In this document: one piece after another, positions 1-64,000 of the stretch
How positions within the stretch are numbered: position 1 is the stretch's first letter
How the letters are laid out: each line of letters starts with the position of its first letter
Assembly (NCBI GenBank): GCA_963771355.1
Contig: CAVYTA010000007.1
Location: 192,001-256,000 of the forward strand
Reading direction: 5' to 3'
DNA from: an uncultured Candidatus Rokubacteria bacterium
GTDB taxonomy: Bacteria; Methylomirabilota; Methylomirabilia; Rokubacteriales; CSP1-6
Length of the DNA stretch: 64,000 bases
The notes under the pieces: generated by a model
Told to the model about the DNA's origin: nothing
Database searches by the model: none
The model's input: only the letters and a program-made list of their open reading frames with translations
Program-made: the position numbers and the translations under genes

Positions 1-500
1 GGCAGCGAGCCCCTGGCCTCGACTGCTCCCGTGAACGCTCCCGGATGCCAGAGCACTACCAGCTCGTACGCATGCGCCCAGGTGAAGCCGAGCAGCAGGT
101 AGACCGCGATCGCCCCCTCGATGCGGCGGGTCGTGATGGGCCCGCTGCGGAGGACCAGCGCCAGGACCACGTAGCAGAGGGCGACGAGGGTCCCGAGCGT
201 GAAGATCTCGCGCCAGACCGCGAGATCGGCCGTGGGGAAGAGCCAGCTCCCCCAGCGCACCAACAATGCGGCGACCGTGATCACGGACACGACCAGCACG
301 GCCCGGGGCCTGTCGGTCACCGCCGCCGCGCCCGACACCAGCATCAGGGAGACGAGGGCATCGCCGAGCAGCCTGCCCGGTAGCCCGACCGGCCCGAGCG
401 CGGGCACGACGATCATGGCGACCAGCGCCGCGAGGAAGATCGACAGGCCTCGATCGTCCCTCCAGAAACGGGATGGCGCCGGCCGCATCTCTCGCGTCAT
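1..500 (-). CDS. Potassium/ion channel family membrane protein (Ion_trans_2-like), runs off window start
   Basis: Hand translation from ATG at 500 (GAGGAG RBS): MTREMRPAPSRFWRDDRGLSIFL...GPITTRRIEGAIAVYLLLGFTWAHAYELV; several TM helices; not in ORF track because it lacks a stop in the window. Confidence 0.7.
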   Translation of the reverse strand, partial: MTREMRPAPSRFWRDDRGLSIFLAALVAMIVVPALGPVGLPGRLLGDALVSLMLVSGAAAVTDRPRAVLVVSVITVAALLVRWGSWLFPTADLAVWREIFTLGTLVALCYVVLALVLRSGPITTRRIEGAIAVYLLLGFTWAHAYELVVLWHPGAFTGAVEARGSL

Positions 501-701
501 CGTCGCCGCTCCTCACGGGGGCGGAGGCCGTGCGGCGCGGGGCGCGGCCCCGCCTTCGCATGGAGCGCAACTACCGGTTGGCCCCTTCTTTGTCCCACCA
601 CTTGGAGAGGCTCGCCGCCTTGGGCTCGATCGGGTGTCCGGCGTAGTGCGACACGTCGTTGAACCCGGGTCGTCGCCATGTGATCTCCCGGGGCGGATCC
701 T

Positions 702-1796
702 TCACTGCACCTTGGGCGGCAACAGGTAGAGCGTCATGGCGAAGATCGCATACACGAACAGCACCAGGACCCCGACGAACCACGCCGCGCGCCCGGTGTT
801 GGTGACGAGCGCGGCGGTCATGGTGGCGATCAACACCATGACCACCGCACCCGGCCAGAATTGCAGATCCATCGGCTGCGGCCCGATGACGTAGCTCACC
901 AGCACCAGCACCGGTGCGACGAAGAGCGCGATCTGCGCTGCGCTGCCGAGCGCAATGCCCACGCTCAAGTCCAGCCGGTTCTTGCGCGCGCCCGAAAACG
1001 CCGACGCCATCTCGGCGGCGCCGCCGACCAGCGCCACGACGATGAACCCGACGAAAGCCTGCGACATCCCCAGATCCATCGCCGCCTTCTGCACCGACTC
1101 GACAAAAATTTCGCTCACCAGCGCCACCAGCACCGTGACTCCGGCCAGCGCGGTAAGGGCCACGCCCATGGGCCACGGAGTTTCCCCGGATTCTCCAGAA
1201 TCCGCGCTGGCAAACAGCTCGCGGTGCGTCTTGAGCGAGAACAGCAAGCCCAGTCCGTACCCCACCATCAGCACGACTGACAACCCCACGCTCAATTGCT
1301 GGGTGAAGGTGCCCGCCGGCGCCGAGTCGGCCTGGCTCAAGGCCGACGGAATCAGCAGCGCGATGGTCGCCAGAAACAGCAGGCCCGCCTGAAACCGCGC
1401 GTTGACCCGGTTATATTCCTGCGTGTGATACTTGAGCCCGCCGAGCAGGAACGAGGCGCCCAGCATGAACAGCGTGTTGGTCACGATGGCGCCGGCGATG
1501 GACGCTTTCACCAGCATGTATTGCCCGGCGCGCAAGGCGGTGAGCGCGATGACCAGCTCCGTCAGGTTCCCCAGCGTGGCATTGAGCAGGCCGCCCACCG
1601 CATCGCCCGTCTTGGCCGCCACGGATTCGGTGGCGTGGCTCAACAGCGCCGCCAGCGGCACGATGGCGAATACTGAAAGCGCGAACAATAACGTGTGCGA
1701 TTCAGGCCTGAGCGTGTGACACACGAAAACCGCGGGAACGAACACCAGCAACCACAGCAGTGGGTTGTGACGGATTTCCTTGAGCAAGAGGTTCAT
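702..1796 (-). CDS. chaA: Ca2+/H+ antiporter (CaCA/CAX family)
   Basis: alpha-repeat motifs GLLNATLGNLTE and VGGAAE...GIALGSAAQIALFVAP; about 11 TM helices. Confidence 0.92.
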   Translation of the reverse strand: MNLLLKEIRHNPLLWLLVFVPAVFVCHTLRPESHTLLFALSVFAIVPLAALLSHATESVAAKTGDAVGGLLNATLGNLTELVIALTALRAGQYMLVKASIAGAIVTNTLFMLGASFLLGGLKYHTQEYNRVNARFQAGLLFLATIALLIPSALSQADSAPAGTFTQQLSVGLSVVLMVGYGLGLLFSLKTHRELFASADSGESGETPWPMGVALTALAGVTVLVALVSEIFVESVQKAAMDLGMSQAFVGFIVVALVGGAAEMASAFSGARKNRLDLSVGIALGSAAQIALFVAPVLVLVSYVIGPQPMDLQFWPGAVVMVLIATMTAALVTNTGRAAWFVGVLVLFVYAIFAMTLYLLPPKVQ

Positions 1797-1924
1797 GTGG
1801 GCCGCATGGCTACAGCAGCCCGGCGCGGAGGGCGGCGCAGCGGTCGGCGCGCCATGTTGCCGCCCATCCGTCCCAGACCCACCATCCCGATCTGCATGGT
1901 CACTCCTCGTAGTGCGCGCGGCGT

Positions 1925-3695
1925 CTAGCCGAGCGCGGTGATGAGGGTCCGCTCGAGGGCCGCGAGCCCGGCGGTGACGTCGGAGCCGAGGTGCACGCGC
2001 AGCGCGCGCCGGCCGCGCTCCGCCAGCACCTCGAAGTCGCCCCGCGCCTGCGCCGCCTTGACCACGCCGAAGGTGTAGGTCTGCCCGGGCACGGGCAGGT
2101 CGGCGGCGTCGTCAGCGGTGATCTGCAGGAAGACGCCGGAGTTCGGCCCGCCCTTGTAGGCCTGCCCGGTGGAGTGCAGGAAGCGCGGGCCGAAGCCCAC
2201 GCAGGTGGCGACCCGGGCGCGGTCGCGCACCGCGGCGCGCATGCGCTGCAGCGAGGACTCGTGTGCCGCGCTCATCTCGACGTAGGCCAGGAAGGCGGCA
2301 TAGTCGCCTGCTCCCAGCCGCCCGAAGTGGGCGCGCAGCGCCGCGGTGAGGTCCCGCGCGCCGCCCATGGCGCCGGTGAGGGCCGCCGCATTGCGGGCGT
2401 CGGTGTACAGCCGGACTCCGCCAGCCTCCAGGAAGGGCGCCTCGACGGGTAGCGCGCCCGTCCGCTCGACTTCGTCGGTGAGCCGCCGGGTGGCGATCTT
2501 GCTCGCCTCGACGTCGGGCTGGTCGAACGGGTGGATGCCGATGACCGCGCCCGCCACCGCGGTGGCGACCTCCCAGCGGAAGAGCTCCTGCGCCAGGTCG
2601 TAGGTCTCGGGCACGGCTGATCCGGACCACCGGCTGGCCGGCCCGTTCCAGAGCGGCCACCGCCTGCTCCTGGGCCGGGTCGGGCGCGGACTCCAGCTTG
2701 ACGTAGACGAAGAGCCGGTCCGCGCCGTAGACCTCCGGCGGCCCCAGCGGCTCGCGGTCCACGGGGATCAGCCCGTGGCCCTCCTTGCCGGTGGATTCCG
2801 CCAGGAGCTGCTCCAGCCACGCCCCGAGGTCGTGGATGGCGGGCGAGGTCACCAGCGTGACCTTGTCGCGTCCGCGCTTGGCGAGCACGCCCATCACCAC
2901 GCCGAGGCCCAGGCCCGGGTTGCGCTCCGCGGGCATCGCCGCCGAGCAGGCGGTGGCCATGTCCGCGGCGCGGCCCAGGAGGCGTGCCACGTCGAGGCCC
3001 ATCGCCGCCGCCGGCACCACGCCGAAGTCGGAGAGCGCCGAGTAGCGCCCGCCGATGCTGGGATCGCCATGGAAGATCCGGCGGAAGGCGTCCGCCTTGG
3101 CCACCTGCTCCATCTTGGAGCCGGGGTCGGTGATGGCGATGAACCGGCGCCCCACCTCGGCCGGGCCCACCGCGGCGCGCATCCGGTCGAAGAAGTACTG
3201 CTTGAAGATGTTGGGCTCCAGCGTCGAGCCGGACTTGCTCGACACGATGACGAGCGTACGGGCCAGGTCGAGGGAGCGCTCGAGGTTCCGGATCTGGGCG
3301 GGATCGGTGGAGTCGAGGATGCGCAGCGCCGGGAAGCCCGACTGCCGGCCGAAGGTCAGCGCCAGCACCTCGGGGCACAGGCTCGAGCCACCCATGCCGA
3401 GGAGCAATAGATGCTCGAAGCCGCCCGCCTTCACGTCGGTCGCCAGCTGCCGCAGGCGATCGACTCCCGCGAGCTGCCGGTCGACGATGTCGAGCCAGCC
3501 CAGCCAGCGCGCCTCGTCCCCGCCCGTCCAGAGGCTGGCGTCGCGCTGCCAGAGCCGGTGGATCTTGCTGCCCGCGGGGCCCGGCGCCCCCCAGGCCGCG
3601 ATCTCCTCGCTCACCGCGGAGTCGAGCTCCGCGGGCAGGCGCCAGCTCTGCGCGTTCACGGCTCCGGAGAACTCGGCGCCGATGTCGACGCGCAT
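1925..3695 (-). CDS. pgi: Glucose-6-phosphate isomerase (PGI domain of Tal-Pgi type), split by a +1 frameshift near 2615-2619
   Basis: GMGGSSL, SSKSGSTLE, IGGRYSALS, WLEQLLAESTGK in ORF 2112..3695; C-terminal FFRWE...PFDQPDVEASK and FGPRFLHSTGQAYKGG in ORF 1925..2614. Confidence 0.85.
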
Positions 3696-3698
3696 GGC

Positions 3699-5768
3699 TC
3701 AGGCCGTCCCGGCGAGGGTCTGCCGGGCCGCACTCACCACGGCGTCCACGGTGAAGCCGAACTTGCCCTGCAGCTCCTTGAGGGGCGCGGAGGCGCCGAA
3801 GGTGTCCATGCCGATGGCGCGGGGCGCGTAGCGCGCCCAGCCGAAGGTCGAGGCCTGCTCCACGGCCACGCGGGCGGTCACCTTCGGGGGCAGCACCGCG
3901 TCGCGGTACGCCTGGTCCTGGTGCTCGAACAGCTCCCAGGACGGCATGCTGACCACCCGCGAGCGGACGCCGTCTGCGGTCAGCCGCTCGTGCGCCGCCA
4001 CGCAGAGCCCCACCTCGCTGCCGGAGCCGAGCAGCAGCACTTCGGGCGAGCCGCCCGCCGCCTCGGCCAGCACGTAGGCGCCACGCCGCAGCCCCGCGGG
4101 ATCGCCGTAGCGCGTCCGGTCCAGGGTGGGCATGGCCTGGCGCGACAGGATCAGGCACACCGGCTCGTGCCGGAGGCCGGCGATGAGGCGCCAGGCTTCC
4201 ACGACCTCGTTGGCGTCGCCGGGGCGGAGCGTGATGAGGCCGGGGATGGCCCGCAGCGACGCGAGCTGCTCGACGGGCTGGTGCGTCGGGCCGTCCTCGC
4301 CCACGCCGATGGAGTCATGGGTGAAGACGTAGATCACGGGCAGCTCCATGAGCGCGCTCAGCCGGATCTGCGGCCGCATGTAGTCGCTGAAGATGAGGAA
4401 GCCCGAGCCGTAGGGCCGCACCTTGGACAGCGACAGCCCGTTGAGGATTGCGCCCATGGCGTGCTCGCGCACGCCGAAATGGAGGTTGCGCCCGGCCTGC
4501 GCCGCCGTGAAGTCGCCCGCTCCCTCGAAGGTCAGGCGCGTCTTGGTCGACGGCGCGAGGTCGGCGGAGCCGCCGATCAGCCAGGGCACCTGCTGGGCCA
4601 GCGCGTTGAGCACCTTGCTGGAGGCGTCGCGGCCGGCCACGCCCTTGGGATCGGCGGGGAAGGGCGCCAGGTCCCGGTCCCAGCCCGTGGGCAGCTCCCG
4701 GTGCTGCATGCGGTAGAGGTGGTCGGCCAGCACGGGATGGGCCTCGCGGTACTTCTCGAACAGCGCCATCCAGCTCTGCCGCGCCTCGCCGCCGCGGCGA
4801 CCGAGGTGGGCCGCGAAGTGCGCGGGCACGTCGTCGGGGACGAGGAACCTCGCCTCCTCGGGCCAGCCGTAGATGCGCTTGGTGAGCCGGATCTCCTCCT
4901 CGCCCAGCGGCTCGCCGTGGGCGCCGTGGGTGTCCTGCTTGTTGGGCGAGCCCCAGGCGATGTGGCTGTCGACGATGATCAGGGTCGGCCGCTCGCGCTC
5001 CGTCCTGAACGTGCCGAAGGCGCGCCCGAGCATGTCCAGGTCGTTGGCGTCGCCCACCCGCGTGACGTTCCACCCGTAGCCGATGAAACGCGTGGCCACG
5101 TCCTCGGTGAAGGCCCACTCGGTGTGGCCCTCGATGGTGATCCGGTTGTTGTCGTAGACCCAGCACAGGTTCGCCAGGCGCAGGTGGCCGGCCAGCGAGG
5201 CGGCCTCGGAGGACACGCCTTCCATCATGTCGCCGTCGCCACACAGCGCGTAGACGTCGTGGTCGATCATGGGGAAGCCGGGCCGGTTGAAGTGGGTCCC
5301 CATCCAGCGCGCGGCCATCGCCATGCCGACGCTGGTGGCCACGCCGGAGCCCAGCGGCCCGGTGGTGGTCTCGACGCCGGAGGTCCAGCGGTATTCGGGA
5401 TGGCCCGGGCACTTGCTGTCGAGCTGGCGGAACCGCCGGATGTCGTCCAGGGGCACGCTCGGCGAGCCCAGCCGCTCGTACTGCGGGTTCACCGCCTTGA
5501 CGCCGGTGAGGTGGAGCATCGAGTAGAGCAGCATCGAGGCGTGGCCGATCGACAGCACGAAGCGGTCGCGGTTGGGCCAGATCGGGTCCTCGGGGTCGAA
5601 CCTCAAGAACCGCTGCCAGAGGGTGTAGATCACGGGCGCCATGGCCATGGCCGTGCCCGGGTGGCCGGAGTTGGCCTGCTGCACGGCGTCCATGGACAGG
5701 GTGCGGATGGTGTTGATGCAGAGCTGGTCCAGCGCCGTCGCCGACTCCGCCGCCTTCGCTACCGCCAT
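3699..5768 (-). CDS. tkt: Transketolase
   Basis: NSGHPG, NRDRFVLSIGH, GVETTTGPLG, GDGDMMEG, THDSIGVGEDGPTHQP; ATG 5768 after AAGGAG. Confidence 0.97.
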   Translation of the reverse strand: MAVAKAAESATALDQLCINTIRTLSMDAVQQANSGHPGTAMAMAPVIYTLWQRFLRFDPEDPIWPNRDRFVLSIGHASMLLYSMLHLTGVKAVNPQYERLGSPSVPLDDIRRFRQLDSKCPGHPEYRWTSGVETTTGPLGSGVATSVGMAMAARWMGTHFNRPGFPMIDHDVYALCGDGDMMEGVSSEAASLAGHLRLANLCWVYDNNRITIEGHTEWAFTEDVATRFIGYGWNVTRVGDANDLDMLGRAFGTFRTERERPTLIIVDSHIAWGSPNKQDTHGAHGEPLGEEEIRLTKRIYGWPEEARFLVPDDVPAHFAAHLGRRGGEARQSWMALFEKYREAHPVLADHLYRMQHRELPTGWDRDLAPFPADPKGVAGRDASSKVLNALAQQVPWLIGGSADLAPSTKTRLTFEGAGDFTAAQAGRNLHFGVREHAMGAILNGLSLSKVRPYGSGFLIFSDYMRPQIRLSALMELPVIYVFTHDSIGVGEDGPTHQPVEQLASLRAIPGLITLRPGDANEVVEAWRLIAGLRHEPVCLILSRQAMPTLDRTRYGDPAGLRRGAYVLAEAAGGSPEVLLLGSGSEVGLCVAAHERLTADGVRSRVVSMPSWELFEHQDQAYRDAVLPPKVTARVAVEQASTFGWARYAPRAIGMDTFGASAPLKELQGKFGFTVDAVVSAARQTLAGTA

Positions 5769-5817
5769 TGCGTGCTCCTTGCCTTGACACCTCGGGCTGC
5801 GCCCGGGAGCCTCCGCT

Positions 5818-7089
5818 TCAGCCTTGCCGCGCAGGAAGCTCGCGGAGTTCGTGGATGAGCCCGTTGTCGAGCAGGTGCCGGAGGAGGTGGCGGTACTCGG
5901 GCGGCACCGCGACGGTGCTCGCGCGGAGGATCTCGCCCGTCCGAGGATCTCGATCCGGATACAGCGCGAGCGTGACCCCCCGCGTGAACAGGCGGCCCAG
6001 CGCTTCGAAGACCCCGCCCTGGAGGTTCTCGAAGGGCTTCTCGTCGAACAGCGCGGCGAACGACTGGGTGCCGGCCACGAACACGACGCGGGGTGTCGCG
6101 TACCGCCGCAGGAAGCGGGCGACGCGGAACAGCTCGCCCATGTCGGTGACGAGCGTGGGCAGGCCCACCGCCGCGAGCGCATCGAGACGCCCGAGCAGGT
6201 CGGCGTGCACGTCGGCCTGCGCCGCCACGTCCGCGATCGGGATCTCTGCGAGTGACACTGCGGCCTCGCGATCCTTCGCCTCCTGGAGCTGTTCGGTCGC
6301 AGCGGCCAGCATGTCCAGATCGACCGGCAGCACGGGCTTGAAGGACTCCCGGAGCACGAAGACCGGCCTCTTGTACAGTCCCCCGCTCGGCTCGACGGGT
6401 TGCCCGTCGGACGCGAACATCACCGCCCGTCCGAGCTTTTCGAGCACGAGGTCGAGGTTGAGGCGGCGGACATCCGAGCGCTCGAAGAGTGGACCCGACA
6501 CATCTACGAAGTCCACCTCGACCCGATCCCGCGAGAGCTGGTCCCCCAGGCTGGCCACGAGGGCGTCGGGATCATCGCGCCGCGACCAGGCGGCGTAGAT
6601 CAGATTGACGCCGAGCAGCCCCAGGGCTTCCTGCTGGCCGGACGTTTCGGGGTCGAGCAGGCGGGCGTGCAGGATGATCTGGCTCGCCTCGCGGCCGGGC
6701 TGGTGCTGGAACCTGATGCCAAGCCATCCCACCCCGTCCTCGCGCCGGCTATAGCTCCGCGTCGCCGCGGTGTCCGCGAAGACGAAGAACGAGGTCGCGG
6801 CGCCCCGCGTCGGCGCGAGCGCCTCCAGCAACGACGTATACTCGCGGTCGAGCATCTGCTCGACCCGCTCGCGGCTCACGTAGCGGTGGCTCTTGCCGTA
6901 GATGCCGTCGCTCACCGTCATGTCGTACGCGCTGATCGTCTTGGCGACGGTCCCGGCGGCGCCGCCCACGGCGAAGAACCACCGGCCGACCTCCTGGCCG
7001 GCGCCGATCTCCGCGATCGTCCCGTACCAGGTGCGGTCGATATTGAGCTGGAGCGCCTTCTGGGCGGCGGACAGGGGCTCGGTTGGCAT
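5818..7089 (-). CDS. Conserved protein of unknown function, CinA-like/nucleotidyltransferase-related family
   Basis: Family signature YGTIAEIGAGQEV...GGAAGTVAKTISAYDM...SDGIYG...FFVFADT. Confidence 0.65.
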   Translation of the reverse strand: MPTEPLSAAQKALQLNIDRTWYGTIAEIGAGQEVGRWFFAVGGAAGTVAKTISAYDMTVSDGIYGKSHRYVSRERVEQMLDREYTSLLEALAPTRGAATSFFVFADTAATRSYSRREDGVGWLGIRFQHQPGREASQIILHARLLDPETSGQQEALGLLGVNLIYAAWSRRDDPDALVASLGDQLSRDRVEVDFVDVSGPLFERSDVRRLNLDLVLEKLGRAVMFASDGQPVEPSGGLYKRPVFVLRESFKPVLPVDLDMLAAATEQLQEAKDREAAVSLAEIPIADVAAQADVHADLLGRLDALAAVGLPTLVTDMGELFRVARFLRRYATPRVVFVAGTQSFAALFDEKPFENLQGGVFEALGRLFTRGVTLALYPDRDPRTGEILRASTVAVPPEYRHLLRHLLDNGLIHELRELPARQG

Positions 7090-7111
7090 GGGTCAGTCGA
7101 CCCGGGTCGGG

Positions 7112-8497
7112 CTACTCTTGCCAGCCGCCGCCGAGAGCCCTGTAGAGCCGCACCACCGCCAGCACCTCGTCGCGCTGGGCCCGCACCAGGCCGAGCGCCG
7201 CGTCGAAGACCTGGCGCTCGCTGTCCAGGACCTCCAGATAGCTGCTGACGCCGCCCTTGTAGCGGACGTCGGCAAGGCGGCTGGTGTCTTCGGCCGACCG
7301 GGTCAGCAGCTCCTGCTGCACCCGGAACTCGCGGCGCTTGCGCTGCTCGACCAGGGCGTCGGCAACGTCGCGGAAGGCCTGCAGGATGGTCTGCTGGTAC
7401 TGGAGCAGCGCCGCCTCGGCCTGGGCTTCGGCCGAGTTCACTCCCGCGCCGATGCGGCCCATGTTGAAGAGCGGCAGGCGCACCGAGGGTCCGATGCTGA
7501 ACAGGCCTTGCGGGCCGATCCACGAGCCGTCGATGAGCAGGCCCCCGCCGGCCACGGCACCGCTCAGGAACACCCGGGGGAAGTAGTCGGCCTTGGCCAC
7601 GCCGATGCGGGCCGTGGCCGCGGCCAGCTGGGCCTCCGCCTGGCGGACGTCCGGACGGCGCTCCAGCAGCGACGACGGCACGCCCGCCGGTACGGCGGGC
7701 AGGCCGATCTGCTGGAGCAGCGGCCGGCCGCGCGGCACCGCGTCGGGGTTTCGACCGAGGAGCACGCTGATGACGTTCTCGGTCTGCTCGATCTGGCGCT
7801 CCGTGTCCGGCAGGATCCCCGCCGCCGTGGCGACGAGAATCTCGGCCTGGCGCACGTCGATGAGGGCGGCCACCCCACCTTCCTCTCTGAGCGTCACGAG
7901 CCGCAGCGAGTCCTGGCGCGTGGCCAGCGTGCGCTGCGACACCTGCAGCTCCGCGTCGAGGGACCGGAGCTGGAAGTAGGCCGTGGCCAGGTCGCTGACG
8001 AGGGTGCTCATCACGAACCGCCGCGCGTCCTCGGAGGCGAGGAGGTCGGCGCGCGCGGCCTCGGTCGCCCGTCGGAAGCGGCCCCAGAAGTCGATCTCGA
8101 AGCCAAAGTCGAACCCGGCCGAGGGAGAGAACTGATCCTTCGACTGGAGCACCGAGCGCTCGCCCTGGATGTGTTGATAGGGGGCGCTGCCCCCCGCGTT
8201 GATCTCGGGGAACTGGAACGATCGGGTGATGGTGACCTGCGCCCGCGCATCCAGGATGCGCGCGGCGGCGACGCGCAGATCGTAGTTTTCAGCGAGCGCA
8301 GAGCGGATGAGCTGCTGCAGCGTCTCGTCCTGGAAGACCCGCCACCACTCCATGTCGGCCACGGACTGGGCCGATTCCTCGGGGCTCTGGCCGCGAAAGG
8401 CCGGGGGCACGGGATACGCGGGCCGCTTGTAGTCGGGCCCCAGCGTGCAGCCGGCGAGCAGGAAGACCGCCAGCGGCAGTAGCGCCGAACGTCTCAC
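7112..8497 (-). CDS. RND efflux outer-membrane lipoprotein (NodT/OprM family)
   Basis: Lipobox LLAGC-TLGPDY; PSSLLERRPDV; YRALGGGW C-terminus. Confidence 0.95.
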   Translation of the reverse strand: MRRSALLPLAVFLLAGCTLGPDYKRPAYPVPPAFRGQSPEESAQSVADMEWWRVFQDETLQQLIRSALAENYDLRVAAARILDARAQVTITRSFQFPEINAGGSAPYQHIQGERSVLQSKDQFSPSAGFDFGFEIDFWGRFRRATEAARADLLASEDARRFVMSTLVSDLATAYFQLRSLDAELQVSQRTLATRQDSLRLVTLREEGGVAALIDVRQAEILVATAAGILPDTERQIEQTENVISVLLGRNPDAVPRGRPLLQQIGLPAVPAGVPSSLLERRPDVRQAEAQLAAATARIGVAKADYFPRVFLSGAVAGGGLLIDGSWIGPQGLFSIGPSVRLPLFNMGRIGAGVNSAEAQAEAALLQYQQTILQAFRDVADALVEQRKRREFRVQQELLTRSAEDTSRLADVRYKGGVSSYLEVLDSERQVFDAALGLVRAQRDEVLAVVRLYRALGGGWQE

Positions 8498-11400
8498 GAA
8501 TGCTCCTGCGGTGTCGGCACCGCCGGCACCCCCACCGCCGGCCGGCCGCGCTCCGCGCGGCGGCGCCCAAGACCCTGCACGAACGCGTAGTTCCCGGGGA
8601 TGATGAACACCCCGAGCGCAGTGGCCACCAGCATGCCCCAGAACACGGCGGTGCCCAGGACATTCTGCGCGCCCGAGCCCGCCCCGCTCGCGAGCACCAG
8701 CGGCACCACGCCGAGGATGAACGCGAAGGCGGTCATCAGGATGGGCCGGAACCGGAGTCGCGCCGACTCGAGCGCGGCCTCCTCGATGGACATGCCCTCG
8801 TCCTGCTTGGCCTTGGCGAACTCGACGATCAGGATCGCGTTCTTGGCGGCCAGCCCGATGAGCATGATGAGACCGATCTGGACGTAGACGTTGTTGTCAT
8901 AGCCCATGAGCCAGACGCCGAAGAAGGCGCCGAGGGCGACCAGCGGGGAGCCGAGCAGCACCGCCCACGGCAGGCGCCAGCTCTCGTAGAGCGCGGCGAG
9001 CAGGAGAAAGACGGCCACGATGGCGAGGACGAGCGTCGGCGCCGCGGGCGGCGCGATCTTCTCCTGGTAGGACAGGCCGGAGTAGGCGAACCCCATCTCC
9101 TTGGGCATCGTCTGGGCGAAGGTGCTCTCGAGGGCCGCCAGCGCCTGCCCGGACGTGAACCCGGACGCGGGCGCGCCGCTGATCTCCACCGAGCGGAAGA
9201 GGTTGAAGCGGGTGGTGATCTCGGTGCTCGGCACCGAGGTGATGGTCACGAGCGTGGAGAGCGGGACCATGGTGTTGGTCGTGTTGCTGCGGACGTAGAT
9301 GTCTCCGATATCCCCGGGCTTCCGGCGGTACTCGGACTCCGCCTGCACGTAGACCCGGTACAGTCGTCCGAACCGGTTGAAGTCGTTCACGTAGCTGCCG
9401 CCGACCGCCGCCGACATCGCCTGGAACACCTCGTTGATGGGCACGCCGAGCTTGCGCGCCTTCTCGCGGTCGAGCTCCACCTTCACTTGCGGATAGTTCG
9501 GGTCGAAGGAGGTGAAGAGGTTGCCCAGCTCCGGCCGCTGGCGCGCCTCCGCGATGAACTTGCGGCCCTCCGCCCCGAGCTGCTCGACCGTGAGCGTGCC
9601 GCTCCGGTCCTGGAGCAGGAACTTGAAGCCCGACGAGGCGCCGAAGCCCGAGATGGTGGGGATGTTGAACGGGAAGATGACCGCCTCGGGGATCGAGGCC
9701 AGCTGCGCCTGCAGGGTGGCGATGATGCCCCTGGCGTGCACGGCGGCGCTCTTTCGCTCCTCCCACGGCTTGAGGCGCACGAAGATGCTGCCGAAGTTCG
9801 GCTGGAAGGTGTTCGTGACAGCCCCGTACCCGCCGATCGTCGCGTAGGAATCGACCCCCTCGGTCTTCGCGAGGATCTGCTCGACCCGGGCCAGCAGGAC
9901 GCCCGTGCGCTCGAGTGACGCCCCGGGCGGGAGCTGCGCGTTGATGCCGATGATCCCCTGGTCCTCGTCGGGGATGAACCCCGTCGGCAGCGCCCGGCCG
10001 AAAAGGCCGGCGCCGACGACGACCACGCCGACGATCGCGACCGACAGCACCGCGCGGCGCACGAGGAGCCGGGACACGTGGACGTAGCCGCCGGTCGCCC
10101 GGTCGAACACGCGGTTGAAGCCGCGAAAGAACGCCCCGAGCGGGCCGCGCATCTGGCCGTGCGAGGGCTTGAGGAGCATCACGCATAGCGCGGGCGACAG
10201 CGACAGCGCGCTGAAGGCGGAGAGCAGCACCGAGATGGCGATGGTCAGCGCGAACTGCTGGTACATCTGGCCGGTCAGGCCGCCGACGAAGGCGACGGGG
10301 ATGAACACCGCGGAGAGGATGAGGGCGATCCCGATGACCGGCGCCGACACCTCCTTCATCGCCTGGACCGTCGCATCCCGCGGGCTCATGCCGTGCTCGA
10401 GGTGGTGGATCACGGCCTCGACCACGACGATGGCGTCGTCGACCACGATGCCGATGGCGAGCACCAGGCCGAACATGGAGAGCGTGTTGACCGAGAAGCC
10501 CAGCATCGGAAAGAAGATGAAGGTGCCGACGAGCGAGACGGGCACGGTCAGCAGCGGAATGATCGTCGCGCGAACGTTCTGCAAGAAGATGTACACGACG
10601 AGCGTGACGAGGATCAGGGCCTCGACGAACGTCTTCACGATCTCGTGGATCGAGGCCTCCACGGCCGGGGTCGTGTCGTACACGATCTTGTAGTCCATGT
10701 CCGGCGGGAACAGCCCCTTGGCCCGGGCCATGGTCTCGTAGATCTGCTTCGACGCCTGGAGCTGGTTGGCGCCCGGCAGTAGGTAGACGGCCATCGTGCC
10801 GGCGGGCTTGCCATCGAGCCGGCCGAACGAGTTGTAGTCCTGCGAGCCCAGCTCCGCCCGCCCCACGTCCCGGATGCGCACCTGGGTGGCCGCTTCCGTG
10901 CCGCGGATGATGATGTTCTCGAACTCCTCGCCCGTGACCAGGCGGCCCGGGGCGGCCACGGTGTAGGTGAACGCCTGGTCCTTGGGCGAGGGCGCCGCGC
11001 CGATCCGGCCGGCCGGCGCCTGCAAATTCTGCTCCTTGATCGCGGAGATCACGTCGGCCGGCGTCAGCCCCAGCTTGGCCATCTTGTCCGGCCGGAGCCA
11101 GATCCGCATGCCGTAGTCCGAGCCGCCGAACAGGTCGACCTGGGCGATGCCGGGGATGCGGAGGATCTGATCGCGCAGGTTGATGCCGCAGTAGTTGATC
11201 AGATACTTCGAGTCGTAGGTGTCTCCCGGCGAGGAGAGCGAGATCATCATCAGGATGCTCGGGCTCTGCTTCTTCACGGTCACGCCCTGGGCGTTCGCCT
11301 CCGCCGGCAGGCGCGCCTGGGCCGCCGTGACCCGGTTCTGGGTCAGCACGTTGGCCTTGTCCTGGTCGACGCCGACCTTGAAGTTGACGTCGAGGAGCAT

Positions 11401-11661
11401 GCGGCCGTCGCTGGTGTTGGACGACTGCATGTAGATCATGTCGTCGACGCCGTTGACCTCCTGCTCGATCGGCGTGGCCACCGACTGCTCCACCGCCAGC
11501 GCCGAGGCGCCCGGATAGGTGGCCGTGACCCGGATGGTGGGGGGCGCCAGGAAGGGATACTGCTCGATGCTGAGCCCGAGCAATGAGGTGACTCCGAGCA
11601 GGACCGTCAGGATCGCGATGACGATGGCGACGATCGGGCGCCCGATGAAGAACTGAGCCAC
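8494..11661 (-). CDS. RND efflux permease (HAE1/AcrB family)
   Basis: 1055 aa; GIVVDDAIVVVE, GLAAKNAILIVE, RFRPILMT. Confidence 0.97.
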   Translation of the reverse strand: MAQFFIGRPIVAIVIAILTVLLGVTSLLGLSIEQYPFLAPPTIRVTATYPGASALAVEQSVATPIEQEVNGVDDMIYMQSSNTSDGRMLLDVNFKVGVDQDKANVLTQNRVTAAQARLPAEANAQGVTVKKQSPSILMMISLSSPGDTYDSKYLINYCGINLRDQILRIPGIAQVDLFGGSDYGMRIWLRPDKMAKLGLTPADVISAIKEQNLQAPAGRIGAAPSPKDQAFTYTVAAPGRLVTGEEFENIIIRGTEAATQVRIRDVGRAELGSQDYNSFGRLDGKPAGTMAVYLLPGANQLQASKQIYETMARAKGLFPPDMDYKIVYDTTPAVEASIHEIVKTFVEALILVTLVVYIFLQNVRATIIPLLTVPVSLVGTFIFFPMLGFSVNTLSMFGLVLAIGIVVDDAIVVVEAVIHHLEHGMSPRDATVQAMKEVSAPVIGIALILSAVFIPVAFVGGLTGQMYQQFALTIAISVLLSAFSALSLSPALCVMLLKPSHGQMRGPLGAFFRGFNRVFDRATGGYVHVSRLLVRRAVLSVAIVGVVVVGAGLFGRALPTGFIPDEDQGIIGINAQLPPGASLERTGVLLARVEQILAKTEGVDSYATIGGYGAVTNTFQPNFGSIFVRLKPWEERKSAAVHARGIIATLQAQLASIPEAVIFPFNIPTISGFGASSGFKFLLQDRSGTLTVEQLGAEGRKFIAEARQRPELGNLFTSFDPNYPQVKVELDREKARKLGVPINEVFQAMSAAVGGSYVNDFNRFGRLYRVYVQAESEYRRKPGDIGDIYVRSNTTNTMVPLSTLVTITSVPSTEITTRFNLFRSVEISGAPASGFTSGQALAALESTFAQTMPKEMGFAYSGLSYQEKIAPPAAPTLVLAIVAVFLLLAALYESWRLPWAVLLGSPLVALGAFFGVWLMGYDNNVYVQIGLIMLIGLAAKNAILIVEFAKAKQDEGMSIEEAALESARLRFRPILMTAFAFILGVVPLVLASGAGSGAQNVLGTAVFWGMLVATALGVFIIPGNYAFVQGLGRRRAERGRPAVGVPAVPTPQEHS

Positions 11662-11664
11662 TGG

Positions 11665-12960
11665 CTACTTCCCCGCTTGCTTCACTTCGGCCTTGACCTG
11701 CATGCCCGGCCGCACCTTCTGGACCCCGTCGACGATGACCCGCTCGCCGGGCTTGAGCCCGCTCGTGACGATGTAGAACTCGCCGACCCGGTCACTCACG
11801 GTCACGGGCCGGAGCGCCACCTTGTCGCCGTCATCCACCACCAGGACCATTTTGGTGCCTTGCTGCTCCTGCACGGCGAGCGCGGGGACCAGCACGGCGT
11901 TGGGTCGCTCATCCACAACAGCGCGCACGCGCGCGAACTGGCCGGGGCGGAGGGTCCTCGACGGGTTGGGGAACTCCGCGCGCACGCTCATGGTGCCGCT
12001 CTTGTTATCGAGCGCGCGGTCCACGAAGACGACGCGGCCCTTGTGGGGGAAAAGGCTGTCATCGGCCAGGTACAGCTCGAGCTCCGCCCGCGTGCTCTGA
12101 GCCCGGCCCCGGTCGTCGAGGCGGATGCGCGGGGCGAGCCGAAGATAGTCGGCTTCGGCGACGCCGACATCGGCATAGATCGGGTCCACCGAGGAGATCG
12201 TCACGAGCAGCGTGGGCTCGCCCTTGCCCACGAGGTTTCCGCGGTCCACCTGGACTTTGCCGACGATCCCGGTGATGGGGGCCTTGATGGTCGTGTAGCC
12301 GAGATTCAGCTCCGCCTGGGTGATGGCGGCCTTGGCCGACTGGATCGCGGCATCGGCGAGCTGGATCTGGGTGCGCTGGGCGAGCTGGGTATCCTTGAGG
12401 GCAGCCTCGGCCCCTTCCACGCCGGCCGCGGCCACTTTCTCCGAGGCCTGGGCGGTGTCCAGATCCTGCTGCGGGATCGCCCTCGCCTCGGACAGCGGCC
12501 GGTACCGGGCGACGTCACGGCGGGCCTTCTCGAGATCGGCCTTGCGCTGGTCGAGCTGGGCCTGGGCACGCGCGATGATCGAGGCGTCCCGTGCCCTCGT
12601 GGCGTCGGCCTGGGCCTTGGCGAGCTGAGCGCGCGCGGACTCGAGCGCCGCCGCGTATTCCTCGGGCTGGATGACGAAGAGCGTCTGCCCCGCCGTGACC
12701 TGCGTGCCTTCCTCGAACGTCACCCGCTCGATCACACCGGCGATGCGGGCTCTCACTTCCACGGTGGGCACCGCTTCGGTGCGGGCCGTGAAGTCACGCA
12801 CGATGGGCACCGTGTGCTGCACCACCTCGGCCACCACGACTGGGGTCGGCGGCGGGGGAGCCTTCTCGGCGCTCTTGGCGCGGTCGCAGGCGGCAGTGGT
12901 GGCGACAAGCAGGCCGACCGCCATCAGGCTTTTCGCCAGTCCATTGCGAAACATTTTCAT
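11665..12960 (-). CDS. RND efflux periplasmic adaptor (MFP)
   Basis: Lipoprotein-like N-terminus; VEVRARIAG, LGYTTIKAPITG, LRPGQFARV. Confidence 0.95.
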   Translation of the reverse strand: MKMFRNGLAKSLMAVGLLVATTAACDRAKSAEKAPPPPTPVVVAEVVQHTVPIVRDFTARTEAVPTVEVRARIAGVIERVTFEEGTQVTAGQTLFVIQPEEYAAALESARAQLAKAQADATRARDASIIARAQAQLDQRKADLEKARRDVARYRPLSEARAIPQQDLDTAQASEKVAAAGVEGAEAALKDTQLAQRTQIQLADAAIQSAKAAITQAELNLGYTTIKAPITGIVGKVQVDRGNLVGKGEPTLLVTISSVDPIYADVGVAEADYLRLAPRIRLDDRGRAQSTRAELELYLADDSLFPHKGRVVFVDRALDNKSGTMSVRAEFPNPSRTLRPGQFARVRAVVDERPNAVLVPALAVQEQQGTKMVLVVDDGDKVALRPVTVSDRVGEFYIVTSGLKPGERVIVDGVQKVRPGMQVKAEVKQAGK

Positions 12961-13097
12961 GACCCTTCCCCTTGATTGGGGCGCGCCCGTTACGCCCAGA
13001 TCCTTGCGGAGTCGTCGATGCCGAAATCGCCAATCCGAACATCCGGCCCCTCGACCCCCTCGCCCGCAAAAGCTCTCAGACTGGGCTCCTCGGGTCT

Positions 13098-13115
13098 ATA
13101 GGACTTTCGTCCTAG
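13098..13115. promoter_or_regulatory. Palindromic motif copy 1, ATAGGAC TTTC GTCCTAG
   Basis: Intergenic, upstream of the RND operon. Confidence 0.7.
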
Positions 13116-13255
13116 AAGATCCTTGGTCTATCGTCCTACCGAATCGGGATCGGCGATTTGCGCGTCTCGGCCGGGCTGATTTCCTTCGCGGGAATGGGCC
13201 GCTAGGGACCCAGGCTCCAACAGATCAGGGTGGCGCAGGGCACGGGGTCGGAATA

Positions 13256-13273
13256 GTGGGACCTTGGTCCTAT
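13256..13273. promoter_or_regulatory. Palindromic motif copy 2, GTGGGAC CTTG GTCCTAT
   Basis: Intergenic, upstream of AI-2E transporter/GH63/GH13 operon. Confidence 0.75.
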
Positions 13274-13284
13274 ACCAAGCCTGC

Positions 13285-13317
13285 GGGGCCTTGTGTTGGG
13301 TAGGGGCCTTGTGTTGG
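13285..13317 (+). repeat. 15-bp direct repeat GGGGCCTTGTGTTGG x2
   Basis: Exact copies at 13285-13299 and 13303-13317. Confidence 0.85.
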
Positions 13318-13345
13318 TATACGTGGCGCCGATGGCCGGACGTTC

Positions 13346-14443
13346 ATGGCCGTGAAGTCGGAGACCGCCGCGTCCTTGTCGTGGGACGTCACCCGAATTC
13401 TGCTCGCGGTGGTAACGCTTGGTGGGCTGATCGCCGCGACGTTCTGGGTGCTCCGGCCGTTTCTACCCGCGCTGATCTGGGCCACCATGATCGTCGTGGC
13501 CACGTGGCCCATGATGAGAGCGGTGCAGAGGCGTCTGGGGGGCCGACGCGTCCTCGCGGTGATCGTGATGACGGCGGGGATGGTCGTGATCGTGGTGGCC
13601 CCGATCGCGGTTGGCATCGTGGTCGTCGTCCAGCATGCTGGCGACGTGGTGGAGTGGTCGAAGTCGCTGTCGGCGAGCGTCGCGGCGGGACCACCGGCCG
13701 GGTTGAGCGATCTGCCGCTGGTGGGCAAGAGGCTCGCGAGCGAGTGGGAGAAGATCGCCTCGGCGCGGCCAGAGGACCTGGCCGCTCAGGTCAGGCCCTA
13801 CCTCGCCGATGTCGGCCGCTGGATTGTCGGCCGGGCGGGAAGCCTCGGCGTCCTCCTGATCCAGCTCGTCCTGACCGTGGGGGTCTCCGCGATGCTCTAT
13901 GCCCGGGGGGAAACGGTGGCGGCGGGCGTGCGGGCGTTCGCACGCCGGCTGGCCGGCGACTCGGGCGACGAGGTCGTCGTGCTCTCCGCTCAGGCGATCC
14001 GCGCCGTCGCCCTGGGCATCGTCGTCACCGCGGTGGTTCAGTCGGCGATCGGTGGCATCGGTCTCGCCATCACCGGGGCCCCCTATGCGGTGCTGCTGAC
14101 CGCGGTGATGTTCCTGCTCGCGGTGGCGCAAATTGGCGCGGGGCCGGTCCTGTTCGGCGCCGTGATCTGGCTCTACTGGAAGGACGAGACGCTCTGGGCC
14201 ATCGTGATGCTCGGGTGGGCGGTCATCACGGTCAGCCTCGACAATGTCCTGCGCCCGATACTCATCAAGAGAGGCGCCGACCTGCCGCTCGTCCTGATCT
14301 TCGCCGGGGTGCTCGGGGGCCTGCTCGCGTTCGGCATCATTGGCCTGTTCGTCGGACCGGTCGTACTCGCGGTGACCTACACGCTTCTGGTGGCGTGGGT
14401 CGCCCAGGGCAACCGGGCGACCCCGCGCGACGAGAGTCCCTGA
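13346..14443 (+). CDS. ydiK: AI-2E family transporter (YdiK-like)
   Basis: PFLPALIWA, DNVLRPILIKRGADLP, GIIGLFVGPVVLAV. Confidence 0.9.
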   Translation: MAVKSETAASLSWDVTRILLAVVTLGGLIAATFWVLRPFLPALIWATMIVVATWPMMRAVQRRLGGRRVLAVIVMTAGMVVIVVAPIAVGIVVVVQHAGDVVEWSKSLSASVAAGPPAGLSDLPLVGKRLASEWEKIASARPEDLAAQVRPYLADVGRWIVGRAGSLGVLLIQLVLTVGVSAMLYARGETVAAGVRAFARRLAGDSGDEVVVLSAQAIRAVALGIVVTAVVQSAIGGIGLAITGAPYAVLLTAVMFLLAVAQIGAGPVLFGAVIWLYWKDETLWAIVMLGWAVITVSLDNVLRPILIKRGADLPLVLIFAGVLGGLLAFGIIGLFVGPVVLAVTYTLLVAWVAQGNRATPRDESP

Positions 14444-14460
14444 GTCAAGGAGGGCTGCAG

Positions 14461-17196
<2,736 letters not shown>

Positions 17197-17197
17197 C

Positions 17198-18655
17198 ATG
17201 CTCTATCAGATCAATACTCGCGTCTGGCTGACAGAGTTGTCCCGGGCGCTGGGCCGGCCGGCCACCCTGGATGATGTGCCGGAGGCCGAGCTGGACCGTG
17301 TCGCCGGGATGGGGTTCGACTGGGTGTGGCTGCTGAGCCTGTGGCGCACCGGGCCGGCCGGGCAGCGGGTGTCGCGTGCTCGTCCCGAGTGGCGGAGGGA
17401 GTTCGAGGAGACGCTGCCGGACCTGCGCGACGAGGACATCGCCGGATCCGGCTTCGCGATCACCGGCTACACCGTGCATCCGGACCTCGGCGGCGACGCG
17501 GCCCTGGCGCGCCTGCGCGAGCGCCTCCGGGCGCGCGGCCTCCGGCTGATGCTCGACTTCGTCCCGAACCACACCGGCCTGGATCACCCCTGGGTGGAGG
17601 ACCACCCCGAGTACTACATCGCGGGGACCGACGTCGATCTGGCGCGGGCGCCCCAGAACTACACGTGGGTGAAGCGGCGACGGGGCGACCTCCTGCTCGC
17701 CCATGGCCGGGACCCGTACTTCGACGGCTGGCCGGACACGCTGCAGCTCGACTACGGCAATCCGGCCACCCAGGAGGCGATGATCGGCGAGCTGCTCAAG
17801 ATCGCCGGCCAATGTGACGGGGTGCGCTGTGACATGGCGATGCTCGTCCTGCCGGACGTCTTCGACCGGACCTGGGGGCAGCGCGCCCCGCTGTTCTGGC
17901 CGGAGGCCACGCGGCGGGTTCGGGAGCGGGTGCCGGGGTTCCGCTTCATGGCCGAGGTCTACTGGGACCTCGAGTGGGCGATGCTCGAGCAGGGGTTCGA
18001 CTACGCCTACGACAAGCGGCTGTACGACCGCCTCCGTGAGGGGCACGCGCGGCCGGTGCGCGAGCACCTGCGGGCCGGGCTCGACTTCCAGCGCCGGCTC
18101 GCCCGGTTCCTGGAGAACCACGACGAGCCCCGGGCCGCGGCGACCTTCGCGCCGGCCATGCACGAGGCCGCGGCCATCATCACGTTTCTGTCGCCGGGCC
18201 TGCGGTTCTTCCACGAGGGGCAGCTCGAGGGGCGCCGGAAGCGCATCTCGCCCCACCTGGTGCGCGCGCCCCTGGAACCGGCCGACGCTGCGCTGCACCA
18301 GTTCTACGACGGTCTCCTGGCGGTGCTCCGGCAGCCGATCGTTCGCGATGGCCAGTGGCGCCTGCTCGACTGCGCGCCGGCCTGGGAGGGCAACTGGACG
18401 TCGGACGGTTTCATCGTCTGGTCCTGGCAGGCTCGGGACGGCCTGCAACGGCTGATCGCGGTCAACTACGCCGGGAACCAGAGCCAGTGCTACGTGCGTC
18501 TCCCGTTTCCCGAGCTGAGCGGCCATACGGTGCAGCTCAAGGATCTGACGGGGCCCGCCAGCTACGATCGCGATGGCAGTGACCTGGTGTCACGGGGCCT
18601 CTATCTCAACCTGCCGCCCTGGGGGTACCACGTCTTCGAGGTGACCGCAGTGTGA
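17198..18655 (+). CDS. Alpha-amylase family glycoside hydrolase (GH13)
   Basis: LDFVPNH, DGVRCDMA, FMAEVY, FLENHDE. Confidence 0.92.
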   Translation: MLYQINTRVWLTELSRALGRPATLDDVPEAELDRVAGMGFDWVWLLSLWRTGPAGQRVSRARPEWRREFEETLPDLRDEDIAGSGFAITGYTVHPDLGGDAALARLRERLRARGLRLMLDFVPNHTGLDHPWVEDHPEYYIAGTDVDLARAPQNYTWVKRRRGDLLLAHGRDPYFDGWPDTLQLDYGNPATQEAMIGELLKIAGQCDGVRCDMAMLVLPDVFDRTWGQRAPLFWPEATRRVRERVPGFRFMAEVYWDLEWAMLEQGFDYAYDKRLYDRLREGHARPVREHLRAGLDFQRRLARFLENHDEPRAAATFAPAMHEAAAIITFLSPGLRFFHEGQLEGRRKRISPHLVRAPLEPADAALHQFYDGLLAVLRQPIVRDGQWRLLDCAPAWEGNWTSDGFIVWSWQARDGLQRLIAVNYAGNQSQCYVRLPFPELSGHTVQLKDLTGPASYDRDGSDLVSRGLYLNLPPWGYHVFEVTAV

Positions 18656-18708
18656 CGAAACGCTTGTCAAATCCGATCGCACCGACCTCGAGGCGACATA
18701 CCGGCTAG

Positions 18709-18734
18709 CGCGCGAGGCCCGGGGGCCTCGCGCG
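18709..18734. terminator. Perfect GC-rich inverted repeat between convergent genes
   Basis: CGCGCGAGGCCC-GG-GGGCCTCGCGCG; no U-tract. Confidence 0.5.
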
Positions 18735-18750
18735 AGGGCGGCCTCGACAC

Positions 18751-18783
18751 GTCTGGGTCTTGTAGAAGGCGCCGAGGTCGCCG
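18751..18783 (-). pseudogene. 33-bp remnant of the 3' end of the DUF2147 gene
   Basis: 31/33 identical to 21783-21815. Confidence 0.7.
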
Positions 18784-18813
18784 CCGAGGATCAGGTTCGC
18801 GCGTTGGCAACCC

Positions 18814-21546
18814 TCAATCCCCGCCCTTCTTTTCTCCGCCCACTTGCTGCCTCACGAGTCGAGCGAACTCTTGCGCGAGTTCCTTCTCCAGATCCTTGGT
18901 TTCGACACGCCCGAACAGGTCGAGAAGGCGAGCGACCGACCCCGTCCACCCCGTCTGGTGGCTGGCGCCGAGCCCTGCTCCATTGTCACCGTGGAAGTAT
19001 TCGTAGAAGAGGATCAGATCGCGCCAGTGCGGATCGTCCTGGAACTTGGCAGTCCCTCCGTATACCGGCCGCCGTCCGGTGGCGTCGCGCAGGAACGTAC
19101 TGGCCAGCCGGCGGGAGAGTTCTCGGGCCACTTCGAAGAGCGTCATGTACGGCCCCGTGCCCGTCGGACATTGAACCTTGAACTCATCGCCATAGAAGCT
19201 ATACAGGTTCAAGAGCGCGCGGATCAGCAGGGCATTGACGGGCATCCAGACGGGGCCCCGCCAGTTGGAGTTGCCTCCGAACATCCCGGTATTCGATTCG
19301 CCAGGCAGGTACTGGACCTTGTATTCCTCACCGCCGACGTGAAACACGAACGGATGCCCCAGGTGATACCGGGAGACTGAGCGAATACCGTGGGGCCCGA
19401 GAAACTCCTTCTCGTCGAGCATGTAGGCAAGCACCCGCTCCAGCTTCTGCTTGTTGAGGATCGACAAGAGACGCCGTCCTTTATAACCGACAAACCCCTC
19501 GTCGGTCGGGGCCAGATGGGACACGACCTCCGGATGGCGTTTCCGGAACAGGGCGATCATTTCCATCAGCTTCGGATAGCGTGTGCCCGCATCCCCATCG
19601 AACACCGTCGACGCACACAGCGGCAGGAGCCCCACCAGCGACCGCACTTTCAGACGCGTCGCCTGGCCGTCGGGCAGCCGCAACAGGTCGTAGAAGAACC
19701 CGTCCTGTTCATCCCACATCTCGTCCTGATGCTCGCCGATGCGGTCCATCGCATACGAGATCCAACAAAAATGTTCGACGAACTTGTAGGCGATCTCTTC
19801 GTACCACGAGTCGTATTCGGTGAGAATGAGGGCTATCTCCACCATATTTTGGCAGTAAAATGCCATCCAGGCCGTCCCGTCCGCCTGCTCCAGGGAGCCG
19901 CCCGTGGGGAGCTGGGCACTCCGGTCGAATACGCCGATGTTGTCGAGCCCTAGAAATCCCCCGGCGAACACGTTGCGCCCGGCGGGGTCCTTGCGGTTGA
20001 CCCACCAGCTGAAGTTCAGCATCAACCCCTGAAACGATCGTTCCAGGAACCGAAGGTCCGCCCGGCCGAGCGTCCGCTCCATCTTGTAGAGGAAGAGGGT
20101 GGCCCAGGCGTGCACCGGGGGATTCACATCGCTGAAGTTCCACTCGTAGGCGGGAATTTGCCCATTGGGGTGGGCATAAAGACCGCGCAGCATCAGCAGC
20201 AGCTGCTCCTTGGCGAAATCGAAGTCCACCAGCGACAGGGAGATCGTGTGGAAGGCCAGGTCCCAGGCCGCGTACCACGGGTACTCCCACTTGTCCGGCA
20301 TCGAGATCACGTCGGCGTTCAGCATGTGGAACCATTCCGTGTTCCGCACGCCGAGCCGACCGGCTCCCATCAGCGGATGACTCCGGTGCTCCTGAAGCCA
20401 TCGATCCAGGTCGAAGTAGTAGTACTGTTTGCTCCACAGCATGCCCGCCAGCGCCTGGCGGTGCACCCGGCGTTCATCTTCGTTCAGCGAGACCGGAGAG
20501 ATCCGGTCGTAGAACTCGTCGGCGTCGGCGATCCGGCTCTTGAACACCTTGTCGAAACCGCCAAAGGCCCTATCCGTCTTGGTTGCGGCCAGACGGAGGC
20601 GGACGGTCGCGCTTCCGCCTCCGGGCACGTCGAGGACATAGTGGGCCGCCGCCTTGGTCCCGACCTTGGCGGGGTTGACCGCCTCGGCGCGGCCCGAGAC
20701 GACGTATTCGTGGAAGGAGTCCTTGACGTAGGGGGTCGCATTGGGCTGGCCCCAGAGACGGGAGGCGTTGCTCTCATTCTCGGTGAAGAGCAGCTCCGGC
20801 GCCCCATCGCACAGCAGCCAGTACTCGCCGAGCTCCTGGTGGATGGCCTGGATCGCTCCGGGCGCTACCGCGTGTAGAGACGGTCTCGGCTGACCCTCGT
20901 CCCAGGACCAGGTGTTGCGAAACCACAGGGTCGGCAGGACGCGAAGCCGGGCCGCCTCGGGCCCGCGATTGTGCACGGTGATGCGGACGAGGATGTCTTC
21001 CGGGCTCTCCTTCGCGTACTCCACGAACACGTCGAAGTATCGGTCGTCGCCGAACACACCGGTATCGAGCAGCTCGTACTCGAACTCCTCTCGCGATCGC
21101 CGCCGGTTCGTCTCGATCAGATCCCGGTAGGGATACTCCCGCTGCGGGTACTTGTAGAGATACTTCATGTACGAGTGGGTGGGCGTGCTGTCGAGGTAGA
21201 AGTAGTACTCCTTGACGTCCTCGCCATGGTTCGCCTCACTGTTGGTGAGTCCGAACAGGCGCTCTTTCAGGATGGGGTCCCGCTCGTTCCACAGCGCCAG
21301 CGCGAAACACAGCCGTTGCTTGTCATCGCAGAGCCCGCCGAGCCCGTCCTCGCCCCACCGGTAGGCTCGGGAGCGGGCCTGATCATGGGGGAAATAGTCC
21401 CAAGCGTTGCCGTCGTTGCTGTAGTCCTCGCGGACCGTTCCCCACTGACGCTCGCTAAGGTAGGGTCCCCATTTCTTCCAGGGGATTTGCGCCTCGCGCG
21501 CCTCGTTCAAGCGCTTTTGCTCGGTGACATCCACCAAAGTGGCCAT
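18814..21546 (-). CDS. GH63/MGH1-like glucosidase, copy 2
   Basis: Same motifs as copy 1; GGAGG RBS. Confidence 0.93.
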
Positions 21547-21743
21547 GTCCTGCCTCCTCTAATTGAGTCAACGGCCGATGCGAAGGCTCACGATGGCCTC
21601 ACACGCCTGATTGCGCGCGGGTGACGGCTTCGTCGGCCACCATTCGCTCATCATGAGATCCTCCTGGTCAGTGCTCGACCGCCGTCGTACCGGAGCAGGC
21701 TGACTGAGCAGGCCGACTACAGGGGCCACCCGGAACCAATTAC

Positions 21744-21761
21744 ATAGGACCTTGGTCCCAA
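21744..21761. promoter_or_regulatory. Palindromic motif copy 3, ATAGGAC CTTG GTCCCAA
   Basis: Upstream of GH63 copy 2. Confidence 0.75.
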
Positions 21762-21763
21762 GC

Positions 21764-22198
21764 TCAACTGCCCTTGACCCATGTCTGGGTCTTGTAGAAG
21801 ACGCCGAGGTAGCCGCGCACCTTGAGCTTGCCGTCCTCGTTCCAGACCTCCGCCTTGTAGATCTTGCCGTCCTCCGGGTCCAGGATGGTGCCGCCCTTGA
21901 AGCGATCCCCGTCCGGCTTGAGGTCTCTGATGATGACGAGGCCGATGATCGGCTTGTCCTTGTCGTCGCCCTTGCAGGCGGTGCAGGTCTTGGGCTTGCC
22001 CGCCTTGTCATTGGGCTCGGTCAGGCCCGTGATCGTGCCGGTGAGCTTGCCGCCCTGCTCGGTGATCTGCACCTCGGATACCGGCTTGCCGGTCTTCTCG
22101 TCGATCGTCTGCCACTTGCCGACCGGTGCCTCGGCCGCCGCGGCAAGGCCGACACCGGCCACCAGGCCCAGAACCATCAATCCCCAAGTCCGCCTCAT
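21764..22198 (-). CDS. DUF2147 family secreted protein
   Basis: Signal peptide; GKWQTIDEKTG, CTAC, GGTILDPEDGKIY, KVRGYLG...TQTW; ATG 22198 after GGAGGA. Confidence 0.88.
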   Translation of the reverse strand: MRRTWGLMVLGLVAGVGLAAAAEAPVGKWQTIDEKTGKPVSEVQITEQGGKLTGTITGLTEPNDKAGKPKTCTACKGDDKDKPIIGLVIIRDLKPDGDRFKGGTILDPEDGKIYKAEVWNEDGKLKVRGYLGVFYKTQTWVKGS

Positions 22199-22221
22199 GG
22201 ACAGTCCTCCTCTCAGGTCAG

Positions 22222-22482
22222 TCAGTTCTGGAAAATCTTGGTCGACTCCACGGTGACGGCCTTGCCCCACCAGTTCTGGGTCTGGGCCGCGGCCACATCG
22301 GACCGGGTCACCTTCGGATCGGCATCCTGCGCACCATTGCGGATCGAGAACCCCATGTGCTGGTCCGACGCGAAGTGGGAGGTATGGGCGCGCCACTCGC
22401 CCCATTCTTCGGCTGTCGCGCAGCCACTGGCCACCATGATGCCGCCGCCCAACAGCAGTGCCCTCATTGCTCGTCTGCTCAT
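22222..22482 (-). CDS. Small lipoprotein, unknown function
   Basis: Lipobox VASGC; GGGGAG RBS; motif site upstream. Confidence 0.7.
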   Translation of the reverse strand: MSRRAMRALLLGGGIMVASGCATAEEWGEWRAHTSHFASDQHMGFSIRNGAQDADPKVTRSDVAAAQTQNWWGKAVTVESTKIFQN

Positions 22483-22563
22483 CGCGCTCCCCCAAGGTGA
22501 AGATTGAAATACCGCCACGGTTCAGCCGCGGCTGAGACTAGCGCCGGAGGCGAAGCCACGCCT

Positions 22564-22581
22564 ATAGGACCAAGGACCCGC
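22564..22581. promoter_or_regulatory. Palindromic motif copy 4, ATAGGAC CAAG GACCCGC
   Basis: Upstream of lipoprotein/DUF2147 unit. Confidence 0.65.
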
Positions 22582-22665
22582 CGCGTGGGCAAGCGGGTTT
22601 TCAAGAGCCGACGCGCAAAACACCGGAGCTAGAGTCCTCACCTGACTTCAGTGGTGAGGGAGCTC

Positions 22666-23715
22666 TCACACCTCGGCGAACTGGACGACCACCTTGATGT
22701 CTTCCGGCGTCCGCTGCAAGGCGCGCGCAAAGTCGTTCGGTCGCTCGCGTCGCGTCACGAGCTGGGCTAGCCAAGCGCGGTCTGCGCGGGCCAGGGCTTC
22801 TCCGGCCTTGTACCAGTGCCGCTTGTTGGCATTGACGCTGCCGATAACGACGTTGTTCCGCAACACCGCCCCCGCCGCCACGTCTGCCGTGCCGGGCCCG
22901 GTAGTGGAGCCGCCGGTGCCAATGCCGGTGAGACACACGGTGCCGCCTGCCGCAATGGATCGAATCGAGTCGGCAATCACCTGCCCGACGCCCGTGCATT
23001 CAATGATAACGTCCGGCTCGAATCCGATGCCGGCCACGGTGCCGGTGTGGTAGCTAGCACCGAGGGAGCGGACGAGTTCCGGCTTGGTTCCAGAATCAGC
23101 CCGATCAAGGACGTGAATGTCCAGACCGCGCTGCTTCCCGAGAAGGGCAGCGAGAAGACCGATCGGCCCCGCCCCCGTTATCAGCACAGTCCGGGGCTCC
23201 CAGAAGGCGCGCCGGCCGACCACGACGATCTGTTCCCAGGCCTTGGTGACTACAGTTGTGGGCTCCAGCAGGACACCGAGGAGCCCGAGCGAACTGTCCA
23301 CCTTCATCGCGTAGTCGGGTTCGATCCGCCAGCGCTCGGACATGAACCCGTCGATCTGCTTGATGCCACGCTCGGTGTACTGGCCGTTGCGGCACATGTC
23401 CCACTCGCCCACCGCACAGTTCGGGCAAGGGACGGGGTCTGGACGGCGGACGATCCCCACCACCAGGTCGTCCTTCTTGAGCCCGCCGGTAGGCCCCGGG
23501 TCCACCACGCGGCCCAGGGATTCGTGGCCCAACACCAAACGCGCCTTGCCGCGAGGAGCCCAGCCGTACTTGCCTTCCACGATCTCGACGTCGGTCCCGC
23601 AAACCCCGACGGCGATGGCTTCCACGAGTACCGAGCCGTCGCGCGCCTCAGGCTCTGCCACGTCCTCCAAGCGTGCGGTCCCGGGCTTCTTCGGCTCTAC
23701 CGTGATTGCCTTCAT
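22666..23715 (-). CDS. Zn-dependent glucose 1-dehydrogenase (MDR family)
   Basis: GVCGTD, LGHES, CPNC...C, TERGIKQIDG, GAGPIG, GSVNAN. Confidence 0.88.
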   Translation of the reverse strand: MKAITVEPKKPGTARLEDVAEPEARDGSVLVEAIAVGVCGTDVEIVEGKYGWAPRGKARLVLGHESLGRVVDPGPTGGLKKDDLVVGIVRRPDPVPCPNCAVGEWDMCRNGQYTERGIKQIDGFMSERWRIEPDYAMKVDSSLGLLGVLLEPTTVVTKAWEQIVVVGRRAFWEPRTVLITGAGPIGLLAALLGKQRGLDIHVLDRADSGTKPELVRSLGASYHTGTVAGIGFEPDVIIECTGVGQVIADSIRSIAAGGTVCLTGIGTGGSTTGPGTADVAAGAVLRNNVVIGSVNANKRHWYKAGEALARADRAWLAQLVTRRERPNDFARALQRTPEDIKVVVQFAEV

Positions 23716-23728
23716 TGGCTTAGAGCGG

Positions 23729-24349
23729 TCAGTGCCGCGGCGGCCGCAGATCGAGCTTTTGGGTCATCCGGACAAGGTCCGCCACCGACTTCGTTTGCAT
23801 CTTCTTCATGACCCGGCCGCGATGAACCTTGATGGTCTTTTCGGCGCTTTGAAGGTCGTCGGCGATCCGCTTGTTCGGCTTGCCGGCTACGACGAGCATG
23901 AGCACCTCGCGCTCGCGTGGTGTCAGCGTTTCGAGGCGGTGCTCGAGCTCCACACGCTCCGCTCGGTCGGCTCTCTCCTTCTGGCCACGCTCGAGCGCCC
24001 GTTGCACACAATCCAGGAGCTGCTGATCGTTGAAGGGTTTCTCGAGGAAATCTACCGCGCCTGCCTTCATTGCGCGGACGCTGATCGGTACGCTCCCGTA
24101 GCCCGTGAGGAAAACTATGGGGATGTCTGGTCGGGCCTGGCTCAGGGCCGATTGGAGGTCGAGACCACTCGGGCCGGGCAGGCGGACGTCCAGCACGAGG
24201 CATGCCGGCCGGTCCGGCGGGGCGTAGTCGATGAATGAGGTGGCCGACGGGAAGGTCCTAGCCTCAAGGCCGACAGACCGGAAGAGCCGGGAGAGAGCTC
24301 GGCAGACGGATTCATCGTCGTCCACCACGTAGACTACAGCTTCGTCCAT
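23729..24349 (-). CDS. FixJ/NodW-type response regulator (REC + LuxR HTH), copy 1
   Basis: VVDDD, LDVRLP, FLEKP, LTPREREV...KTIKVHRGRVMKKM. Confidence 0.95.
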   Translation of the reverse strand: MDEAVVYVVDDDESVCRALSRLFRSVGLEARTFPSATSFIDYAPPDRPACLVLDVRLPGPSGLDLQSALSQARPDIPIVFLTGYGSVPISVRAMKAGAVDFLEKPFNDQQLLDCVQRALERGQKERADRAERVELEHRLETLTPREREVLMLVVAGKPNKRIADDLQSAEKTIKVHRGRVMKKMQTKSVADLVRMTQKLDLRPPRH

Positions 24350-24425
24350 GGTTCGGGCCTCGCAGCGGCATCTTCAGCAGGGGCGATGGCAAGGGGATAC
24401 TGTCCGACTGCCGGAACGGGTGGCT

Positions 24426-24443
24426 ATCGGACCTTGGTCCTAT
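24426..24443. promoter_or_regulatory. Palindromic motif copy 5, ATCGGAC CTTG GTCCTAT
   Basis: Upstream of FixJ-type regulator copy 1 (possible autoregulation). Confidence 0.8.
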
Positions 24444-24529
24444 ATGTGCCGACCGCGGGCTGTATCGAAGGCGATCCGCGCGGAGAGGAGAGGCTGCCCT
24501 TGTGGTCGGTCGAAGACGCCCGCGACTTC

Positions 24530-24547
24530 CTGCGACCAAAGTCTTAT
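24530..24547. promoter_or_regulatory. Palindromic motif copy 6, CTGCGAC CAAA GTCTTAT
   Basis: Upstream of the small lipoprotein at 24583. Confidence 0.6.
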
Positions 24548-24582
24548 AGCCCCCGGGCGATGGCCGGGCTGAGAATGTCGGT

Positions 24583-24849
24583 ATGGTCACGCCATTCGCG
24601 GCCGGGCTTCTCATCGTGCTCGGAGTGCTCGCCGGTTGCGCCTCGTCCGCGTCCCAGGGCTGGACGAAGCCCGGCGCGACCGAGGAGCAGGTCAACGGTG
24701 ACTCGGCCGACTGCCTGTTCAATGCGCAGTCGATGGCGCCCGGAGGTGTGGCGCCCGGAAGCAGTCGAGGCCCGGGCATGGTGGTAAATCAGGACAGATA
24801 TCGCCAGTGCATGGCGAGTCGCGGCTATACGGCGGGGCCGACCAAGTAG
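24583..24849 (+). CDS. Small lipoprotein (WTKPGAT...C...YxxCMxxRGY type)
   Basis: Lipobox LAGC; two Cys in the mature part. Confidence 0.75.
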   Translation: MVTPFAAGLLIVLGVLAGCASSASQGWTKPGATEEQVNGDSADCLFNAQSMAPGGVAPGSSRGPGMVVNQDRYRQCMASRGYTAGPTK

Positions 24850-24877
24850 ACGACCCGGCGCCTCCTCCCCATCCAAT

Positions 24878-25916
24878 CTAGAAGCCGGTAAACTTCATCG
24901 AGAGCTCCACGATCTTGTCGCCGCGGAGGACGGTGACCCGCAGATCGTCGCCCGCCTTGAGGGTCTCCAGCGCCTTGACGACCTTGGCGCGGTCGTCGGG
25001 GCTGGCCATGGTGATCCCCTGAACCGAGAGCAGGATATCGCCCCCGACGACGAGCTGCTGGCCTTCCACGATGCCGATGCGGTCTCCTCCCTTGAGCCCG
25101 ATCCGGCCGCCAACCGAATCCTTGACCACCTGCTTCACGAGGAACCCGCCCGCCTGCGGCACGTTAAGGGCCTGGGCCATCGCCCCCGACACCAGCATGA
25201 GGTCGACTCCGAAGAACCCGCGGTTCCGCTCCACCAGGAGGCTTTTCACGGTATTCGCGGTGACGACGAAGCCGAGCCCTTCGCTCCCGCCCGACTTCGA
25301 GATGTTGTGGCTGACGATCCCGATCAGCTCGCCCGCCCGGGTGAACATCGGCCCGCCGGAGTTGCCGGTATTGATCACCGCGTCGGTCTGGAAGAACTCG
25401 GCCAGCGGGAAGTCCTTGGTGACCGTGTTGGGGGGCCACCGCGCGCTGATGATCCCCTCGCTCAGGGAATAGCTGAGCCCGTAGGGCGCGCCGACGATGA
25501 AGACCGGATCGCCGACGCGGACGGGGTCGGAGTTGGCGAGCTTCGCCACCGTGGCGTCGCGGGGCACCACCGAGACCTGGAGGACCGAGATGTCGGCCGC
25601 ATTGCTCGGAGGCGATGACGCGCGCGGGCACGGGCTCCTCGCCGAGGAACTCCACGGTGATGTCCTCCATCGTCTGGACCACGTGCGCGGCGGTCGCCAC
25701 TTTCCCGTCCGCCGAGATCAGCACGCCCGAGCCGATCTCCTTGAAGCCGACCGTGCCGTCGGCGGTCACCTCCTGGCCCCGGGCTCGGATCACCACCACC
25801 GACGTGCTGACGCGGCGGTACGCGTCGTGGAGCGACTCGCCCGTCTCCTAGCGAGACGGCGCCGCGAACAGGAGCGCGAGCGCCAGCATCACCGCGCGCC
25901 GGGTATCCCTGCTCAT
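24878..25916 (-). pseudogene. HtrA/DegP-like trypsin-PDZ serine protease with in-frame TAG (25848-25850) and frameshift (~25601)
   Basis: ATG 25916 after GGAGG; TAAHVV, AADIS, GNSGGP spread over two frames; paralog of 29608..30630. Confidence 0.8.
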
Positions 25917-25947
25917 CTTGGTACCTCCGACATGAGGTCCTTCACGG

Positions 25948-26808
25948 TCAGTCCGGCCAGCTATGCAGGAGGTAGAGGGCCTTCACCAGCGGGCTGGCCG
26001 CCGCGAAGGGCCCGAACCACCGCTCGTAGATCTGGACGAGCCCGGAGCGGTAGAGCGTGGAGAGCTTGCGGTTCACCTGCGCTTGAAAGGCGTTGTCTCC
26101 GCGCCGCATCATGAGCGCGTACGGCTCGTACGAGAAGAACTCGTCACTCAGCCGGAGCTTCGCCGGGTTCCTGGCAGTGGTCAGCAGGCCCGCGAGCAGG
26201 ATACGATCCGAGGCGTAGGCGTCGAGCCGCCCCTCCTCGAGACTCCGCAGGCCCTCACCGACCTCGGCCACCGGGATCACCGTCGCCTGAATGGCCGCGG
26301 CGGCCAGCGCCGCGGCGAGGGCCTTCTGCGTGGTGGTGTTGGGGATCACGCCGACGCGCTTGCCGGCGAGGTCCTTCACCGTGCCGATGCCGGAGTCGGC
26401 AGTGGCCAGCAGGCTCCCACCGTCCACGGAGATCATGTGGCTGAACGCGACCTGCTCCATGCGCCCGAAGGTGATCGTGGTCGACCCACACTCGAGGTCG
26501 ATCGTACCCTTGACGAGCTGCACAATGCGGTCGGCCGGCGTCACCGCCACCCAGGCCACCTTGAGCCCGGGGAGCTTCAGCGACTCCCGGATCGCGCCGG
26601 CCACCTGCAGGCAGAGGTCTACCGAGAATCCGGCCGGCTGACCGTCGCTGCCGAGGAAGGAAAATGGACGGGACGTCGCCCGGTGGCCCAGCTGAATGAC
26701 ACCGGTCTCCTTGATCTTGTCGAGCGTCGGCCGGATCTCCTGGCCGGCGGCCGGGCCGGCCAGGGCCAGCAGCACGACGCAAATCGCGAGCCCGGATCTC
26801 AGACCCAT
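25948..26808 (-). CDS. Polar amino-acid ABC substrate-binding protein (GltI-like)
   Basis: TLDKIKETG, PFSF, GFSVDLC, IDLECGSTT, YEPYALM. Confidence 0.9.
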   Translation of the reverse strand: MGLRSGLAICVVLLALAGPAAGQEIRPTLDKIKETGVIQLGHRATSRPFSFLGSDGQPAGFSVDLCLQVAGAIRESLKLPGLKVAWVAVTPADRIVQLVKGTIDLECGSTTITFGRMEQVAFSHMISVDGGSLLATADSGIGTVKDLAGKRVGVIPNTTTQKALAAALAAAAIQATVIPVAEVGEGLRSLEEGRLDAYASDRILLAGLLTTARNPAKLRLSDEFFSYEPYALMMRRGDNAFQAQVNRKLSTLYRSGLVQIYERWFGPFAAASPLVKALYLLHSWPD

Positions 26809-26898
26809 ACACTTCTCCCTCTTGAACCTGCCCGGGCCTGGGGTGTGACCGCGGAACGAGGTCCGTCGGCCCGTGGTCGGGCCAACTTCAGCTCCAAC

Positions 26899-26940
26899 TC
26901 AATTGGCCTTGACCCACGTCAACCCCGAAGTTCCTCGCAT
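26899..26940 (-). pseudogene. Collapsed DUF2147 paralog (13-aa mini-ORF)
   Basis: MRGTSGL-TWVKAN matches start MRRTWGL and end TWVKGS of 21764..22198; upstream RBS region also homologous. Confidence 0.7.
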
Positions 26941-26969
26941 CGACATTCCTCTCTTCAGGTTTATGTCGG

Positions 26970-27527
26970 TTACTTGTCCATTCGGCTGATCTTCGAGCCC
27001 TGAAGCCCGAGGCCAGCCATCAGCCCCCGCTGATCGAAGAAGACCGCGTAGATATCGCTCTGAATCGTCGAGCTGGTGAACGCCGTCGCGGTGCCCGTGT
27101 CGAGGACGACGATACTCGGGCCCATGCCGAGCTCGAAGCCGCCGCTGTCGTTGAGATACTTGACAGCAGAATCGGTCATGAAGAACAAGGCGTAGCCGAA
27201 CTTCTGCGCGCCGGCCTGGAGGCCGTACGAGGCCGCCGCGGTGTTGTAGTAGCCGACGGTCTTGCCGCGCTGGCGAAGCGCGCCCTCGCCGTACTGCGCC
27301 CCGAAGAGAAAGCCGGCCTTGACGATGTTCGGGAACACGAGCACGGCCTTGGCCTGGCTGGCGAGCTTCCGGGTGTCGGGCACGGCGGCAGACATGCTGG
27401 CCACGGCCGCGTCCACCTCGCGGTTGATCTCCGCGGCGGATGCGGCGAGGGCGGGTTTCGCCGAGATCGTCACGGTCATCGCCAGGGCCACTGCCAGTAG
27501 GCCCGCTCCAAGTCGTGCCTTGAGCAT
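26970..27527 (-). CDS. Lipid-binding SYLF/Ysc84 domain protein
   Basis: AKAVLVFPNIVKAGFLFGAQYGEG, SYGLQAGAQ, GLMAGLGLQGSKI. Confidence 0.9.
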   Translation of the reverse strand: MLKARLGAGLLAVALAMTVTISAKPALAASAAEINREVDAAVASMSAAVPDTRKLASQAKAVLVFPNIVKAGFLFGAQYGEGALRQRGKTVGYYNTAAASYGLQAGAQKFGYALFFMTDSAVKYLNDSGGFELGMGPSIVVLDTGTATAFTSSTIQSDIYAVFFDQRGLMAGLGLQGSKISRMDK

Positions 27528-27574
27528 CGTCCGTTCTCCCCGGACCACCTGATGGAGGGTGGGCATGTCATTGG

Positions 27575-28054
27575 TCATTTGATCAGTGGAATCTCGCGGG
27601 CAATCTCGTAATTCACGAGCGCGCGCATCTTGTTCTCGACCTGGTAGAGCCGCGCTACCTTCACGGGCGGCAGGGCCCGCCGAAATCGGGGCGCGTACGA
27701 CTTGAGGATCGCGGCGTGATCCGTTTCGAGAGCCAGGAACTCGCCGAGGAGCTTGGTGGCCGTCTCGTCGGTCATCGACGAGTACGCCTTCGCGAACGTG
27801 TCGATGAGCTTCACGACGCGGTCGTAGTAGGTGATCATGTCGCTCTGATAGGCGTTGTAGACGGGCCAGAAGGCCTTGGCCTCGCCCTCGGTGAGGTCGA
27901 GCGTCGTCGCCACCACCAGTTTCTTGTCCGCCCGCGCCTTCTCGCGGAAGATCTCCATGGTGTCCGCCGGCTTGTCCTGCGCGCCCGCGACCCCGGCCAC
28001 GAAGGAAACCAGGAAGGCTCCGACCATCAATACGCCTCGATCTCGATGTCCCAT
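27575..28054 (-). CDS. Conserved periplasmic helical protein
   Basis: Signal peptide; DKKLVV...LTEGEAKAFWPVYNAYQ...KVARLYQVENK. Confidence 0.75.
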   Translation of the reverse strand: MGHRDRGVLMVGAFLVSFVAGVAGAQDKPADTMEIFREKARADKKLVVATTLDLTEGEAKAFWPVYNAYQSDMITYYDRVVKLIDTFAKAYSSMTDETATKLLGEFLALETDHAAILKSYAPRFRRALPPVKVARLYQVENKMRALVNYEIAREIPLIK

Positions 28055-28144
28055 GGGTGTCCGCTCCCTCCGGGCGTTGCTCGATCGTTCACGCTTGCGG
28101 CTCCGGTCCGAGCGGCAGTATGGGGGAGGGCTCATGGCGGGTAT

Positions 28145-28162
28145 ATCAGACTTTGGTCCTAT
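28145..28162. promoter_or_regulatory. Palindromic motif copy 7, ATCAGAC TTTG GTCCTAT
   Basis: Upstream of the 28054-24878 operon. Confidence 0.75.
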
Positions 28163-28194
28163 GCCGGTCCGCTCGGGGGTGTCGGCCCGTGTCC

Positions 28195-29214
28195 CTATCG
28201 TGGGCTGGCGGCGCCGGGCAGCCCGGCGCGAATGCGCCGTGAAAAATCCGGCGCCTGATCGGCGGCCTGGGCGGCGGCATTGACGAGGGAGCGTCGTTTG
28301 AGCTCTTCGAAGGGCAGGCTCTGGTCTATCCGGCCCGCCTCGTACACGTAGGCCGGCGTGTAGCCGGACAGCAACACCTTCCAGGAGAAGGGGAGGGATT
28401 CCGGATTCACGCGCGTGTTCATGAGGATCGCGGTCGTGCAATTGGTGGTGAGCGTGTTGTAGAACTCCGGGCGCTCGCGGAGCGCGTTCAGCTTGCGCAC
28501 GTATTCGAGGAACACGCGCCGCAAATTCTCACGGGGCCCACGCAGGGGATAGACGTAGACGTCCTCCGGCGGATCCTTGCGGTAATTGGTCCTGACCCGG
28601 ATCACGTCGCGCTCGTCGGCCACGACATAGTAGAGCTCGTACTGCCGGAAGAAGCCCTTGGCCGAGGAGTAGCCCTCGCCCATCTCCTTGCGGGCCTCGA
28701 TGGAGATGGCGAGGTGGTCGTCGCCAAAGCCGAAGGAGAGGAGGAGGTGAGCGATGGCCGGCCCCATCCAGTAGACGGCCACGAGGTCCCCCGAGTCCAG
28801 TTTCTTCAGGTCGTAGGTGCGGTCGTAATAGGCCGGGGTGAAGTCGGTCTCCGTACGGTAGTCGAAGTTCCTGATGTTGTGCACGGTGACCATGTCGCCG
28901 TTGACGGTCGCGTAGGCGAGCCGGGCGACCTCGGGTTGCCAGGCTCGCTCATTGGACGGCCTGAGGCCGCCCCACCAGACGGCGATCGCCGCGAGGGCCA
29001 CCGCGAAGACGGGCAGGGCGAATCGCTGACCCCGATGAAGCACGAGTGCGACAACGGCGGCGAGGCCGGCCAGGCCGTACACCGCGGCCAGGGCGAGCCG
29101 GCCTTGGTCGCCGCCGGGTCCCACGACCGTGAGGGCCAACGCGCCCCAGCCCGTGATGCCCAGCACGGCGAGAGCGCCCAGCCAACGGACGGAGCGCGTC
29201 AGGAAGCGACGCAC
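28195..29214 (-). CDS. DUF4105 / Lnb N-terminal-like membrane protein
   Basis: HNIRNFDYRTETDF, IAHLLLSFGF, SIEARKE, FYNTLTTNCTT. Confidence 0.88.
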   Translation of the reverse strand: MRRFLTRSVRWLGALAVLGITGWGALALTVVGPGGDQGRLALAAVYGLAGLAAVVALVLHRGQRFALPVFAVALAAIAVWWGGLRPSNERAWQPEVARLAYATVNGDMVTVHNIRNFDYRTETDFTPAYYDRTYDLKKLDSGDLVAVYWMGPAIAHLLLSFGFGDDHLAISIEARKEMGEGYSSAKGFFRQYELYYVVADERDVIRVRTNYRKDPPEDVYVYPLRGPRENLRRVFLEYVRKLNALRERPEFYNTLTTNCTTAILMNTRVNPESLPFSWKVLLSGYTPAYVYEAGRIDQSLPFEELKRRSLVNAAAQAADQAPDFSRRIRAGLPGAASPR

Positions 29215-29270
29215 GAGACTTCCCCGATGACCATCGGAGGGGAGGGTACCGCTCAGGCGCAGATCGGTCT

Positions 29271-29288
29271 ATAAGCCCAAGGTCTCAT
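29271..29288. promoter_or_regulatory. Palindromic motif copy 8, ATAAGCC CAAG GTCTCAT
   Basis: Upstream of DUF4105; degenerate. Confidence 0.55.
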
Positions 29289-29429
29289 TGGCGGGCCCAA
29301 CCCGCCCCTCTAAACTGCCTCGGATGCCGATCCAACACGAGGGGGATTTCTGTGGTGAGCTACTGGAAACGCTTGTCCATCGCTTGCATGACCGTGCTGA
29401 CTGCCGCGGGCGGCGCCGGCGCGGCGGGC

Positions 29430-29608
29430 TACGAGGCACCGAGGAGCTCAGCCAGGAGCTGAAAGCCAACTATCGCGCTCCCGGCTTCAACGGCAGCTTC
29501 GAGTTCTGGGTCACCGGGACCTTGTCGCCCAAGGGGAAAAAGGATCTCCAGGCCCGAGGCTTTTCGGTCGTCGAGCAGGCCGGCACCCGCATCGACATCG
29601 TCAACTGA
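29430..29608 (+). pseudogene. C-terminal gene fragment (FEFWVTGTLSPKGKKDLQARGFSVVE)
   Basis: Coding-like 3' part whose stop overlaps the next ATG (TGATG); 5' part lacks coding character. Confidence 0.45.
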
Positions 29609-30630
29609 TGAAAAAGCTCTTCGTAGCGATACTCGCGGCCGCCGTGCTGCCGGCCTTTGCCCCCGCGGCTCGGGCCCAGAACCTGGACGAGGTCTTTCGC
29701 AAGGTCAGCCCGTCCGTCGTCGTCGTGCGGAGCAAGGGGCGAGACGTCAACGCCGGGGGTGTCACCAACTTCAAACAGACGGGCTCCGGGGTCCTGATCT
29801 CCAGCGACGGCAGGGTGATGACGGCCGCCCACGTCGTCAACGGCATGGACGAGATCACCGTCGAGGGCATCGCCGGTGAGGTCGTACGCGCGACGCTGCT
29901 CTCGGCCAATACGGCCGCCGATGTTTCGCTCCTGCAGCTCGAGCGCGTGACAGGGGCCATGCGGGTGGCGCGGATGGGCAACTCCGACGCGGTGCGGGTC
30001 GGCGAACAGGTCCTGGTCGTCGGCGCCCCCTACGGACTCTCTTATTCGATGAGCGTGGGCTGGGTCAGCGCACGCTGGCCGCCCAACACAATTTTCCCCG
30101 ACATGCCGCTGGCGGAGTTCCTTCAGACCACGGCCACGATCAACACGGGTAACTCCGGTGGCCCCATCTTCAACATGGGGGGCGAGGTCATCGGTATCGT
30201 CAGCCAGAATATCTCAAAGTCCGGCGGCAGCGAGGGCCTGGGCTTTGTCGTGACGATCAACAGTGCGCGAAATCTCTTGGTCCCCCGGAAGATCTTCTGG
30301 GGTGCCCTCCAGGGCCTCCTCCTCACCGGCCGCCTGGCGAGTGTCTTCAACGTCCCTGCGCCCGCCGGGTTCCTCGTCAAGACGGTCGCCCAAGGTTCGA
30401 TGGCGTGGAACATGGGCCTTCAGGGGGCCGACGGAATCGTCACCATCGCAGGGAAGGAGATCCCCGTGGGCGGCGACATCATCCTCTCGGTCGACGGCAT
30501 CCCCGTTGTGTCTGAGGACAACATCGAGCAGATCCGCAACAGGTTGGCCGGCGTGGCGCCGGGCACCCCGTTCAAGATGAACGTGCTCCGCGCCGGCAAG
30601 ATCCTTGAACTTACGGGCACAAGCCAGTAG
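29608..30630 (+). CDS. HtrA/DegP-like trypsin-PDZ serine protease (intact)
   Basis: Signal peptide; TAAHVV, AADVS, GNSGGP; PDZ GDIILSVDG. Confidence 0.92.
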   Translation: MKKLFVAILAAAVLPAFAPAARAQNLDEVFRKVSPSVVVVRSKGRDVNAGGVTNFKQTGSGVLISSDGRVMTAAHVVNGMDEITVEGIAGEVVRATLLSANTAADVSLLQLERVTGAMRVARMGNSDAVRVGEQVLVVGAPYGLSYSMSVGWVSARWPPNTIFPDMPLAEFLQTTATINTGNSGGPIFNMGGEVIGIVSQNISKSGGSEGLGFVVTINSARNLLVPRKIFWGALQGLLLTGRLASVFNVPAPAGFLVKTVAQGSMAWNMGLQGADGIVTIAGKEIPVGGDIILSVDGIPVVSEDNIEQIRNRLAGVAPGTPFKMNVLRAGKILELTGTSQ

Positions 30631-30696
30631 CCCAACGTCACCCCCGCGCAACCCCCGTAGAGGGCAGCCGCATAGTCAATCGGCGCTCCATCCCGA

Positions 30697-31062
30697 TCAT
30701 CGGCCGCCGAGTGCCTTCTCGATCGCTTCGATCAGCAAGGGCCCCTCGAAGGGCTTTGCGAAGTAAGCGACCGCGCCGCCCTTCCGGGCCCGCTCCCGCG
30801 TAGGGACATCGTCGTGGGCCGTGATGAAGATGATCGGAAGCGGGATCTGGTCCTGTGCGAGGCGCTCCTGCAGATCGAAGCCGCTCATCCCGTTCATGTG
30901 GACGTCCAGCAACAAGCAGTCGATGCTCTCGGAATGCTCCCGCGCGAGGAACGCCTCGGCTGAGCAGAAAGTCTGCACGGTGAAGCCGGCGCCTCCCAGC
31001 AGCCGCGTGAGAGCTCGAAGAACGTCAGCGTCGTCGTCGACGACAGCAATCACGGCATTCAC
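30697..31062 (-). CDS. Single-domain response regulator (receiver only)
   Basis: VVDDD, LLDVHM, FITAH, FAKP. Confidence 0.92.
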   Translation of the reverse strand: MNAVIAVVDDDADVLRALTRLLGGAGFTVQTFCSAEAFLAREHSESIDCLLLDVHMNGMSGFDLQERLAQDQIPLPIIFITAHDDVPTRERARKGGAVAYFAKPFEGPLLIEAIEKALGGR

Positions 31063-31155
31063 CAGATACTCCTTCTCGTTCCCGCTTCGGGATGCGCGAG
31101 TCCGATATGCCGTTCGGGACTGAGCTAGTTTTAACTAAGGTGTGTCCGCTGAGAT

Positions 31156-31173
31156 ATGGGGCCTTGGTCGTAT
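31156..31173. promoter_or_regulatory. Palindromic motif copy 9, ATGGGGC CTTG GTCGTAT
   Basis: Between FixJ copy 2 and the receiver-only gene. Confidence 0.6.
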
Positions 31174-31237
31174 GCGGTCGGGTCCTTTGAAAGGGATGGA
31201 AGGAATGGAAGGGAGACGGGCCTGAGACGAGGAATCC

Positions 31238-31846
31238 CTAGTTCAGACCGAGCTTCTCGGTCATCCGGACCAGGTCCGCCACCGAGTCCGCCTGCATCTT
31301 CCGCATGACCCGGCCGCGGTGAATCTTGATTGTCTTCTCCGCGTTTCCGAGGGTGTCGGCGATCTGCTTGTTCAGCCTTCCCGCCACGACCAGCTTGAGT
31401 ACCTCCCGCTCGCGTGGCGTCAGCGTCTCGAGTCGGCGCTGGAACTCCAGGCGCTCCGCTCGGTTGGCTCGCTGCTCTCGGTTGCGGGCGAGCGCGCGCT
31501 GAACACAATCCAGGAGCTGCTGGTCGTTGAAGGGTTTCTCGAGGAAATCCACCGCGCCTCCCTTCATTGCGCGGACGCTGGTCGGTACGCTCCCGTAGCC
31601 GGTGAGGAAAACTATCGGGATGTCTCGCTGGGCCTGGCCCAGCGCCGATTGGAGATCGAGGCCGCTCAGGCCGGGCAGCCGAACATCCAGCACGAGGCAT
31701 GCGGGCCGGTCCAGGGGAGTGTCGTCGATGAATGCAGTGGCCGACGGGAACGTCCTCGCCTCCAGGCCGACGGAGCGGAAGAGCCGGGCGAGAGCTCGGC
31801 AGACCAATTCGTCGTCATCGACCACGTATACGACGGCTTCCTCCAA
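31238..31846 (-). CDS. FixJ/NodW-type response regulator, copy 2
   Basis: Close paralog of 23729..24349; TTG start at 31846 aligns with copy 1 start. Confidence 0.93.
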   Translation of the reverse strand: MEEAVVYVVDDDELVCRALARLFRSVGLEARTFPSATAFIDDTPLDRPACLVLDVRLPGLSGLDLQSALGQAQRDIPIVFLTGYGSVPTSVRAMKGGAVDFLEKPFNDQQLLDCVQRALARNREQRANRAERLEFQRRLETLTPREREVLKLVVAGRLNKQIADTLGNAEKTIKIHRGRVMRKMQADSVADLVRMTEKLGLN

Positions 31847-32136
31847 TTTCGTTTGTCCTCGCCGGGCACCTTCGGGCCGTGGAGGGGCCAAGAGGATCTC
31901 CTCTAACTGCCAGCAAGATAGTGCATTAGTGAGCGAGCGTCCATTCTAATGAGGGTGCATTCCAAGGGAAAGCGGAACCCGCGCTCCATCCTCCGGCTTG
32001 TCTTGGGCCAGACCCCTGTGGTTAGGTAGATCGTGAGCTTGGCCGGCTGGGCAGGCAGGTTCGGAGACCTGACCGAGGACAAGCTCCGCTCAATATGAGT
32101 GCACCGCAGCGCAAAGCAAAGTGCTGAACGCGTAGG

Positions 32137-34752
32137 ATGCGAGCGATGAGCATTTTCACGCGATCCCTTCGCCGCGAGGCCCTGGACTTCCAGGGGGTCG
32201 ACCGGCGGCTCGTGCTCCGAACCGCGCTCATCGCGCTCCTGGTCTCGGCGGCGTACTATCTCGGTACGGAGATTGGCCTGCGCACCCGGTTTCCTGCAAC
32301 CGGTCCTTCGATCCTCTGGCCACCGAACGCGATCCTGCTCTCGGTCTTGCTGCTGACGCCGGTCCAGAGATGGGGCATCTACCTGCTTGCGGCCTTTCCC
32401 GCCCATTTTCTGACCGAGCATCAGGCTGGCTTCCCGTTATCCCTGAACCTGGGGCTCTTCATCACCAACTGCGGGCAGGCTCTGCTCGGGGCGGTGGCCG
32501 TGCGCCGGGTCATCGGCCCTCGCATCGACTTCGACAGCCTTCGCCATGTCACAGCCTTCATCGCGGGTGCCGCCTTCCTTGCTCCGTTCGTGAGCTCATT
32601 CGTCGACGTCTGGCTGTGGGTCGCGACGGGGTGGCCGGAAGGCATTCGCTACTGGCCGGCTTGGTGGGTGCGCTTTGCGAGCAACGTGCTCACGATTCTG
32701 GTGGTGACGCCGGCAGTGGTGCTCGGTATCAGCCAGGCCCGCACGTGGTTGCGGAGACCTCCTCCGTGGCGCCAGTCCGTGGAGGCGGCCATCCTGGTCG
32801 TCGGGCTCGCGGCCGCCGGGGTGATGATAGGCCTCTCCGAACCCCGCCACCTTCAGGCCTTGATGTACACGCCCCTGCCGCTGCTGCTATGGGCCGCGGT
32901 GCGCTTCGGGTCTGCAGGGGTCAGCGCGTCGCTCTTGGCGACGACGCTTTGCATGACCCTCGCCGCTACCCGTGACGTGGAGTGGTTTGCCGGGTCGCCG
33001 GAGGCCGCGCAGACCTTCTCGGTCCAGTTCTTCATGGTGATGATGGTCACCGCCATGTCGCTGATGTTCCTGGCCGCCGTCATTCGGGAGCGGGAGCGGG
33101 CGGAAACGGCGCTGAAGGAGCGGCTCGCCTTCGAGCGGCTGCTGTCCGAGGTATCGGCCGGGTTCGCCGGCCAACCAGGCGGGGACATCGCCGAAGCGAT
33201 TCAGGGCGCTCTGGATCGCATCGTTGAGTGCCTCGATGTCGACCAGGCGACGCTGGCACAAGCGTCAGATCATGGCCGCACCTTTGAGCTCAAGTACGCT
33301 TCCCATGACCAGCGGATCGACCCGCTGCCGGGACAGATCCGTACGAGTGAGTTTCCGTGGGGACGAGACAAGATTCGCCTCGGCGAGGTGGTTTGCTTCT
33401 CAAGTCTGGGGGAGCTTCCCGGCGAGGCGAGGACTGATCGAGAGAACTATGGCCGGTACGGTATCAAGTCCGGTGTGGCTATTCCCTTGATGGCTGGACC
33501 GGCAAGCCTTGGCATCCTGGGGCTGGCTACCGTACGGTACGAGCGGTCATGGTCCGGCGAGATGGTGGATCAACTCCGATTGCTGGGGGAGATCTTTACC
33601 GCCGCGATGATGCGCCAGCGAGCGGATACCGATGCTCGCGAAGGGGAAGCCCTGAACCGGGCGGTGCTGGCGTCACTGTCCGGCGCCGTCGCGGTCGTAG
33701 ACCGCGCGGGGGTCACTATCCGGGTGAACGAGACCTGGACCTGGTTGAACCGCTCCTTCGGGCACGCGCTTGTTCCCGACCTCGTGGTGGGCGTGAGCTA
33801 TCTCGAGGCCTGCCAGCGGGCAGCGGAGCGGGGCGTCCAGGAAGCCCAGCCCGCGCTGGTGGGGATCCGGGCGGTCCTGGAGCGGACTCGCGCCGGGTTC
33901 TCGCTGGAATACTCGGGGCCCGGGTTGGACCAGGCGGGCTGGTGGGAGATGCTGGTGGTACCGTTGGATCGCCCGGAGGGCGGTGCGGTCATCACTCATC
34001 GCGACGTCAGCGATCGCAAGCGCGGTGAGCACGAGGCCCAGCAGCAACGGCAGAGTCTCGCGCACTCGGGGCGGCTGCTCGCCGTCGGCGAGCTCGCCGG
34101 GTCGCTCGCGCACGAACTCAATCAGCCCCTGACGGTGATGGTGACCAATGCCCAGGCCGCTCAGCGCCTGATTCGTCAACCGTCGGCGGATCTCGGCGAG
34201 CTAAGAGAGATCCTATCGGACATCGTGCAGGCTGGCCAACGTGGGGCCAACGTGATCAGAGGCGTGCGGGGGCTGCTCAGGCGGGCCGATTCCGACCAAG
34301 TGCCGGTTGACTTGAACACGCTCATCCGCGAAGTCACTGGCCTGCTCCAGAGCGACGCCATCCTCAAGGGCATCTCGGTGCGCCTCGAGATGAGCCCTGA
34401 TCTCCCGCCCGTCCTCGGGGAGCGAGTACAGCTGCAGCAGGTGATCTTGAACCTCTTCATGAATGCTTACGAGGCCATGAGCGGCGCGCCCGACGGACCG
34501 CGCGAGCTGGTGGTCCGGACGAAGCACGGGCCCGGCAACGTCGAGTTCCTGATCTCGGACACGGGTCCTGGTCTGAGCGACGAGACCGTGGAGCGGATGT
34601 TCGAGCCTTTCTTCACGACCAAGCGCGAAGGCCTGGGTCTGGGGCTGTCGATCAGCCGGACAATTGTCAGAGCTCACGGCGGAGAGATCAGAGCGGGTCG
34701 ACACGCAGAACGCGGAAGCACGATATCGGTCACATTGCCGCCACTCCTTTGA
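32137..34752 (+). CDS. Sensor histidine kinase (MASE1-GAF-PAS-HisKA-HATPase)
   Basis: MASE1 SILWPPNAILL; H-box AHELNQPL; N, G1 (DTGPG), F (FEPFFTTK) and G2 (GLGLGL) boxes. Confidence 0.93.
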   Translation: MRAMSIFTRSLRREALDFQGVDRRLVLRTALIALLVSAAYYLGTEIGLRTRFPATGPSILWPPNAILLSVLLLTPVQRWGIYLLAAFPAHFLTEHQAGFPLSLNLGLFITNCGQALLGAVAVRRVIGPRIDFDSLRHVTAFIAGAAFLAPFVSSFVDVWLWVATGWPEGIRYWPAWWVRFASNVLTILVVTPAVVLGISQARTWLRRPPPWRQSVEAAILVVGLAAAGVMIGLSEPRHLQALMYTPLPLLLWAAVRFGSAGVSASLLATTLCMTLAATRDVEWFAGSPEAAQTFSVQFFMVMMVTAMSLMFLAAVIRERERAETALKERLAFERLLSEVSAGFAGQPGGDIAEAIQGALDRIVECLDVDQATLAQASDHGRTFELKYASHDQRIDPLPGQIRTSEFPWGRDKIRLGEVVCFSSLGELPGEARTDRENYGRYGIKSGVAIPLMAGPASLGILGLATVRYERSWSGEMVDQLRLLGEIFTAAMMRQRADTDAREGEALNRAVLASLSGAVAVVDRAGVTIRVNETWTWLNRSFGHALVPDLVVGVSYLEACQRAAERGVQEAQPALVGIRAVLERTRAGFSLEYSGPGLDQAGWWEMLVVPLDRPEGGAVITHRDVSDRKRGEHEAQQQRQSLAHSGRLLAVGELAGSLAHELNQPLTVMVTNAQAAQRLIRQPSADLGELREILSDIVQAGQRGANVIRGVRGLLRRADSDQVPVDLNTLIREVTGLLQSDAILKGISVRLEMSPDLPPVLGERVQLQQVILNLFMNAYEAMSGAPDGPRELVVRTKHGPGNVEFLISDTGPGLSDETVERMFEPFFTTKREGLGLGLSISRTIVRAHGGEIRAGRHAERGSTISVTLPPLL

Positions 34753-34803
34753 CGGCCTTCTCATAGGGAGTCGTGCGATGAGGAACGCCTGGAGGATCCT
34801 GCT

Positions 34804-34884
34804 AAGACGCTCGGCTCAAATGGCACCCTGAAGGACGTGGACACGGCGGTCGTGGCTGGCGTGCGCATGTACATCCGGTTCTGA
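34804..34884 (+). pseudogene. C-terminal remnant of an outer-membrane beta-barrel (porin-like)
   Basis: LKDVDTAVVAGVRMYIRF-stop; terminal Phe beta-signal. Confidence 0.45.
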
Positions 34885-34888
34885 CGGT

Positions 34889-35077
34889 GTGACCAACGGG
34901 ACGAGACGCCTGCGCCCCCTCGTCTGGGTCTGGCGCACCTCGGTGGGGCTGGCGTGCATCGGCGTGCTCGGCTGGATGGCGCTGGCTATCTACTTCGACC
35001 TGGCGCCGGGCGCGACGCCGTGGTTCCGCGCCGGGCTCGCGCGCATCCGGGAAGGCCTCCCGAGGATGTCACCCTGA
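34889..35077 (+). pseudogene. N-terminal remnant of a membrane protein (DUF4105-like)
   Basis: GWMALAIYF...WFRAGLA resembles the start of DUF4105 proteins, then truncates. Confidence 0.35.
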
Positions 35078-35212
35078 TGACCACAATGCGCGGGGCCGGT
35101 GGGGACGAATCGGGCCGATCCCAAGGTCGTCGCGCCACGATACCGAGGGCCATGTCATGGTCAGATGAAGAGTTTGATCATCTATCGATCATTTGGTCCA
35201 GCGGAACCATCG

Positions 35213-35740
35213 TCAGGGCTCCCGAACCCGGAACTGCGTGACGAATGTCGTTCCGACGATCTGCTCCGGCGGGACGCCGTGGATCCCCTCCGCCCACGTG
35301 CGCATGAACTCGACGGTGCCTCCGGAGACGATGTAGGTCGTGAAGCCGTTGTCGCGCAGATAGGCCATGAGCTCGAGCATGGGCTGGAACACGAGATCCG
35401 TGTACGGACGATTGAAGCGAGGATGGCGCGCGGTGGCGAGCCAGTCGGCGACGACTCGGGCGAACTCATCGGTGGTCATGCCGGTGTGCGTCGCGGTGAG
35501 GAGCTGGAGCATCCCTCTTTCTCCTGACGCCACGAGCGCTTTCATGTCCCCGTCGAGCACCGCCTTGAACGGCTGCTGGGTCTTCCACTCCCGGGGCTTC
35601 GGCACGAGGGCCTTGACCCGGTCGAGCGCGAAGGCGAACTGAAAGTAGATCGGCTGCTCCGACCACAGGGTGCCGTCGTTGTCGAAGGTGGCGATGCGCT
35701 CGGCCGGACCTTCCGCGGGATCCGGATAGCCGGCTGGCAC
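35213..35740 (-). pseudogene. HAD-family acid phosphatase fragment, truncated at both ends
   Basis: ERIATFDNDGTLWSEQP, FQPMLELMAYLRDNGFTTYIVSGG; no signal peptide, no C-terminal motifs. Confidence 0.8.
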
Positions 35741-35760
35741 GCGACAAGCGCGGCGCCTAT

Positions 35761-35808
35761 CCCGTCGACACGTCCACCTGCAACGTCGGCATCCGCTGCG
35801 TGGTGCGG
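35761..35808 (+). pseudogene. C-terminal remnant of a formylglycine-generating-enzyme (FGE-sulfatase) family gene
   Basis: PVDTSTCNVGIRCVVR resembles the family C-terminus DTSTxHxGFRC. Confidence 0.6.
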
Positions 35809-36008
35809 GTCAAGGCGGCAGATTCAGAGCGCGGCCCCGGTAACGCTGCCGTGGATTGACTCAGCGCCGGGTCTCGGCCTCGAGCCGCTGCCCGAGCTGG
35901 CGGAGCTCGGGGGTCGTCGGCTCGAGGTCGGCGCGCCGCGCGAGAAGAGGGTGTTGCGACCGTAAGGGTGGCGGAGGAGGCTCCGCTCGCGCCCCGCGAG
36001 CGCGCCGG

Positions 36009-36761
36009 TCACGTGGTTGCCGGGGAACGTTGACCGGTGACGGGAGAATCCGCCGCCACCTCGGGGCCCACGATCAACGGGTACGCGATCCCGCCGAGGA
36101 TCCCGCCGATGATGGGCGCCACCCAGAACAGCCAGAGCTGGCCCATCGCCCATCCGCCGACAAAGAGCGCAGGCCCGGTGCTCCGCGCCGGATTCACTGA
36201 CGTGTTGGTCACAGGGATGCTGATCAGGTGGATGAGCGTTAGGGCCAGGCCAATCGCGATGGGAGCAAAGTGCTGCGGTGCACGTCCGTGCGTTGCGCCG
36301 AGGATGATGAGCAGAAAGAAGAAGGTCATCACCAGTTCGCACACAAACGCGGCCACGAACGAGTAGCCGCCTGGCGAGTGCGCACCGTAACCGTTCGAGG
36401 CGAAGCCGCCGGTGAGGCTGAACCCCGGCTTTCCACTCGCGATCACATACAGCACGCCCGCGCCGGCCGCGCCGCCCAACACCTGCGCGATGATGTAGTG
36501 GAAGAGCTCGCTGCCCGGGAACCGCCCTCCCGCCCAGAGACCGAGCGACACGGCCGGGTTCAGATGACACCCCGAGATGTGCCCGATCGCGTACGCCATC
36601 GTCAGCACGGTGAGTCCGAACGCAAACGATACACCCAGCAACCCGATGCCCACGCTCGGGAAGGCAGCGGCGAGGACCGCGCTCCCGCAGCCGCCGAGCA
36701 CCAGCCAGGCCGTACCCAAAAACTCAGCAGCAAACCTCTGGGGAAGAGGAACTTGAGCCAT
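36009..36761 (-). CDS. aqpZ: Aquaporin Z
   Basis: [12 protein letters not shown] and [12 protein letters not shown] 36761. Confidence 0.96.
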
Positions 36762-36868
36762 AAGAACCTCCCTCGCCGCGGGCGGCGCGTCACGGTTTGA
36801 AATCTTCGGTTCCTTCACCTGAATACCACTCGTGGTCACATATCGTCGACCATTCTTCGTTCGCGAGG

Positions 36869-36890
36869 CGATAGGACATTGGTCCTATCG
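36869..36890. promoter_or_regulatory. Palindromic motif, perfect copy CGATAGGAC ATTG GTCCTATCG
   Basis: 9-bp perfect inverted repeat upstream of aqpZ. Confidence 0.85.
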
Positions 36891-37014
36891 GGAGGGCACG
36901 GGCCGCCGAACGGACTCCACGGTCGGCAAGCACCTCGAGAAGACGGCCGCCGATGGCACAAAAACGGCACATGATGCTAAGATCGAGACCTCGCCACACG
37001 TAACCGCTGGAAAA

Positions 37015-37089
37015 GCCGGGGTAGCTCAGTGGCAGAGCAACTGATTCGTAATCAGTAGGTCGCGGGTTCAACTCCCGCCCCCGGCTCCA
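37015..37089 (+). tRNA. tRNA-Thr(CGT)
   Basis: GCCGGGG/CCCCGGC acceptor stem, ACTGA-TTCGTAA-TCAGT anticodon arm, GGTTCAACTCC T-arm, encoded CCA; TGcTAAGAT extended -10 at 36975-36983. Confidence 0.97.
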
Positions 37090-37267
37090 TTAACCCACCG
37101 ATTACGATGGCGTCTTCCGAGGCAACTCCTTCGGGGCGACCTGCGTCTCTGCTTCTTGTGCCCGTCTTGTGCCCAAGCTGGCGCTCGGAGCGATCTTCAG
37201 CACATCATCGAGGCGCGACACCGCGGTGCGGAGATGTTCCGGGGCCGGCAACTATACGGGAATTCGG

Positions 37268-38071
37268 TCAGCGCCGGTCCGTGATTCTCCGCGAAGGTTG
37301 GCCGATATGGATGTGGGCGCCCGTGGACGAGCCGGGCACCGCCTGGCGGACGCCGATGAACGGGATGTTCTGCCCCTGCAGATACCGCATGAGGGCCTGG
37401 CCCTCGGCGCTGTCTGGATGCACCGCCACGTCCACCGCCTGGCGGTGGTCGAAGCCGATGCGATCGTGCACCGAGCTCTGCCCGAGCGCGCTGATGGGCA
37501 AGGGGCGGCCGAAGCGGCCGCCGAAGAAGCGCTCCACGCGCGGGACATCGGAAAGGGAGAAGGGGAGGGTCCCGTTGAAGCGGATGAAGGCGGCGCTCGC
37601 CGTGTAGCCGCCCGCGGGCAACGGCGCCAGCTTGGCCATCTCGATGTGCGCCACGGCCTCGCCGATGATCCCTTCTCGTATCTTTTTGGCCTCGCGGATC
37701 AAGCGCTCCGTCTCCTTGATCTTGCGCTGCGTCTCGGCGAGGAGCTCCTCGGCGATCTCCACCTCGCGGCGGGAGATGATCTGCCGCTGGTAGAGATCGC
37801 GCCGTACCTCGACCATCTCGGCCACGCTCTGGGCGTCCTTCTGGTGGATGGCGAGCGTGCGCTCGAGGCTCGCCACGTACTCGCGCGTGGTGCGCACGAT
37901 ATCGGCGGCGATCCGATCGAACTGCTCGGCCTGGCGGTCGCGCGGGCGCGTGGTGCTCGGAGGGCGGGCGCCCGCGCCCGGCGCCGGCGCGCGGCTCTGT
38001 CCGTGGACGGGGGCGGTCTCGATGAGGAGAAAGGCGATCAGGCCGAGGACGAGGCGGACGGAGGGGGTCAC
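37268..38071 (-). CDS. Secreted coiled-coil protein with C-terminal DD-peptidase/M15-like domain
   Basis: Signal peptide; coiled coil; DHRQAVDV...GAHIHIG (H-x6-D-like and HxH Zn-ligand pattern). Confidence 0.6.
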   Translation of the reverse strand: MTPSVRLVLGLIAFLLIETAPVHGQSRAPAPGAGARPPSTTRPRDRQAEQFDRIAADIVRTTREYVASLERTLAIHQKDAQSVAEMVEVRRDLYQRQIISRREVEIAEELLAETQRKIKETERLIREAKKIREGIIGEAVAHIEMAKLAPLPAGGYTASAAFIRFNGTLPFSLSDVPRVERFFGGRFGRPLPISALGQSSVHDRIGFDHRQAVDVAVHPDSAEGQALMRYLQGQNIPFIGVRQAVPGSSTGAHIHIGQPSRRITDRR

Positions 38072-38212
38072 TCTTGAATTGTAGCGCGCGGGATCACGCG
38101 CAGGCCCGCCGCCCCTTCGGCACCGCCACTGGTAAGCATGGCGGGCTCGTGTACGCACCTTTAGAAGGTGCTCAAGTAAGCCGTCCGCCCTCCGGCTCGG
38201 GGCCCGCCCGAG

Positions 38213-38230
38213 ATGCGACCAAGGTCCTAT
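38213..38230. promoter_or_regulatory. Palindromic motif copy, ATGCGAC CAAG GTCCTAT
   Basis: 35 bp upstream of the alpha/beta hydrolase; weaker second copy at 38236-38253. Confidence 0.75.
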
Positions 38231-38264
38231 GTCCAAGATGACCAAGGTGCGCTAGGACTCACAC

Positions 38265-40175
38265 ATGTCCGACGCCTCGACACGCTTGCGCGCCTTGGCG
38301 GCCGCCGGCGCGTTGCTTGCGGTGCTGGTCCTCGCCGGCGCCTGCGCCACGCCCATCGGGGTGACCCGGGCCGACACCCAGGCGGCCTACCGCGATCTCG
38401 CGCGGAGCGTGCTCTCGACCGGCGAGATGAGCGCGGGCAGCGAGATCGTGCTGCGCCGCGAGGGGCTCGCGGTCCGCTACGACGCGGATCCGGTCGCCAC
38501 GCTGGCGGCGCTGCGGGGCACCGGCCGAGATCTCAGCCAGGACCGGCTCTTCGCGCTGGCCGAGCTGTCGTTCCTCTACGCCGAGCAGGCGGGCGACCCA
38601 GCGTACTACCTGGCGGCGGCGGTCTACGCGTACGCATTCATGATGGACCGCAAGGCCTCGATCGGGGCCGCGCTCGATCCCCGCGCGCGCCTCGCCGCCG
38701 ACATTTACAATCTCGGTGTCAGCAACGGGCTCAGCCCCGCGCGGCCGGTCGAGAGCGGTAGTCTCGCCGAGCAGGCTTCGCGGGCATCCGTGTTGAGCGC
38801 CCGCGAGGTGATCCTCACCGATCGCATGCTGCCGCTGCCCTGGGGCCAGCTCGAGCTCCACGGCAATCCCGACGACTTCCTCTGGTCCGGCTATCGCCTG
38901 ACGCGCTTCGTCTCCGTGGGCGAGTTCAAGGTGCGGGGCATGCGCAACCGCTATCGGCAGCCGGGCATCGGCGCGCCGCTGGCCGCCGACATCGCACCGG
39001 ACGGGACCGGGCCCGCCGCTGACGCCGCCCGGAAGCGTATCCCTCCTCGGGCGAAGGTCGCGGTGACGGTCTTCGTGCGCTTCGACGATGCCATGAACGG
39101 CATCGCGGACGGCCGCCTCCGGGGTCGGCTCGAGCTCTATGCGGCGGACAAATCCACGACCGTGGAGATCGACGGACACACGGTGCCGCTCGAGCTCGAT
39201 CCGACGGCGACGCTGGCCTACGCCCTCGAGGGCGCGCCGGTGTGGGAGACCGAGTTCGGCTCGTTCCTGACCGCCGATTTCCGCGTGCACCGCGAGAGCC
39301 TCATCATGATGCGGCCGTACCTGCCGGGCCGCGTCCCGGTCGTGCTGATCCACGGCACCGCCTCCAGCCCCGCGCGGTGGGGCGAGATGTACAACGAGCT
39401 CTCCAACGACGCCGTGCTGCGCGACCGCGTGCAATTCTGGGTCTTCACGTACTCGACCAGCAACCCGATCCTCCAGTCGGCGGACGAGCTGCGGCGATCG
39501 CTGAGCGACATCGTGAAGGAGGTCGATCCGGAGGGGCGCGACCCGGCGCTGCGCCGCATGGTCCTGATCGGCCACAGCCAGGGCGGCCTGCTCGCGCGGC
39601 TGATGGTGTCGGAGAGCGGGTCACGCTTCTGGGACAGCGCCTCGTCGGTGCCGCTGTCGCAGATCGAGGCCTCCCCGGCGGCGCGGGCCCTGCTCCAGCG
39701 GGTCATGTTCTTCGAGCCGGTCCCTGCGGTCAGCCGGGTGATCTTCGTCTCCACGCCGCACCGCGGCAGCTTCCGCATCTCGTCGCCGGTGCTGAGCCTG
39801 ATCCGCCGGCTCGTCAGGCTGCCCGTCGCGCTGGTGAAGGATCTCGACGAGATCTCCCGGCTGAACGTCGACAAGCTCAAGGGCGGCCGCGACGGGATCC
39901 CCACCGCCGTCGACAACATGAATCCCAACGGCCGGTTCGTCCAGACGCTCTCGGCCTGTCCCATGACGCCGAAGGTGACGACCCACTCGATCATCTCCGT
40001 GCTGGGCAGCGGGCCGGTGACCGGCAAGACCGACGGCTTCGTGGCGTACGAGAGCGCGCGCCTGGAGGGCGTGGCCTCGGAGAAGATCGTCCGCTCCAGC
40101 CACTCGACCCAGGGTGAGCCCGAGACCATCCTGGAAGTGCGCCGTATCCTCCGCGAGCACGTCCGGGGAGACTGA
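38265..40175 (+). CDS. Alpha/beta-hydrolase lipoprotein (esterase/lipase-like)
   Basis: Lipobox LAGAC; PVVLIHG, GHSQGG, STPHRGS, DGFVAYESA. Confidence 0.88.
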   Translation: MSDASTRLRALAAAGALLAVLVLAGACATPIGVTRADTQAAYRDLARSVLSTGEMSAGSEIVLRREGLAVRYDADPVATLAALRGTGRDLSQDRLFALAELSFLYAEQAGDPAYYLAAAVYAYAFMMDRKASIGAALDPRARLAADIYNLGVSNGLSPARPVESGSLAEQASRASVLSAREVILTDRMLPLPWGQLELHGNPDDFLWSGYRLTRFVSVGEFKVRGMRNRYRQPGIGAPLAADIAPDGTGPAADAARKRIPPRAKVAVTVFVRFDDAMNGIADGRLRGRLELYAADKSTTVEIDGHTVPLELDPTATLAYALEGAPVWETEFGSFLTADFRVHRESLIMMRPYLPGRVPVVLIHGTASSPARWGEMYNELSNDAVLRDRVQFWVFTYSTSNPILQSADELRRSLSDIVKEVDPEGRDPALRRMVLIGHSQGGLLARLMVSESGSRFWDSASSVPLSQIEASPAARALLQRVMFFEPVPAVSRVIFVSTPHRGSFRISSPVLSLIRRLVRLPVALVKDLDEISRLNVDKLKGGRDGIPTAVDNMNPNGRFVQTLSACPMTPKVTTHSIISVLGSGPVTGKTDGFVAYESARLEGVASEKIVRSSHSTQGEPETILEVRRILREHVRGD

Positions 40176-40324
40176 GCGGCATCGGATTCAGGGAGGGCAT
40201 CAGCCATCCAGCCGTCGAAGGAAAGCAATTGGGTAAAAACGATCCCCGGCCGAGGTTGGTGGGGTCTGGTTCCCGGTTTTAGGGACCGCTTCGCCGGCAG
40301 CGCTCCCGGCGATCATCCAGCCGA

Positions 40325-40519
40325 TCACTTTGCCGGCACGGTAGTCGGGGCCCCCTTCTGCTTCACAATGAACACCAGGAACTTGGCAGGCTTTGTCGTG
40401 CTGGCATTTCGTGAAACCGTGTGCACGTCTTCCGGCGACTCATAGAATGTCTGGCCCGGCCCCAGTGTCACTTCCTTCCCACCCTTCACCTGCATCACCA
40501 CTGCCCCTTCCAGCACATA
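40325..40519 (-). pseudogene. Cupin-domain gene, C-terminal half only
   Basis: YVLEGAVVMQVKGGKEVTLGPGQTFYESPEDVH; N-terminal HxH motif missing. Confidence 0.7.
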
Positions 40520-40523
40520 GCAT

Positions 40524-40676
40524 CGGCCAGAAGCCGATACGGGGCAGTCCGTGGGCGTAGTTCTGCAAGTTGAACGGGAAGAACGGCACGAGCCGCGTGA
40601 CCATGACGATGCGCCAGCCGTGCTCGGCCGTCAGCTCGTCCAGGCGCGACAGCCGTGGGCCGGCCCGTACCCAGCG
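40524..40676 (-). pseudogene. Internal fragment of TVP38/TMEM64 (DedA/VTT) gene
   Basis: GWRIVMVTRLVPFFPFNLQNYAHGL. Confidence 0.7.
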
Positions 40677-40707
40677 ATAACTCCGGAGTAGAAGCTATTC
40701 CGCCGCA

Positions 40708-41478
40708 CTAGGCTAACCGGGCGAGTTCGCCGAGAAGGATGAGGGCTGCGAACCCCGCAGCGGCGAGAACGCCGGAGTAGCGGGGCCCATTGTGGAAGGC
40801 CTCCGGGATCATGCTTTCCGCCGTCATGGCGATGAGCGCCCCGGCTCCGTATGCCTTGAGGATTGCCGTCGCGTGAGGGCCAAGGTCACTCAGGAAGTAG
40901 AAGGCAAGAGCCGTGATCGCTGCAGTAACAAGTGTAGTGCCGCTCCATAGGATGAGCACGTAAGTAGATGTGCGGGACGCGAGACGCATACCGGCCGTCC
41001 CGGAAAGTGCCTCCGGCACGTTCGCGAGCGAAAGCGCGATGACCAGTGCCAGATCGGGTCCCCCGGCCCTCAGGGTGATGCCAAGGACTAGCGCCTCCGG
41101 CACAGCATCAAGCGCGGTGCCGAGCGCAATGGAGGTGCCGCTGCCCGGCGCCTCGGCTTCCGACGGCTGCGGCTTGCATTCCCCGCAGCGCTTGCGGTCG
41201 TTGGCGATTGCGAGAGCTGCGTTCGCGATGCTGAACGTAGCGGCACCGGCAACAATTCCGCCTACAGTGGATGCCGCGCCGGCCAGTATGAGCGCCTCGG
41301 ATGCGACCTTGAACGAGGCAGCTGAAAGGAGCACGCCCGCCCCGAGCGACATGAAAGCAGCGATGGCCCGGTGCCGGAGTTGCGCTATTAGCCCCAGAAT
41401 TGCCCCGACAAGCACGCCGGACGCCGCAGCTAACCCCCAGCAGAAGGCCCACACTGCCCCAACAATACCTTCGGGCAT
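40708..41478 (-). CDS. ZIP family metal transporter
   Basis: GAGVLLSA, LDAVPEA, ANVPEALS, ESMIPEAF; ATG 41478 after GAGGAG. Confidence 0.85.
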   Translation of the reverse strand: MPEGIVGAVWAFCWGLAAASGVLVGAILGLIAQLRHRAIAAFMSLGAGVLLSAASFKVASEALILAGAASTVGGIVAGAATFSIANAALAIANDRKRCGECKPQPSEAEAPGSGTSIALGTALDAVPEALVLGITLRAGGPDLALVIALSLANVPEALSGTAGMRLASRTSTYVLILWSGTTLVTAAITALAFYFLSDLGPHATAILKAYGAGALIAMTAESMIPEAFHNGPRYSGVLAAAGFAALILLGELARLA

Positions 41479-41627
41479 TGCATGCTCCTCTTGGTCGTGA
41501 CCCACGGAATCCGGCCAGCGGCAAACAAAGACGGTGCAGGAGGAAATCGCTCGCACAGCTAAAGGCCTCGCCGGCCTGGCCGCTCACGGCCCACCTCCTA
41601 ACGCGCGATGTGCTGGACGATCTGCTG

Positions 41628-42149
41628 TTACGCCTGCTTTGTAACCTTGTCGGTGCGAATCGGCAGTCTCCAGTGGGGCCGGACGAAATGGCAGGTGTAG
41701 CCGTCGGGATATCGTTGGAGATAATCCTGATGCTCGGGTTCGGCCTCCCAGAAGTCGCCTGCCGGAACGACTTCCGTGACCGCCTTGCCCGGCCACAGGC
41801 CTGAAGCGTCGACGTCGGCGATGGTGTCTTCGGCAGTCCGCTTTTGCTCGTCACTGGTGTAGAAGATCGCAGATCGGTAGCTGGTCCCGAAGTCGTTGCC
41901 CTGGCGATTACGCGTGCTTGGGTCGTGAATCTGGAAGAAGAATTCGAGGATCTGCCGATAGCTGACCCGGGCAGGATCAAAGATGACCTCGACGGCTTCG
42001 GCATGTGAGCCGTGATTGCGATACGTAGCGTGGGACACGTTGCCGCCGGTGTAGCCGGCCCGTGTCGACAGAACGCCGTCGTAGCGGCGAAGAAGATCCT
42101 GCACGCCCCAGAAGCAACCGCCGGCAAGAACAGCGCGTTCCTCAGTCAT
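41628..42149 (-). CDS. msrA: Peptide-methionine (S)-S-oxide reductase
   Basis: [34 protein letters not shown]. Confidence 0.96.
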
Positions 42150-42284
42150 TGGACATCCTCCACTTGGTTCAAGTAAGCCGCTCGCCACGCGGTCGATCTC
42201 TTCCGGTATCGATCTCTCTCCCGTTGGTCTGTTGGACGATGGTATCAAGGGGAGGCGGGCGCGCCGTGCGCTCGCCTCATACCG

Positions 42285-43646
42285 TCAACGGAGCGATCGG
42301 AAGGCCGCGCGCACCTCGGCCGCGAAGAGCTGGGGCTGCTCCCACGCGGCGAAGTGGCCGCCTTTGTCGACCTTGTTGTAATAGATCAGTTTCGGATACG
42401 CCCGCTCCGTCCAACTCCGCGGGGCCTCATATTGCTCGCCGGGGAAGACGGTCACCGCCACCGGTATCGAGACGCCCTTGGCGTTGAAAAAGCCACCTTT
42501 GTACTCCCAATAGAGACGAGACGCAGAGACCCCCGTGTTCGTGAGCCAGTAGAGCGTGATGTTATCGAGGATCTCGCCGCGCGTCAGTTCGCCCGTGGCG
42601 CTCGTGGTCCGGTTGAGGGCCGAGGCGACCGCCGCCGCCGGCTGGCCATCAGCGTCATTGTGGTCGAGAAGCCAGGCGGCGAGGCCGACAGGTGAATCCG
42701 CGATGCCGTACAAGGTTTGCGGGCGCGACGCCATCAACCTGGCGTAGTCGACTTGCTTGAAGGTTCTCTCCAGCTGCTCATAGGCGCGGTGTTCGTCAGC
42801 TGAAAGACCCGATGGCGCCGGGCCGCCGGCCAGGAGGGCCTTGTCGACGTCAGCTGGAACGGTAGCAGGCATGTTGGTGTGGATCGCGAGCAATCCGGCA
42901 GGTGCCTGCAAGCCCATCTGGTCGACGACAAACGCCCCCCAGTCGCCGCCCTGGGCGACGTAGCGCGTGTAGCCGAGGCGCTTCATCAGCTCTGCCCAGG
43001 CTCGGCCCATGCGCTCGGGGCCCCAGCCGGTGCTCGTCGGCTTGCCCGAGAACCCGTAGCCGGGCATCGACGGAATAACCACATGGAAAGCGTCGGATGC
43101 GTTCCCGCCGTATGCGGTGGGATTGATAAGTGGATCGATGATCTTCAGCTGCTCGATGATCGAGCCGGGCCATCCGTGCGTGATGATGAGCGGCAATGCG
43201 TTTGCATGCTTCGAACGCACGTGGATGAAGTGAATGTCTAGCCCATCGATGGTCGTCACGAACTGCGGCACCGCGTTCAACTTCGCCTCGCACTTGCGCC
43301 AGTCGTACTCGGTCGCCCAATAGCGCGCGAGTTTCCGAACCATCGCGAGCGGCACGCCCTGCGAGTGATCGGCGACCGTTTCTTTTTCTGGCCAGCGGGT
43401 AGCCATGATGCGCCGCCGAAGCTCGACGAGCTCCGCTTCCGGAATGCGGATCCGGAACGAGCGAATTGCGGTGTCCTCGGTCGCTGCGCGCGGCCGGGCG
43501 GAAGTTGGGGTGGTGTACTGCAGTTGTGAGGTCATCGTGGACTCTTTGGTCGCCGCGACGGTCTGGGCATAGCAGGGGGAAGCGATCAAAAGAAGGCCGA
43601 GGGCGCTCGCGGTCGTTACGCGGCGCTGCATTTGTACGAAGGTCAT
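42285..43646 (-). CDS. Epoxide hydrolase (EHN + alpha/beta hydrolase)
   Basis: THGWPGS, AQGGDWG, GGHFAAWEQP. Confidence 0.92.
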   Translation of the reverse strand: MTFVQMQRRVTTASALGLLLIASPCYAQTVAATKESTMTSQLQYTTPTSARPRAATEDTAIRSFRIRIPEAELVELRRRIMATRWPEKETVADHSQGVPLAMVRKLARYWATEYDWRKCEAKLNAVPQFVTTIDGLDIHFIHVRSKHANALPLIITHGWPGSIIEQLKIIDPLINPTAYGGNASDAFHVVIPSMPGYGFSGKPTSTGWGPERMGRAWAELMKRLGYTRYVAQGGDWGAFVVDQMGLQAPAGLLAIHTNMPATVPADVDKALLAGGPAPSGLSADEHRAYEQLERTFKQVDYARLMASRPQTLYGIADSPVGLAAWLLDHNDADGQPAAAVASALNRTTSATGELTRGEILDNITLYWLTNTGVSASRLYWEYKGGFFNAKGVSIPVAVTVFPGEQYEAPRSWTERAYPKLIYYNKVDKGGHFAAWEQPQLFAAEVRAAFRSLR

Positions 43647-43907
43647 GGCGGGCTCCTTGTTGAATCCACGTTGGGGCAGCAGAACACGCGCAACGTTAGG
43701 CGCGTCGTCCACCGCCTGACGCTGCACTACCGTGCGATCCGTCACCGTTCGAGTTACACCAGCGTGTCGTGAGGTCGACATTCCCGGACGACTGCGCTTG
43801 ATGCTTATGGATTAGTATCATGTCCACCTCACGAGGTTCCTGATAGGCGGGCTCGCCATCTTGGTCTGGAAGGGCTTCCCCAATTGTGGCGGTCACTCAC
43901 CCCCGGA

Positions 43908-44618
43908 ATGCGGGTTGCGTACGATTATGTAACTCCCTTCGCCATCCCGATAGCGTTCGGCCCCCTGTGGATGCCGCTGCTGCCGATGGGAAGGACACCG
44001 AACATCGCGACATGCATCGCCGTGGCGTCCCCTGGACGCCAATGGCTCCTGACAGCGTGGCACGTCCTCAAACCGATAGTCGAAGAGTTGAGGAACCCTG
44101 AAAGTGTTTGTCACATAGGATGTGATCGTTCGGGTATGCCTCTGATCACACTCAACCGGATCGAAATGGACGCCGTACGTTTCAGCGAACGGCTAGATAT
44201 AGCGACGCTCCAGATTCCGACTCTGTTCGCCGATCTGATCGACCGCAATGGGCTGTTTCGTGTTCTGCGCCCGCATCGGTGGCCACTACTCCCGCGCGCC
44301 GTAGTCGATGAGCCAGTCTGGGTGGTAGTCGACGTCGTTTAGGACTCGAACTGATGCGCAGATCCCGATTGTCGGCGGCAAGTCGGGGCAGCTATTCACG
44401 GTTCAGGCTACGACCTTCGGCTTTGTGGAGTAAGCGGCGGACCTGTATTTGTGGACAGGATAGTTGAAGGCGTCAGAGAGCAATCATTGTGTGGTGTAGT
44501 CAAAGAGGGTAGCCACTTTGGCCGACGGTGGTGGGAGCCAGATGGTTCGATTGATGAGAACGCGCCGCGAGACCTATCTGGCGAATTCGTCATGGGTCCA
44601 GTTGTCCCTCGACCCTGA
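43908..44618 (+). pseudogene. Degraded trypsin-like serine protease
   Basis: LLTAWHV (His) and LDIA (Asp) before the stop at 44342; GVSGGPVF (Ser) in another frame near 44427. Confidence 0.6.
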
Positions 44619-44761
44619 GGGCCATGCCTCCGCGCGTTCGCAACGGGACGTCTTGCGGCAAATCGTTGATCGCTCCGGACCGGCACGCTATGGTCGGCGA
44701 GCGCAAGGGGGCGCGGTGCCAATGATCATCGAGCTTCGATGAGCGCGGGAGGCGAGCGTCC

Positions 44762-45163
44762 GTGGCCATCCGCGTAGTCCGGCTGGGGAGTCCGCGCTCG
44801 CCAGGGGAAGGGCTCAGGCTCGGCACCGTGCGGCGGCTTCCGCGGGGCGTACGCAAGACGGACTATGCCCGCCGCGATTTCTTCGACGTGTGGTACCCGG
44901 AGCTGGCGCCGAGCGGCAAGCTGGTGAGCTGGGCCCTGTCCGAGCCGTTCACGGCGCCGCGCTGGGCCCGCTACGTCAAGAGCTACCGGCGCGAGATGCG
45001 GGAGCCTCCGCGTCAGCGCACGCTCGAGCTGCTCGCGCGATTGTCCCACCAGGCGGACTTCTCCATCGGCTGCTACTGCGAGCGCGAGGACCAGTGCCAT
45101 CGCTCGATCCTGCGCGAGCTGCTGGTGGAGCACGGCGCGCGGATGGCTTTGCCTGGTCGCTGA
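44762..45163 (+). CDS. DUF488 family protein
   Basis: TVRRLPRGVRK, DVWYPELAPS, CYCE...CHRSIL. Confidence 0.85.
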   Translation: MAIRVVRLGSPRSPGEGLRLGTVRRLPRGVRKTDYARRDFFDVWYPELAPSGKLVSWALSEPFTAPRWARYVKSYRREMREPPRQRTLELLARLSHQADFSIGCYCEREDQCHRSILRELLVEHGARMALPGR

Positions 45164-45289
45164 CGTCGATGGTCGATGAGCCGCGCCGCCCCGCCGTGGT
45201 CGGACTCACGGTGCGTTACGAAAAGGCCCGGGATGCCGGAGGTCTCGTGCGATACGCGCCCGAGTTCGCGGCGCTGGGGAGCTAGGGCG

Positions 45290-45697
45290 ATGGCCATCAC
45301 GTATCGCGAGACGGCCGATGTCGATTTCGAGCAGGTGCTGGCGCTGTATCGCGCGCTACGCTGGTCCTCCGCCGAGAAGCCGCGGGAGCTCGAGCGGGCG
45401 CTGCGCGGCTCGCACTCGCTGGTCACCGCCTGGGACGGGCCCCGCCTGGTGGGCCTCGGCAACGCGATCTCGGACGGCGCCCTCGTCGTCTACTACGCGC
45501 ACATGCTGGTCCTGCCCGACTACCAGGGCCGGGGCATCGGACGCGAGATCGTGCGGCGGCTCATGGCCCGGTACGCGGGGTTTCACCAGCACATCCTGGT
45601 GGCGGACGGCGGCGCCATCGACTTCTACCGGAAGTGCGGCTTCGAGCGGGCCGGCCACACTGAACCGATGTGGGTGTACGCGGGGAGCGAGCATTGA
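45290..45697 (+). CDS. GNAT N-acetyltransferase
   Basis: VLPDYQGRGIG, FYRKCGF. Confidence 0.9.
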   Translation: MAITYRETADVDFEQVLALYRALRWSSAEKPRELERALRGSHSLVTAWDGPRLVGLGNAISDGALVVYYAHMLVLPDYQGRGIGREIVRRLMARYAGFHQHILVADGGAIDFYRKCGFERAGHTEPMWVYAGSEH

Positions 45698-46380
45698 GCC
45701 TGGCGGGCGCGGGGGCGGCGGCCGCGCTGCTCCTCGCGGCGTCCGTGGCCGCAGCCCAGATCCCGCCGGGCCCCGAGGAGCTTCGCGCGTACCGGGGGCT
45801 CCACGCCGCTGCCGCGCGTGACGATGCCGCCGAGGTGGGGCGTCTCCTGGCGGCGGGCGCGAATCCCGAGGCGCGCGATGGCCATGGCCGCACCGCGCTC
45901 CACGTGGCGGCCTTCACCTCGCACGCGGCGGCGGCGCGCGCGCTGGTGGCGGGCGGCGCGCAGGCCAATGCGCTCGACGCCCAGCGCTACGACATCGTCA
46001 CCATCGCGGCGGTGAAGAACGACGTCGCCATGCTGCGACTGGCCCTCGCGCTGGGCGCGAGCGCGCGCAATGTCACCAGTCCCTACGACGGCACCGCTCT
46101 CATCGCGGCCGCGCATCTCGGTCACGACGAGGTGGTGCGCGAGCTGATCCGGGGGGGCGCCCCGCTGGACCACGTCAACAATCTCGGCTGGACGGCGGCG
46201 CTGGAGGCGGTGATCCTGGGCGACGGCGGCCCGCGTCACGTGGCGGTGCTACGGGCGCTCGTGGAGGCCGGCGCGGATCCCGGTCTCCCCGACCGGCAGG
46301 GCGTGACCCCGCTCGAGCATGCGCGGCGACGGGGCTATGCGGAGATGGTCGCCGTCCTCGAGTCCGCCCGCCGGCGCTGA
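45694..46380 (+). CDS. Secreted ankyrin-repeat protein
   Basis: GRTALHVAA, GTALIAAA, GWTAALEA, GVTPLEHA; TTG start overlapping the upstream stop. Confidence 0.88.
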   Translation: MSLAGAGAAAALLLAASVAAAQIPPGPEELRAYRGLHAAAARDDAAEVGRLLAAGANPEARDGHGRTALHVAAFTSHAAAARALVAGGAQANALDAQRYDIVTIAAVKNDVAMLRLALALGASARNVTSPYDGTALIAAAHLGHDEVVRELIRGGAPLDHVNNLGWTAALEAVILGDGGPRHVAVLRALVEAGADPGLPDRQGVTPLEHARRRGYAEMVAVLESARRR

Positions 46381-46429
46381 CGCGGGGAGGAACCTCCACT
46401 CAGGTGCGGCGCCAGGGCGGCGGACGCGG

Positions 46430-47470
46430 CTACCCGGGCTCCAGCATCACCTTCACGCGCCGCTTGTCCGAGCGGAGCGAGTCGAAGGCGGCGGGGAAGG
46501 CATCCCAGGCCACGGTGTCGCCGAGGAGCGGACCCGCGTTCACGCGCGCGCGCGCCAGCATCGCGAGAGTGAAGGCGAAGTCGCGCTTGCCGTAGCCGAA
46601 CACGTAGCGGACATCCAGCTCCTTGGTGATCGCCTTCACGGGCAAGATCCGATCCGGCTGCATGCACACGCCGGCCACCACCACCCGGCCGTTGACCGGT
46701 GCGTGGTCCATGGCGAGCTGCTGGCTGCCGGGCACGCCCACGCAGTCGAACACGACGTCGGCGCGGCGCCCGGCCTCGCGCTTCACCGCCGCCACCACGT
46801 CCTCGCGCTCCGCGTGGATCACCGCGGTGGCACCCATGCGGGCGGCCCGCTCCGCGCGCTCGGGGGAGAGATCGCTCACCAGCACGTGGCCGGCTCCGAA
46901 GAAGCGGCTCCAGAGGCTCACCGCCAGCCCGATGGGCCCCGCGCCGATGATCTCGGCGACCTCCCCGGGCCGCAGCCCCGCGCGCTCCACCGCGTGGAGC
47001 CCCACCGCCAGCGGCTCCACCAGCGCACCCTGGCGGAAGTCCACCTCCGGTGGCAGGGACAGCGTCTCGTGCATGCCCACGCGCACGAAGTCCGCGTAGG
47101 CCCCGGGCAACTTGCCGAAGCCCCCGGAGATCACGGCGGGGCAGCGGTGCCCCTGGCCATTGAGGCAGGCCACGCAGGTGCCGCAGGCGATATAGGGCAG
47201 GGCAGTGACGCGCTCACCGACGCGGAAGCGCCCGGCCGCGTCGCGCCCGAGCGCGACCACCTCGCCGGCGAACTCATGGCCCATGATGGCGCCCACGGCG
47301 AGCGGGCTCATGCCTCCCGAGCGATCGGTCACCTCGGCGGCATGGAGATCCGAGCCGCAGACGCCGCAGTCGCGGACGGCGAGGATGAGCTCCGCGGGGC
47401 CGGGAGTCGGGTCCGGCACGGTGCGGATCTCGAGGGGCCGGCCCACGCCCGAGAAGACGGCGGCGCGCAT
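46430..47470 (-). CDS. Zn-dependent alcohol dehydrogenase (MDR)
   Basis: GVCGSDLH, GHEFAG, CGTCVAC...C, GAGPIG. Confidence 0.92.
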   Translation of the reverse strand: MRAAVFSGVGRPLEIRTVPDPTPGPAELILAVRDCGVCGSDLHAAEVTDRSGGMSPLAVGAIMGHEFAGEVVALGRDAAGRFRVGERVTALPYIACGTCVACLNGQGHRCPAVISGGFGKLPGAYADFVRVGMHETLSLPPEVDFRQGALVEPLAVGLHAVERAGLRPGEVAEIIGAGPIGLAVSLWSRFFGAGHVLVSDLSPERAERAARMGATAVIHAEREDVVAAVKREAGRRADVVFDCVGVPGSQQLAMDHAPVNGRVVVAGVCMQPDRILPVKAITKELDVRYVFGYGKRDFAFTLAMLARARVNAGPLLGDTVAWDAFPAAFDSLRSDKRRVKVMLEPG

Positions 47471-47535
47471 GAGGGCCCGAGTATAGCGCGGCGCTTGCTT
47501 GACACTCATGCGAGTGGAGGTGCAGGCTAGCGCGC

Positions 47536-48688
47536 ATGCCCACCCCATTCGCCACGCCCCATGTGTACGAGAAGCTCGGCGTCCGCTCGGTCATTCACGG
47601 CTCCGGCACCACCACGCGCTACGGCGGCTCCCGCATGCGGCCCGAGACCATCGAGGCCATGCGCGAGGCCGCGCAGGCCCACGTGAACATCGACGAGCTG
47701 AATGCGGCCGCCGGCGCCGCCATCGCCCGCCTGCTCGCACGCACCCGCCGCGCTGGTGACGGGCGGCTCCACCGCGGGCCTGGTGCTCCAGGCCGCCGCC
47801 TGCATGACCGGCGACGATCCCGCCAAGATCGCGCGGCTGCCCGACGCCGGCGGCATGCGCAACGAGTTCGTGATCCAGCGCGCGCACCGCTTTCCGTACG
47901 ACCAGGCCTATCGCGTCCCGGGCGGCGTGCTCGTCGAGATCGGGCTGGGACGGCGCACGGCCCCGCACGAGCTGGAGGCGGCCATCGGCGAACGCACCGC
48001 CGGGGTGATCTTCCTCGTCTCCCCTTTCACGAGCCCGCCCGGCATCCTGCCGTTCGAGGAGGTCTGCCGCATTGCCCACGCGCGCGGGGTGCCGGTGCTG
48101 GTGGACGCGGCCTCCATGGTGCCGCCGCGCGAGCACCTGTTCCGCTACGTCCGCGGGGGCGCCGACCTCGTCGTCTACAGCGGTGGCAAGGGCATCCGAG
48201 GTCCGCAGAGCACGGGCATCCTCGTCGGCCGGCCGGACCTCATCCGCGCCGCCATGCTGAACGCGAGCCCGAACCAGGCCATCGGCCGCGCGGCCAAGAC
48301 GTCGAAGGAAGAGATCGTGGGGCTGGTCACCGCGCTGGAGCTCTGCCTCGCCGAGGACGAGGCGGCGGAGATGGTGCAGTTCCGGGACGCCTGCGCGCGG
48401 ATCGTGGAGGAGGTGCGGGACATCCCGGGCCTGCGTGCGGTGGTGGAGCAGGACCCGGTCAACCGCGTGATCCCCCACGCCGTGATCTACTTCGAGCCGG
48501 ACTGGGCCGGCCCCAGCGGCCCGGTGGTGCGGCGCGCCCTGGCGGAGGGCGAGCCCCACATCTACGTGCAACAGGGGACCTATCAGGGCGGCTACGGGGA
48601 CGAGCTGGCGGTAGATCCCATCAACCTGCAAGCGGGGGAGGAGAAGCTCCTCGCGGCGCGGCTGCGCGAGGAGCTCACCCGCCGCTGA
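47536..48688 (+). CDS. SelA-like/DgaE-family PLP enzyme, +1 frameshift near 47737-47740
   Basis: LGVRSVIHGSGTTTRYGGS in frame 1; VLVDAA, YSGGKGIRGPQSTG, KTSKEEIVG in frame 2. Confidence 0.8.
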
Positions 48689-48696
48689 GCGGGCGC

Positions 48697-49659
48697 TCAG
48701 CTCACGCCGGGCTCGAGCAGCGTGAGCGTGCCCGCGTCCGCGTCCAGCTCCGCGAGACAGCCGATGGGCAGCGTGGTCTGGTCGTCCACGTGCCCGACCA
48801 TGAGGCCCGCGATCGCGGGCACACCCAGCGCGCGCGGGCGCTCGGCCAGGATGTCCTCCAGCACGCGGTTCTGGACGTAGAATGCCGACGGCTCGCAGCG
48901 CGTGAACTTGCCGAAGGCGATCCCGGCGAGCCCGGCCAGTGCGCCCGCGAGCCACAGCTGGGTGAGGAAGCGGTCGATCCGATAGAAGGGCTCGTCCACG
49001 TCCTCGAGGAAGAGGATGGCGCCGCGGAGGTCGGGGAAGTACGGCGTCCCCGCGAGGTGCGCCATCAGGCAGAGATTGCCGCCGAGGAGCCGGCCCTGTG
49101 CCCGGCCCGGCACCAGCGTGGTCACGCGGTTCTCCCACTCCGGCTGGCCCTCGCGCGGCTCCCCGCGCGGGGGTGCGCCCAGTCGAACGGGGGCGTCCGG
49201 GGACCAGAGAACCTGGCGCAGCTGGGCGAGGGAGTAGGGGGTGAAGCCGCGCGCGGCGATGGGCCCGTGAAAGCTGACCAGCCCCGCCTGCGTGTGCAGC
49301 GCCATGTGCAAGGCGGTGATGTCGCTGTAGCCGACGAGCGCCTTGGGGTTGGCGCGGATGAGGTCCCAGTCCAGCAGCGGCAGCAGGCGGGAGGCGCCAT
49401 ACCCGCCCCGCACGCACCACAGCGCATCCACCGCGGGATCCGCGAAGGTCGCCTGCAGATCCGCGGCGCGGTCCGCGTCCGCGCCCGCGAAGTAGCCCTC
49501 GCGATCGAAGACGTGCTTGCCCGGACGGACGCGGAAGCCGAGGGATTGCAGGGACTCGATCGCGTAGCGGACCCGGTCGGGCTCATTGGGCGCGCCCGAG
49601 GGGGCGACGAGACCGATGGTCTGGCCCGGCGCGAGGCGCCGCGGGCGGAGGAGGGTCAG
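48697..49659 (-). CDS. LD-carboxypeptidase (peptidase S66), probable CTG start
   Basis: RPRRLAPGQTIGLVAPS, RGGYG, GYSDIT, GGNL, FLED, VGH. Confidence 0.88.
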   Translation of the reverse strand: MTLLRPRRLAPGQTIGLVAPSGAPNEPDRVRYAIESLQSLGFRVRPGKHVFDREGYFAGADADRAADLQATFADPAVDALWCVRGGYGASRLLPLLDWDLIRANPKALVGYSDITALHMALHTQAGLVSFHGPIAARGFTPYSLAQLRQVLWSPDAPVRLGAPPRGEPREGQPEWENRVTTLVPGRAQGRLLGGNLCLMAHLAGTPYFPDLRGAILFLEDVDEPFYRIDRFLTQLWLAGALAGLAGIAFGKFTRCEPSAFYVQNRVLEDILAERPRALGVPAIAGLMVGHVDDQTTLPIGCLAELDADAGTLTLLEPGVS

Positions 49660-50648
49660 CGGATCACCTCGTCGGCCCGCTTGACCAGCGAGTCCGGGAT
49701 CGGGAGGCCCAGCACGCGCGCGGTCTTGAGGTTCACCACCAGCTCGAACTTCGGCGGCTGGGCCACCGGCAGCTCGGAGGGCCGGGCGCCCTTGAGGATG
49801 CGATCGACGTAGCCGGCGGCCCGGCGGAAGAGATCGCCCTGCCGCGGCCCGTACGACATGAGCCCGCCGGCCTCCACGCCCAGCTTCAGCGTGAACATGG
49901 TGGGCAGGCGCCGCTGCGCGGCCATCTCCGCGATCTGGACGCGGTGGACGAAGGCCAGGCGGTCACCGAGCACGTAGAGCGCGTCCGCGCGATCGCGCGT
50001 GGCGGCCTCGAAGGCGCCCTCGAACTCCACCGGGGTTCGCACCTCGAGCGGGAGCGGAGTCAGCCGCAGGGGCGTCGCCGCCGCGGGAATCTCGCGGCTC
50101 AGCAGCTGCCGGTGCGCGGGATTGGCGGCATTGGCGAGGACGGCCACACGGGTGGCGTTGGGCGCCGCCTCCTTGAGGAGGGCGAGCCGTTTCCGGGTGA
50201 GCTCGTCGGGGGCATACGTGGCCAGCCCGGTGACATTGCCGCCGGGCTTGGTGAGGCTCCCCACGAGCTTTTCCCGGACGGGATCCGCCACCACGAGGAA
50301 GACGATGGGGATGGTCTTGGTGGCGTCGGCGGCGGCATGCGCGGGCTGTGTCGACAGCGCCACGATGACGTCCACCTTGGCGCGCACCAGCTCCGCGGCA
50401 AGGATGGGGAGGCGATCGAAGTCGCCTTCGGACGAGCGCCACTCGATGACGAGATTGCGCCCCTCCGCATACCCGAGCTTCTTCAGCCCGTCGAGGAACT
50501 GATCGAAGTACGGACCCTCGGAGGACTCGAACGCGTTGGCGAGCACGCCGATGCGATGGACCTTGCCGGCTTGCTGAGCAGCGGCGGGGAGCTCCGAGCC
50601 GAGGATCATGACGAGGAGCGAGATCACCAGCCGGCGCGCTCGAACCAT
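49656..50648 (-). CDS. ABC transporter substrate-binding protein (ABC_sub_bind family)
   Basis: LGYAEGRNLVIEWR, SLTKPGGNVTG, GGLMSYG, FELVVNLKTA. Confidence 0.92.
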   Translation of the reverse strand: MVRARRLVISLLVMILGSELPAAAQQAGKVHRIGVLANAFESSEGPYFDQFLDGLKKLGYAEGRNLVIEWRSSEGDFDRLPILAAELVRAKVDVIVALSTQPAHAAADATKTIPIVFLVVADPVREKLVGSLTKPGGNVTGLATYAPDELTRKRLALLKEAAPNATRVAVLANAANPAHRQLLSREIPAAATPLRLTPLPLEVRTPVEFEGAFEAATRDRADALYVLGDRLAFVHRVQIAEMAAQRRLPTMFTLKLGVEAGGLMSYGPRQGDLFRRAAGYVDRILKGARPSELPVAQPPKFELVVNLKTARVLGLPIPDSLVKRADEVIR

Positions 50649-50742
50649 GGCGGGCGTCTCCACGACGAGTCGAGCCTAGCCTGACCCGACAGCGTCGGCA
50701 AGGGCGTTCTGACGACGGCCCGCGGCGCGCTATATTAGGCGC

Positions 50743-51924
50743 GTGATGACGCGACCCGAGGGGCCCGACGCCGACCTCCTGGCGCGGGCCCGTGCCCTCC
50801 TCCCGCTGCTCGAGTCCGCATCCGACACCATGGAGGCGAGCCGCCGACTCCCGCCCGCGGTGGTGGAGGCGCTCCACGACGCGGCGCTCTTCCGCCTGCT
50901 CATGCCGCGCTTCCTCGCCGGGGGCGAGGTGGACCCCGTCACCTTCGTCCACGTCATCGAGGCCATCGCGATGGTCGACGGCAGCACCGCGTGGTGCCTC
51001 TGCCAGGCCGCCGGCTGCTCCATGGTGGGCGCCTATCTCACCCCCGAGGTCGCGCGGGAGATCTTCGGCCCGCGAGACGCCGTGCTCGCCTGGGGGCCCG
51101 GGCCCGACGCGCGCGCGGTGGCGGTGGACGGCGGCTATCGCGTGTCGGGCACGTGGTCCTTCGCGAGCGGCTGCCGTCACGCGACCTGGCTCGGTGGACA
51201 CGCGGCCGTCGTCGAGGCGGACGGCGCCGCGCGCTGGCGCGCCGACGGCAGCCCCGAGGGCCGCACCATGCTGTTCCCCGCCGCGCGCGCGGAGATCGTG
51301 GACGTGTGGCACGTGAGCGGGCTGCGGGGGACGGGCAGCGATGCCTTCACCGTCTCGGACCTCTTCGTGCCGCACGCGTACTCGGTGTCGCGGGACGATC
51401 CCGCCGAGCGCCGGCATCCCGGCGCGCTCTACTGCTTCCCCTCCGGCAGCCTCTACGCCTCCGGGTTCGCCGGGGTGGCGATGGGCCTCGCGCGGTCCAT
51501 GCTGGACGCCTTCGTGGAGCTGGCGCGGGACAAGACCCCGCGCGGCGGGCGCCGGGCCCTGCGCGACAACCACGTGGTGCAGTCCCAGGTGGCCCAGGCG
51601 GAGGCGCGCCTCCGCTCCGCGCGGATGTTCCTGGTGGGGTCTCTCGACGAGATCTGGCGGGAGGTGGGCCGCTCGGGCATGCTCACGCTCGACCAGCGGA
51701 TGACCATTCGCCTCGCCGCCACCTACGCCATCCATCAGGCCAAGGACGTGGCGGACATCGCGTACCAGGCGGCGGGCTCCAGCGCCATCTTCACCGCGGG
51801 CGCCTTCGAGCGCCGCTTCCGCGACATCCACGCGGTGACCCAGCAGCTCCAGGGTCGCCAGGCCCATTTCGAGACGGTGGGCCAGTTCCTCCTCGGGCTC
51901 GATCCGGACACCCAGTTCCTCTAG
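50743..51924 (+). CDS. Flavin-dependent monooxygenase, acyl-CoA dehydrogenase fold (HsaA-like)
   Basis: DGSTAW, GTWSFASGC, WHVSGLRGTGS, ERRFRDIH. Confidence 0.88.
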   Translation: MMTRPEGPDADLLARARALLPLLESASDTMEASRRLPPAVVEALHDAALFRLLMPRFLAGGEVDPVTFVHVIEAIAMVDGSTAWCLCQAAGCSMVGAYLTPEVAREIFGPRDAVLAWGPGPDARAVAVDGGYRVSGTWSFASGCRHATWLGGHAAVVEADGAARWRADGSPEGRTMLFPAARAEIVDVWHVSGLRGTGSDAFTVSDLFVPHAYSVSRDDPAERRHPGALYCFPSGSLYASGFAGVAMGLARSMLDAFVELARDKTPRGGRRALRDNHVVQSQVAQAEARLRSARMFLVGSLDEIWREVGRSGMLTLDQRMTIRLAATYAIHQAKDVADIAYQAAGSSAIFTAGAFERRFRDIHAVTQQLQGRQAHFETVGQFLLGLDPDTQFL

Positions 51925-51934
51925 CCGATCCCGC

Positions 51935-52258
51935 TCACTCCGTCCGCCGGTGGCCCGCCTGCCACCACCAGTGGAAGATCAGGGCCTGTACGAGCGAGAG
52001 GACGCCGAGGGTGGCGTCGTTGAGGATATAGAGCGAGACGAAGCGGCCACTGAGCCCCCGCCAGGCCAGGATGGCGAGTCCCCCGAGCCCGAGGTTGAGC
52101 GCGAGGAAGAGCATCAGCAGGCCCATCGCCTCGAGCATTCGCGCGCCGGCGGTGAGGAGTCCGGCGCGCGGGATCCCCAGCCAGCGCGTGCCTACCAGCC
52201 AGACGCCCCCCGAGGTCACGAGCACCAGCGCCGGCACCACCAGGGTCTCGAGATCCAC
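51935..52258 (-). CDS. Small membrane protein
   Basis: Three hydrophobic segments; coupled to the YdcF gene. Confidence 0.65.
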   Translation of the reverse strand: MDLETLVVPALVLVTSGGVWLVGTRWLGIPRAGLLTAGARMLEAMGLLMLFLALNLGLGGLAILAWRGLSGRFVSLYILNDATLGVLSLVQALIFHWWWQAGHRRTE

Positions 52259-52261
52259 CGC

Positions 52262-52879
52262 TCAGAGCCAGCCGCGCAGGCGGTAGTAGCACCAGGCGGC
52301 GAGCTCGATGCCCACCTCGCGCAGCAGATGCAGGCGCGCCTCGGCCCCGGCGGGCCCGCCGCCTTCCGTGTGGGCGCCGAGCACGGTGAAGCCGCGCCGC
52401 TCGAGGAGCGCCCGGGTACGGGGCATGTCGATGGGGTCGACGACCAGCAGGATGCGCTGGATGCCGCGCGGCTTCAGCAGGCCCTCGAGGAGGGCAGCCT
52501 CCTCCCGGGTGGTGTGGGCCCCGGGGGCGGGGAGCAGACTCTCGGCGTCGATCCCCAGGCCGCGGGCCAACCGCACCCGCGCATCGATCTCGTCATCGTC
52601 GCCGGTGAACACGATGAGCGGCGACAGCCCCTTCTTCTGGAGCGCGATGGCGCGGAGGGTCCGGCGCAGCGAGGCGTTGGTGAGCACCTCGTCCGCGTCC
52701 GACCCCCCGCGGCCGGGCACCACGATGGCCTGCGCGGGTCGGAGCTCGAGGGGGCCGGCCATCCAGCGGTTGAGCTCGTTGGCGAGGGGGGTGAAGCCGC
52801 CGACGACGAGCAGGAGGAGCCCGGCGGCGCCGAGCAGGCGGAGAACACGCGACCGCCTCCCGTCCTCCGCGCGTGGCAC
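52262..52879 (-). CDS. YdcF/DUF218 family protein
   Basis: AIVVPGRG, IVFTG, AHTTREEA, LREVGIEL. Confidence 0.75.
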   Translation of the reverse strand: MPRAEDGRRSRVLRLLGAAGLLLLVVGGFTPLANELNRWMAGPLELRPAQAIVVPGRGGSDADEVLTNASLRRTLRAIALQKKGLSPLIVFTGDDDEIDARVRLARGLGIDAESLLPAPGAHTTREEAALLEGLLKPRGIQRILLVVDPIDMPRTRALLERRGFTVLGAHTEGGGPAGAEARLHLLREVGIELAAWCYYRLRGWL

Positions 52880-53020
52880 GGACGGATGATGCGCCAATCC
52901 GCGCATGCATGGCAAGCGGGTCGGCGGGGGCACCGGGGGCATCGCTTGACGCGGCCGCGCTCGTGCCGGACTCTAGAGGCCCGTGACTTATTCCGCGCCG
53001 CCCGACCCGACCCGTCTCGC

Positions 53021-56000
53021 ATGACCGCGTGTCCCCGCTGCGGGCACCCGGCGCTCGCGGGGGCTCGCTTCTGCTCCGCGTGCGGGACGCCGCTGGTGGC
53101 GCCGCCCGATCCCGCGCGCTTCGGCTCGCCGGGCGCCTACACGCCCGCCCATCTCGCCGAGCGCATCCGCGGCTCGCGCGAGGCGCTGGCCGGCGAGCGC
53201 AAGCAGGTCACCGTGCTCTTCGCCGACATGCAGGGCTCGATGGAGCTGCTCGCGGACCGGGATCCCGAGGAGGCGGGCCGTATCCTCGACCAGGTCCTCG
53301 AGCAGATGATGGAAGCCGTGCACCGCTACGAGGGCACCGTGAACCAGGTGATGGGCGACGGGATCATGGCGCTGTTCGGTGCCCCGCTCGCCCACGAGGA
53401 CCATGCCGTGCGGGCCGCCTACGCGGCCCTCCGCATGCAGGAGCGCATCGGCGCCTTCGGCGACCGCATGCAGCGCGCGGCGGGGGTGCCGCTGCAGATC
53501 CGCGTGGGCATCAACTCGGGCGAGGTGATGGTGCGCGCGATCGAGAACGATCTCTCCATGTCCTATACCGCGGTGGGCCCCACCGTGCATCTCGCCGCGC
53601 GCATGGAGCAGATGGCCAAGCCCGGCTCCATCCTCGCCACCGCCGACACGGTGGCCCTGGGCGGGGGCCGCGTGGTGACGCGCTCGCTGGGCCTCATCCC
53701 GGTGCGCGGCCTTCACGCCCCGGTGGAGGTGCACGAGGTGACGGGAGCCGCCACCGCCCCCTCCCGCGCCGACGCCGCCGCCGCGCGCGGGCTCTCCCCC
53801 TTCGTGGGCCGCGACACGGAGCGCGCCGCGCTCCTGGCCGCGCTCGACGCCGCCGCGGGCGGGGGCGGCCCGGTGGTGGCGATGGTGGGCGAGGCCGGCG
53901 TGGGCAAGTCGCGTCTCGTCCGCGAGTTCACCCGGCTCGCGCGCGAGCAGGGCGCCCTGGTGCTGGAGACGGCGACCGTCTCCTACGGCCGGGCGGTCGG
54001 GCACCGCGCCGGCATCGAGCTCAACCGCCGCTTCTTCCAGATCGAGCGGGGCGACGACGAGGCCGTCGCGCGCGAGAAGATCGCCGCCGGCATGCGCGCG
54101 GTGGACCGCGGCCTCGAGGACGGCATCGCCGCCGTGCAGTGGCTGCTGGGGGTGCCGCCGGCCGCGAGTCCGTTTCTCGCCCTGGATCCCGGCGCGCGCC
54201 GGCGCCGGGCGGTGGAGGTGCTCGTTCGCCTGGTGGACGGGCTGTGCGCGCGCCAGCCGGTGGTGCTGGTGTTCGAGGATCTGCAGTGGCTGGACTCCGA
54301 GGGCGCGGAGGCGCTCGACTACATGGCCACGCACATGCCGAAGCGCGCGCTGCTGCTGGTCACTTACCGGCCCGAGCACGACGACCGGTGGCACCGGGTG
54401 CCGGGCTATGCCCGGCTGCGGCTCGAGCCTCTGGCCCCGCCGGCGGCGCAGGCGCTGCTCGCTTCGCTCCTCGGCCCCGCCGAGGACACCGGCCCCATCA
54501 GCCGTCTCGTCGCCGAGCGCGGCCGGGGCAACCCGCTCTTCCTGGAGGAATGCGTGCGGAGCCTCGCGGACACCGGCGTCCTCGCGGGCTCGCGCGGCGC
54601 CTATCGCGTGGTCCGGCCGGCGGCGACCCTGGAGGTACCCGCCAGCGTGCGCGCGGTGCTCGCCGCGCGCATCGACCGCCTGCCCGCGGAGCAGAAGCGG
54701 CTCCTGCAGGCGGCGTCGGTGGTGGGCGAGGACGTGCCGGTGCCGCTGCTCGAGGCCATCGTGGACCTGCCCGTCGAGCGCGTGCGCGCGGCGCTCGACG
54801 AGCTGCGCGGCGCCGAGCTGCTTGCCGAGGCCTCCCTCTTTCCCGACCCGGTCTACGCCTTCCGGCACGCCCTCGCTCACGACGTGGCGTACGCGAGCCT
54901 GCTCCACGAGGGCCGGCGCGCGCTCCACGCGCGCATCGTGGAGACCATCGAGCGGCTCTACGCGGGGCGGCTGGACGATCAGATCGAGCGCCTGGCCCAC
55001 CACGCCTTCACCGGAGAGCAGTGGGCGCGCGCGGTGCACTACTGCCGCGAGGCCGGCCTGCGCGCGCTCGCGCGGCTGAGCTGTCCCGAGGCGGTGGAGC
55101 GGCTCGAGCGCGCCCTGGAGGCCCTCGGCCATCTCCCCGCCTCGGAGGAGTCGCGGCGGCTCGCGGTGGACCTCCGGTTCAACCTGGGGGCGGCGCTGGT
55201 TCCGCTGGGCGCGCATGCGCGGGCTCTGGGCGTCCTCCGCGAGGCGGAGGCCCTCGCGGGGACGCTGGGCGACGAGCGGCGGCTGGCGCGCGCGCTCTCC
55301 TATCAGAGCAACATGCACTGGGAGATGGGCGACGCCGAGGCGGCCAGCGAGGCGGGCCGGCGTGCGCTCGCCATCGCGGAGCGCGCCGAGGACCTCGCGC
55401 TCCAGGTGGTGGGCAACTTCAGCCTGGCCGGCGCCACGCGCTCTCTCGGCGACTATCCGCGCGCGGCCGAGCTCCTGCGGCGGAACGTGGCCCTCCTCGA
55501 AGGCGACTTGCGCTACGAGACCTTCGGCCTCGCCGGGCTCGCGTCCGTGATGTCGCGCAGCCATCTCGCGTGGAGCCTGGCCGAGCTGGGGGAGTTCGAC
55601 GAGGCCATCGCGCGCGCGGAGGAAGGGATCCGCCTGGCGGAAGCGACGGGTCACGTGTACAGCCTGGCCTACGCCTGTCTCGGGCTGGGCGGCGCGCTCC
55701 TCCGCCGCGGCCGGCTCGGCGCCGCGCAGGGCGTGCTCGAGCGGGGTCTCGCCCTCTGCGAGGAGGTGCCGGGACTCTTCCCGCCCTTCGCCGGCGATCT
55801 CGCCCTCGTGCGCGCGCTGGGCGGCCGTGCGACGGAGGCGGTGGAGCTGGCGGCCCAGGGCGTGGCGCGAGCCGAGCGCATGGGCCGCCTCGGTCGGCTG
55901 TCCCTCATCGCCACCCACCTCGGCGAGGTGCAGCTGCTCGCCGGGCGGCTCGACGAGGCGGCCGAGCAGGGCCGGCGTGCGCTCTCCCTGGCGCGGACAC

Positions 56001-56353
56001 AGAAGGAGCGCGGCAATCAGGTGTACGCGCTGCGGCTGCTGGGCCTCGTGGCGAGCGAGACGCTGCCGGCGGACCGCGATGCCGTTGCGCGTTACGAGAG
56101 CGCCGCCCGATACTTCGACGAGGCGCTGGCCCTGGCGGAGGCGCTGGGAATGCGGCCGCTGATCGCGCGCTGCCGCCTGGGGCTGGGCCGGCTGGCGCGG
56201 CGCGCGGGCGACGCCGGGACCGCCGCGCGGCACCTCGACGCGGCGACCGCGCTGCTCCACGAGCTGGGAATGACCTACTGGCTGGAGCGCGTGGATCTCG
56301 ACCCCGCCGGCCGCGCCTCGTCCCTGGGGCCTCCCGGGGCCGCCACGAGGTGA
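53021..56353 (+). CDS. Zinc-ribbon / class III adenylate-guanylate cyclase / AAA ATPase / TPR protein
   Basis: CPRC...FCSACG; VTVLFADMQGS, GDGIMALFGAP; GEAGVGKS; FEDLQW; GNPLFLEE. Confidence 0.93.
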   Translation: MTACPRCGHPALAGARFCSACGTPLVAPPDPARFGSPGAYTPAHLAERIRGSREALAGERKQVTVLFADMQGSMELLADRDPEEAGRILDQVLEQMMEAVHRYEGTVNQVMGDGIMALFGAPLAHEDHAVRAAYAALRMQERIGAFGDRMQRAAGVPLQIRVGINSGEVMVRAIENDLSMSYTAVGPTVHLAARMEQMAKPGSILATADTVALGGGRVVTRSLGLIPVRGLHAPVEVHEVTGAATAPSRADAAAARGLSPFVGRDTERAALLAALDAAAGGGGPVVAMVGEAGVGKSRLVREFTRLAREQGALVLETATVSYGRAVGHRAGIELNRRFFQIERGDDEAVAREKIAAGMRAVDRGLEDGIAAVQWLLGVPPAASPFLALDPGARRRRAVEVLVRLVDGLCARQPVVLVFEDLQWLDSEGAEALDYMATHMPKRALLLVTYRPEHDDRWHRVPGYARLRLEPLAPPAAQALLASLLGPAEDTGPISRLVAERGRGNPLFLEECVRSLADTGVLAGSRGAYRVVRPAATLEVPASVRAVLAARIDRLPAEQKRLLQAASVVGEDVPVPLLEAIVDLPVERVRAALDELRGAELLAEASLFPDPVYAFRHALAHDVAYASLLHEGRRALHARIVETIERLYAGRLDDQIERLAHHAFTGEQWARAVHYCREAGLRALARLSCPEAVERLERALEALGHLPASEESRRLAVDLRFNLGAALVPLGAHARALGVLREAEALAGTLGDERRLARALSYQSNMHWEMGDAEAASEAGRRALAIAERAEDLALQVVGNFSLAGATRSLGDYPRAAELLRRNVALLEGDLRYETFGLAGLASVMSRSHLAWSLAELGEFDEAIARAEEGIRLAEATGHVYSLAYACLGLGGALLRRGRLGAAQGVLERGLALCEEVPGLFPPFAGDLALVRALGGRATEAVELAAQGVARAERMGRLGRLSLIATHLGEVQLLAGRLDEAAEQGRRALSLARTQKERGNQVYALRLLGLVASETLPADRDAVARYESAARYFDEALALAEALGMRPLIARCRLGLGRLARRAGDAGTAARHLDAATALLHELGMTYWLERVDLDPAGRASSLGPPGAATR

Positions 56354-56357
56354 TACC

Positions 56358-57227
56358 ATGCCGCCCATGAACGGCGCGCTCACGAGCATGGCGGAGGCCG
56401 CCCGGCTCGTCCGGAACGGCGACCGCGTGGTCTACGTCGGCTACATGCGGATGGAGCCGGTGGCGTTCTTCCACGAGCTCCTCCGCCAGCGCCGGCGGGA
56501 CCTCCACCTCGTGCTGGCTCCCAGCTCGGGGTGGGTGGCCGACATGATGATCGGCGCCGGCGCCCTGGCCGACATCGAGTTCTCGAGCCTGTCCTTCATG
56601 GAATATGGCTTCGCGCCGAACTTCCGGCGCCGAGCGGAGGCGGGGAGCCTCCGCTACCTCGAGCACTCCTGACCCGCCCTCATGAGCGCACTCCAGGCTG
56701 GAGTGATGAACGTCCCCTTCGTGCCGGTGCGCGGGCTCCTGGGCACGGACTACATGAAGGTGCGGCCGGACTTCCGTGCGGTCCCCAATCCCTACGATCC
56801 CCGTGAGGAGATCGCGCTGGTGCCCGCCATCGCGCCCGACGTCGCCGTCTTCCACGGCATCCGCGGCGACCGCCACGGCAATGTCATCACCAGCGGGGTG
56901 CTGGACGCCAAGCTCATCGCGCAGGCCTCGCGGCGCGCGGTGGCCACGGTGGAGGAAGTCTCGGACGGCGACCTCACGCTCGAGCCGCACACCGGGGTGC
57001 TCGTCCCCGGCATCCACGTCTCCGCGGTCGTGCACGCGCCGCGCGGCGCCCATCCCACCGCCTTCGAGGGCAAGTATCCGGTGGACGGCGAGCACGTGCG
57101 CGAGTACGTGAGCGCCGCCGGGAGCGAGGCCACCTTCGCCGAGTGGCTGGACCGCTACGTGTACGGGGTGCTCGACCACGCCGCGTACCTCGAGCGCGTC
57201 GGGCTCGCAGCCGCGGCGGCCCGCTGA
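56358..57227 (+). CDS. Class I CoA-transferase-like alpha subunit, probable selenoprotein (UGA at 56670-56672)
   Basis: ORFs 56358..56672 and 56682..57227 are in the same frame separated only by TGA; joined length 289 aa; ADMMIGAG, LQAG..NVPFVPVRGLLGTD, VPAIAPDVAVFH..RGDRHGN; SECIS-like hairpin follows. Confidence 0.82.
56680..56709 (+). promoter_or_regulatory. Putative bacterial SECIS element
   Basis: TCAT-gagcg-CACTCCA-GGC-TGGAGTG-ATGA; apical loop begins with G, 23 nt after UGA. Confidence 0.72.
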
Positions 57228-57241
57228 AGCCGACGGGCCGG

Positions 57242-57976
57242 ATGGCCCCCACCGCCGATGAGCCCACCCGCGCCGAGGTGATGGCGGTCGCCATCGCGCG
57301 GCGCCTGCGCGACGGCGAGACCATCGCGGTGGGCTCGGTGTCGCCCATCCCCGCCAGCGCCTGCCTTCTCGCCAAGCGGCTCCACGCCCCGGCGGCGCGC
57401 CTCATCCTCCTCGGCAGCCGCGCCCACTTCCCCTTCAATGGCGGGGTGCAGGAGTTCTACAACTACGCGGTGCGGGGACGGCTGGACGTCTTCTTCGCCA
57501 GCGGGGCGCAGATCGACGGCCACGGCAACTTCAACCTCAGCGTGATCGGGGACTACGACCGGCCCACCGTCCGGCTGCCGGGCGGGCGCGCCAACGGCAT
57601 CCTCTCCTTCGTGGCCAAGCGCCTCATCCTCTTCCGCACCGAGCACAGCCGCCGCGTCTTCGTGCCCCGGGTGGACTTCATCACCTCGCCCGGCACCACC
57701 CCGGAGGGCGTGTACCGGATCGGCGGGCTCCACGCGGTGGTGACCGACCTCTGCGTGTTCGAGTTCGATCGCGCGAAGGGCCGCCTCGAGCTGGGCACGG
57801 TGCATCCGGGGGTGACCCTGGCGGAGGTCGAGAGCCGGACCGGGTTTCCCCTGCACGCGCCCTCGCCCGTGCCCGCCTCGCCGACCCCGAGCGCGGAGGA
57901 GCTGGCGCTCCTGCGCGGGCCGGTGCGCGAGGAGCTCGGCACCTTCTACCCGGAGTTCGTCAAGCAGCAGTCTTGA
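57242..57976 (+). CDS. Class I CoA-transferase-like beta subunit (GctB-like)
   Basis: LDVFFASGAQIDGHGNFN, RLPGG, HSRRVFVPRVDFITSPG, VVTDLCVF, HPGVT. Confidence 0.9.
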   Translation: MAPTADEPTRAEVMAVAIARRLRDGETIAVGSVSPIPASACLLAKRLHAPAARLILLGSRAHFPFNGGVQEFYNYAVRGRLDVFFASGAQIDGHGNFNLSVIGDYDRPTVRLPGGRANGILSFVAKRLILFRTEHSRRVFVPRVDFITSPGTTPEGVYRIGGLHAVVTDLCVFEFDRAKGRLELGTVHPGVTLAEVESRTGFPLHAPSPVPASPTPSAEELALLRGPVREELGTFYPEFVKQQS

Positions 57977-58054
57977 CGGGAGCCTCGGAAATAGGCAATA
58001 AGTATCGGGTTGCCCCGGATCACCCATTCTGAATCGCACAGGGAGATATCGCAC

Positions 58055-60535
<2,481 letters not shown>

Positions 60536-60550
60536 TCCTCTTCCCTCTCC

Positions 60551-60588
60551 CCCCTCACCCCGACCCTCTCCCCCACGGGGGAGGGGGG
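60551..60588 (+). repeat. REP-like palindromic element
   Basis: CCCCTCACCCCGACCCTCTCCCCCACGGGGGAGGGGGG just after the hppA stop. Confidence 0.6.
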
Positions 60589-60848
60589 TAGGGCTTCACC
60601 CGCTCCCTGCTGGCGAGGGGGAAGACGCTGACCGAGGCCGGCGGCTGTGCCGCCGCCAAACTAGCGGAATCTGCTCGCCCTGGCGTCGTGGGGCGACTCC
60701 CAGTCATACTCCTCGCGGACGTTTATTTCCCCTTCGCCAATCCGCCGGGCCCTGATTGACGTTTTATAGGTCGATGCGGGATTGCTGCGGCAATGCTGAA
60801 CCGTTAACCGCCTGGCCCGATCCTTCCCTGGACAACAGGGCCGGCTAG

Positions 60849-61160
60849 ATGAGCGACGACTGCGTCCTGCCCGAGAAGGTCCGCGAACTGATCCAAGCCG
60901 GGAAGCTGCCCCGGCGGGCCCCAGAGCGTACGTGGGGAGGATCAGGTGTCGGGGCTGACTGCGCGATCTGTGATGTGCCGGTGAAGCGTGACGAGCTTGA
61001 ACTCGAGATTGAATACGCACGGGACGGCAATGATGGCACCCTGGACAACTATCATGTCCACGTCCGCTGCTTCGTGGTCTGGGAGCATGAGCGCCACCAC
61101 CTCGAACAGGCGCCTGGGCCCCCATGGCTGAGGGCGGCACCGTCAGAGTCAACCCCGTGA
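60849..61160 (+). CDS. Small putative Zn-binding protein
   Basis: GKLP...WGG.G...CAIC...HVRC..VW. Confidence 0.65.
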   Translation: MSDDCVLPEKVRELIQAGKLPRRAPERTWGGSGVGADCAICDVPVKRDELELEIEYARDGNDGTLDNYHVHVRCFVVWEHERHHLEQAPGPPWLRAAPSESTP

Positions 61161-61208
61161 GCTTCCCCGTCTTGACCGGAACGACCAACGACGGCATACT
61201 GCCCGGCG

Positions 61209-61863
61209 GTGGCTGCGGCGCAAACTCCAGATCAGGACCGGCAGCGTGATCCCGAGACGACCCTGGGTGATTTGCTCTACGCCAACAAGGCGAAGACGCC
61301 CATTCCCGAGAGCGACTGGGTCGGACTCGTCCAGTCCATCGCTCGAGGCGACCAGTTGGCGCTGCATGCACTCTACACGCAGGCACATCGAATCGTGTTC
61401 ACCTTGATCATGCGGATCACCAGCAATCGGGCAACCTCTGAAGAGCTGACGCTGGATGTGTTCTACGATGTGTGGCGACGAGCCTCGTCGTACGATCCGG
61501 AGGGCGGCCCCGTCATCGGATGGATCATGAACCAAGCGCGGTCCAGAGCGATTGACCGGTTGCGGTTCGACCAGCGGAAGAAACGCGTCAACGATCATGC
61601 GGACGGTCCACTTCCGGTGACGGCTTCGCGTGGCCCCGACGAGGCCTTCGACGCTCAGAGAGCAGGGCCAGCTCTTGCGAGAGGCCTTGAAGGTACTCTC
61701 TCCGCAAGAGCGACAGGCTATCGAAACCGCATTTTTCTCCGAGATGACGTATGCCGAAGCAGCAGCACAATTGAATCAACCCCTCGGAACCGTGAAGACA
61801 CGAATCCGCTCCGGATTGGCAGCACTCCGACAGGCGCTCACCGACGCATTGAGGGCCCGATGA
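61209..61863 (+). CDS. ECF sigma factor (SigK/RpoE-like), +1 frameshift near 61651-61655
   Basis: sigma2 region ARGDQLALHALY...WIMNQARSRAIDRLR; sigma4 LSPQERQAIETAFF...PLGTVKTRIRSGL in the other frame. Confidence 0.85.
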
Positions 61864-62441
61864 GTTCAGAATCGAGCCACCACGATCGGGACCGCCTGGA
61901 ATCGGTGTTCCTTTACGCCTTGCAGGTCCTTCCCTCGAGCGAGCGTCTCCTCGTGGAGGCGCATATCTCCGCGTGTGCGGATTGCCGGCACGAACTGGAG
62001 ACGCTTCGCCCAGTCATCGGCGCCTTCACCTCCTGGCCAACCGATGTGCTGCGACCATCGGCATCGCTATGGGAACGCCTTGCCCAGCGAATCGCGGCGG
62101 AGACGGGCGAGGCGCCGGGGATATCAGCGCCTCGCCGACTGGCTGAACCGGAATGGGAAGAGGCGGCGCCTGGCATCTCCTGCAAACTCCTCGCCACGGA
62201 TACAGAGAAACACCGCGTCAGCATGCTCGTGCGGCTCGCGCCGGGAGCCGAGTATCCGCCTCATCGTCATGCCGGAATCGAAGAGTTGTATCTGTTGCAT
62301 GGTGAGCTGACGATCGACGACAAGAAGCTCTATCCTGGGGACTACAACCGGGCGGAGCCTGGCACCGCCGATCAGCGTATCTGGAGCGAGACCGGCTGTA
62401 CGTGCGTTCTCCTCACCTCGACCCGAGACGTTCTTCGCTGA
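61860..62441 (+). CDS. ChrR-like anti-sigma factor (ZAS + cupin)
   Basis: HISACADC; LVRLAPGAEYPPHRH..IEELYLLHG; ATGA overlap with the sigma stop. Confidence 0.88.
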   Translation: MSSESSHHDRDRLESVFLYALQVLPSSERLLVEAHISACADCRHELETLRPVIGAFTSWPTDVLRPSASLWERLAQRIAAETGEAPGISAPRRLAEPEWEEAAPGISCKLLATDTEKHRVSMLVRLAPGAEYPPHRHAGIEELYLLHGELTIDDKKLYPGDYNRAEPGTADQRIWSETGCTCVLLTSTRDVLR

Positions 62442-62515
62442 GTGTGCTTCGCGGTCGGACGGCCTCGCTTCCGTGCGGGTCCGGAAGACGGGGGCGGGTG
62501 TAGGCTGAACGCTAC

Positions 62516-63517
62516 ATGATCCTCGGGGTGCTCGACCAGTCTCCCATCCGGAGCGGCGGGACCGCGGCCGAGGCCATCCAGGAGACGCTGCAGCTCGCCG
62601 AGCGCGCCGATCGTCTCGGCTATCACCGGTACTGGCTGGCCGAGCATCACAGTAGCGGCGGGCTGGCCGGCTCCGCTCCCGAGGTCCTCATCGGCCAGGT
62701 CGCGTCGCGGACCTCGCGCATCCGCGTGGGCTCGGGCGGCGTCATGCTCAGCCACTACAGCGCCCTCAAGGTGGCCGAGAACTTCCGCGTGCTGGAGGCG
62801 CTGTTCCCCGGCCGCATCGACCTCGGCATCGGCCGCGCGCCCGGCAGCGACCAGCGCACCGCGCGGGCGCTGCGACAGGGGCCGGGGGCGCTGGGGCTGG
62901 AGCAGTTCCCCCAGCAGCTCGCCGATCTCATCAGCTTTCTCCACGACGAGCTGCCGCCCGGCCATCCCTTCACCGGGGTGCGCGCGATGCCGGCCGGCCC
63001 CACCGCGCCGCCGCTCTGGATCCTCGGCTCGAGCGGGGAGGGGGCGTTGCTGGCGGCGCATTTCGGCACCGCGTTCTCCTACGCGCATTTCATCAATGCG
63101 GACGGCGGCACCGAGGCGACGCGCGCGTACCGGGAGAGCTTCCGGCCCTCGCCCCGCCTGGCGGCTCCCCAGGCCAGCGTGGCCGCCTTCGTGCTGTGCG
63201 CGGACACCGAGGAGCAGGCCGATCGGCTGGCCCGCTGCCGCGACCTCTTCATCGTGCGGCTGTACACGGGACGGTTCGGGCCCTTCCCGTCGGTGGAGGA
63301 AGCGGCCGCGTACGCGTTCAGCCCGCCGGAGCTGGCCATCGTGGAGCAGGCACGCGCCCGCACGGTGGCGGGCACGCCGGACCGCGTGAAGGCGCGGCTG
63401 GAGGCGCTCGCCTCGGACTATGGGGTGGACGAGGTGGTGGTGGTCACCATCGCCCACGAGTTCAAGGCCCGCCTGCGCTCCTACGAGCTGCTGGCGGAGG
63501 TGTTCGGCCTCTTCTGA
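62516..63517 (+). CDS. LLM-class flavin-dependent oxidoreductase
   Basis: LDQSPI, RYWLAEHH, RVGSGGVML, PGRIDLGIGRAPG. Confidence 0.93.
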   Translation: MILGVLDQSPIRSGGTAAEAIQETLQLAERADRLGYHRYWLAEHHSSGGLAGSAPEVLIGQVASRTSRIRVGSGGVMLSHYSALKVAENFRVLEALFPGRIDLGIGRAPGSDQRTARALRQGPGALGLEQFPQQLADLISFLHDELPPGHPFTGVRAMPAGPTAPPLWILGSSGEGALLAAHFGTAFSYAHFINADGGTEATRAYRESFRPSPRLAAPQASVAAFVLCADTEEQADRLARCRDLFIVRLYTGRFGPFPSVEEAAAYAFSPPELAIVEQARARTVAGTPDRVKARLEALASDYGVDEVVVVTIAHEFKARLRSYELLAEVFGLF

Positions 63518-63990
63518 TGCCCGTTCAGCCGCACCGTCTCGCCCAGGGCGGCGGCAAGGTTGCGGCGGGCGGCCACCAGGCTCGGGTGTACCTCCAGGCA
63601 ACGGCGGAAGAGGTCCGCGGCCTCGCGGTGCTGGCCCAGCGCCATGTGGCACAGCCCCTGACCGGACAGCGCGCCGAAGTGGCGCGGCTTGCGCGCGATG
63701 GTCTCGGCGCAGTCGGCGATGGCGCCCGCGAAATCCTCCGCGAGGTAGCGGACGGTGGCGCGCTTGTTCCAGCCCTCCGCGAAGTCCGGCGCGATCTCGG
63801 TGACGTGGGCGAAGAGCTCCTCGGCGCGGGGGAAGTCGCGCCGCTCCATGGCCGCCACGCCGTCGCGCATCAGCCGGTCCACCTCGGGGATCCCGGAGTG
63901 CGTCCACATCTCCCAGAGCACGGCCTCGGCGCGTGCGACCCGCGCCGGATCGTCGCCGAGGAGCTCGCGGTACGCTTCGTTCTCGTTCAC
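63481..63990 (-). CDS. TPR protein
   Basis: APDFAEGWNKRAT, PRHFGALSGQG. Confidence 0.85.
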   Translation of the reverse strand: MNENEAYRELLGDDPARVARAEAVLWEMWTHSGIPEVDRLMRDGVAAMERRDFPRAEELFAHVTEIAPDFAEGWNKRATVRYLAEDFAGAIADCAETIARKPRHFGALSGQGLCHMALGQHREAADLFRRCLEVHPSLVAARRNLAAALGETVRLNGHQKRPNTSASSS

Positions 63991-64000
63991 GGGATCCTCT

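Follow-up and report, generated by a model that had tools for sequence, protein, structure and literature searches.

An 18-bp palindrome recurs in the intergenic DNA of a 64,000-nucleotide stretch of a Candidatus Rokubacteria contig (the whole stretch is called the window below), which raises the question of what kind of element it is, which proteins read it and to what it responds. The first-pass annotation, made from the sequence of the window, had considered it the operator of two local FixJ/NodW-type regulators controlled by a MASE1-GAF-PAS kinase. We regard it as very probable that the palindrome, a genuine box linked to promoters throughout the genome, is bound by Lys-type StyR/FixJ-like regulators, which would activate approximately 40 envelope, transport and stress promoters.

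The box and its copies in the window

The motif was present at all 11 positions that had been listed, every copy was intergenic as claimed, and beyond 38213 the window contained zero matches at 9 bits or above, in agreement with the reported absence of copies after 38.3 kb. When rescored with a matrix built from 29 sites outside the window, ten of the copies reached 20-29 bits and the one at 22564 reached 12.7 bits, while third-order Markov simulations of the window (n = 40) gave a mean of 0.25 matches at 14 bits or above. Other parts of the description had to be adjusted. The copy at 36871 is indeed a perfect palindrome, with 7-bp arms around ATTG, but the other listed copies pair 3-6 of the seven arm positions, and within the proposed ATAGGAC arm T2, G5 and C7 are near-invariant whereas position 3 is variable. 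The refined consensus is AT-n-GGAC-C-AA-G-GTCC-n-AT. Among sites picked by the matrix itself, an AA/TT step forms the box centre in 135 of 154, and the half-sites carry G5 in 305/308 and C7 in 307/308. Distances to the start codon, given as 35-200 bp, measured 31-197 bp with the starts first used. Gene calls came from a codon model made for this analysis and some starts are therefore rough; two were re-placed, the lipoprotein ATG to 22482 and the aqpZ ATG to about 36761 (from translation).

Copies of the box (putative operators, no strand assigned):
13098..13115, ATAGGACTTTCGTCCTAG, 24.4 bits; faces the minus-strand RND operon, GAGCTT 22 bp downstream
13122..13139, weak twelfth copy missing from the first-pass list, 24 bp from the first copy, 14.8 bits
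13256..13273, 72 bp upstream of the AI-2E gene; a clear -10 hexamer at 22-23 bp was not seen
21744..21761, upstream of MGH1/GH63 copy 2; TGTAGT at 22 bp
22564..22581, weakest listed copy, upstream of a small lipoprotein-like gene and DUF2147; TAGTCT at 23 bp
24426..24443, upstream of regulator copy 1 (predicted autoregulation); CAGTAT at 23 bp
24530..24547, GAGAAT at 23 bp and ATG 24583 six bases further (transcript possibly leaderless)
28145..28162, upstream of the operon for a 150-aa protein, SYLF and a solute-binding protein; CATACT at 22 bp
29271..29288, between divergent genes; each strand has a -10-like hexamer at 22 bp (TAAACT and TACCCT)
31156..31173, in the gap that separates regulator copy 2 from the single-domain receiver; TAAAAC at 22 bp
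36871..36888, the copy with perfect arms, ahead of aqpZ; GACGAT at 23 bp
38213..38230, 34 bp upstream of the alpha/beta hydrolase ATG 38265

Genome-wide distribution and promoter geometry

The motif is not confined to the window: a matrix trained on the window found 29 further sites at 16 bits or above elsewhere in the genome, 28 of them intergenic, and three of the 29 stand a short distance before the window as part of the same gene cluster. With the refined matrix there are 42 sites at 16 bits or above genome-wide, nearly all intergenic. A comparison with coding or shuffled DNA had been suggested as a check, and the genome scan showed the motif to be strongly intergenic (40 sites per Mb intergenic against 0.21 per Mb coding). 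Column-permuted matrices (n = 60) gave a mean of 0.5 and a maximum of 5 matches at 20 bits or above, compared with 29 real ones; the same control is weaker at 16 bits or above (mean 6.6, maximum 77, against 40 real). The 42 sites of this genome occupy 21 divergent, 20 codirectional and 1 convergent gaps, and in relatives none of 108 classified sites lies in a convergent gap. Secondary matches at 6 bits or above number 14 around 144 sites, five of them at offset 22. A viral scan returned 19 scattered single matches.

At 105 of 144 sites a -10-like hexamer begins 22-23 bp beyond the box, compared with a background of 9.5%. The pattern [TCG]AnnnT stands at this distance in 31/42 sites of this genome, 43/58 of its relatives and 31/44 of other phyla (9.5% in random intergenic DNA), and the strict TAnnnT in 15/42, 19/58 and 20/44, respectively (1.2% in random intergenic DNA). 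Such fixed spacing is the geometry of an activator. The 21744 promoter has a near-identical counterpart on contig C6, where the hexamer reads TATAGT. In 11 of 159 cases an ATG follows 6-7 bases past the hexamer, forming a weak peak. A standard sigma-70 scan of 21.4-32.3 kb predicted one promoter, the same as in shuffles, which is consistent with the absence of a consensus -35 and by itself uninformative. Soil RNA libraries (four looked at out of 24 runs, all contigs) contained short matching pieces, up to identical, in which starts, strand and level are unreadable.

The regulators and their link to the box

The candidate regulatory genes of the window are the following:
23729..24349, minus strand, response regulator copy 1, receiver plus LuxR/GerE HTH, with D54, T82 and K104 present and helix AEKTIKVHRGR
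30697..31062, minus strand, single-domain receiver protein
31238..31846, minus strand, response regulator copy 2, which shares 82% identity with copy 1 and has a presumed TTG start and helix AEKTIKIHRGR
32137..34752, plus strand, MASE1-GAF-PAS histidine kinase in divergent orientation to regulator copy 2, box-free upstream

Both regulators have the Pfam domains Response_reg and GerE with D10, D11, D54 and K104 invariant, and GAF domains are present in the kinase. Upstream of this kinase and of regulator copy 2 there is no box at 6 bits or above. The best NCBIfam model for the regulators is FixJ, though their scores (214.8 and 213.5 bits) stay below its cut-off of 255 and they are not FixJ proper; neither is the kinase FixL proper, as it scores 171.9 against a cut-off of 850, over the kinase core only. 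Membership in the Ile/Val-helix group (StyR/TodT/NodW-like, with NodW as a label that we assume to fit) was rejected, since that group has Ile or Val at the second helix position and the helix here reads E-K-T, and the Ile/Val-type box has zero matches at 18 bits or above and two at 15 or above in the genome. An N-terminal receiver in place of LOV likewise separates the regulators from the EL222 type.

Among 150 genomes of the phylum, which as relatives are not independent in such a count, at least two strict sites occur in 39/57 genomes with a StyR/FixJ-like regulator and in 2/93 without one; strict sites are absent from 8/57 genomes with the regulator, and at least one is present in 12/93 genomes without it. 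A look beside orthologous regulators in other genomes had also been suggested, and across 80 named loci of many phyla the motif follows one helix residue: the box is in the locus of 28/30 regulators with Lys, 0/42 with Ile, Val, Met or Thr, 0/6 with Arg and 0/2 with Gly. In 21/30 Lys-type loci no more than 250 bp separate it from the regulator stop, and its position between regulator and receiver, as at 31156, is conserved across phyla. The helix shared by the box-linked regulators is E-K-T-x-K. De novo motif sampling near the stops of Lys-type regulators returned ATnGGACC-GGTCCnAT, and around the Ile/Val group it returned ancATAC-ctag-GTATgnt at the same place, a motif whose best score was reached by one of eight restarts and which was counted in 32/42 of the loci that it was derived from. 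In held-out loci, this second palindrome had no match beside the Val-type regulator of Cupriavidus and scored 20 bits at a site following an Ile-type regulator on a Bradyrhizobium plasmid. All 42 regulators with Ile, Val, Met or Thr fall into the same clade (tree support 1.0), so that their contrast with Lys counts as one event in evolution; there are few independent changes to Arg or Gly, and the loci concerned are in part short. Co-occurrence, placement behind the regulator gene, helix-base covariation and promoter geometry thus favor the proposed operator of FixJ/NodW/StyR-type regulators, with binding as the part that we infer from sequence.

Several characterized systems share some of these features. 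EL222, a LOV-HTH factor of Erythrobacter litoralis, has a similar helix (SEKTVKMHRG against AEKTIKVHRG), and its 12-bp core, given as RGNCYWWRGNCY (PMC10521638), is found exactly in 21 of the 42 sites, with one mismatch in 18 and with two in 3. Activation by EL222 occurs from a site that overlaps the -35 region (PMC5001607). However, it is a one-component light sensor, unlike the receiver-domain regulators here, the box has extra conserved flanks (T2/A17) beyond the core, and the EL222 C120 operator scores -1.9 bits on the box matrix. The best PDB match is StyR of Pseudomonas fluorescens ST (1yio, E 1e-54; StyS/StyR, also TodS/TodT), which as a phosphorylated dimer binds at about -40 to activate its promoter (PMC2442086). 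The StyR helix, AEVTVKVHRH, is of the Val type, the group without this box, and StyR controls one catabolic operon in contrast to approximately 40 promoters here. According to PMC3177182, the Dev box of DevR/DosR from Mycobacterium tuberculosis is an 18-bp palindrome with essential G5 and C7, A/T at position 9, and a proximal copy 33-34 bp from the start point. Conservation of G5 and C7 is common to both boxes, but Dev boxes always come in 2-4 tandem copies, whereas secondary sites are rare here, positions 1-3 are AT-n instead of having G3, and the protein similarity to DevR is distant (HTH E 1e-4). FixL/FixJ of rhizobia has the same regulator architecture, and the predicted FixJ box is an 18-bp imperfect palindrome (PMC4999443); the FixJ helix SPRTVEVHR is unlike the helix here, and the published fixK site, TAAGTAATTTCCCTTA, scores -9.0 bits on the box matrix, so that the box is not a FixJ box in sequence.

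An inverted repeat in intergenic DNA might also be an RNA hairpin, a terminator or a repeated extragenic element. This is largely refuted and extremely improbable, as the arms vary independently, the observed complementarity equals expectation at positions 1-8, convergent gaps are avoided, the flanks are unrelated and a terminator scan of 21.4-32.3 kb flagged none of the boxes. It is also very unlikely that another transcription factor travelling with the cluster binds the box and controls the response regulators. Such a factor would fit regulator genes that themselves stand behind boxes, binding by the regulators that is deduced indirectly, and the main exception to the co-occurrence, genome G012, in which four strict sites were present and the regulator was not found. 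The MASE1 kinase of G012 is cut at a contig end, however, EL222 shares the helix and binds this core, and across phyla the box tracks the helix residue, a changed residue going with a different palindrome in the same place.

If StyR/FixJ-like regulators are the readers, the question is which of them. A variant that we consider possible, albeit less likely than not, is that a third Lys-type paralogue on contig C5 and a second related kinase on contig C6 drive the regulon, the window copies being recent, partly redundant duplicates. The C5 paralogue (52% identical) shares the Lys-type helix and is flanked by boxes on either side, the C6 kinase is preceded by boxes, in G002 and G003, two genomes of the genus, the best match is a C5-like copy, and the window copies, 82% identical, lie among gene fragments. 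Phospho-acceptor and helix residues are nevertheless retained in both window copies, a separate box precedes copy 1, and close orthologues (70-77%) are found in G014, G047 and G102, the latter two with 25 and 17 strict sites. With three paralogues and two kinases as candidates, the claimed control by the two local copies and the MASE1-GAF-PAS kinase was not established, and this control and the stress signal are therefore unproven.

Mechanism, signal and implications

Judging from the family, a GAF-containing kinase would phosphorylate D54, and the phosphorylated regulator would dimerise, each HTH reading one ATnGGAC half across the AA/TT centre. At about -44, over the -35 region, the dimer would recruit sigma-70 polymerase; two-component activation from such a site is an ordinary mechanism. 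The box is probably common to the three paralogues. Boxes before the regulator, receiver and (elsewhere) kinase genes would provide feedback, and the receiver behind its box would likely damp or relay the signal.

The predicted targets in the window are the following:
7112..12960, minus strand, RND efflux operon (MFP, AcrB-type, outer-membrane factor)
13346..18655, plus strand, AI-2E transporter, MGH1/GH63 hydrolase and GH13 protein
18814..21546, minus strand, MGH1/GH63 hydrolase copy 2
21764..22482, minus strand, small lipoprotein-like gene and DUF2147
22666..23715, minus strand, glucose dehydrogenase-family gene that immediately follows regulator copy 1
24583..24849, plus strand, small lipoprotein-like gene without Pfam match
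24878..28027, minus strand, 150-aa protein, SYLF/Ysc84, family-3 solute-binding protein and protease fragment
28195..29214, minus strand, Lnb_N (DUF4105-type) protein
29608..30630, plus strand, trypsin-PDZ protease behind a short gene fragment
36009..36839, minus strand, aquaporin Z
38265..40175, plus strand, alpha/beta hydrolase

In relatives the boxes precede the same gene families despite shuffled gene order, and box-linked genes there add pH and ion-homeostasis functions. Some of the called targets, such as the RNase PH operon and ATP sulfurylase, resemble housekeeping genes. The osmotic, desiccation or envelope response suggested earlier is plausible from gene content. Judged by that content alone, envelope, pH or osmotic stress is the most likely signal, with about an even chance of being the right one. 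Sensor domains differ among the loci (MASE1, ABC-binding, ETR1_N, PAS or GAF only), and therefore no single signal follows. A low-oxygen or dormancy response like those of DevR/DosR or FixLJ appears unlikely: the box resembles the Dev box, with its essential G5 and C7, the targets include a fumarate reductase-aspartase-Dcu set in this genome and, in G149, an operon for cytochrome c oxidase, but the kinase falls far short of FixL, no box at 7 bits or above precedes the cytochrome bd genes that lie upstream of the window, and the targets are mostly lipoproteins, transporters and hydrolases.

The full-text literature, searched for the motif, the regulon and its gene families, with figure-only motifs, subscription journals, regulon databases and supplements outside the search, yielded no description of the box, and the accessible part of an acid-stress paper (PMC5936775) mentions neither FixJ, LuxR nor any motif; the regulon is apparently unpublished, although of a familiar kind. 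Tentatively, and as a possibility that we would not call probable, paralogous regulators and kinases with swapped sensors might converge on one operator in a general envelope/pH/osmotic switch of uncultured soil and sediment phyla, one helix residue setting half-site base 5. If true, the switch would be present in Rokubacteria, Acidobacteria, Verrucomicrobia, deltaproteobacteria and Gemmatimonadota. The host lineage belongs to the abundant uncultured soil bacteria, and one testable switch would group dozens of envelope genes of unknown function (DUF3300, DUF2950, DUF2147, SYLF, Lnb_N, small lipoproteins). In the corresponding helix code Lys would read G, Ile or Val T/A and Gly perhaps C, and operators would therefore be predictable for hundreds of unstudied StyR/NodW-like regulators. 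The covariation of helix and base is testable by single mutants, and for the sister group in culturable rhizobia it predicts a box of the ATCATAC-N4-GTATGAT type, in Bradyrhizobium and Rhizobium.

Distribution and sequence of the box

The first-pass annotation had reported 11 copies of the palindrome ATAGGAC-(CTTG)-GTCCTAT (here, the box) in the window, and the motif is present at every one of them. The motif is not confined to the window: a matrix built from the 11 copies matches 29 more sites at 16 bits or more elsewhere in the 5.5-Mb genome. All but one of these 29 are intergenic, although codon-model gene calls assign 87% of the genome to coding sequence. In reverse, a matrix trained on the 29 outside sites recovers 11/11 window sites and a weak one at 13122, while simulated windows give it a mean of 0.25 matches at 14 bits or more. 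Column-permuted matrices averaged 0.5 matches at 20 bits or more vs. 29 real ones; at lower thresholds some of them match widely (at most 77 at 16 bits or more), and therefore the case for the box rests on its strong sites. As first described, the box is absent past 38.3 kb, with no match in the window after 38213. Three strong sites lie within the 20 kb preceding the window, so the cluster spans approximately -20 kb to +40 kb.

Together, 154 sites from the studied genome and its relatives give the consensus A/G-T-n-G-G-A-C-C/T-AA-G-G-T-C-C-n-A-T; T2, G5 and C7 are near-invariant. The arms vary independently of each other and the sites avoid convergent gaps, which rules against an RNA hairpin and fits a predicted protein-binding site. 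At two promoters (loci L141:5516-5540 and L036:4439-4470) 7-bp repeats (CCTAGGT/C) form overlapping boxes.

Regulators and the recognition helix

The window encodes a MASE1-GAF-PAS kinase, a single-domain receiver and two receiver-LuxR regulators, 82% identical to each other:

23729..24349 (-), regulator copy 1
31238..31846 (-), regulator copy 2

Among the matches listed, Rokuibacteriota and Methylomirabilota records are the best named ones for the regulator (62-65%), which probably makes the genome one of Rokubacteria type within that phylum. Five LuxR-type HTH proteins of the genome score above the Pfam cut-off, besides one sigma-like match, and three carry the recognition helix E-K-T-[IV]-K. 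A third paralogue (contig C5, 52% identity) is flanked by boxes, and boxes also lie upstream of a second GAF kinase (contig C6, 47% over the kinase core). No box was found upstream of the window's MASE1 kinase or of regulator copy 2, although the MASE1 kinases of relatives have boxes upstream. Control of the box by the local kinase, as originally proposed, is thus possible, but that kinase is not singled out. The kinases adjoining Lys-type regulators (23 scanned) have MASE1, ABC-binding, ETR1_N, GAF or PAS alone as inputs.

The suggested link to FixJ-type regulators is supported by co-occurrence in 150 genomes of the phylum. At least two strict sites occur in 39/57 genomes with a StyR/FixJ-like regulator and in 2/93 without, and at least one in 49/57 and 12/93, respectively, in counts that include kin, which are not independent, and that cover 20 scored candidates per genome. 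A reversed control pattern gave 0-2 matches per genome. The clearest exception is genome G012, in which the kinase orthologue is truncated by a contig end. Another relative (G047, L192:4161-5318) keeps the usual order of the module, kinase, regulator, box and receiver gene, with a regulator that is not of the StyR type.

The most useful addition of the analysis is the link between a helix residue and the bases of the box. When the best 80 of at least 599 confirmed regulator loci from named genomes were classed by the second residue of the recognition helix, a box of at least 16 bits was found in the locus for 28 of the 30 Lys-type regulators (two of the 28 from the studied lineage), vs. 0/42 Ile/Val/Met/Thr, 0/6 Arg and 0/2 Gly loci. 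The two Lys-type regulators lacking a box have the helix residues K-T-V-E and cluster with FixJ-like sequences in the tree. Lys-type hosts include deltaproteobacteria, Acidobacteriota, Verrucomicrobiota, Gemmatimonadota, Bacillota and Burkholderiales. In 21/30 Lys-type loci the box is no more than 250 bp from the stop codon of the regulator gene, like site 31156, and de novo sampling around these stops returned the same motif. At the equivalent place the Ile/Val group has its own palindrome, ancATAC-ctag-GTATgnt, often with the 22-23 bp spacing (see below), which scores in 32/42 loci from which it was derived, in 1 of 2 held-out loci and in 0/30 Lys loci. The Ile/Val regulators form one clade, so Lys vs. 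Ile/Val counts as a single contrast. Three Arg/Gly loci have similar palindromes altered at base 5, which is anecdotal. In Bradyrhizobium, Mesorhizobium, Rhizobium, Stenotrophomonas and others, the palindrome that Ile/Val sister regulators have directly behind their gene, in place of the box, is of the ATCATAC/CAAAC-N4-GTATGAT type; such palindromes lie in loci L052, L057-L061, L065, L071-L083 and L204:7661-7678.

EL222 lends independent experimental support to the pairing of Lys helix and box. It has a Lys helix like that of the box-associated regulators, and its published core, RGNCYWWRGNCY (PMC10521638), is matched within one mismatch by 39/42 own sites.

Promoter geometry and predicted targets

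A -10-like hexamer begins 22-23 bp past the box. TAnnnT occurs there in 15/42 own, 19/58 relatives' and 20/44 other-phyla sites (background 1.2%), and the looser [TCG]AnnnT, whose frequency has its one peak there, in 31/42, 43/58 and 31/44, respectively (background 9.5%).

Table. Examples of -10-like hexamers behind window boxes
22564, TAGTCT
24426, CAGTAT
24530, GAGAAT
28145, CATACT
29271, TAAACT and TACCCT (both strands)
36871, GACGAT

Box 13256 has no clear hexamer at the expected spacing. Between this box and the AI-2E gene is a short tandem duplication (GGGGCCTTGTGTTGG twice, 13280-13320) that could have shifted the -10 out of place. Start codons 24583 and 38265 lie 6 bases past the hexamer, a spacing with a weak peak genome-wide, which suggests that their transcripts could be leaderless.

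The 22-23 bp spacing places the box centre near -44, covering the -35 region. StyR activates from a site at about -40 (PMC2442086), the end of a proximal Dev box is 33-34 bp from the start (PMC3177182), and EL222 activates if its site overlaps -35 (PMC5001607). From these parallels we infer that the box-bound regulator would activate transcription. The sites resemble those of StyR, DevR and EL222 in working, but they do not follow the tandem-box rule of DevR, and the system belongs neither to FixLJ nor to the Ile/Val group. No description of the box was found by full-text search of the literature. As a prediction of an operator and regulon of known kind, the box is real and well supported.

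The predicted targets in the window are those first proposed: the RND pump, the AI-2E/GH63/GH13 operon, GH63 copy 2, lipoproteins/DUF2147, regulator copy 1 with glucose dehydrogenase, the SYLF operon, DUF4105, the receiver protein, aqpZ and the alpha/beta hydrolase. Predicted targets elsewhere in the genome are DUF3300-DUF2950, DUF308, DUF481 barrel, OprD porin, MlaC, patatin, amidase, CopD, BON, transglycosylase-associated protein and fatty-acid desaturase genes, a transaldolase/6-phosphogluconate operon, and fumarate reductase-aspartase-Dcu, ATP sulfurylase and pyruvate phosphate dikinase-like genes. The fumarate reductase-aspartase-Dcu transporter operon (L129:4067-10001, contig C4) has a strong box upstream with TATCGT at 22 bp. 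In relatives, boxes again precede members of these target families, in a shuffled gene order, and also NhaA, PqiAB, MscS, sulfatases, an aspartate decarboxylase-antiporter cluster and cytochrome c oxidase. We take these families to serve envelope upkeep and pH, ion and water balance, which points to such a role for the regulon; low oxygen remains a rival as its signal.

State of the gene cluster

The GC percentage falls to 65% in the cluster core (10000-30000, 18000-38000) vs. about 70% genome-wide, hinting at acquired or rearranged DNA. A gene-poor stretch of contig C6 (11320-11440) holds a near-identical copy of the MGH1 copy 2 promoter (21650-21770), box included; the two boxes are not independent. 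Several genes look broken or partial (1925-3695, 24878-25570, 29288-29608, 34889-35077 and 35213-35740). A glucose-6-phosphate-isomerase-like gene, so labelled from reading its translation, is split over two frames, and a trypsin-PDZ copy is short at its N-terminus. A 400-aa protein and an Lnb_N-like gene are represented by fragments, and a HAD protein has 175 aa vs. about 330 aa in its homologues.

Follow-up and report, generated by a model that had tools for sequence, protein, structure and literature searches.

A gene in the DNA analysed here, a stretch of 64,000 nucleotides from an uncultured Candidatus Rokubacteria bacterium (hereafter, "the window"), very probably encodes a single full-length alpha subunit that contains selenocysteine (Sec) at residue 105 and forms, with the adjacent beta subunit, a non-canonical enzyme of the CoA-transferase fold. 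The mechanism of decoding is known; the enzyme family is new to selenocysteine decoding. We are nearly certain that SelB would bind the loop of a hairpin downstream of the in-frame UGA and that tRNA-Sec would read the codon. Sec105, which is Cys in orthologues, is with good confidence predicted to be the catalytic residue, and the alignments suggest that it is likely used, on an acyl-CoA substrate, in place of a glutamate lost from the beta subunit.

Translation of 56358-57227 gives 289 codons with a single internal TGA (YLEHS-U-PALMSALQAG) and a terminal TGA, so that the 289-aa frame interrupted only once, as proposed in an earlier reading made from the letters of the window (hereafter, the sequence-only reading), is borne out. 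That reading also anticipated that standard annotation would split the gene, and genetic code table 11 does cut the frame into open reading frames of 104 and 181 aa. Apart from the predicted Sec105, the alpha chain has no Cys residue; it has neither a resolving Cys nor a CxxU/UxxC motif. The alpha/beta pair is flanked in the window by an adenylate-cyclase-like gene and a H+-pyrophosphatase, and a promoter and terminator scan of 52500-58300 returned nothing relevant. The features of the locus are given in Table 1.

Table 1. Features of the alpha/beta locus, in window coordinates
Feature	Position	Strand	Evidence
Shine-Dalgarno-like GAGGTG, 5 nt 5' of the ATG; overlaps the TGA stop of the upstream gene (56351-56353)	56347..56352	+	sequence
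Alpha subunit gene, 289 aa, predicted Sec105; GctA/IpdA/AibA fold, PF01144	56358..57227	+	frame, profile match, structure model
In-frame TGA, codon 105, predicted Sec105; column of IpdA Glu105 and of homolog Cys	56670..56672	+	alignments, contigs
Possible lower stem, TCAT (56680-56683) with ATGA (56706-56709); conserved in part only	56680..56709	+	pairing across relatives
SECIS-like stem-loop CACTCCA-GGC-TGGAGTG; loop GGC at 56696-56698, 23 nt past the TGA	56689..56705	+	folding, comparative
Beta subunit gene, 244 aa, PF01144; Leu at the Glu54-beta column (about 57407-57412), then a shortened loop	57242..57976	+	profile match, alignment

The in-frame TGA is reproduced in independent data and in relatives. 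Contigs of two different studies (X5 and X9) span the codon, with no other letter listed, which argues against a sequencing error. A third DNA run yielded no piece over the codon, and contigs from RNA runs cover parts of the alpha and beta genes with the TGA outside them and carry no information on strand or level. TGA is found at one column in 98 non-redundant relatives with 39-100% identity. In the genome-locus rows above 41% identity, duplicates included, the codon-105 column holds TGA in 43 of 43; the 18 rows below 41% have AAC, ATG or CAC. For the best 80 of 204 metagenome loci, the column is TGA in 75 and TGT or TGC in five, down to 39% identity. No TAA, TAG or frameshift occurs at this column among the loci compared, and TGA is kept down to about 49% GC.

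Cys is the commonest residue at the column in the 141 stop-free homologous proteins that span it (45, followed by Glu in 43 and Asn in 18), and Trp is never found. Homologs with Cys in an xxTCPA context, named in the sequence-only reading for related alpha subunits, do exist. Of the best 120 protein-database matches, 112 are fragments of 160-195 aa and the remaining eight are full-length, with Cys in all eight; the fragments in databases are often named glutaconate CoA-transferase. The closest named loci belong to Rokubacteria/Methylomirabilota in seven of ten cases. The Sec form probably spans several phyla, since the cluster names of beta subunits and neighbours at TGA loci carry draft-genome labels of several groups (Deferrimicrobiaceae, Chloroflexota, Nitrospinota/Entotheonellia, Desulfobaccales). 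The source genome itself also holds three stop-free paralogues (L016, L017 and L018, on G000:C6 and C5) whose residues at the column are Asn, His and Met. The beta Glu is retained in the first two types, and the third is part of a 715-aa frame.

A hairpin immediately 3' of the TGA, with its first loop G 23 nt away, had been described from the window sequence, and we locate it at 56689-56705. We scored it with our own implementation of the consensus model in section 5 of PMC13188914. The alpha-gene hairpin fits this bacterial SECIS model, as the sequence-only reading had claimed, in its loop (3 nt, GGC), spacing (23 nt from the TGA), stem length (7 bp) and energy (-8.3 kcal/mol). After duplicate removal, 138 TGA rows gave 98 genes. 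In 95 of these, the best hairpin of the model type starts its loop 22-23 nt past the TGA, versus none of seven Cys genes and one of 21 others, and 83 of the 98 pass the SECIS model, reaching -7.5 kcal/mol. In a comparison of 84 distinct stretches of 48 nt, pairing in the upper stem reaches 91.7%, versus 33-47% in slid controls. Four of its seven pairs change on both sides in a compensatory manner, and none of 500 shuffles reached the covariation score, a count that is not a probability because the sequences are related. RNAalifold recovers the upper stem unprompted.

Codon usage within the stem points the same way. The alpha gene has 16 A/T-ending sense codons, three of which fall in the hairpin (GCA111, GCT114 and GGA115), and GGA115 is its sole GGA codon. 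Measured against the background of the same genes, the stem positions use CTC for Leu in 97 of 97 genes (46% elsewhere), GCT for Ala in 62 of 94 (4%) and GGA for Gly in 80 of 97 (9%). All of the 40 closest genes use GGA there, and A/T is the majority at 0 of 128 other fourfold sites. The suggestion that codons ending in A or T, rare in this gene, were selected here for RNA structure thus holds up, with GCT and GGA fixed against background in relatives. One part of the stem as originally drawn fares less well: the upper 6-7 bp are conserved, but across the 84 relatives no more than 62.8% of cells in the TCAT/ATGA extension are paired (versus 91.7%), and its A-U pair is kept in 29 of 84.

Taken by itself, the hairpin folds no better than shuffled sequences (z of -0.22 to -1.0); the support for it is therefore comparative. 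An Rfam search returned no SECIS family match at E values up to 10. A genome-wide scan for a TGA followed by the hairpin tip gave 127 matches, among which no other gene was convincing by eye.

The source genome has the machinery for selenocysteine. selA (555 bits) and selB (367 bits) adjoin tRNA-Sec on contig C7, and selD is on C4; three FdhA genes have a TGA at the expected motif. We also surveyed 31 TGA-bearing genomes within a 201-genome sample of the phylum and found selA in 24 of the 31 (173 of 201 in the phylum sample). Among the seven TGA-bearing genomes without selA, one (G007) has selB and tRNA-Sec, another (G003) has a partial selB match and a third (G158, 77% complete) has no such match. 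In the other four, all draft genomes (G005, G014, G016 and G054), selA, selB and tRNA-Sec were not found. selC, selA and selB are clustered, so that one missing contig would remove all three. A selD with one apparent internal TGA is present in G014, G016 and G054, and an apparent TGA-bearing fdhA in G005 and G054.

Several further observations concern these genes. The selD match of the source genome (L011, G000:C4:225335-226252) has no internal stop and may be part of a fusion, since its open frame runs to 817 aa; three relatives, unlike it, have a short selD with a TGA. Two of the FdhA copies lie near contig ends (L181 and L183; G000:C7:2068-4107 and C4:311117-312229) and are identical over 60 nt from the TGA onward, reflecting either a recent duplication or an assembly overlap. 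In the window, a SelA-like PLP protein is encoded at 47702-48688 (+), with a weak TIGR00474 match (E 1e-9) far under the cut-off; it is not the real selA, which sits elsewhere on contig C7.

Two readings would dispense with selenocysteine altogether. If the TGA were a true stop, the gene would be a pseudogene, or a split gene restarting at the ATG at 56682. Such an interpretation could appeal to the many 160-195-aa C-terminal fragments in databases and to the four TGA-bearing draft genomes in which selA, selB and tRNA-Sec were not found. However, those same four genomes carry an apparent TGA-bearing selD or fdhA, the restart ATG is present in only 38 of the 98 genes, and the conserved, covarying hairpin tracks the TGA. 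Moreover, even in relatives with as little as 39% identity or about 49% GC, the stop is in frame, coincides with the Cys column and is never anything other than TGA; we regard a true stop as very improbable. A sequencing error at the TGA, or its reading as Trp under a changed genetic code, is hardly credible: contigs of two other studies have the same letters, TGA also terminates the alpha gene and most of its relatives, and no homolog among 141 has Trp at the column. We consider error and Trp recoding refuted on these grounds. The sequence-only reading had itself named four observations that would speak against selenocysteine (another codon in the reads, homologs with Trp or another non-Cys residue and never TGA, a genome lacking the Sec machinery and an unconserved hairpin), and none of them was made.

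The decoding apparatus resembles that of FdhA-type genes with an intragenic SECIS, with which the window gene has in common the in-frame UGA, a loop of 3 nt that begins with GG and lies 23 nt downstream, a 7-bp stem with an energy of -8.3 kcal/mol, and the existence of Cys homologs and of SelA, SelB, SelC and SelD in the genome. Unlike that type, the window protein has no CxxU/UxxC motif and no other Cys, and its fold and family lie outside Table 1 of PMC13188914. This 2026 review lists 119 families, including those of Haft and Tolstoy 2025, and a CoA-transferase family is not among them; NCBIfam 20.0 has no model near cut-off for the Sec alpha family. The claim that the protein falls outside the classic selenoprotein families is upheld on both counts. 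We found no report of a Sec family of the CoA-transferase fold in PMC13188914, PMC13326102, PMC12013277, the deep-Sep supplements or literature searches, and other catalogues could bear on its novelty. The family would add a new fold to the bacterial selenoproteome, beyond the dominant thioredoxin-like redox proteins.

An AlphaFold2 model of the alpha subunit, built with residue 105 as Cys, has a pLDDT of 95.3. Its closest fold matches are GctA (Z 36.1, 1.9 A over 281 residues), IpdA (Z 35.5, 1.9 A over 278 residues) and AibA (Z 32.8), with other CoA-transferases at Z 24 or less; an ESM Atlas search gave generic CoA-transferase names only. Residue 105 is at the start of a helix and, by homology, would lie at the subunit interface. 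It corresponds to Glu105 of IpdA, which we take to be the catalytic base of IpdAB. The residue aligns with the sole E/A difference between PDB 6CO6 and 6COJ, the latter being titled as an E105A COCHEA-CoA complex.

The beta subunit was recovered at 107 of 132 loci. Its catalytic Glu is absent from all 76 Sec loci and kept in one of 13 Cys loci, 13 of 13 Asn loci and three of three His loci; the lone Cys locus with the Glu lies in an alkene-degradation cluster, outside the Sec/Cys clade. In the window, the beta subunit has Leu at the column of the catalytic Glu54 of GctB. The beta Glu is described as essential for type I transferases in PMC5380842, where its loss, together with the lack of CoA transfer by IpdAB, serves as evidence that IpdAB is no transferase. 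Because the catalytic Glu is missing from the beta subunit, the alignments indicate that the alpha/beta pair is probably not a classical CoA-transferase. The proposal of a Sec enzyme in a CoA-transferase fold stands as to fold and selenocysteine, but classical transferase activity is unlikely.

Comparison with characterised systems sharpens this picture. GctAB (PDB 1POI) and the CatIJ/PcaIJ-type 3-oxoadipate CoA-transferases offer the closest fold, the two-gene layout and the database name, but differ in having the beta Glu that all 76 Sec loci lack; at the Sec column, GctA has Gln and PcaI-type proteins have His. IpdAB, a hydrolase that cleaves the ring of COCHEA-CoA (PDB 6CO6, 6CO9, 6COJ and 6CON), shares the alpha/beta fold, the loss of beta Glu54 and the matching residue 105. 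It differs in sequence (26% identity), in having Glu where the window protein and its orthologues have Sec or Cys, in its longer beta loop and in its steroid genes, of which none lie near the window pair. The AibA/AibB 3-methylglutaconyl-CoA decarboxylase (PDB 5MZW) likewise illustrates a Gct fold repurposed after loss of the beta Glu. There, the replacing Cys is in the beta subunit (Cys56) and AibA has Gly, whereas the window pair has Leu in beta and Sec in alpha. According to PMC7756340, AibAB is a decarboxylase in which Cys replaces the beta Glu, and both characterised relatives without this Glu, IpdAB and AibAB, carry out C-C chemistry (PMC6678751 and PMC7756340).

To place the Sec form, 247 sequences were reduced to 175 by dereplication at 80%. 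In an IQ-TREE tree of 67 rows, from which the trait and hairpin columns had been dropped, 32 Sec rows and 26 Cys rows group in one clade with support of 95/97. This clade needs six changes between Sec and Cys, four of them forced by strong branches, with the root uncertain and the direction of change not readable. Nine weaker matches (35-39% identity) form a second group in another family of the same order (L199-L207, in family f4 genomes G027, G031, G033-G035 and G037-G040). TGA occupies the same column in eight of the nine and TGC in one (G034), with near-identical DNA. The stem in this group, UGCG-GGC-CGCA, has another sequence, yet likewise a 3-nt loop at 23 nt, and in the Cys copy of G034 the first loop G is changed. 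A FastTree tree places the group outside the main clade, with Cys proteins around it (0.979), and the sequences suggest that it recruited Sec separately. By eye, its beta subunit has no Glu in the region and keeps the long loop; the conserved neighbours in this second Rokubacteria group look like plain synteny.

For the reaction, our lead is the cleavage of a C-S bond in an acyl-CoA thioether, freeing a thiol. We propose it tentatively, because Cys orthologues adjoin CaiB and often sulfur-catabolism genes. A separate CaiB-type transferase would make the acyl-CoA, which the Cys/Sec enzyme would then transform. In a possible though uncertain next step, a thio-substituted acyl-CoA of the R-S-CH2-CO-SCoA type may be attacked by the selenolate at its thioether sulfur. 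Departure of the acyl moiety as an enolate would leave an Se-S-R bond on the enzyme, which an outside thiol would reduce, and the R-SH so freed could be oxidised by thiol dioxygenases in some hosts. The full scenario, in which a widespread Cys/Sec subfamily carries out selenolate C-S cleavage, the catalytic residue has moved to the other subunit and Sec was recruited at least twice with SECIS elements of the same geometry built from different codons, is rather unlikely to hold in every part.

The examined flank contains CaiB at ten of the 13 Cys loci and, at four of the 13, a thiol-dioxygenase-like gene; this sulfur context comes from Cys orthologues of two or three lineages only. In each of the seven proteobacterial plasmid loci examined, alpha, beta and CaiB stand in a row; six of them share largely one operon or are close kin. 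Three metagenome Cys loci combine the alpha/beta pair with a thiol-dioxygenase-like gene and CaiB; two of the three also carry a YfiT/DinB gene, and two have an NtaA/DmoA monooxygenase upstream. A Diaphorobacter locus has as neighbours gorA, a glutathione-binding protein, cysteine dioxygenase and 3-sulfinopropanoyl-CoA desulfinase. CaiB is near only two of 98 Sec loci, many of whose flanks are short; the neighbourhoods of Sec loci differ between lineages, with no common pathway genes found, and two thiol-dioxygenase queries of the source genome had no match. In PMC6370202, thiodipropionate cleavage in Variovorax is assigned to enoyl-CoA hydratases, not to the Cys/Sec alpha family, and that case therefore supports the kind of neighbourhood only.

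Other chemistries are compatible with a real Sec105. It could attack the thioester carbonyl, giving an acyl-selenoester in place of the classical glutamyl intermediate, as an acyl transferase or thioesterase would. The intact CoA-transferase fold, the coincidence of beta Glu loss with Cys or Sec at residue 105 and the lack of a second Cys in the chain for redox chemistry all suit this idea, and Sec is a strong nucleophile. However, a separate CaiB transferase already sits beside ten of 13 Cys loci, and the equivalent residue of IpdA presumably targets the acyl portion of its substrate and forms no CoA thioester. With IpdAB also showing no CoA transfer (PMC5380842), we judge the acyl-selenoester somewhat unlikely. 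Sec105 could instead serve as a general acid/base, like Glu105 in IpdAB, and catalyse the cleavage of a C-C bond, a decarboxylation or an elimination on an acyl-CoA, without any covalent Se adduct. The column matches that of Glu105 exactly, and Glu is the residue in 43 of 141 homologs, but at neutral pH a selenolate makes a poor base. Although the Glu-less IpdAB and AibAB do C-C chemistry (PMC6678751 and PMC7756340), the repeated exchange of Cys and Sec and the two separate Sec groups fit nucleophilic or redox use better, and acid/base catalysis seems to us quite unlikely. Two specific roles were discarded: a steroid role, as neighbour scans contained no steroid C/D-ring genes, and a role in the alkene/coenzyme M cluster, where the Cys protein falls outside the clade and its partner still has the beta Glu. 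The latter is on plasmid pNOCA01 of Nocardioides sp. JS614 (L099:7974-9715), in an alkene monooxygenase/coenzyme M cluster.

Whatever the reaction, the paired loss of the beta Glu and gain of Cys or Sec marks a large uncharacterised enzyme subfamily, and its Sec/Cys pairs are a natural test of the benefit of selenium in acyl-CoA chemistry. If C-S cleavage is true, soil Rokubacteria and several anaerobic phyla would have a route of organosulfur turnover that has gone unrecognised, and a selenoenzyme would be at work in acyl-CoA chemistry. The Cys form is in a catabolic operon of the cultured Paracoccus denitrificans PD1222, and its function is therefore open to ordinary genetics. The alpha-beta-CaiB genes there (PDEN_RS22910/22905/22900) resemble the window pair in their Glu-less beta subunit and in an alpha subunit with 39% identity and Cys at the Sec column (DATCPA); a close relative from Sagittula is inside the Sec/Cys clade. 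They differ in having Cys, no conserved hairpin and a catabolic operon around them, which the window gene lacks. This operon, on plasmid 1 (L191:9983-20762), encodes the Cys-type alpha subunit, beta, CaiB, a 2-hydroxyacid dehydrogenase, a class II aldolase, an FGGY kinase, an acetolactate-synthase-like protein, a molybdopterin oxidoreductase, a peroxidase-related protein and a rhodanese. It faces an ABC transporter and is largely conserved in several Rhodobacterales plasmids.

Some Sec loci have distinctive neighbours. Several with lower GC (L143, L153, L155, L165 and L166) adjoin corrinoid methyltransferase genes (MttB, a MetH-like fusion and RACo), which could hint at a role in anaerobic demethylation pathways. 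In one relative (L080:7596-9446), the Sec gene is preceded, at a distance of about 1.5 kb, by a gene of the SBP56 selenium-binding-protein family.

Follow-up and report, generated by a model that had tools for sequence, protein, structure and literature searches.

A CoA-transferase-like gene pair with an in-frame TGA

The window is a 64,000-nt stretch of DNA from an uncultured Candidatus Rokubacteria bacterium. On its plus strand it carries a gene for an alpha subunit with the class I CoA-transferase (GctA/IpdA-like) fold (56358..57227; 289 aa with a TGA read through) and, beginning 14 nt past the alpha stop, a gene for a GctB/IpdB-like beta subunit of 244 aa (57242..57976). The alpha reading frame comprises 867 nt (56358–57224), with alternative ATG starts at 56358 and 56367, and its sole interruption is the TGA at 56670–56672, codon 105 of 289, which reads EHS-U-PALMSALQAGVMNVPFVP. 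Both proteins belong to PF01144 and are encoded in tandem, as in class I CoA-transferases of the Gct type, and their closest solved chains are those of GctAB, AibAB and IpdAB. None of the NCBIfam models scored over its cut-off for the window's pair, and the clusters returned by a protein atlas search bear CoA-transferase names only.

A gene with Zn-ribbon, adenylate cyclase, AAA and TPR regions (52988–56353, plus strand) stops 4 nt short of the alpha start, and beta is followed by an H+-pyrophosphatase gene (58010–60535, plus strand); this gene order recurs in 6–9 close relatives only. No promoter or terminator was detected in a consensus scan of the plus strand. RNA-library contigs, which are no measure of transcription, match parts of both genes, and one of 183 nt crosses the TGA with a single mismatch at an unlisted place.

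Evidence for selenocysteine at codon 105

The TGA of the alpha gene very likely encodes selenocysteine (Sec105), as the initial annotation had read it. The same codon is TGA in 10 of 10 loci of a genome set and in 30 of 30 phylum loci examined (43–100 % identity), two sets that overlap and that both include the source genome. It is also TGA in 50 of 80 metagenome loci, with identity down to 38 %; the remaining 30 encode Cys (two), Glu (five) or Asn (23) at this position. A phylum search at 1e-40 gave matches in 79 of 251 genomes, with a TGA present in all 37 best matches. Among the 120 homologues listed for the read-through alpha protein, 112 are C-terminal halves starting just past the TGA codon and the remaining eight are full-length, all with Cys in the U column. 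A second search, seeded with those eight, found Cys there in 123 of 123 full-length proteins examined, which, where named, come from Paenibacillus, Cohnella and Proteobacteria. A conserved in-frame UGA aligned to a Cys of homologues is the pattern of a bacterial selenoprotein.

A SECIS-like apical hairpin with a G-rich loop (CACTCC-AGGCT-GGAGTG; 56689..56705, plus strand) lies +17 to +33 past the TGA. Its CTCC/GGRG stem was found in 64 of 66 Sec genes coding for L-Q-x-G, compared with four of 28 non-Sec homologues coding for the same peptide. The pair +18:+32 is maintained in all 67 Sec genes through five types (A-T, G-C, G-T, C-G and T-G), and positions +19 to +25 are invariant across 67 distinct Sec genes, third codon positions included. 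These stem counts and covarying flank pairs indicate a SECIS hairpin 3' of the UGA, as in bacterial selenoprotein genes. The folding energy of the hairpin did not differ significantly from that of shuffled sequences (z −0.06 to −1.4). The source genome encodes selA, selB, selC (tRNA-Sec) and selD, the protein families all scoring over their cut-offs. That the gene is split or dead and its TGA a genuine stop or an error of sequencing, as the splitting of alpha by gene callers and the unremarkable hairpin energy might suggest, is exceedingly improbable given the same codon in dozens of genomes at identities down to 38 %, Cys in homologues, SECIS covariation and a full set of Sec machinery. The selA gene that scores over cut-off sits elsewhere in the source genome (C7:113232); a SelA-like PLP protein with a weak PF03841 match is encoded in the window itself (47702–48688, plus strand).

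Position of Sec105 relative to solved structures

Family profiles compared with the solved chains (profile E 1e-42 to 1e-56) placed the U105 column on E117 of 6co6_A and E115 of 6con_A, in the motif EMDEG, with no gap on either side. Because the column falls gap-free on these residues, the alignment in the initial annotation, which had set U on the IpdA Glu, is judged correct. In 6coj_A the column holds A117, the only residue in which the printed alignments show the two Rhodococcus chains to differ; we take 6COJ to be the IpdAB E105A substrate complex. The Glu of this column is presumably the catalytic base of IpdAB, a role that was reportedly established by Crowe et al. 2018. The column corresponds to Q103 in GctA (1poi) and to G106 in AibA (5mzw), and canonical relatives have His or Asn. 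We assume GctA Gln103 to be an oxyanion-hole residue, a role for which no confirmation was found in the literature. Sec105 is thus predicted, from alignment to solved chains, to lie at the active site, with Sec or Cys standing where IpdAB has its alpha Glu.

Phe236 of the window alpha (57063–57065) stands where 41 of 62 family members, as well as GctA and AibA, have Cys. The replacement of this Cys in the window implies that it is not a required resolving residue, and the window alpha has no second conserved Cys.

Loss of the catalytic glutamate from the beta subunit

Class I CoA-transferases use a Glu of the beta subunit as nucleophile (ESG/ENG motif, e.g. GctB). The canonical site lies seven residues past the proline of a HAP motif (Pro+7). 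In the window this segment reads RLILLGSR (57398–57421, residues 53–60), from which the initial annotation had concluded that the Glu is missing; the alignment and the proline anchor bear this out, placing Leu57 (57410..57412, plus strand) at the site that holds Glu54 in GctB. AibB has Cys56 there, a residue that is varied in 5n00–5n03 and that part of PMC7756340 equates with the Gct Glu. The window's beta thus shares the absence of the Glu with IpdAB, in which Gly57 corresponds to GctB Glu54 and which displayed no transferase activity, according to part of PMC5380842. It has neither the Cys at the old Glu site nor the following loop of AibAB.

Across the family, Glu stood at Pro+7 in all 13 betas that accompany His-alphas and in 11 of the 12 that accompany Asn-alphas, the exception (L136) being a case in which the wrong frame was picked. 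At Pro+6 to +8 it was found in none of the 70 Sec, three Cys, 18 Glu and one Gly rows with a beta, where one beta of the Sec rows is truncated, the rows are not dereplicated and 55 of 172 alpha rows (20 Sec, 32 Asn and three others) are without a recovered beta. Cys occupied the old Glu site in one of the 70 Sec-row betas. The initial annotation had suggested that Cys or Sec in alpha might co-occur with loss of Glu in beta, and the combination of alpha Sec/Cys with a beta Glu was indeed found in 0 of 73 rows; however, the co-evolution test contained only one independent pair (p=1). The pattern amounts to one change on the alpha tree and therefore describes two lineages rather than statistical co-evolution.

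The loop after the lost Glu is shortened (57413..57454, plus strand) and ends at Glu71 (57452–57454). The span from Pro50 to Asp82 measures 31–32 aa in Sec-type betas against 50–54 in relatives, a deletion of about 19 residues. Glu71, part of the motif VQEF, was found without exception in 48 betas and had been named at the outset as a residue that might occupy the canonical position; it lies 14 residues beyond it. Because of this distance, and because Asp or Glu is also found in the Glu71 column of 14 of 24 betas that retain the canonical Glu, Glu71 is no sequence-level replacement and does not appear to be a relocated nucleophile, although it may still play some role. Three paralogous pairs in the source genome (C5:724861-726527, C6:1646492-1647996 and C6:1268953-1270668) have His, Asn or Met in the alpha column and beta motifs with Glu (IEGG, FENG and AETG).

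Phylogeny of the alpha subunits

Phylogenetic trees were obtained by quick IQ-TREE searches with 100 of 209 alpha rows after dereplication. The window alpha fell in a core clade of 60 rows (33 Cys and 27 Sec; SH-aLRT 99–100) in which Sec/Cys is invariant. Cys and Sec forms are interleaved within this clade, with at least three changes forced on well-supported branches. More Cys lineages were found outside the core clade, and a single clade of all Cys/Sec alphas was not rejected (p-AU 0.62), the constrained tree being 4.9 lnL higher. For the topology and co-evolution tests two long rows were dropped, and the beta states of 13 plasmid rows were entered by hand.

Genomic neighbourhoods

Clustering of the neighbours of the rokubacterial loci yielded generic genes only and no conserved pathway genes. 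The source genome has 32 matches to class III transferases and a weak match only to thiol dioxygenase; no CoA-disulfide reductase in it scored over cut-off (best 170 vs 579 bits). Among the Sec loci, L075, L077, L083/L085 and L067 encode CoA ligases or another transferase. Sulfur-free contexts were seen for L077 (TRAP, enoyl-CoA hydratase and thiolase), L081 (acyl-CoA dehydrogenases) and L172 (hydratase, ligase and BKACE). The steroid C/D-ring gene cluster expected of IpdAB was absent among the neighbours scanned.

The Cys relatives have more specific surroundings. Within the core clade, a class III CoA-transferase gene directly follows beta in all six proteobacterial plasmid loci fetched. Plasmid loci L161–L165 also encode a Mo S/N-oxide reductase and an AhpD-like protein, and plasmid locus L166 a glutathione reductase, a GST, a thiol dioxygenase and a 3-sulfinopropanoyl-CoA desulfinase. 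In L053, likewise of the core clade, the order is DmoA-family monooxygenase, alpha, beta, 3-mercaptopropionate dioxygenase homologue (E 8e-31), class III transferase and DinB (DinB/YfiT thiol transferase). Non-Cys pairs (L174, L196 and L197) have class III transferases beside them too, so that the presence of this neighbour argues against a transferase function of the pair rather than for carbon-sulfur cleavage.

Two further contexts are those of Cys lineages with a long loop, which fall outside the core clade and show about 33–37 % identity. In Acetoanaerobium noterae (NZ_CP154629.1, L167:111-14870) the pair comes right after a CoA-disulfide reductase (NF007123, 612 bits against a cut-off of 458), in a locus that also encodes MtnK, MtnA, a class II aldolase, a CoA-acylating aldehyde dehydrogenase, BMC shell proteins and PduL. 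The route through MtnK, MtnA and the aldolase yields 2-methylthioacetaldehyde, as described in part of PMC10986504; methylthioacetyl-CoA would therefore be expected from the locus, and a further step would be required to convert it to acetyl-CoA. Judged by its gene content, this unannotated microcompartment locus with its methylthioribose DHAP shunt is likely to be a methylthioribose fermentation pathway.

The second context is that of coenzyme M (CoM). Cys-alpha pairs lie among CoM biosynthesis and CoA ligase genes in Nocardioides JS614 (two copies), M. chubuense NBB4 (two copies) and Xanthobacter Py2. The four actinobacterial copies (JS614 and NBB4) have an FAD disulfide reductase upstream, and three of the five copies are accompanied by genes for epoxyalkane:CoM transferase or 2-oxopropyl-CoM reductase. 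The betas of JS614 and NBB4 carry a Glu at Pro+6, one residue before the canonical site (VEG), and that of Py2 has Ala. Pairs of the etn clusters are presumed, untested, to transfer CoA to malonate in part of PMC8727900, and part of PMC6440738 presumes that those of CoM/alkene clusters load CoA on malonate. This malonate CoA-transferase role is doubtful for the ethene and propene CoM clusters (L168–L171 and L195), since they have an alpha Cys and no canonical beta Glu.

A putative carbon-sulfur lyase

The loss of the beta Glu and the separate transferase encoded next to Cys relatives indicate that the enzyme is probably not a CoA-transferase, as the initial annotation had suspected. The pair could instead catalyse a selenium-dependent, reductive cleavage of the carbon-sulfur bond in CoA-activated thioethers, a tentative reading to which we give slightly less than an even chance. 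It is preferred because it accounts for the strict Sec/Cys, the retained CoA site and the lost Glu, and also for the separate activating enzyme, the adjacent disulfide reductases and the thioether-yielding pathways. We infer every chemical step, as well as the extension of carbon-sulfur cleavage from the Cys relatives to the window gene. A separate class III CoA-transferase or CoA ligase would make R-S-CH2-CO-SCoA, which would bind in the retained CoA site. The selenolate (thiolate in the Cys forms) would attack the thioether sulfur of this 2-(alkylthio)acyl-CoA, and the acyl-CoA enolate would depart and be protonated to acetyl-CoA. An outside thiol (CoA, glutathione or bacillithiol) would then resolve the enzyme-Se-S-R selenenyl sulfide and free R-SH, and a disulfide reductase would regenerate the resolving thiol. 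That the window protein has no second conserved Cys would be expected, because the adduct would be resolved from outside. Points against carbon-sulfur cleavage are that the clearest thioether contexts lie outside the core clade and that the neighbours in the window show no pathway. The sulfur-free contexts of L077, L081 and L172, the low CoA-disulfide reductase and thiol dioxygenase scores in the source genome and the Glu at Pro+6 in the betas of JS614 and NBB4 also speak against it.

An IpdA-like part for Sec/Cys105, as general base or Michael acceptor site with no net redox change, is unlikely but a serious contender; the reaction would be a retro-Claisen hydrolysis or a beta-elimination, for example of a 3-(alkylthio)acyl-CoA such as thiodipropionyl-CoA to 3-mercaptopropionate and acryloyl-CoA. 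It agrees with the shared IpdA Glu column, with the several clades that combine Glu in this column with Glu-less betas (18 rows) and with the hydratase and thiolase neighbours (L077 and L172). Among the 3-mercaptopropionate dioxygenase and desulfinase neighbours, which it also explains, the dioxygenase fits beta-elimination as well as it fits carbon-sulfur cleavage. However, Cys/Sec is strict (123 of 123 Cys) and is kept at the cost of a SECIS, and strict Cys/Sec pairing at a site is typical of a nucleophile or of redox function. Furthermore, beta-elimination is impossible for methylthioacetyl-CoA and CoM-acetyl-CoA, the substrates to which L167 and the CoM clusters point, and disulfide reductases adjoin the pairs there.

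The acyl-selenoester chemistry proposed in the initial annotation, in which Sec attacks the thioester carbonyl, keeps a modest chance but is rather unlikely. It could serve to hydrolyse thioesters, to pass acyl groups from one thiol to another or to carry out a thiolase-like step, and would make use of a nucleophilic residue in a CoA-binding active site that has lost the beta Glu, among acyl-CoA-metabolizing neighbours (thiolase, ligases and dehydrogenases). The adjacent disulfide reductases, the thiol dioxygenase and the thioether-yielding pathways are left unexplained by it; a selenoester alone does not load a free carboxylate with CoA, and the plasmid pairs already have a class III transferase next to them. 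The neighbourhoods of the Cys relatives better fit attack on a substrate sulfur.

It is quite improbable that the pair is still a CoA-transferase acting through another carboxylate, beta Glu71 or alpha Glu82, repositioned by the loop deletion, with Sec in an oxyanion-hole position. The invariance of Glu71, the presence of Glu82 in 60 of 62 alphas, the Gln, His or Asn found in the column of GctA and canonical relatives, and the database names would all be compatible with this. Against it stand the Asp or Glu at the Glu71 column of betas that keep the canonical Glu, the co-encoded separate transferase and the case of IpdAB, which lost the same Glu and for which part of PMC5380842 reports no transferase activity.

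Relation to known systems and possible significance

GctAB glutaconate CoA-transferase (1POI, PF01144) was the top profile match of each of the two chains (E 5e-56 and 3e-33) and has the same gene order, but its beta Glu is Leu and its alpha Gln103 is Sec in the window. IpdAB, the COCHEA-CoA ring-cleaving hydrolase (PDB 6CO6, 6CO9, 6COJ and 6CON), has the same class I alpha/beta fold, has lost the beta Glu and is mutated in 6COJ in the side chain of the same alpha column; it differs in having Glu rather than Sec/Cys in that column, and the window pair has the deletion of about 19 residues in beta and no steroid genes nearby. AibAB, a 3-methylglutaconyl-CoA decarboxylase (5MZW–5N03), is a repurposed Gct fold without the catalytic Glu (part of PMC7756340), but its beta has a dispensable Cys56 where the Glu used to be and its alpha a Gly in the U column, and the loop bearing AibB Glu72 is deleted in the window beta. 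CoATa/CoATb of the ethene and vinyl chloride (etn) clusters are a homologous pair with Cys in the U column, but lie outside the core clade and have a long beta loop. In 2-KPCC, the sulfur of a thioether, positioned alpha to a carbonyl, is attacked by a Cys, and an enolate and a mixed disulfide result. The proposed cycle would work in the same way if carbon-sulfur cleavage is correct, although 2-KPCC is of an unrelated fold, a flavin disulfide oxidoreductase with built-in FAD, whereas the cycle proposed here would act on a CoA thioester and depend on a reductase that is a protein of its own.

Class I CoA-transferases are absent from the 119 selenoprotein families in Table 1 of a 2026 review (PMC13188914), CoA is not mentioned in the deep-Sep main text, and PMC7176365 deals with formate dehydrogenase only. 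No selenocysteine CoA-transferase and no such thioether cleavage were found in the literature, where supplements and Deng et al. 2026 could list the family. By its sequence features, the pair apparently represents a real, uncatalogued selenoenzyme family on a repurposed CoA-transferase fold that belongs to none of Gct, IpdAB and AibAB. The present inventory of selenoproteins would thereby gain a family built on a fold that it lacks, a family whose genes are split in two by gene callers. Listed selenoproteins are almost all thioredoxin-like or metal-binding; chemistry by selenium at the active site of an acyl-CoA enzyme would be new, and the swap would be a third way to repurpose the CoA-transferase scaffold after IpdAB and AibAB.

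The broader proposition, of a widespread and unrecognized Sec/Cys redox class on this fold that cleaves 2-(alkylthio)acyl-CoA thioethers to acetyl-CoA and a free thiol, is conceivable but more doubtful than not. If true, the class would provide the unproven step by which CoM is freed when ethene and vinyl chloride are assimilated, as well as a way from methylthioadenosine to methanethiol that needs no nitrogenase; soil Rokubacteria would then be degraders of organosulfur compounds that depend on selenium for this. The named candidate substrates bear on steps of vinyl chloride bioremediation and methanethiol production, and the function can be tested directly in Cys-type members that are in culture, namely Paracoccus denitrificans PD1222, Nocardioides JS614 and Acetoanaerobium noterae.

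Further lineages

Alphas with Glu in the column and Glu-less betas, an IpdAB-like combination, were found at L091–L097, L122–L130, L139, L141, L142, L144, L147 and L159. These clades, several of them in tandem with a canonical His/Glu pair, are probably further non-transferases. A Sec alpha subclade with the motif EYP-U-GALL (L072, L073, L074 and L079, and also L088 on a short contig) has no beta gene directly downstream and has NUDIX and rubrerythrin genes upstream. Two loci labelled as from an archaeon and a verrucomicrobium (L004 and L010) are 81–91 % identical to the window genes and have the same neighbours, for which reason these labels look doubtful.
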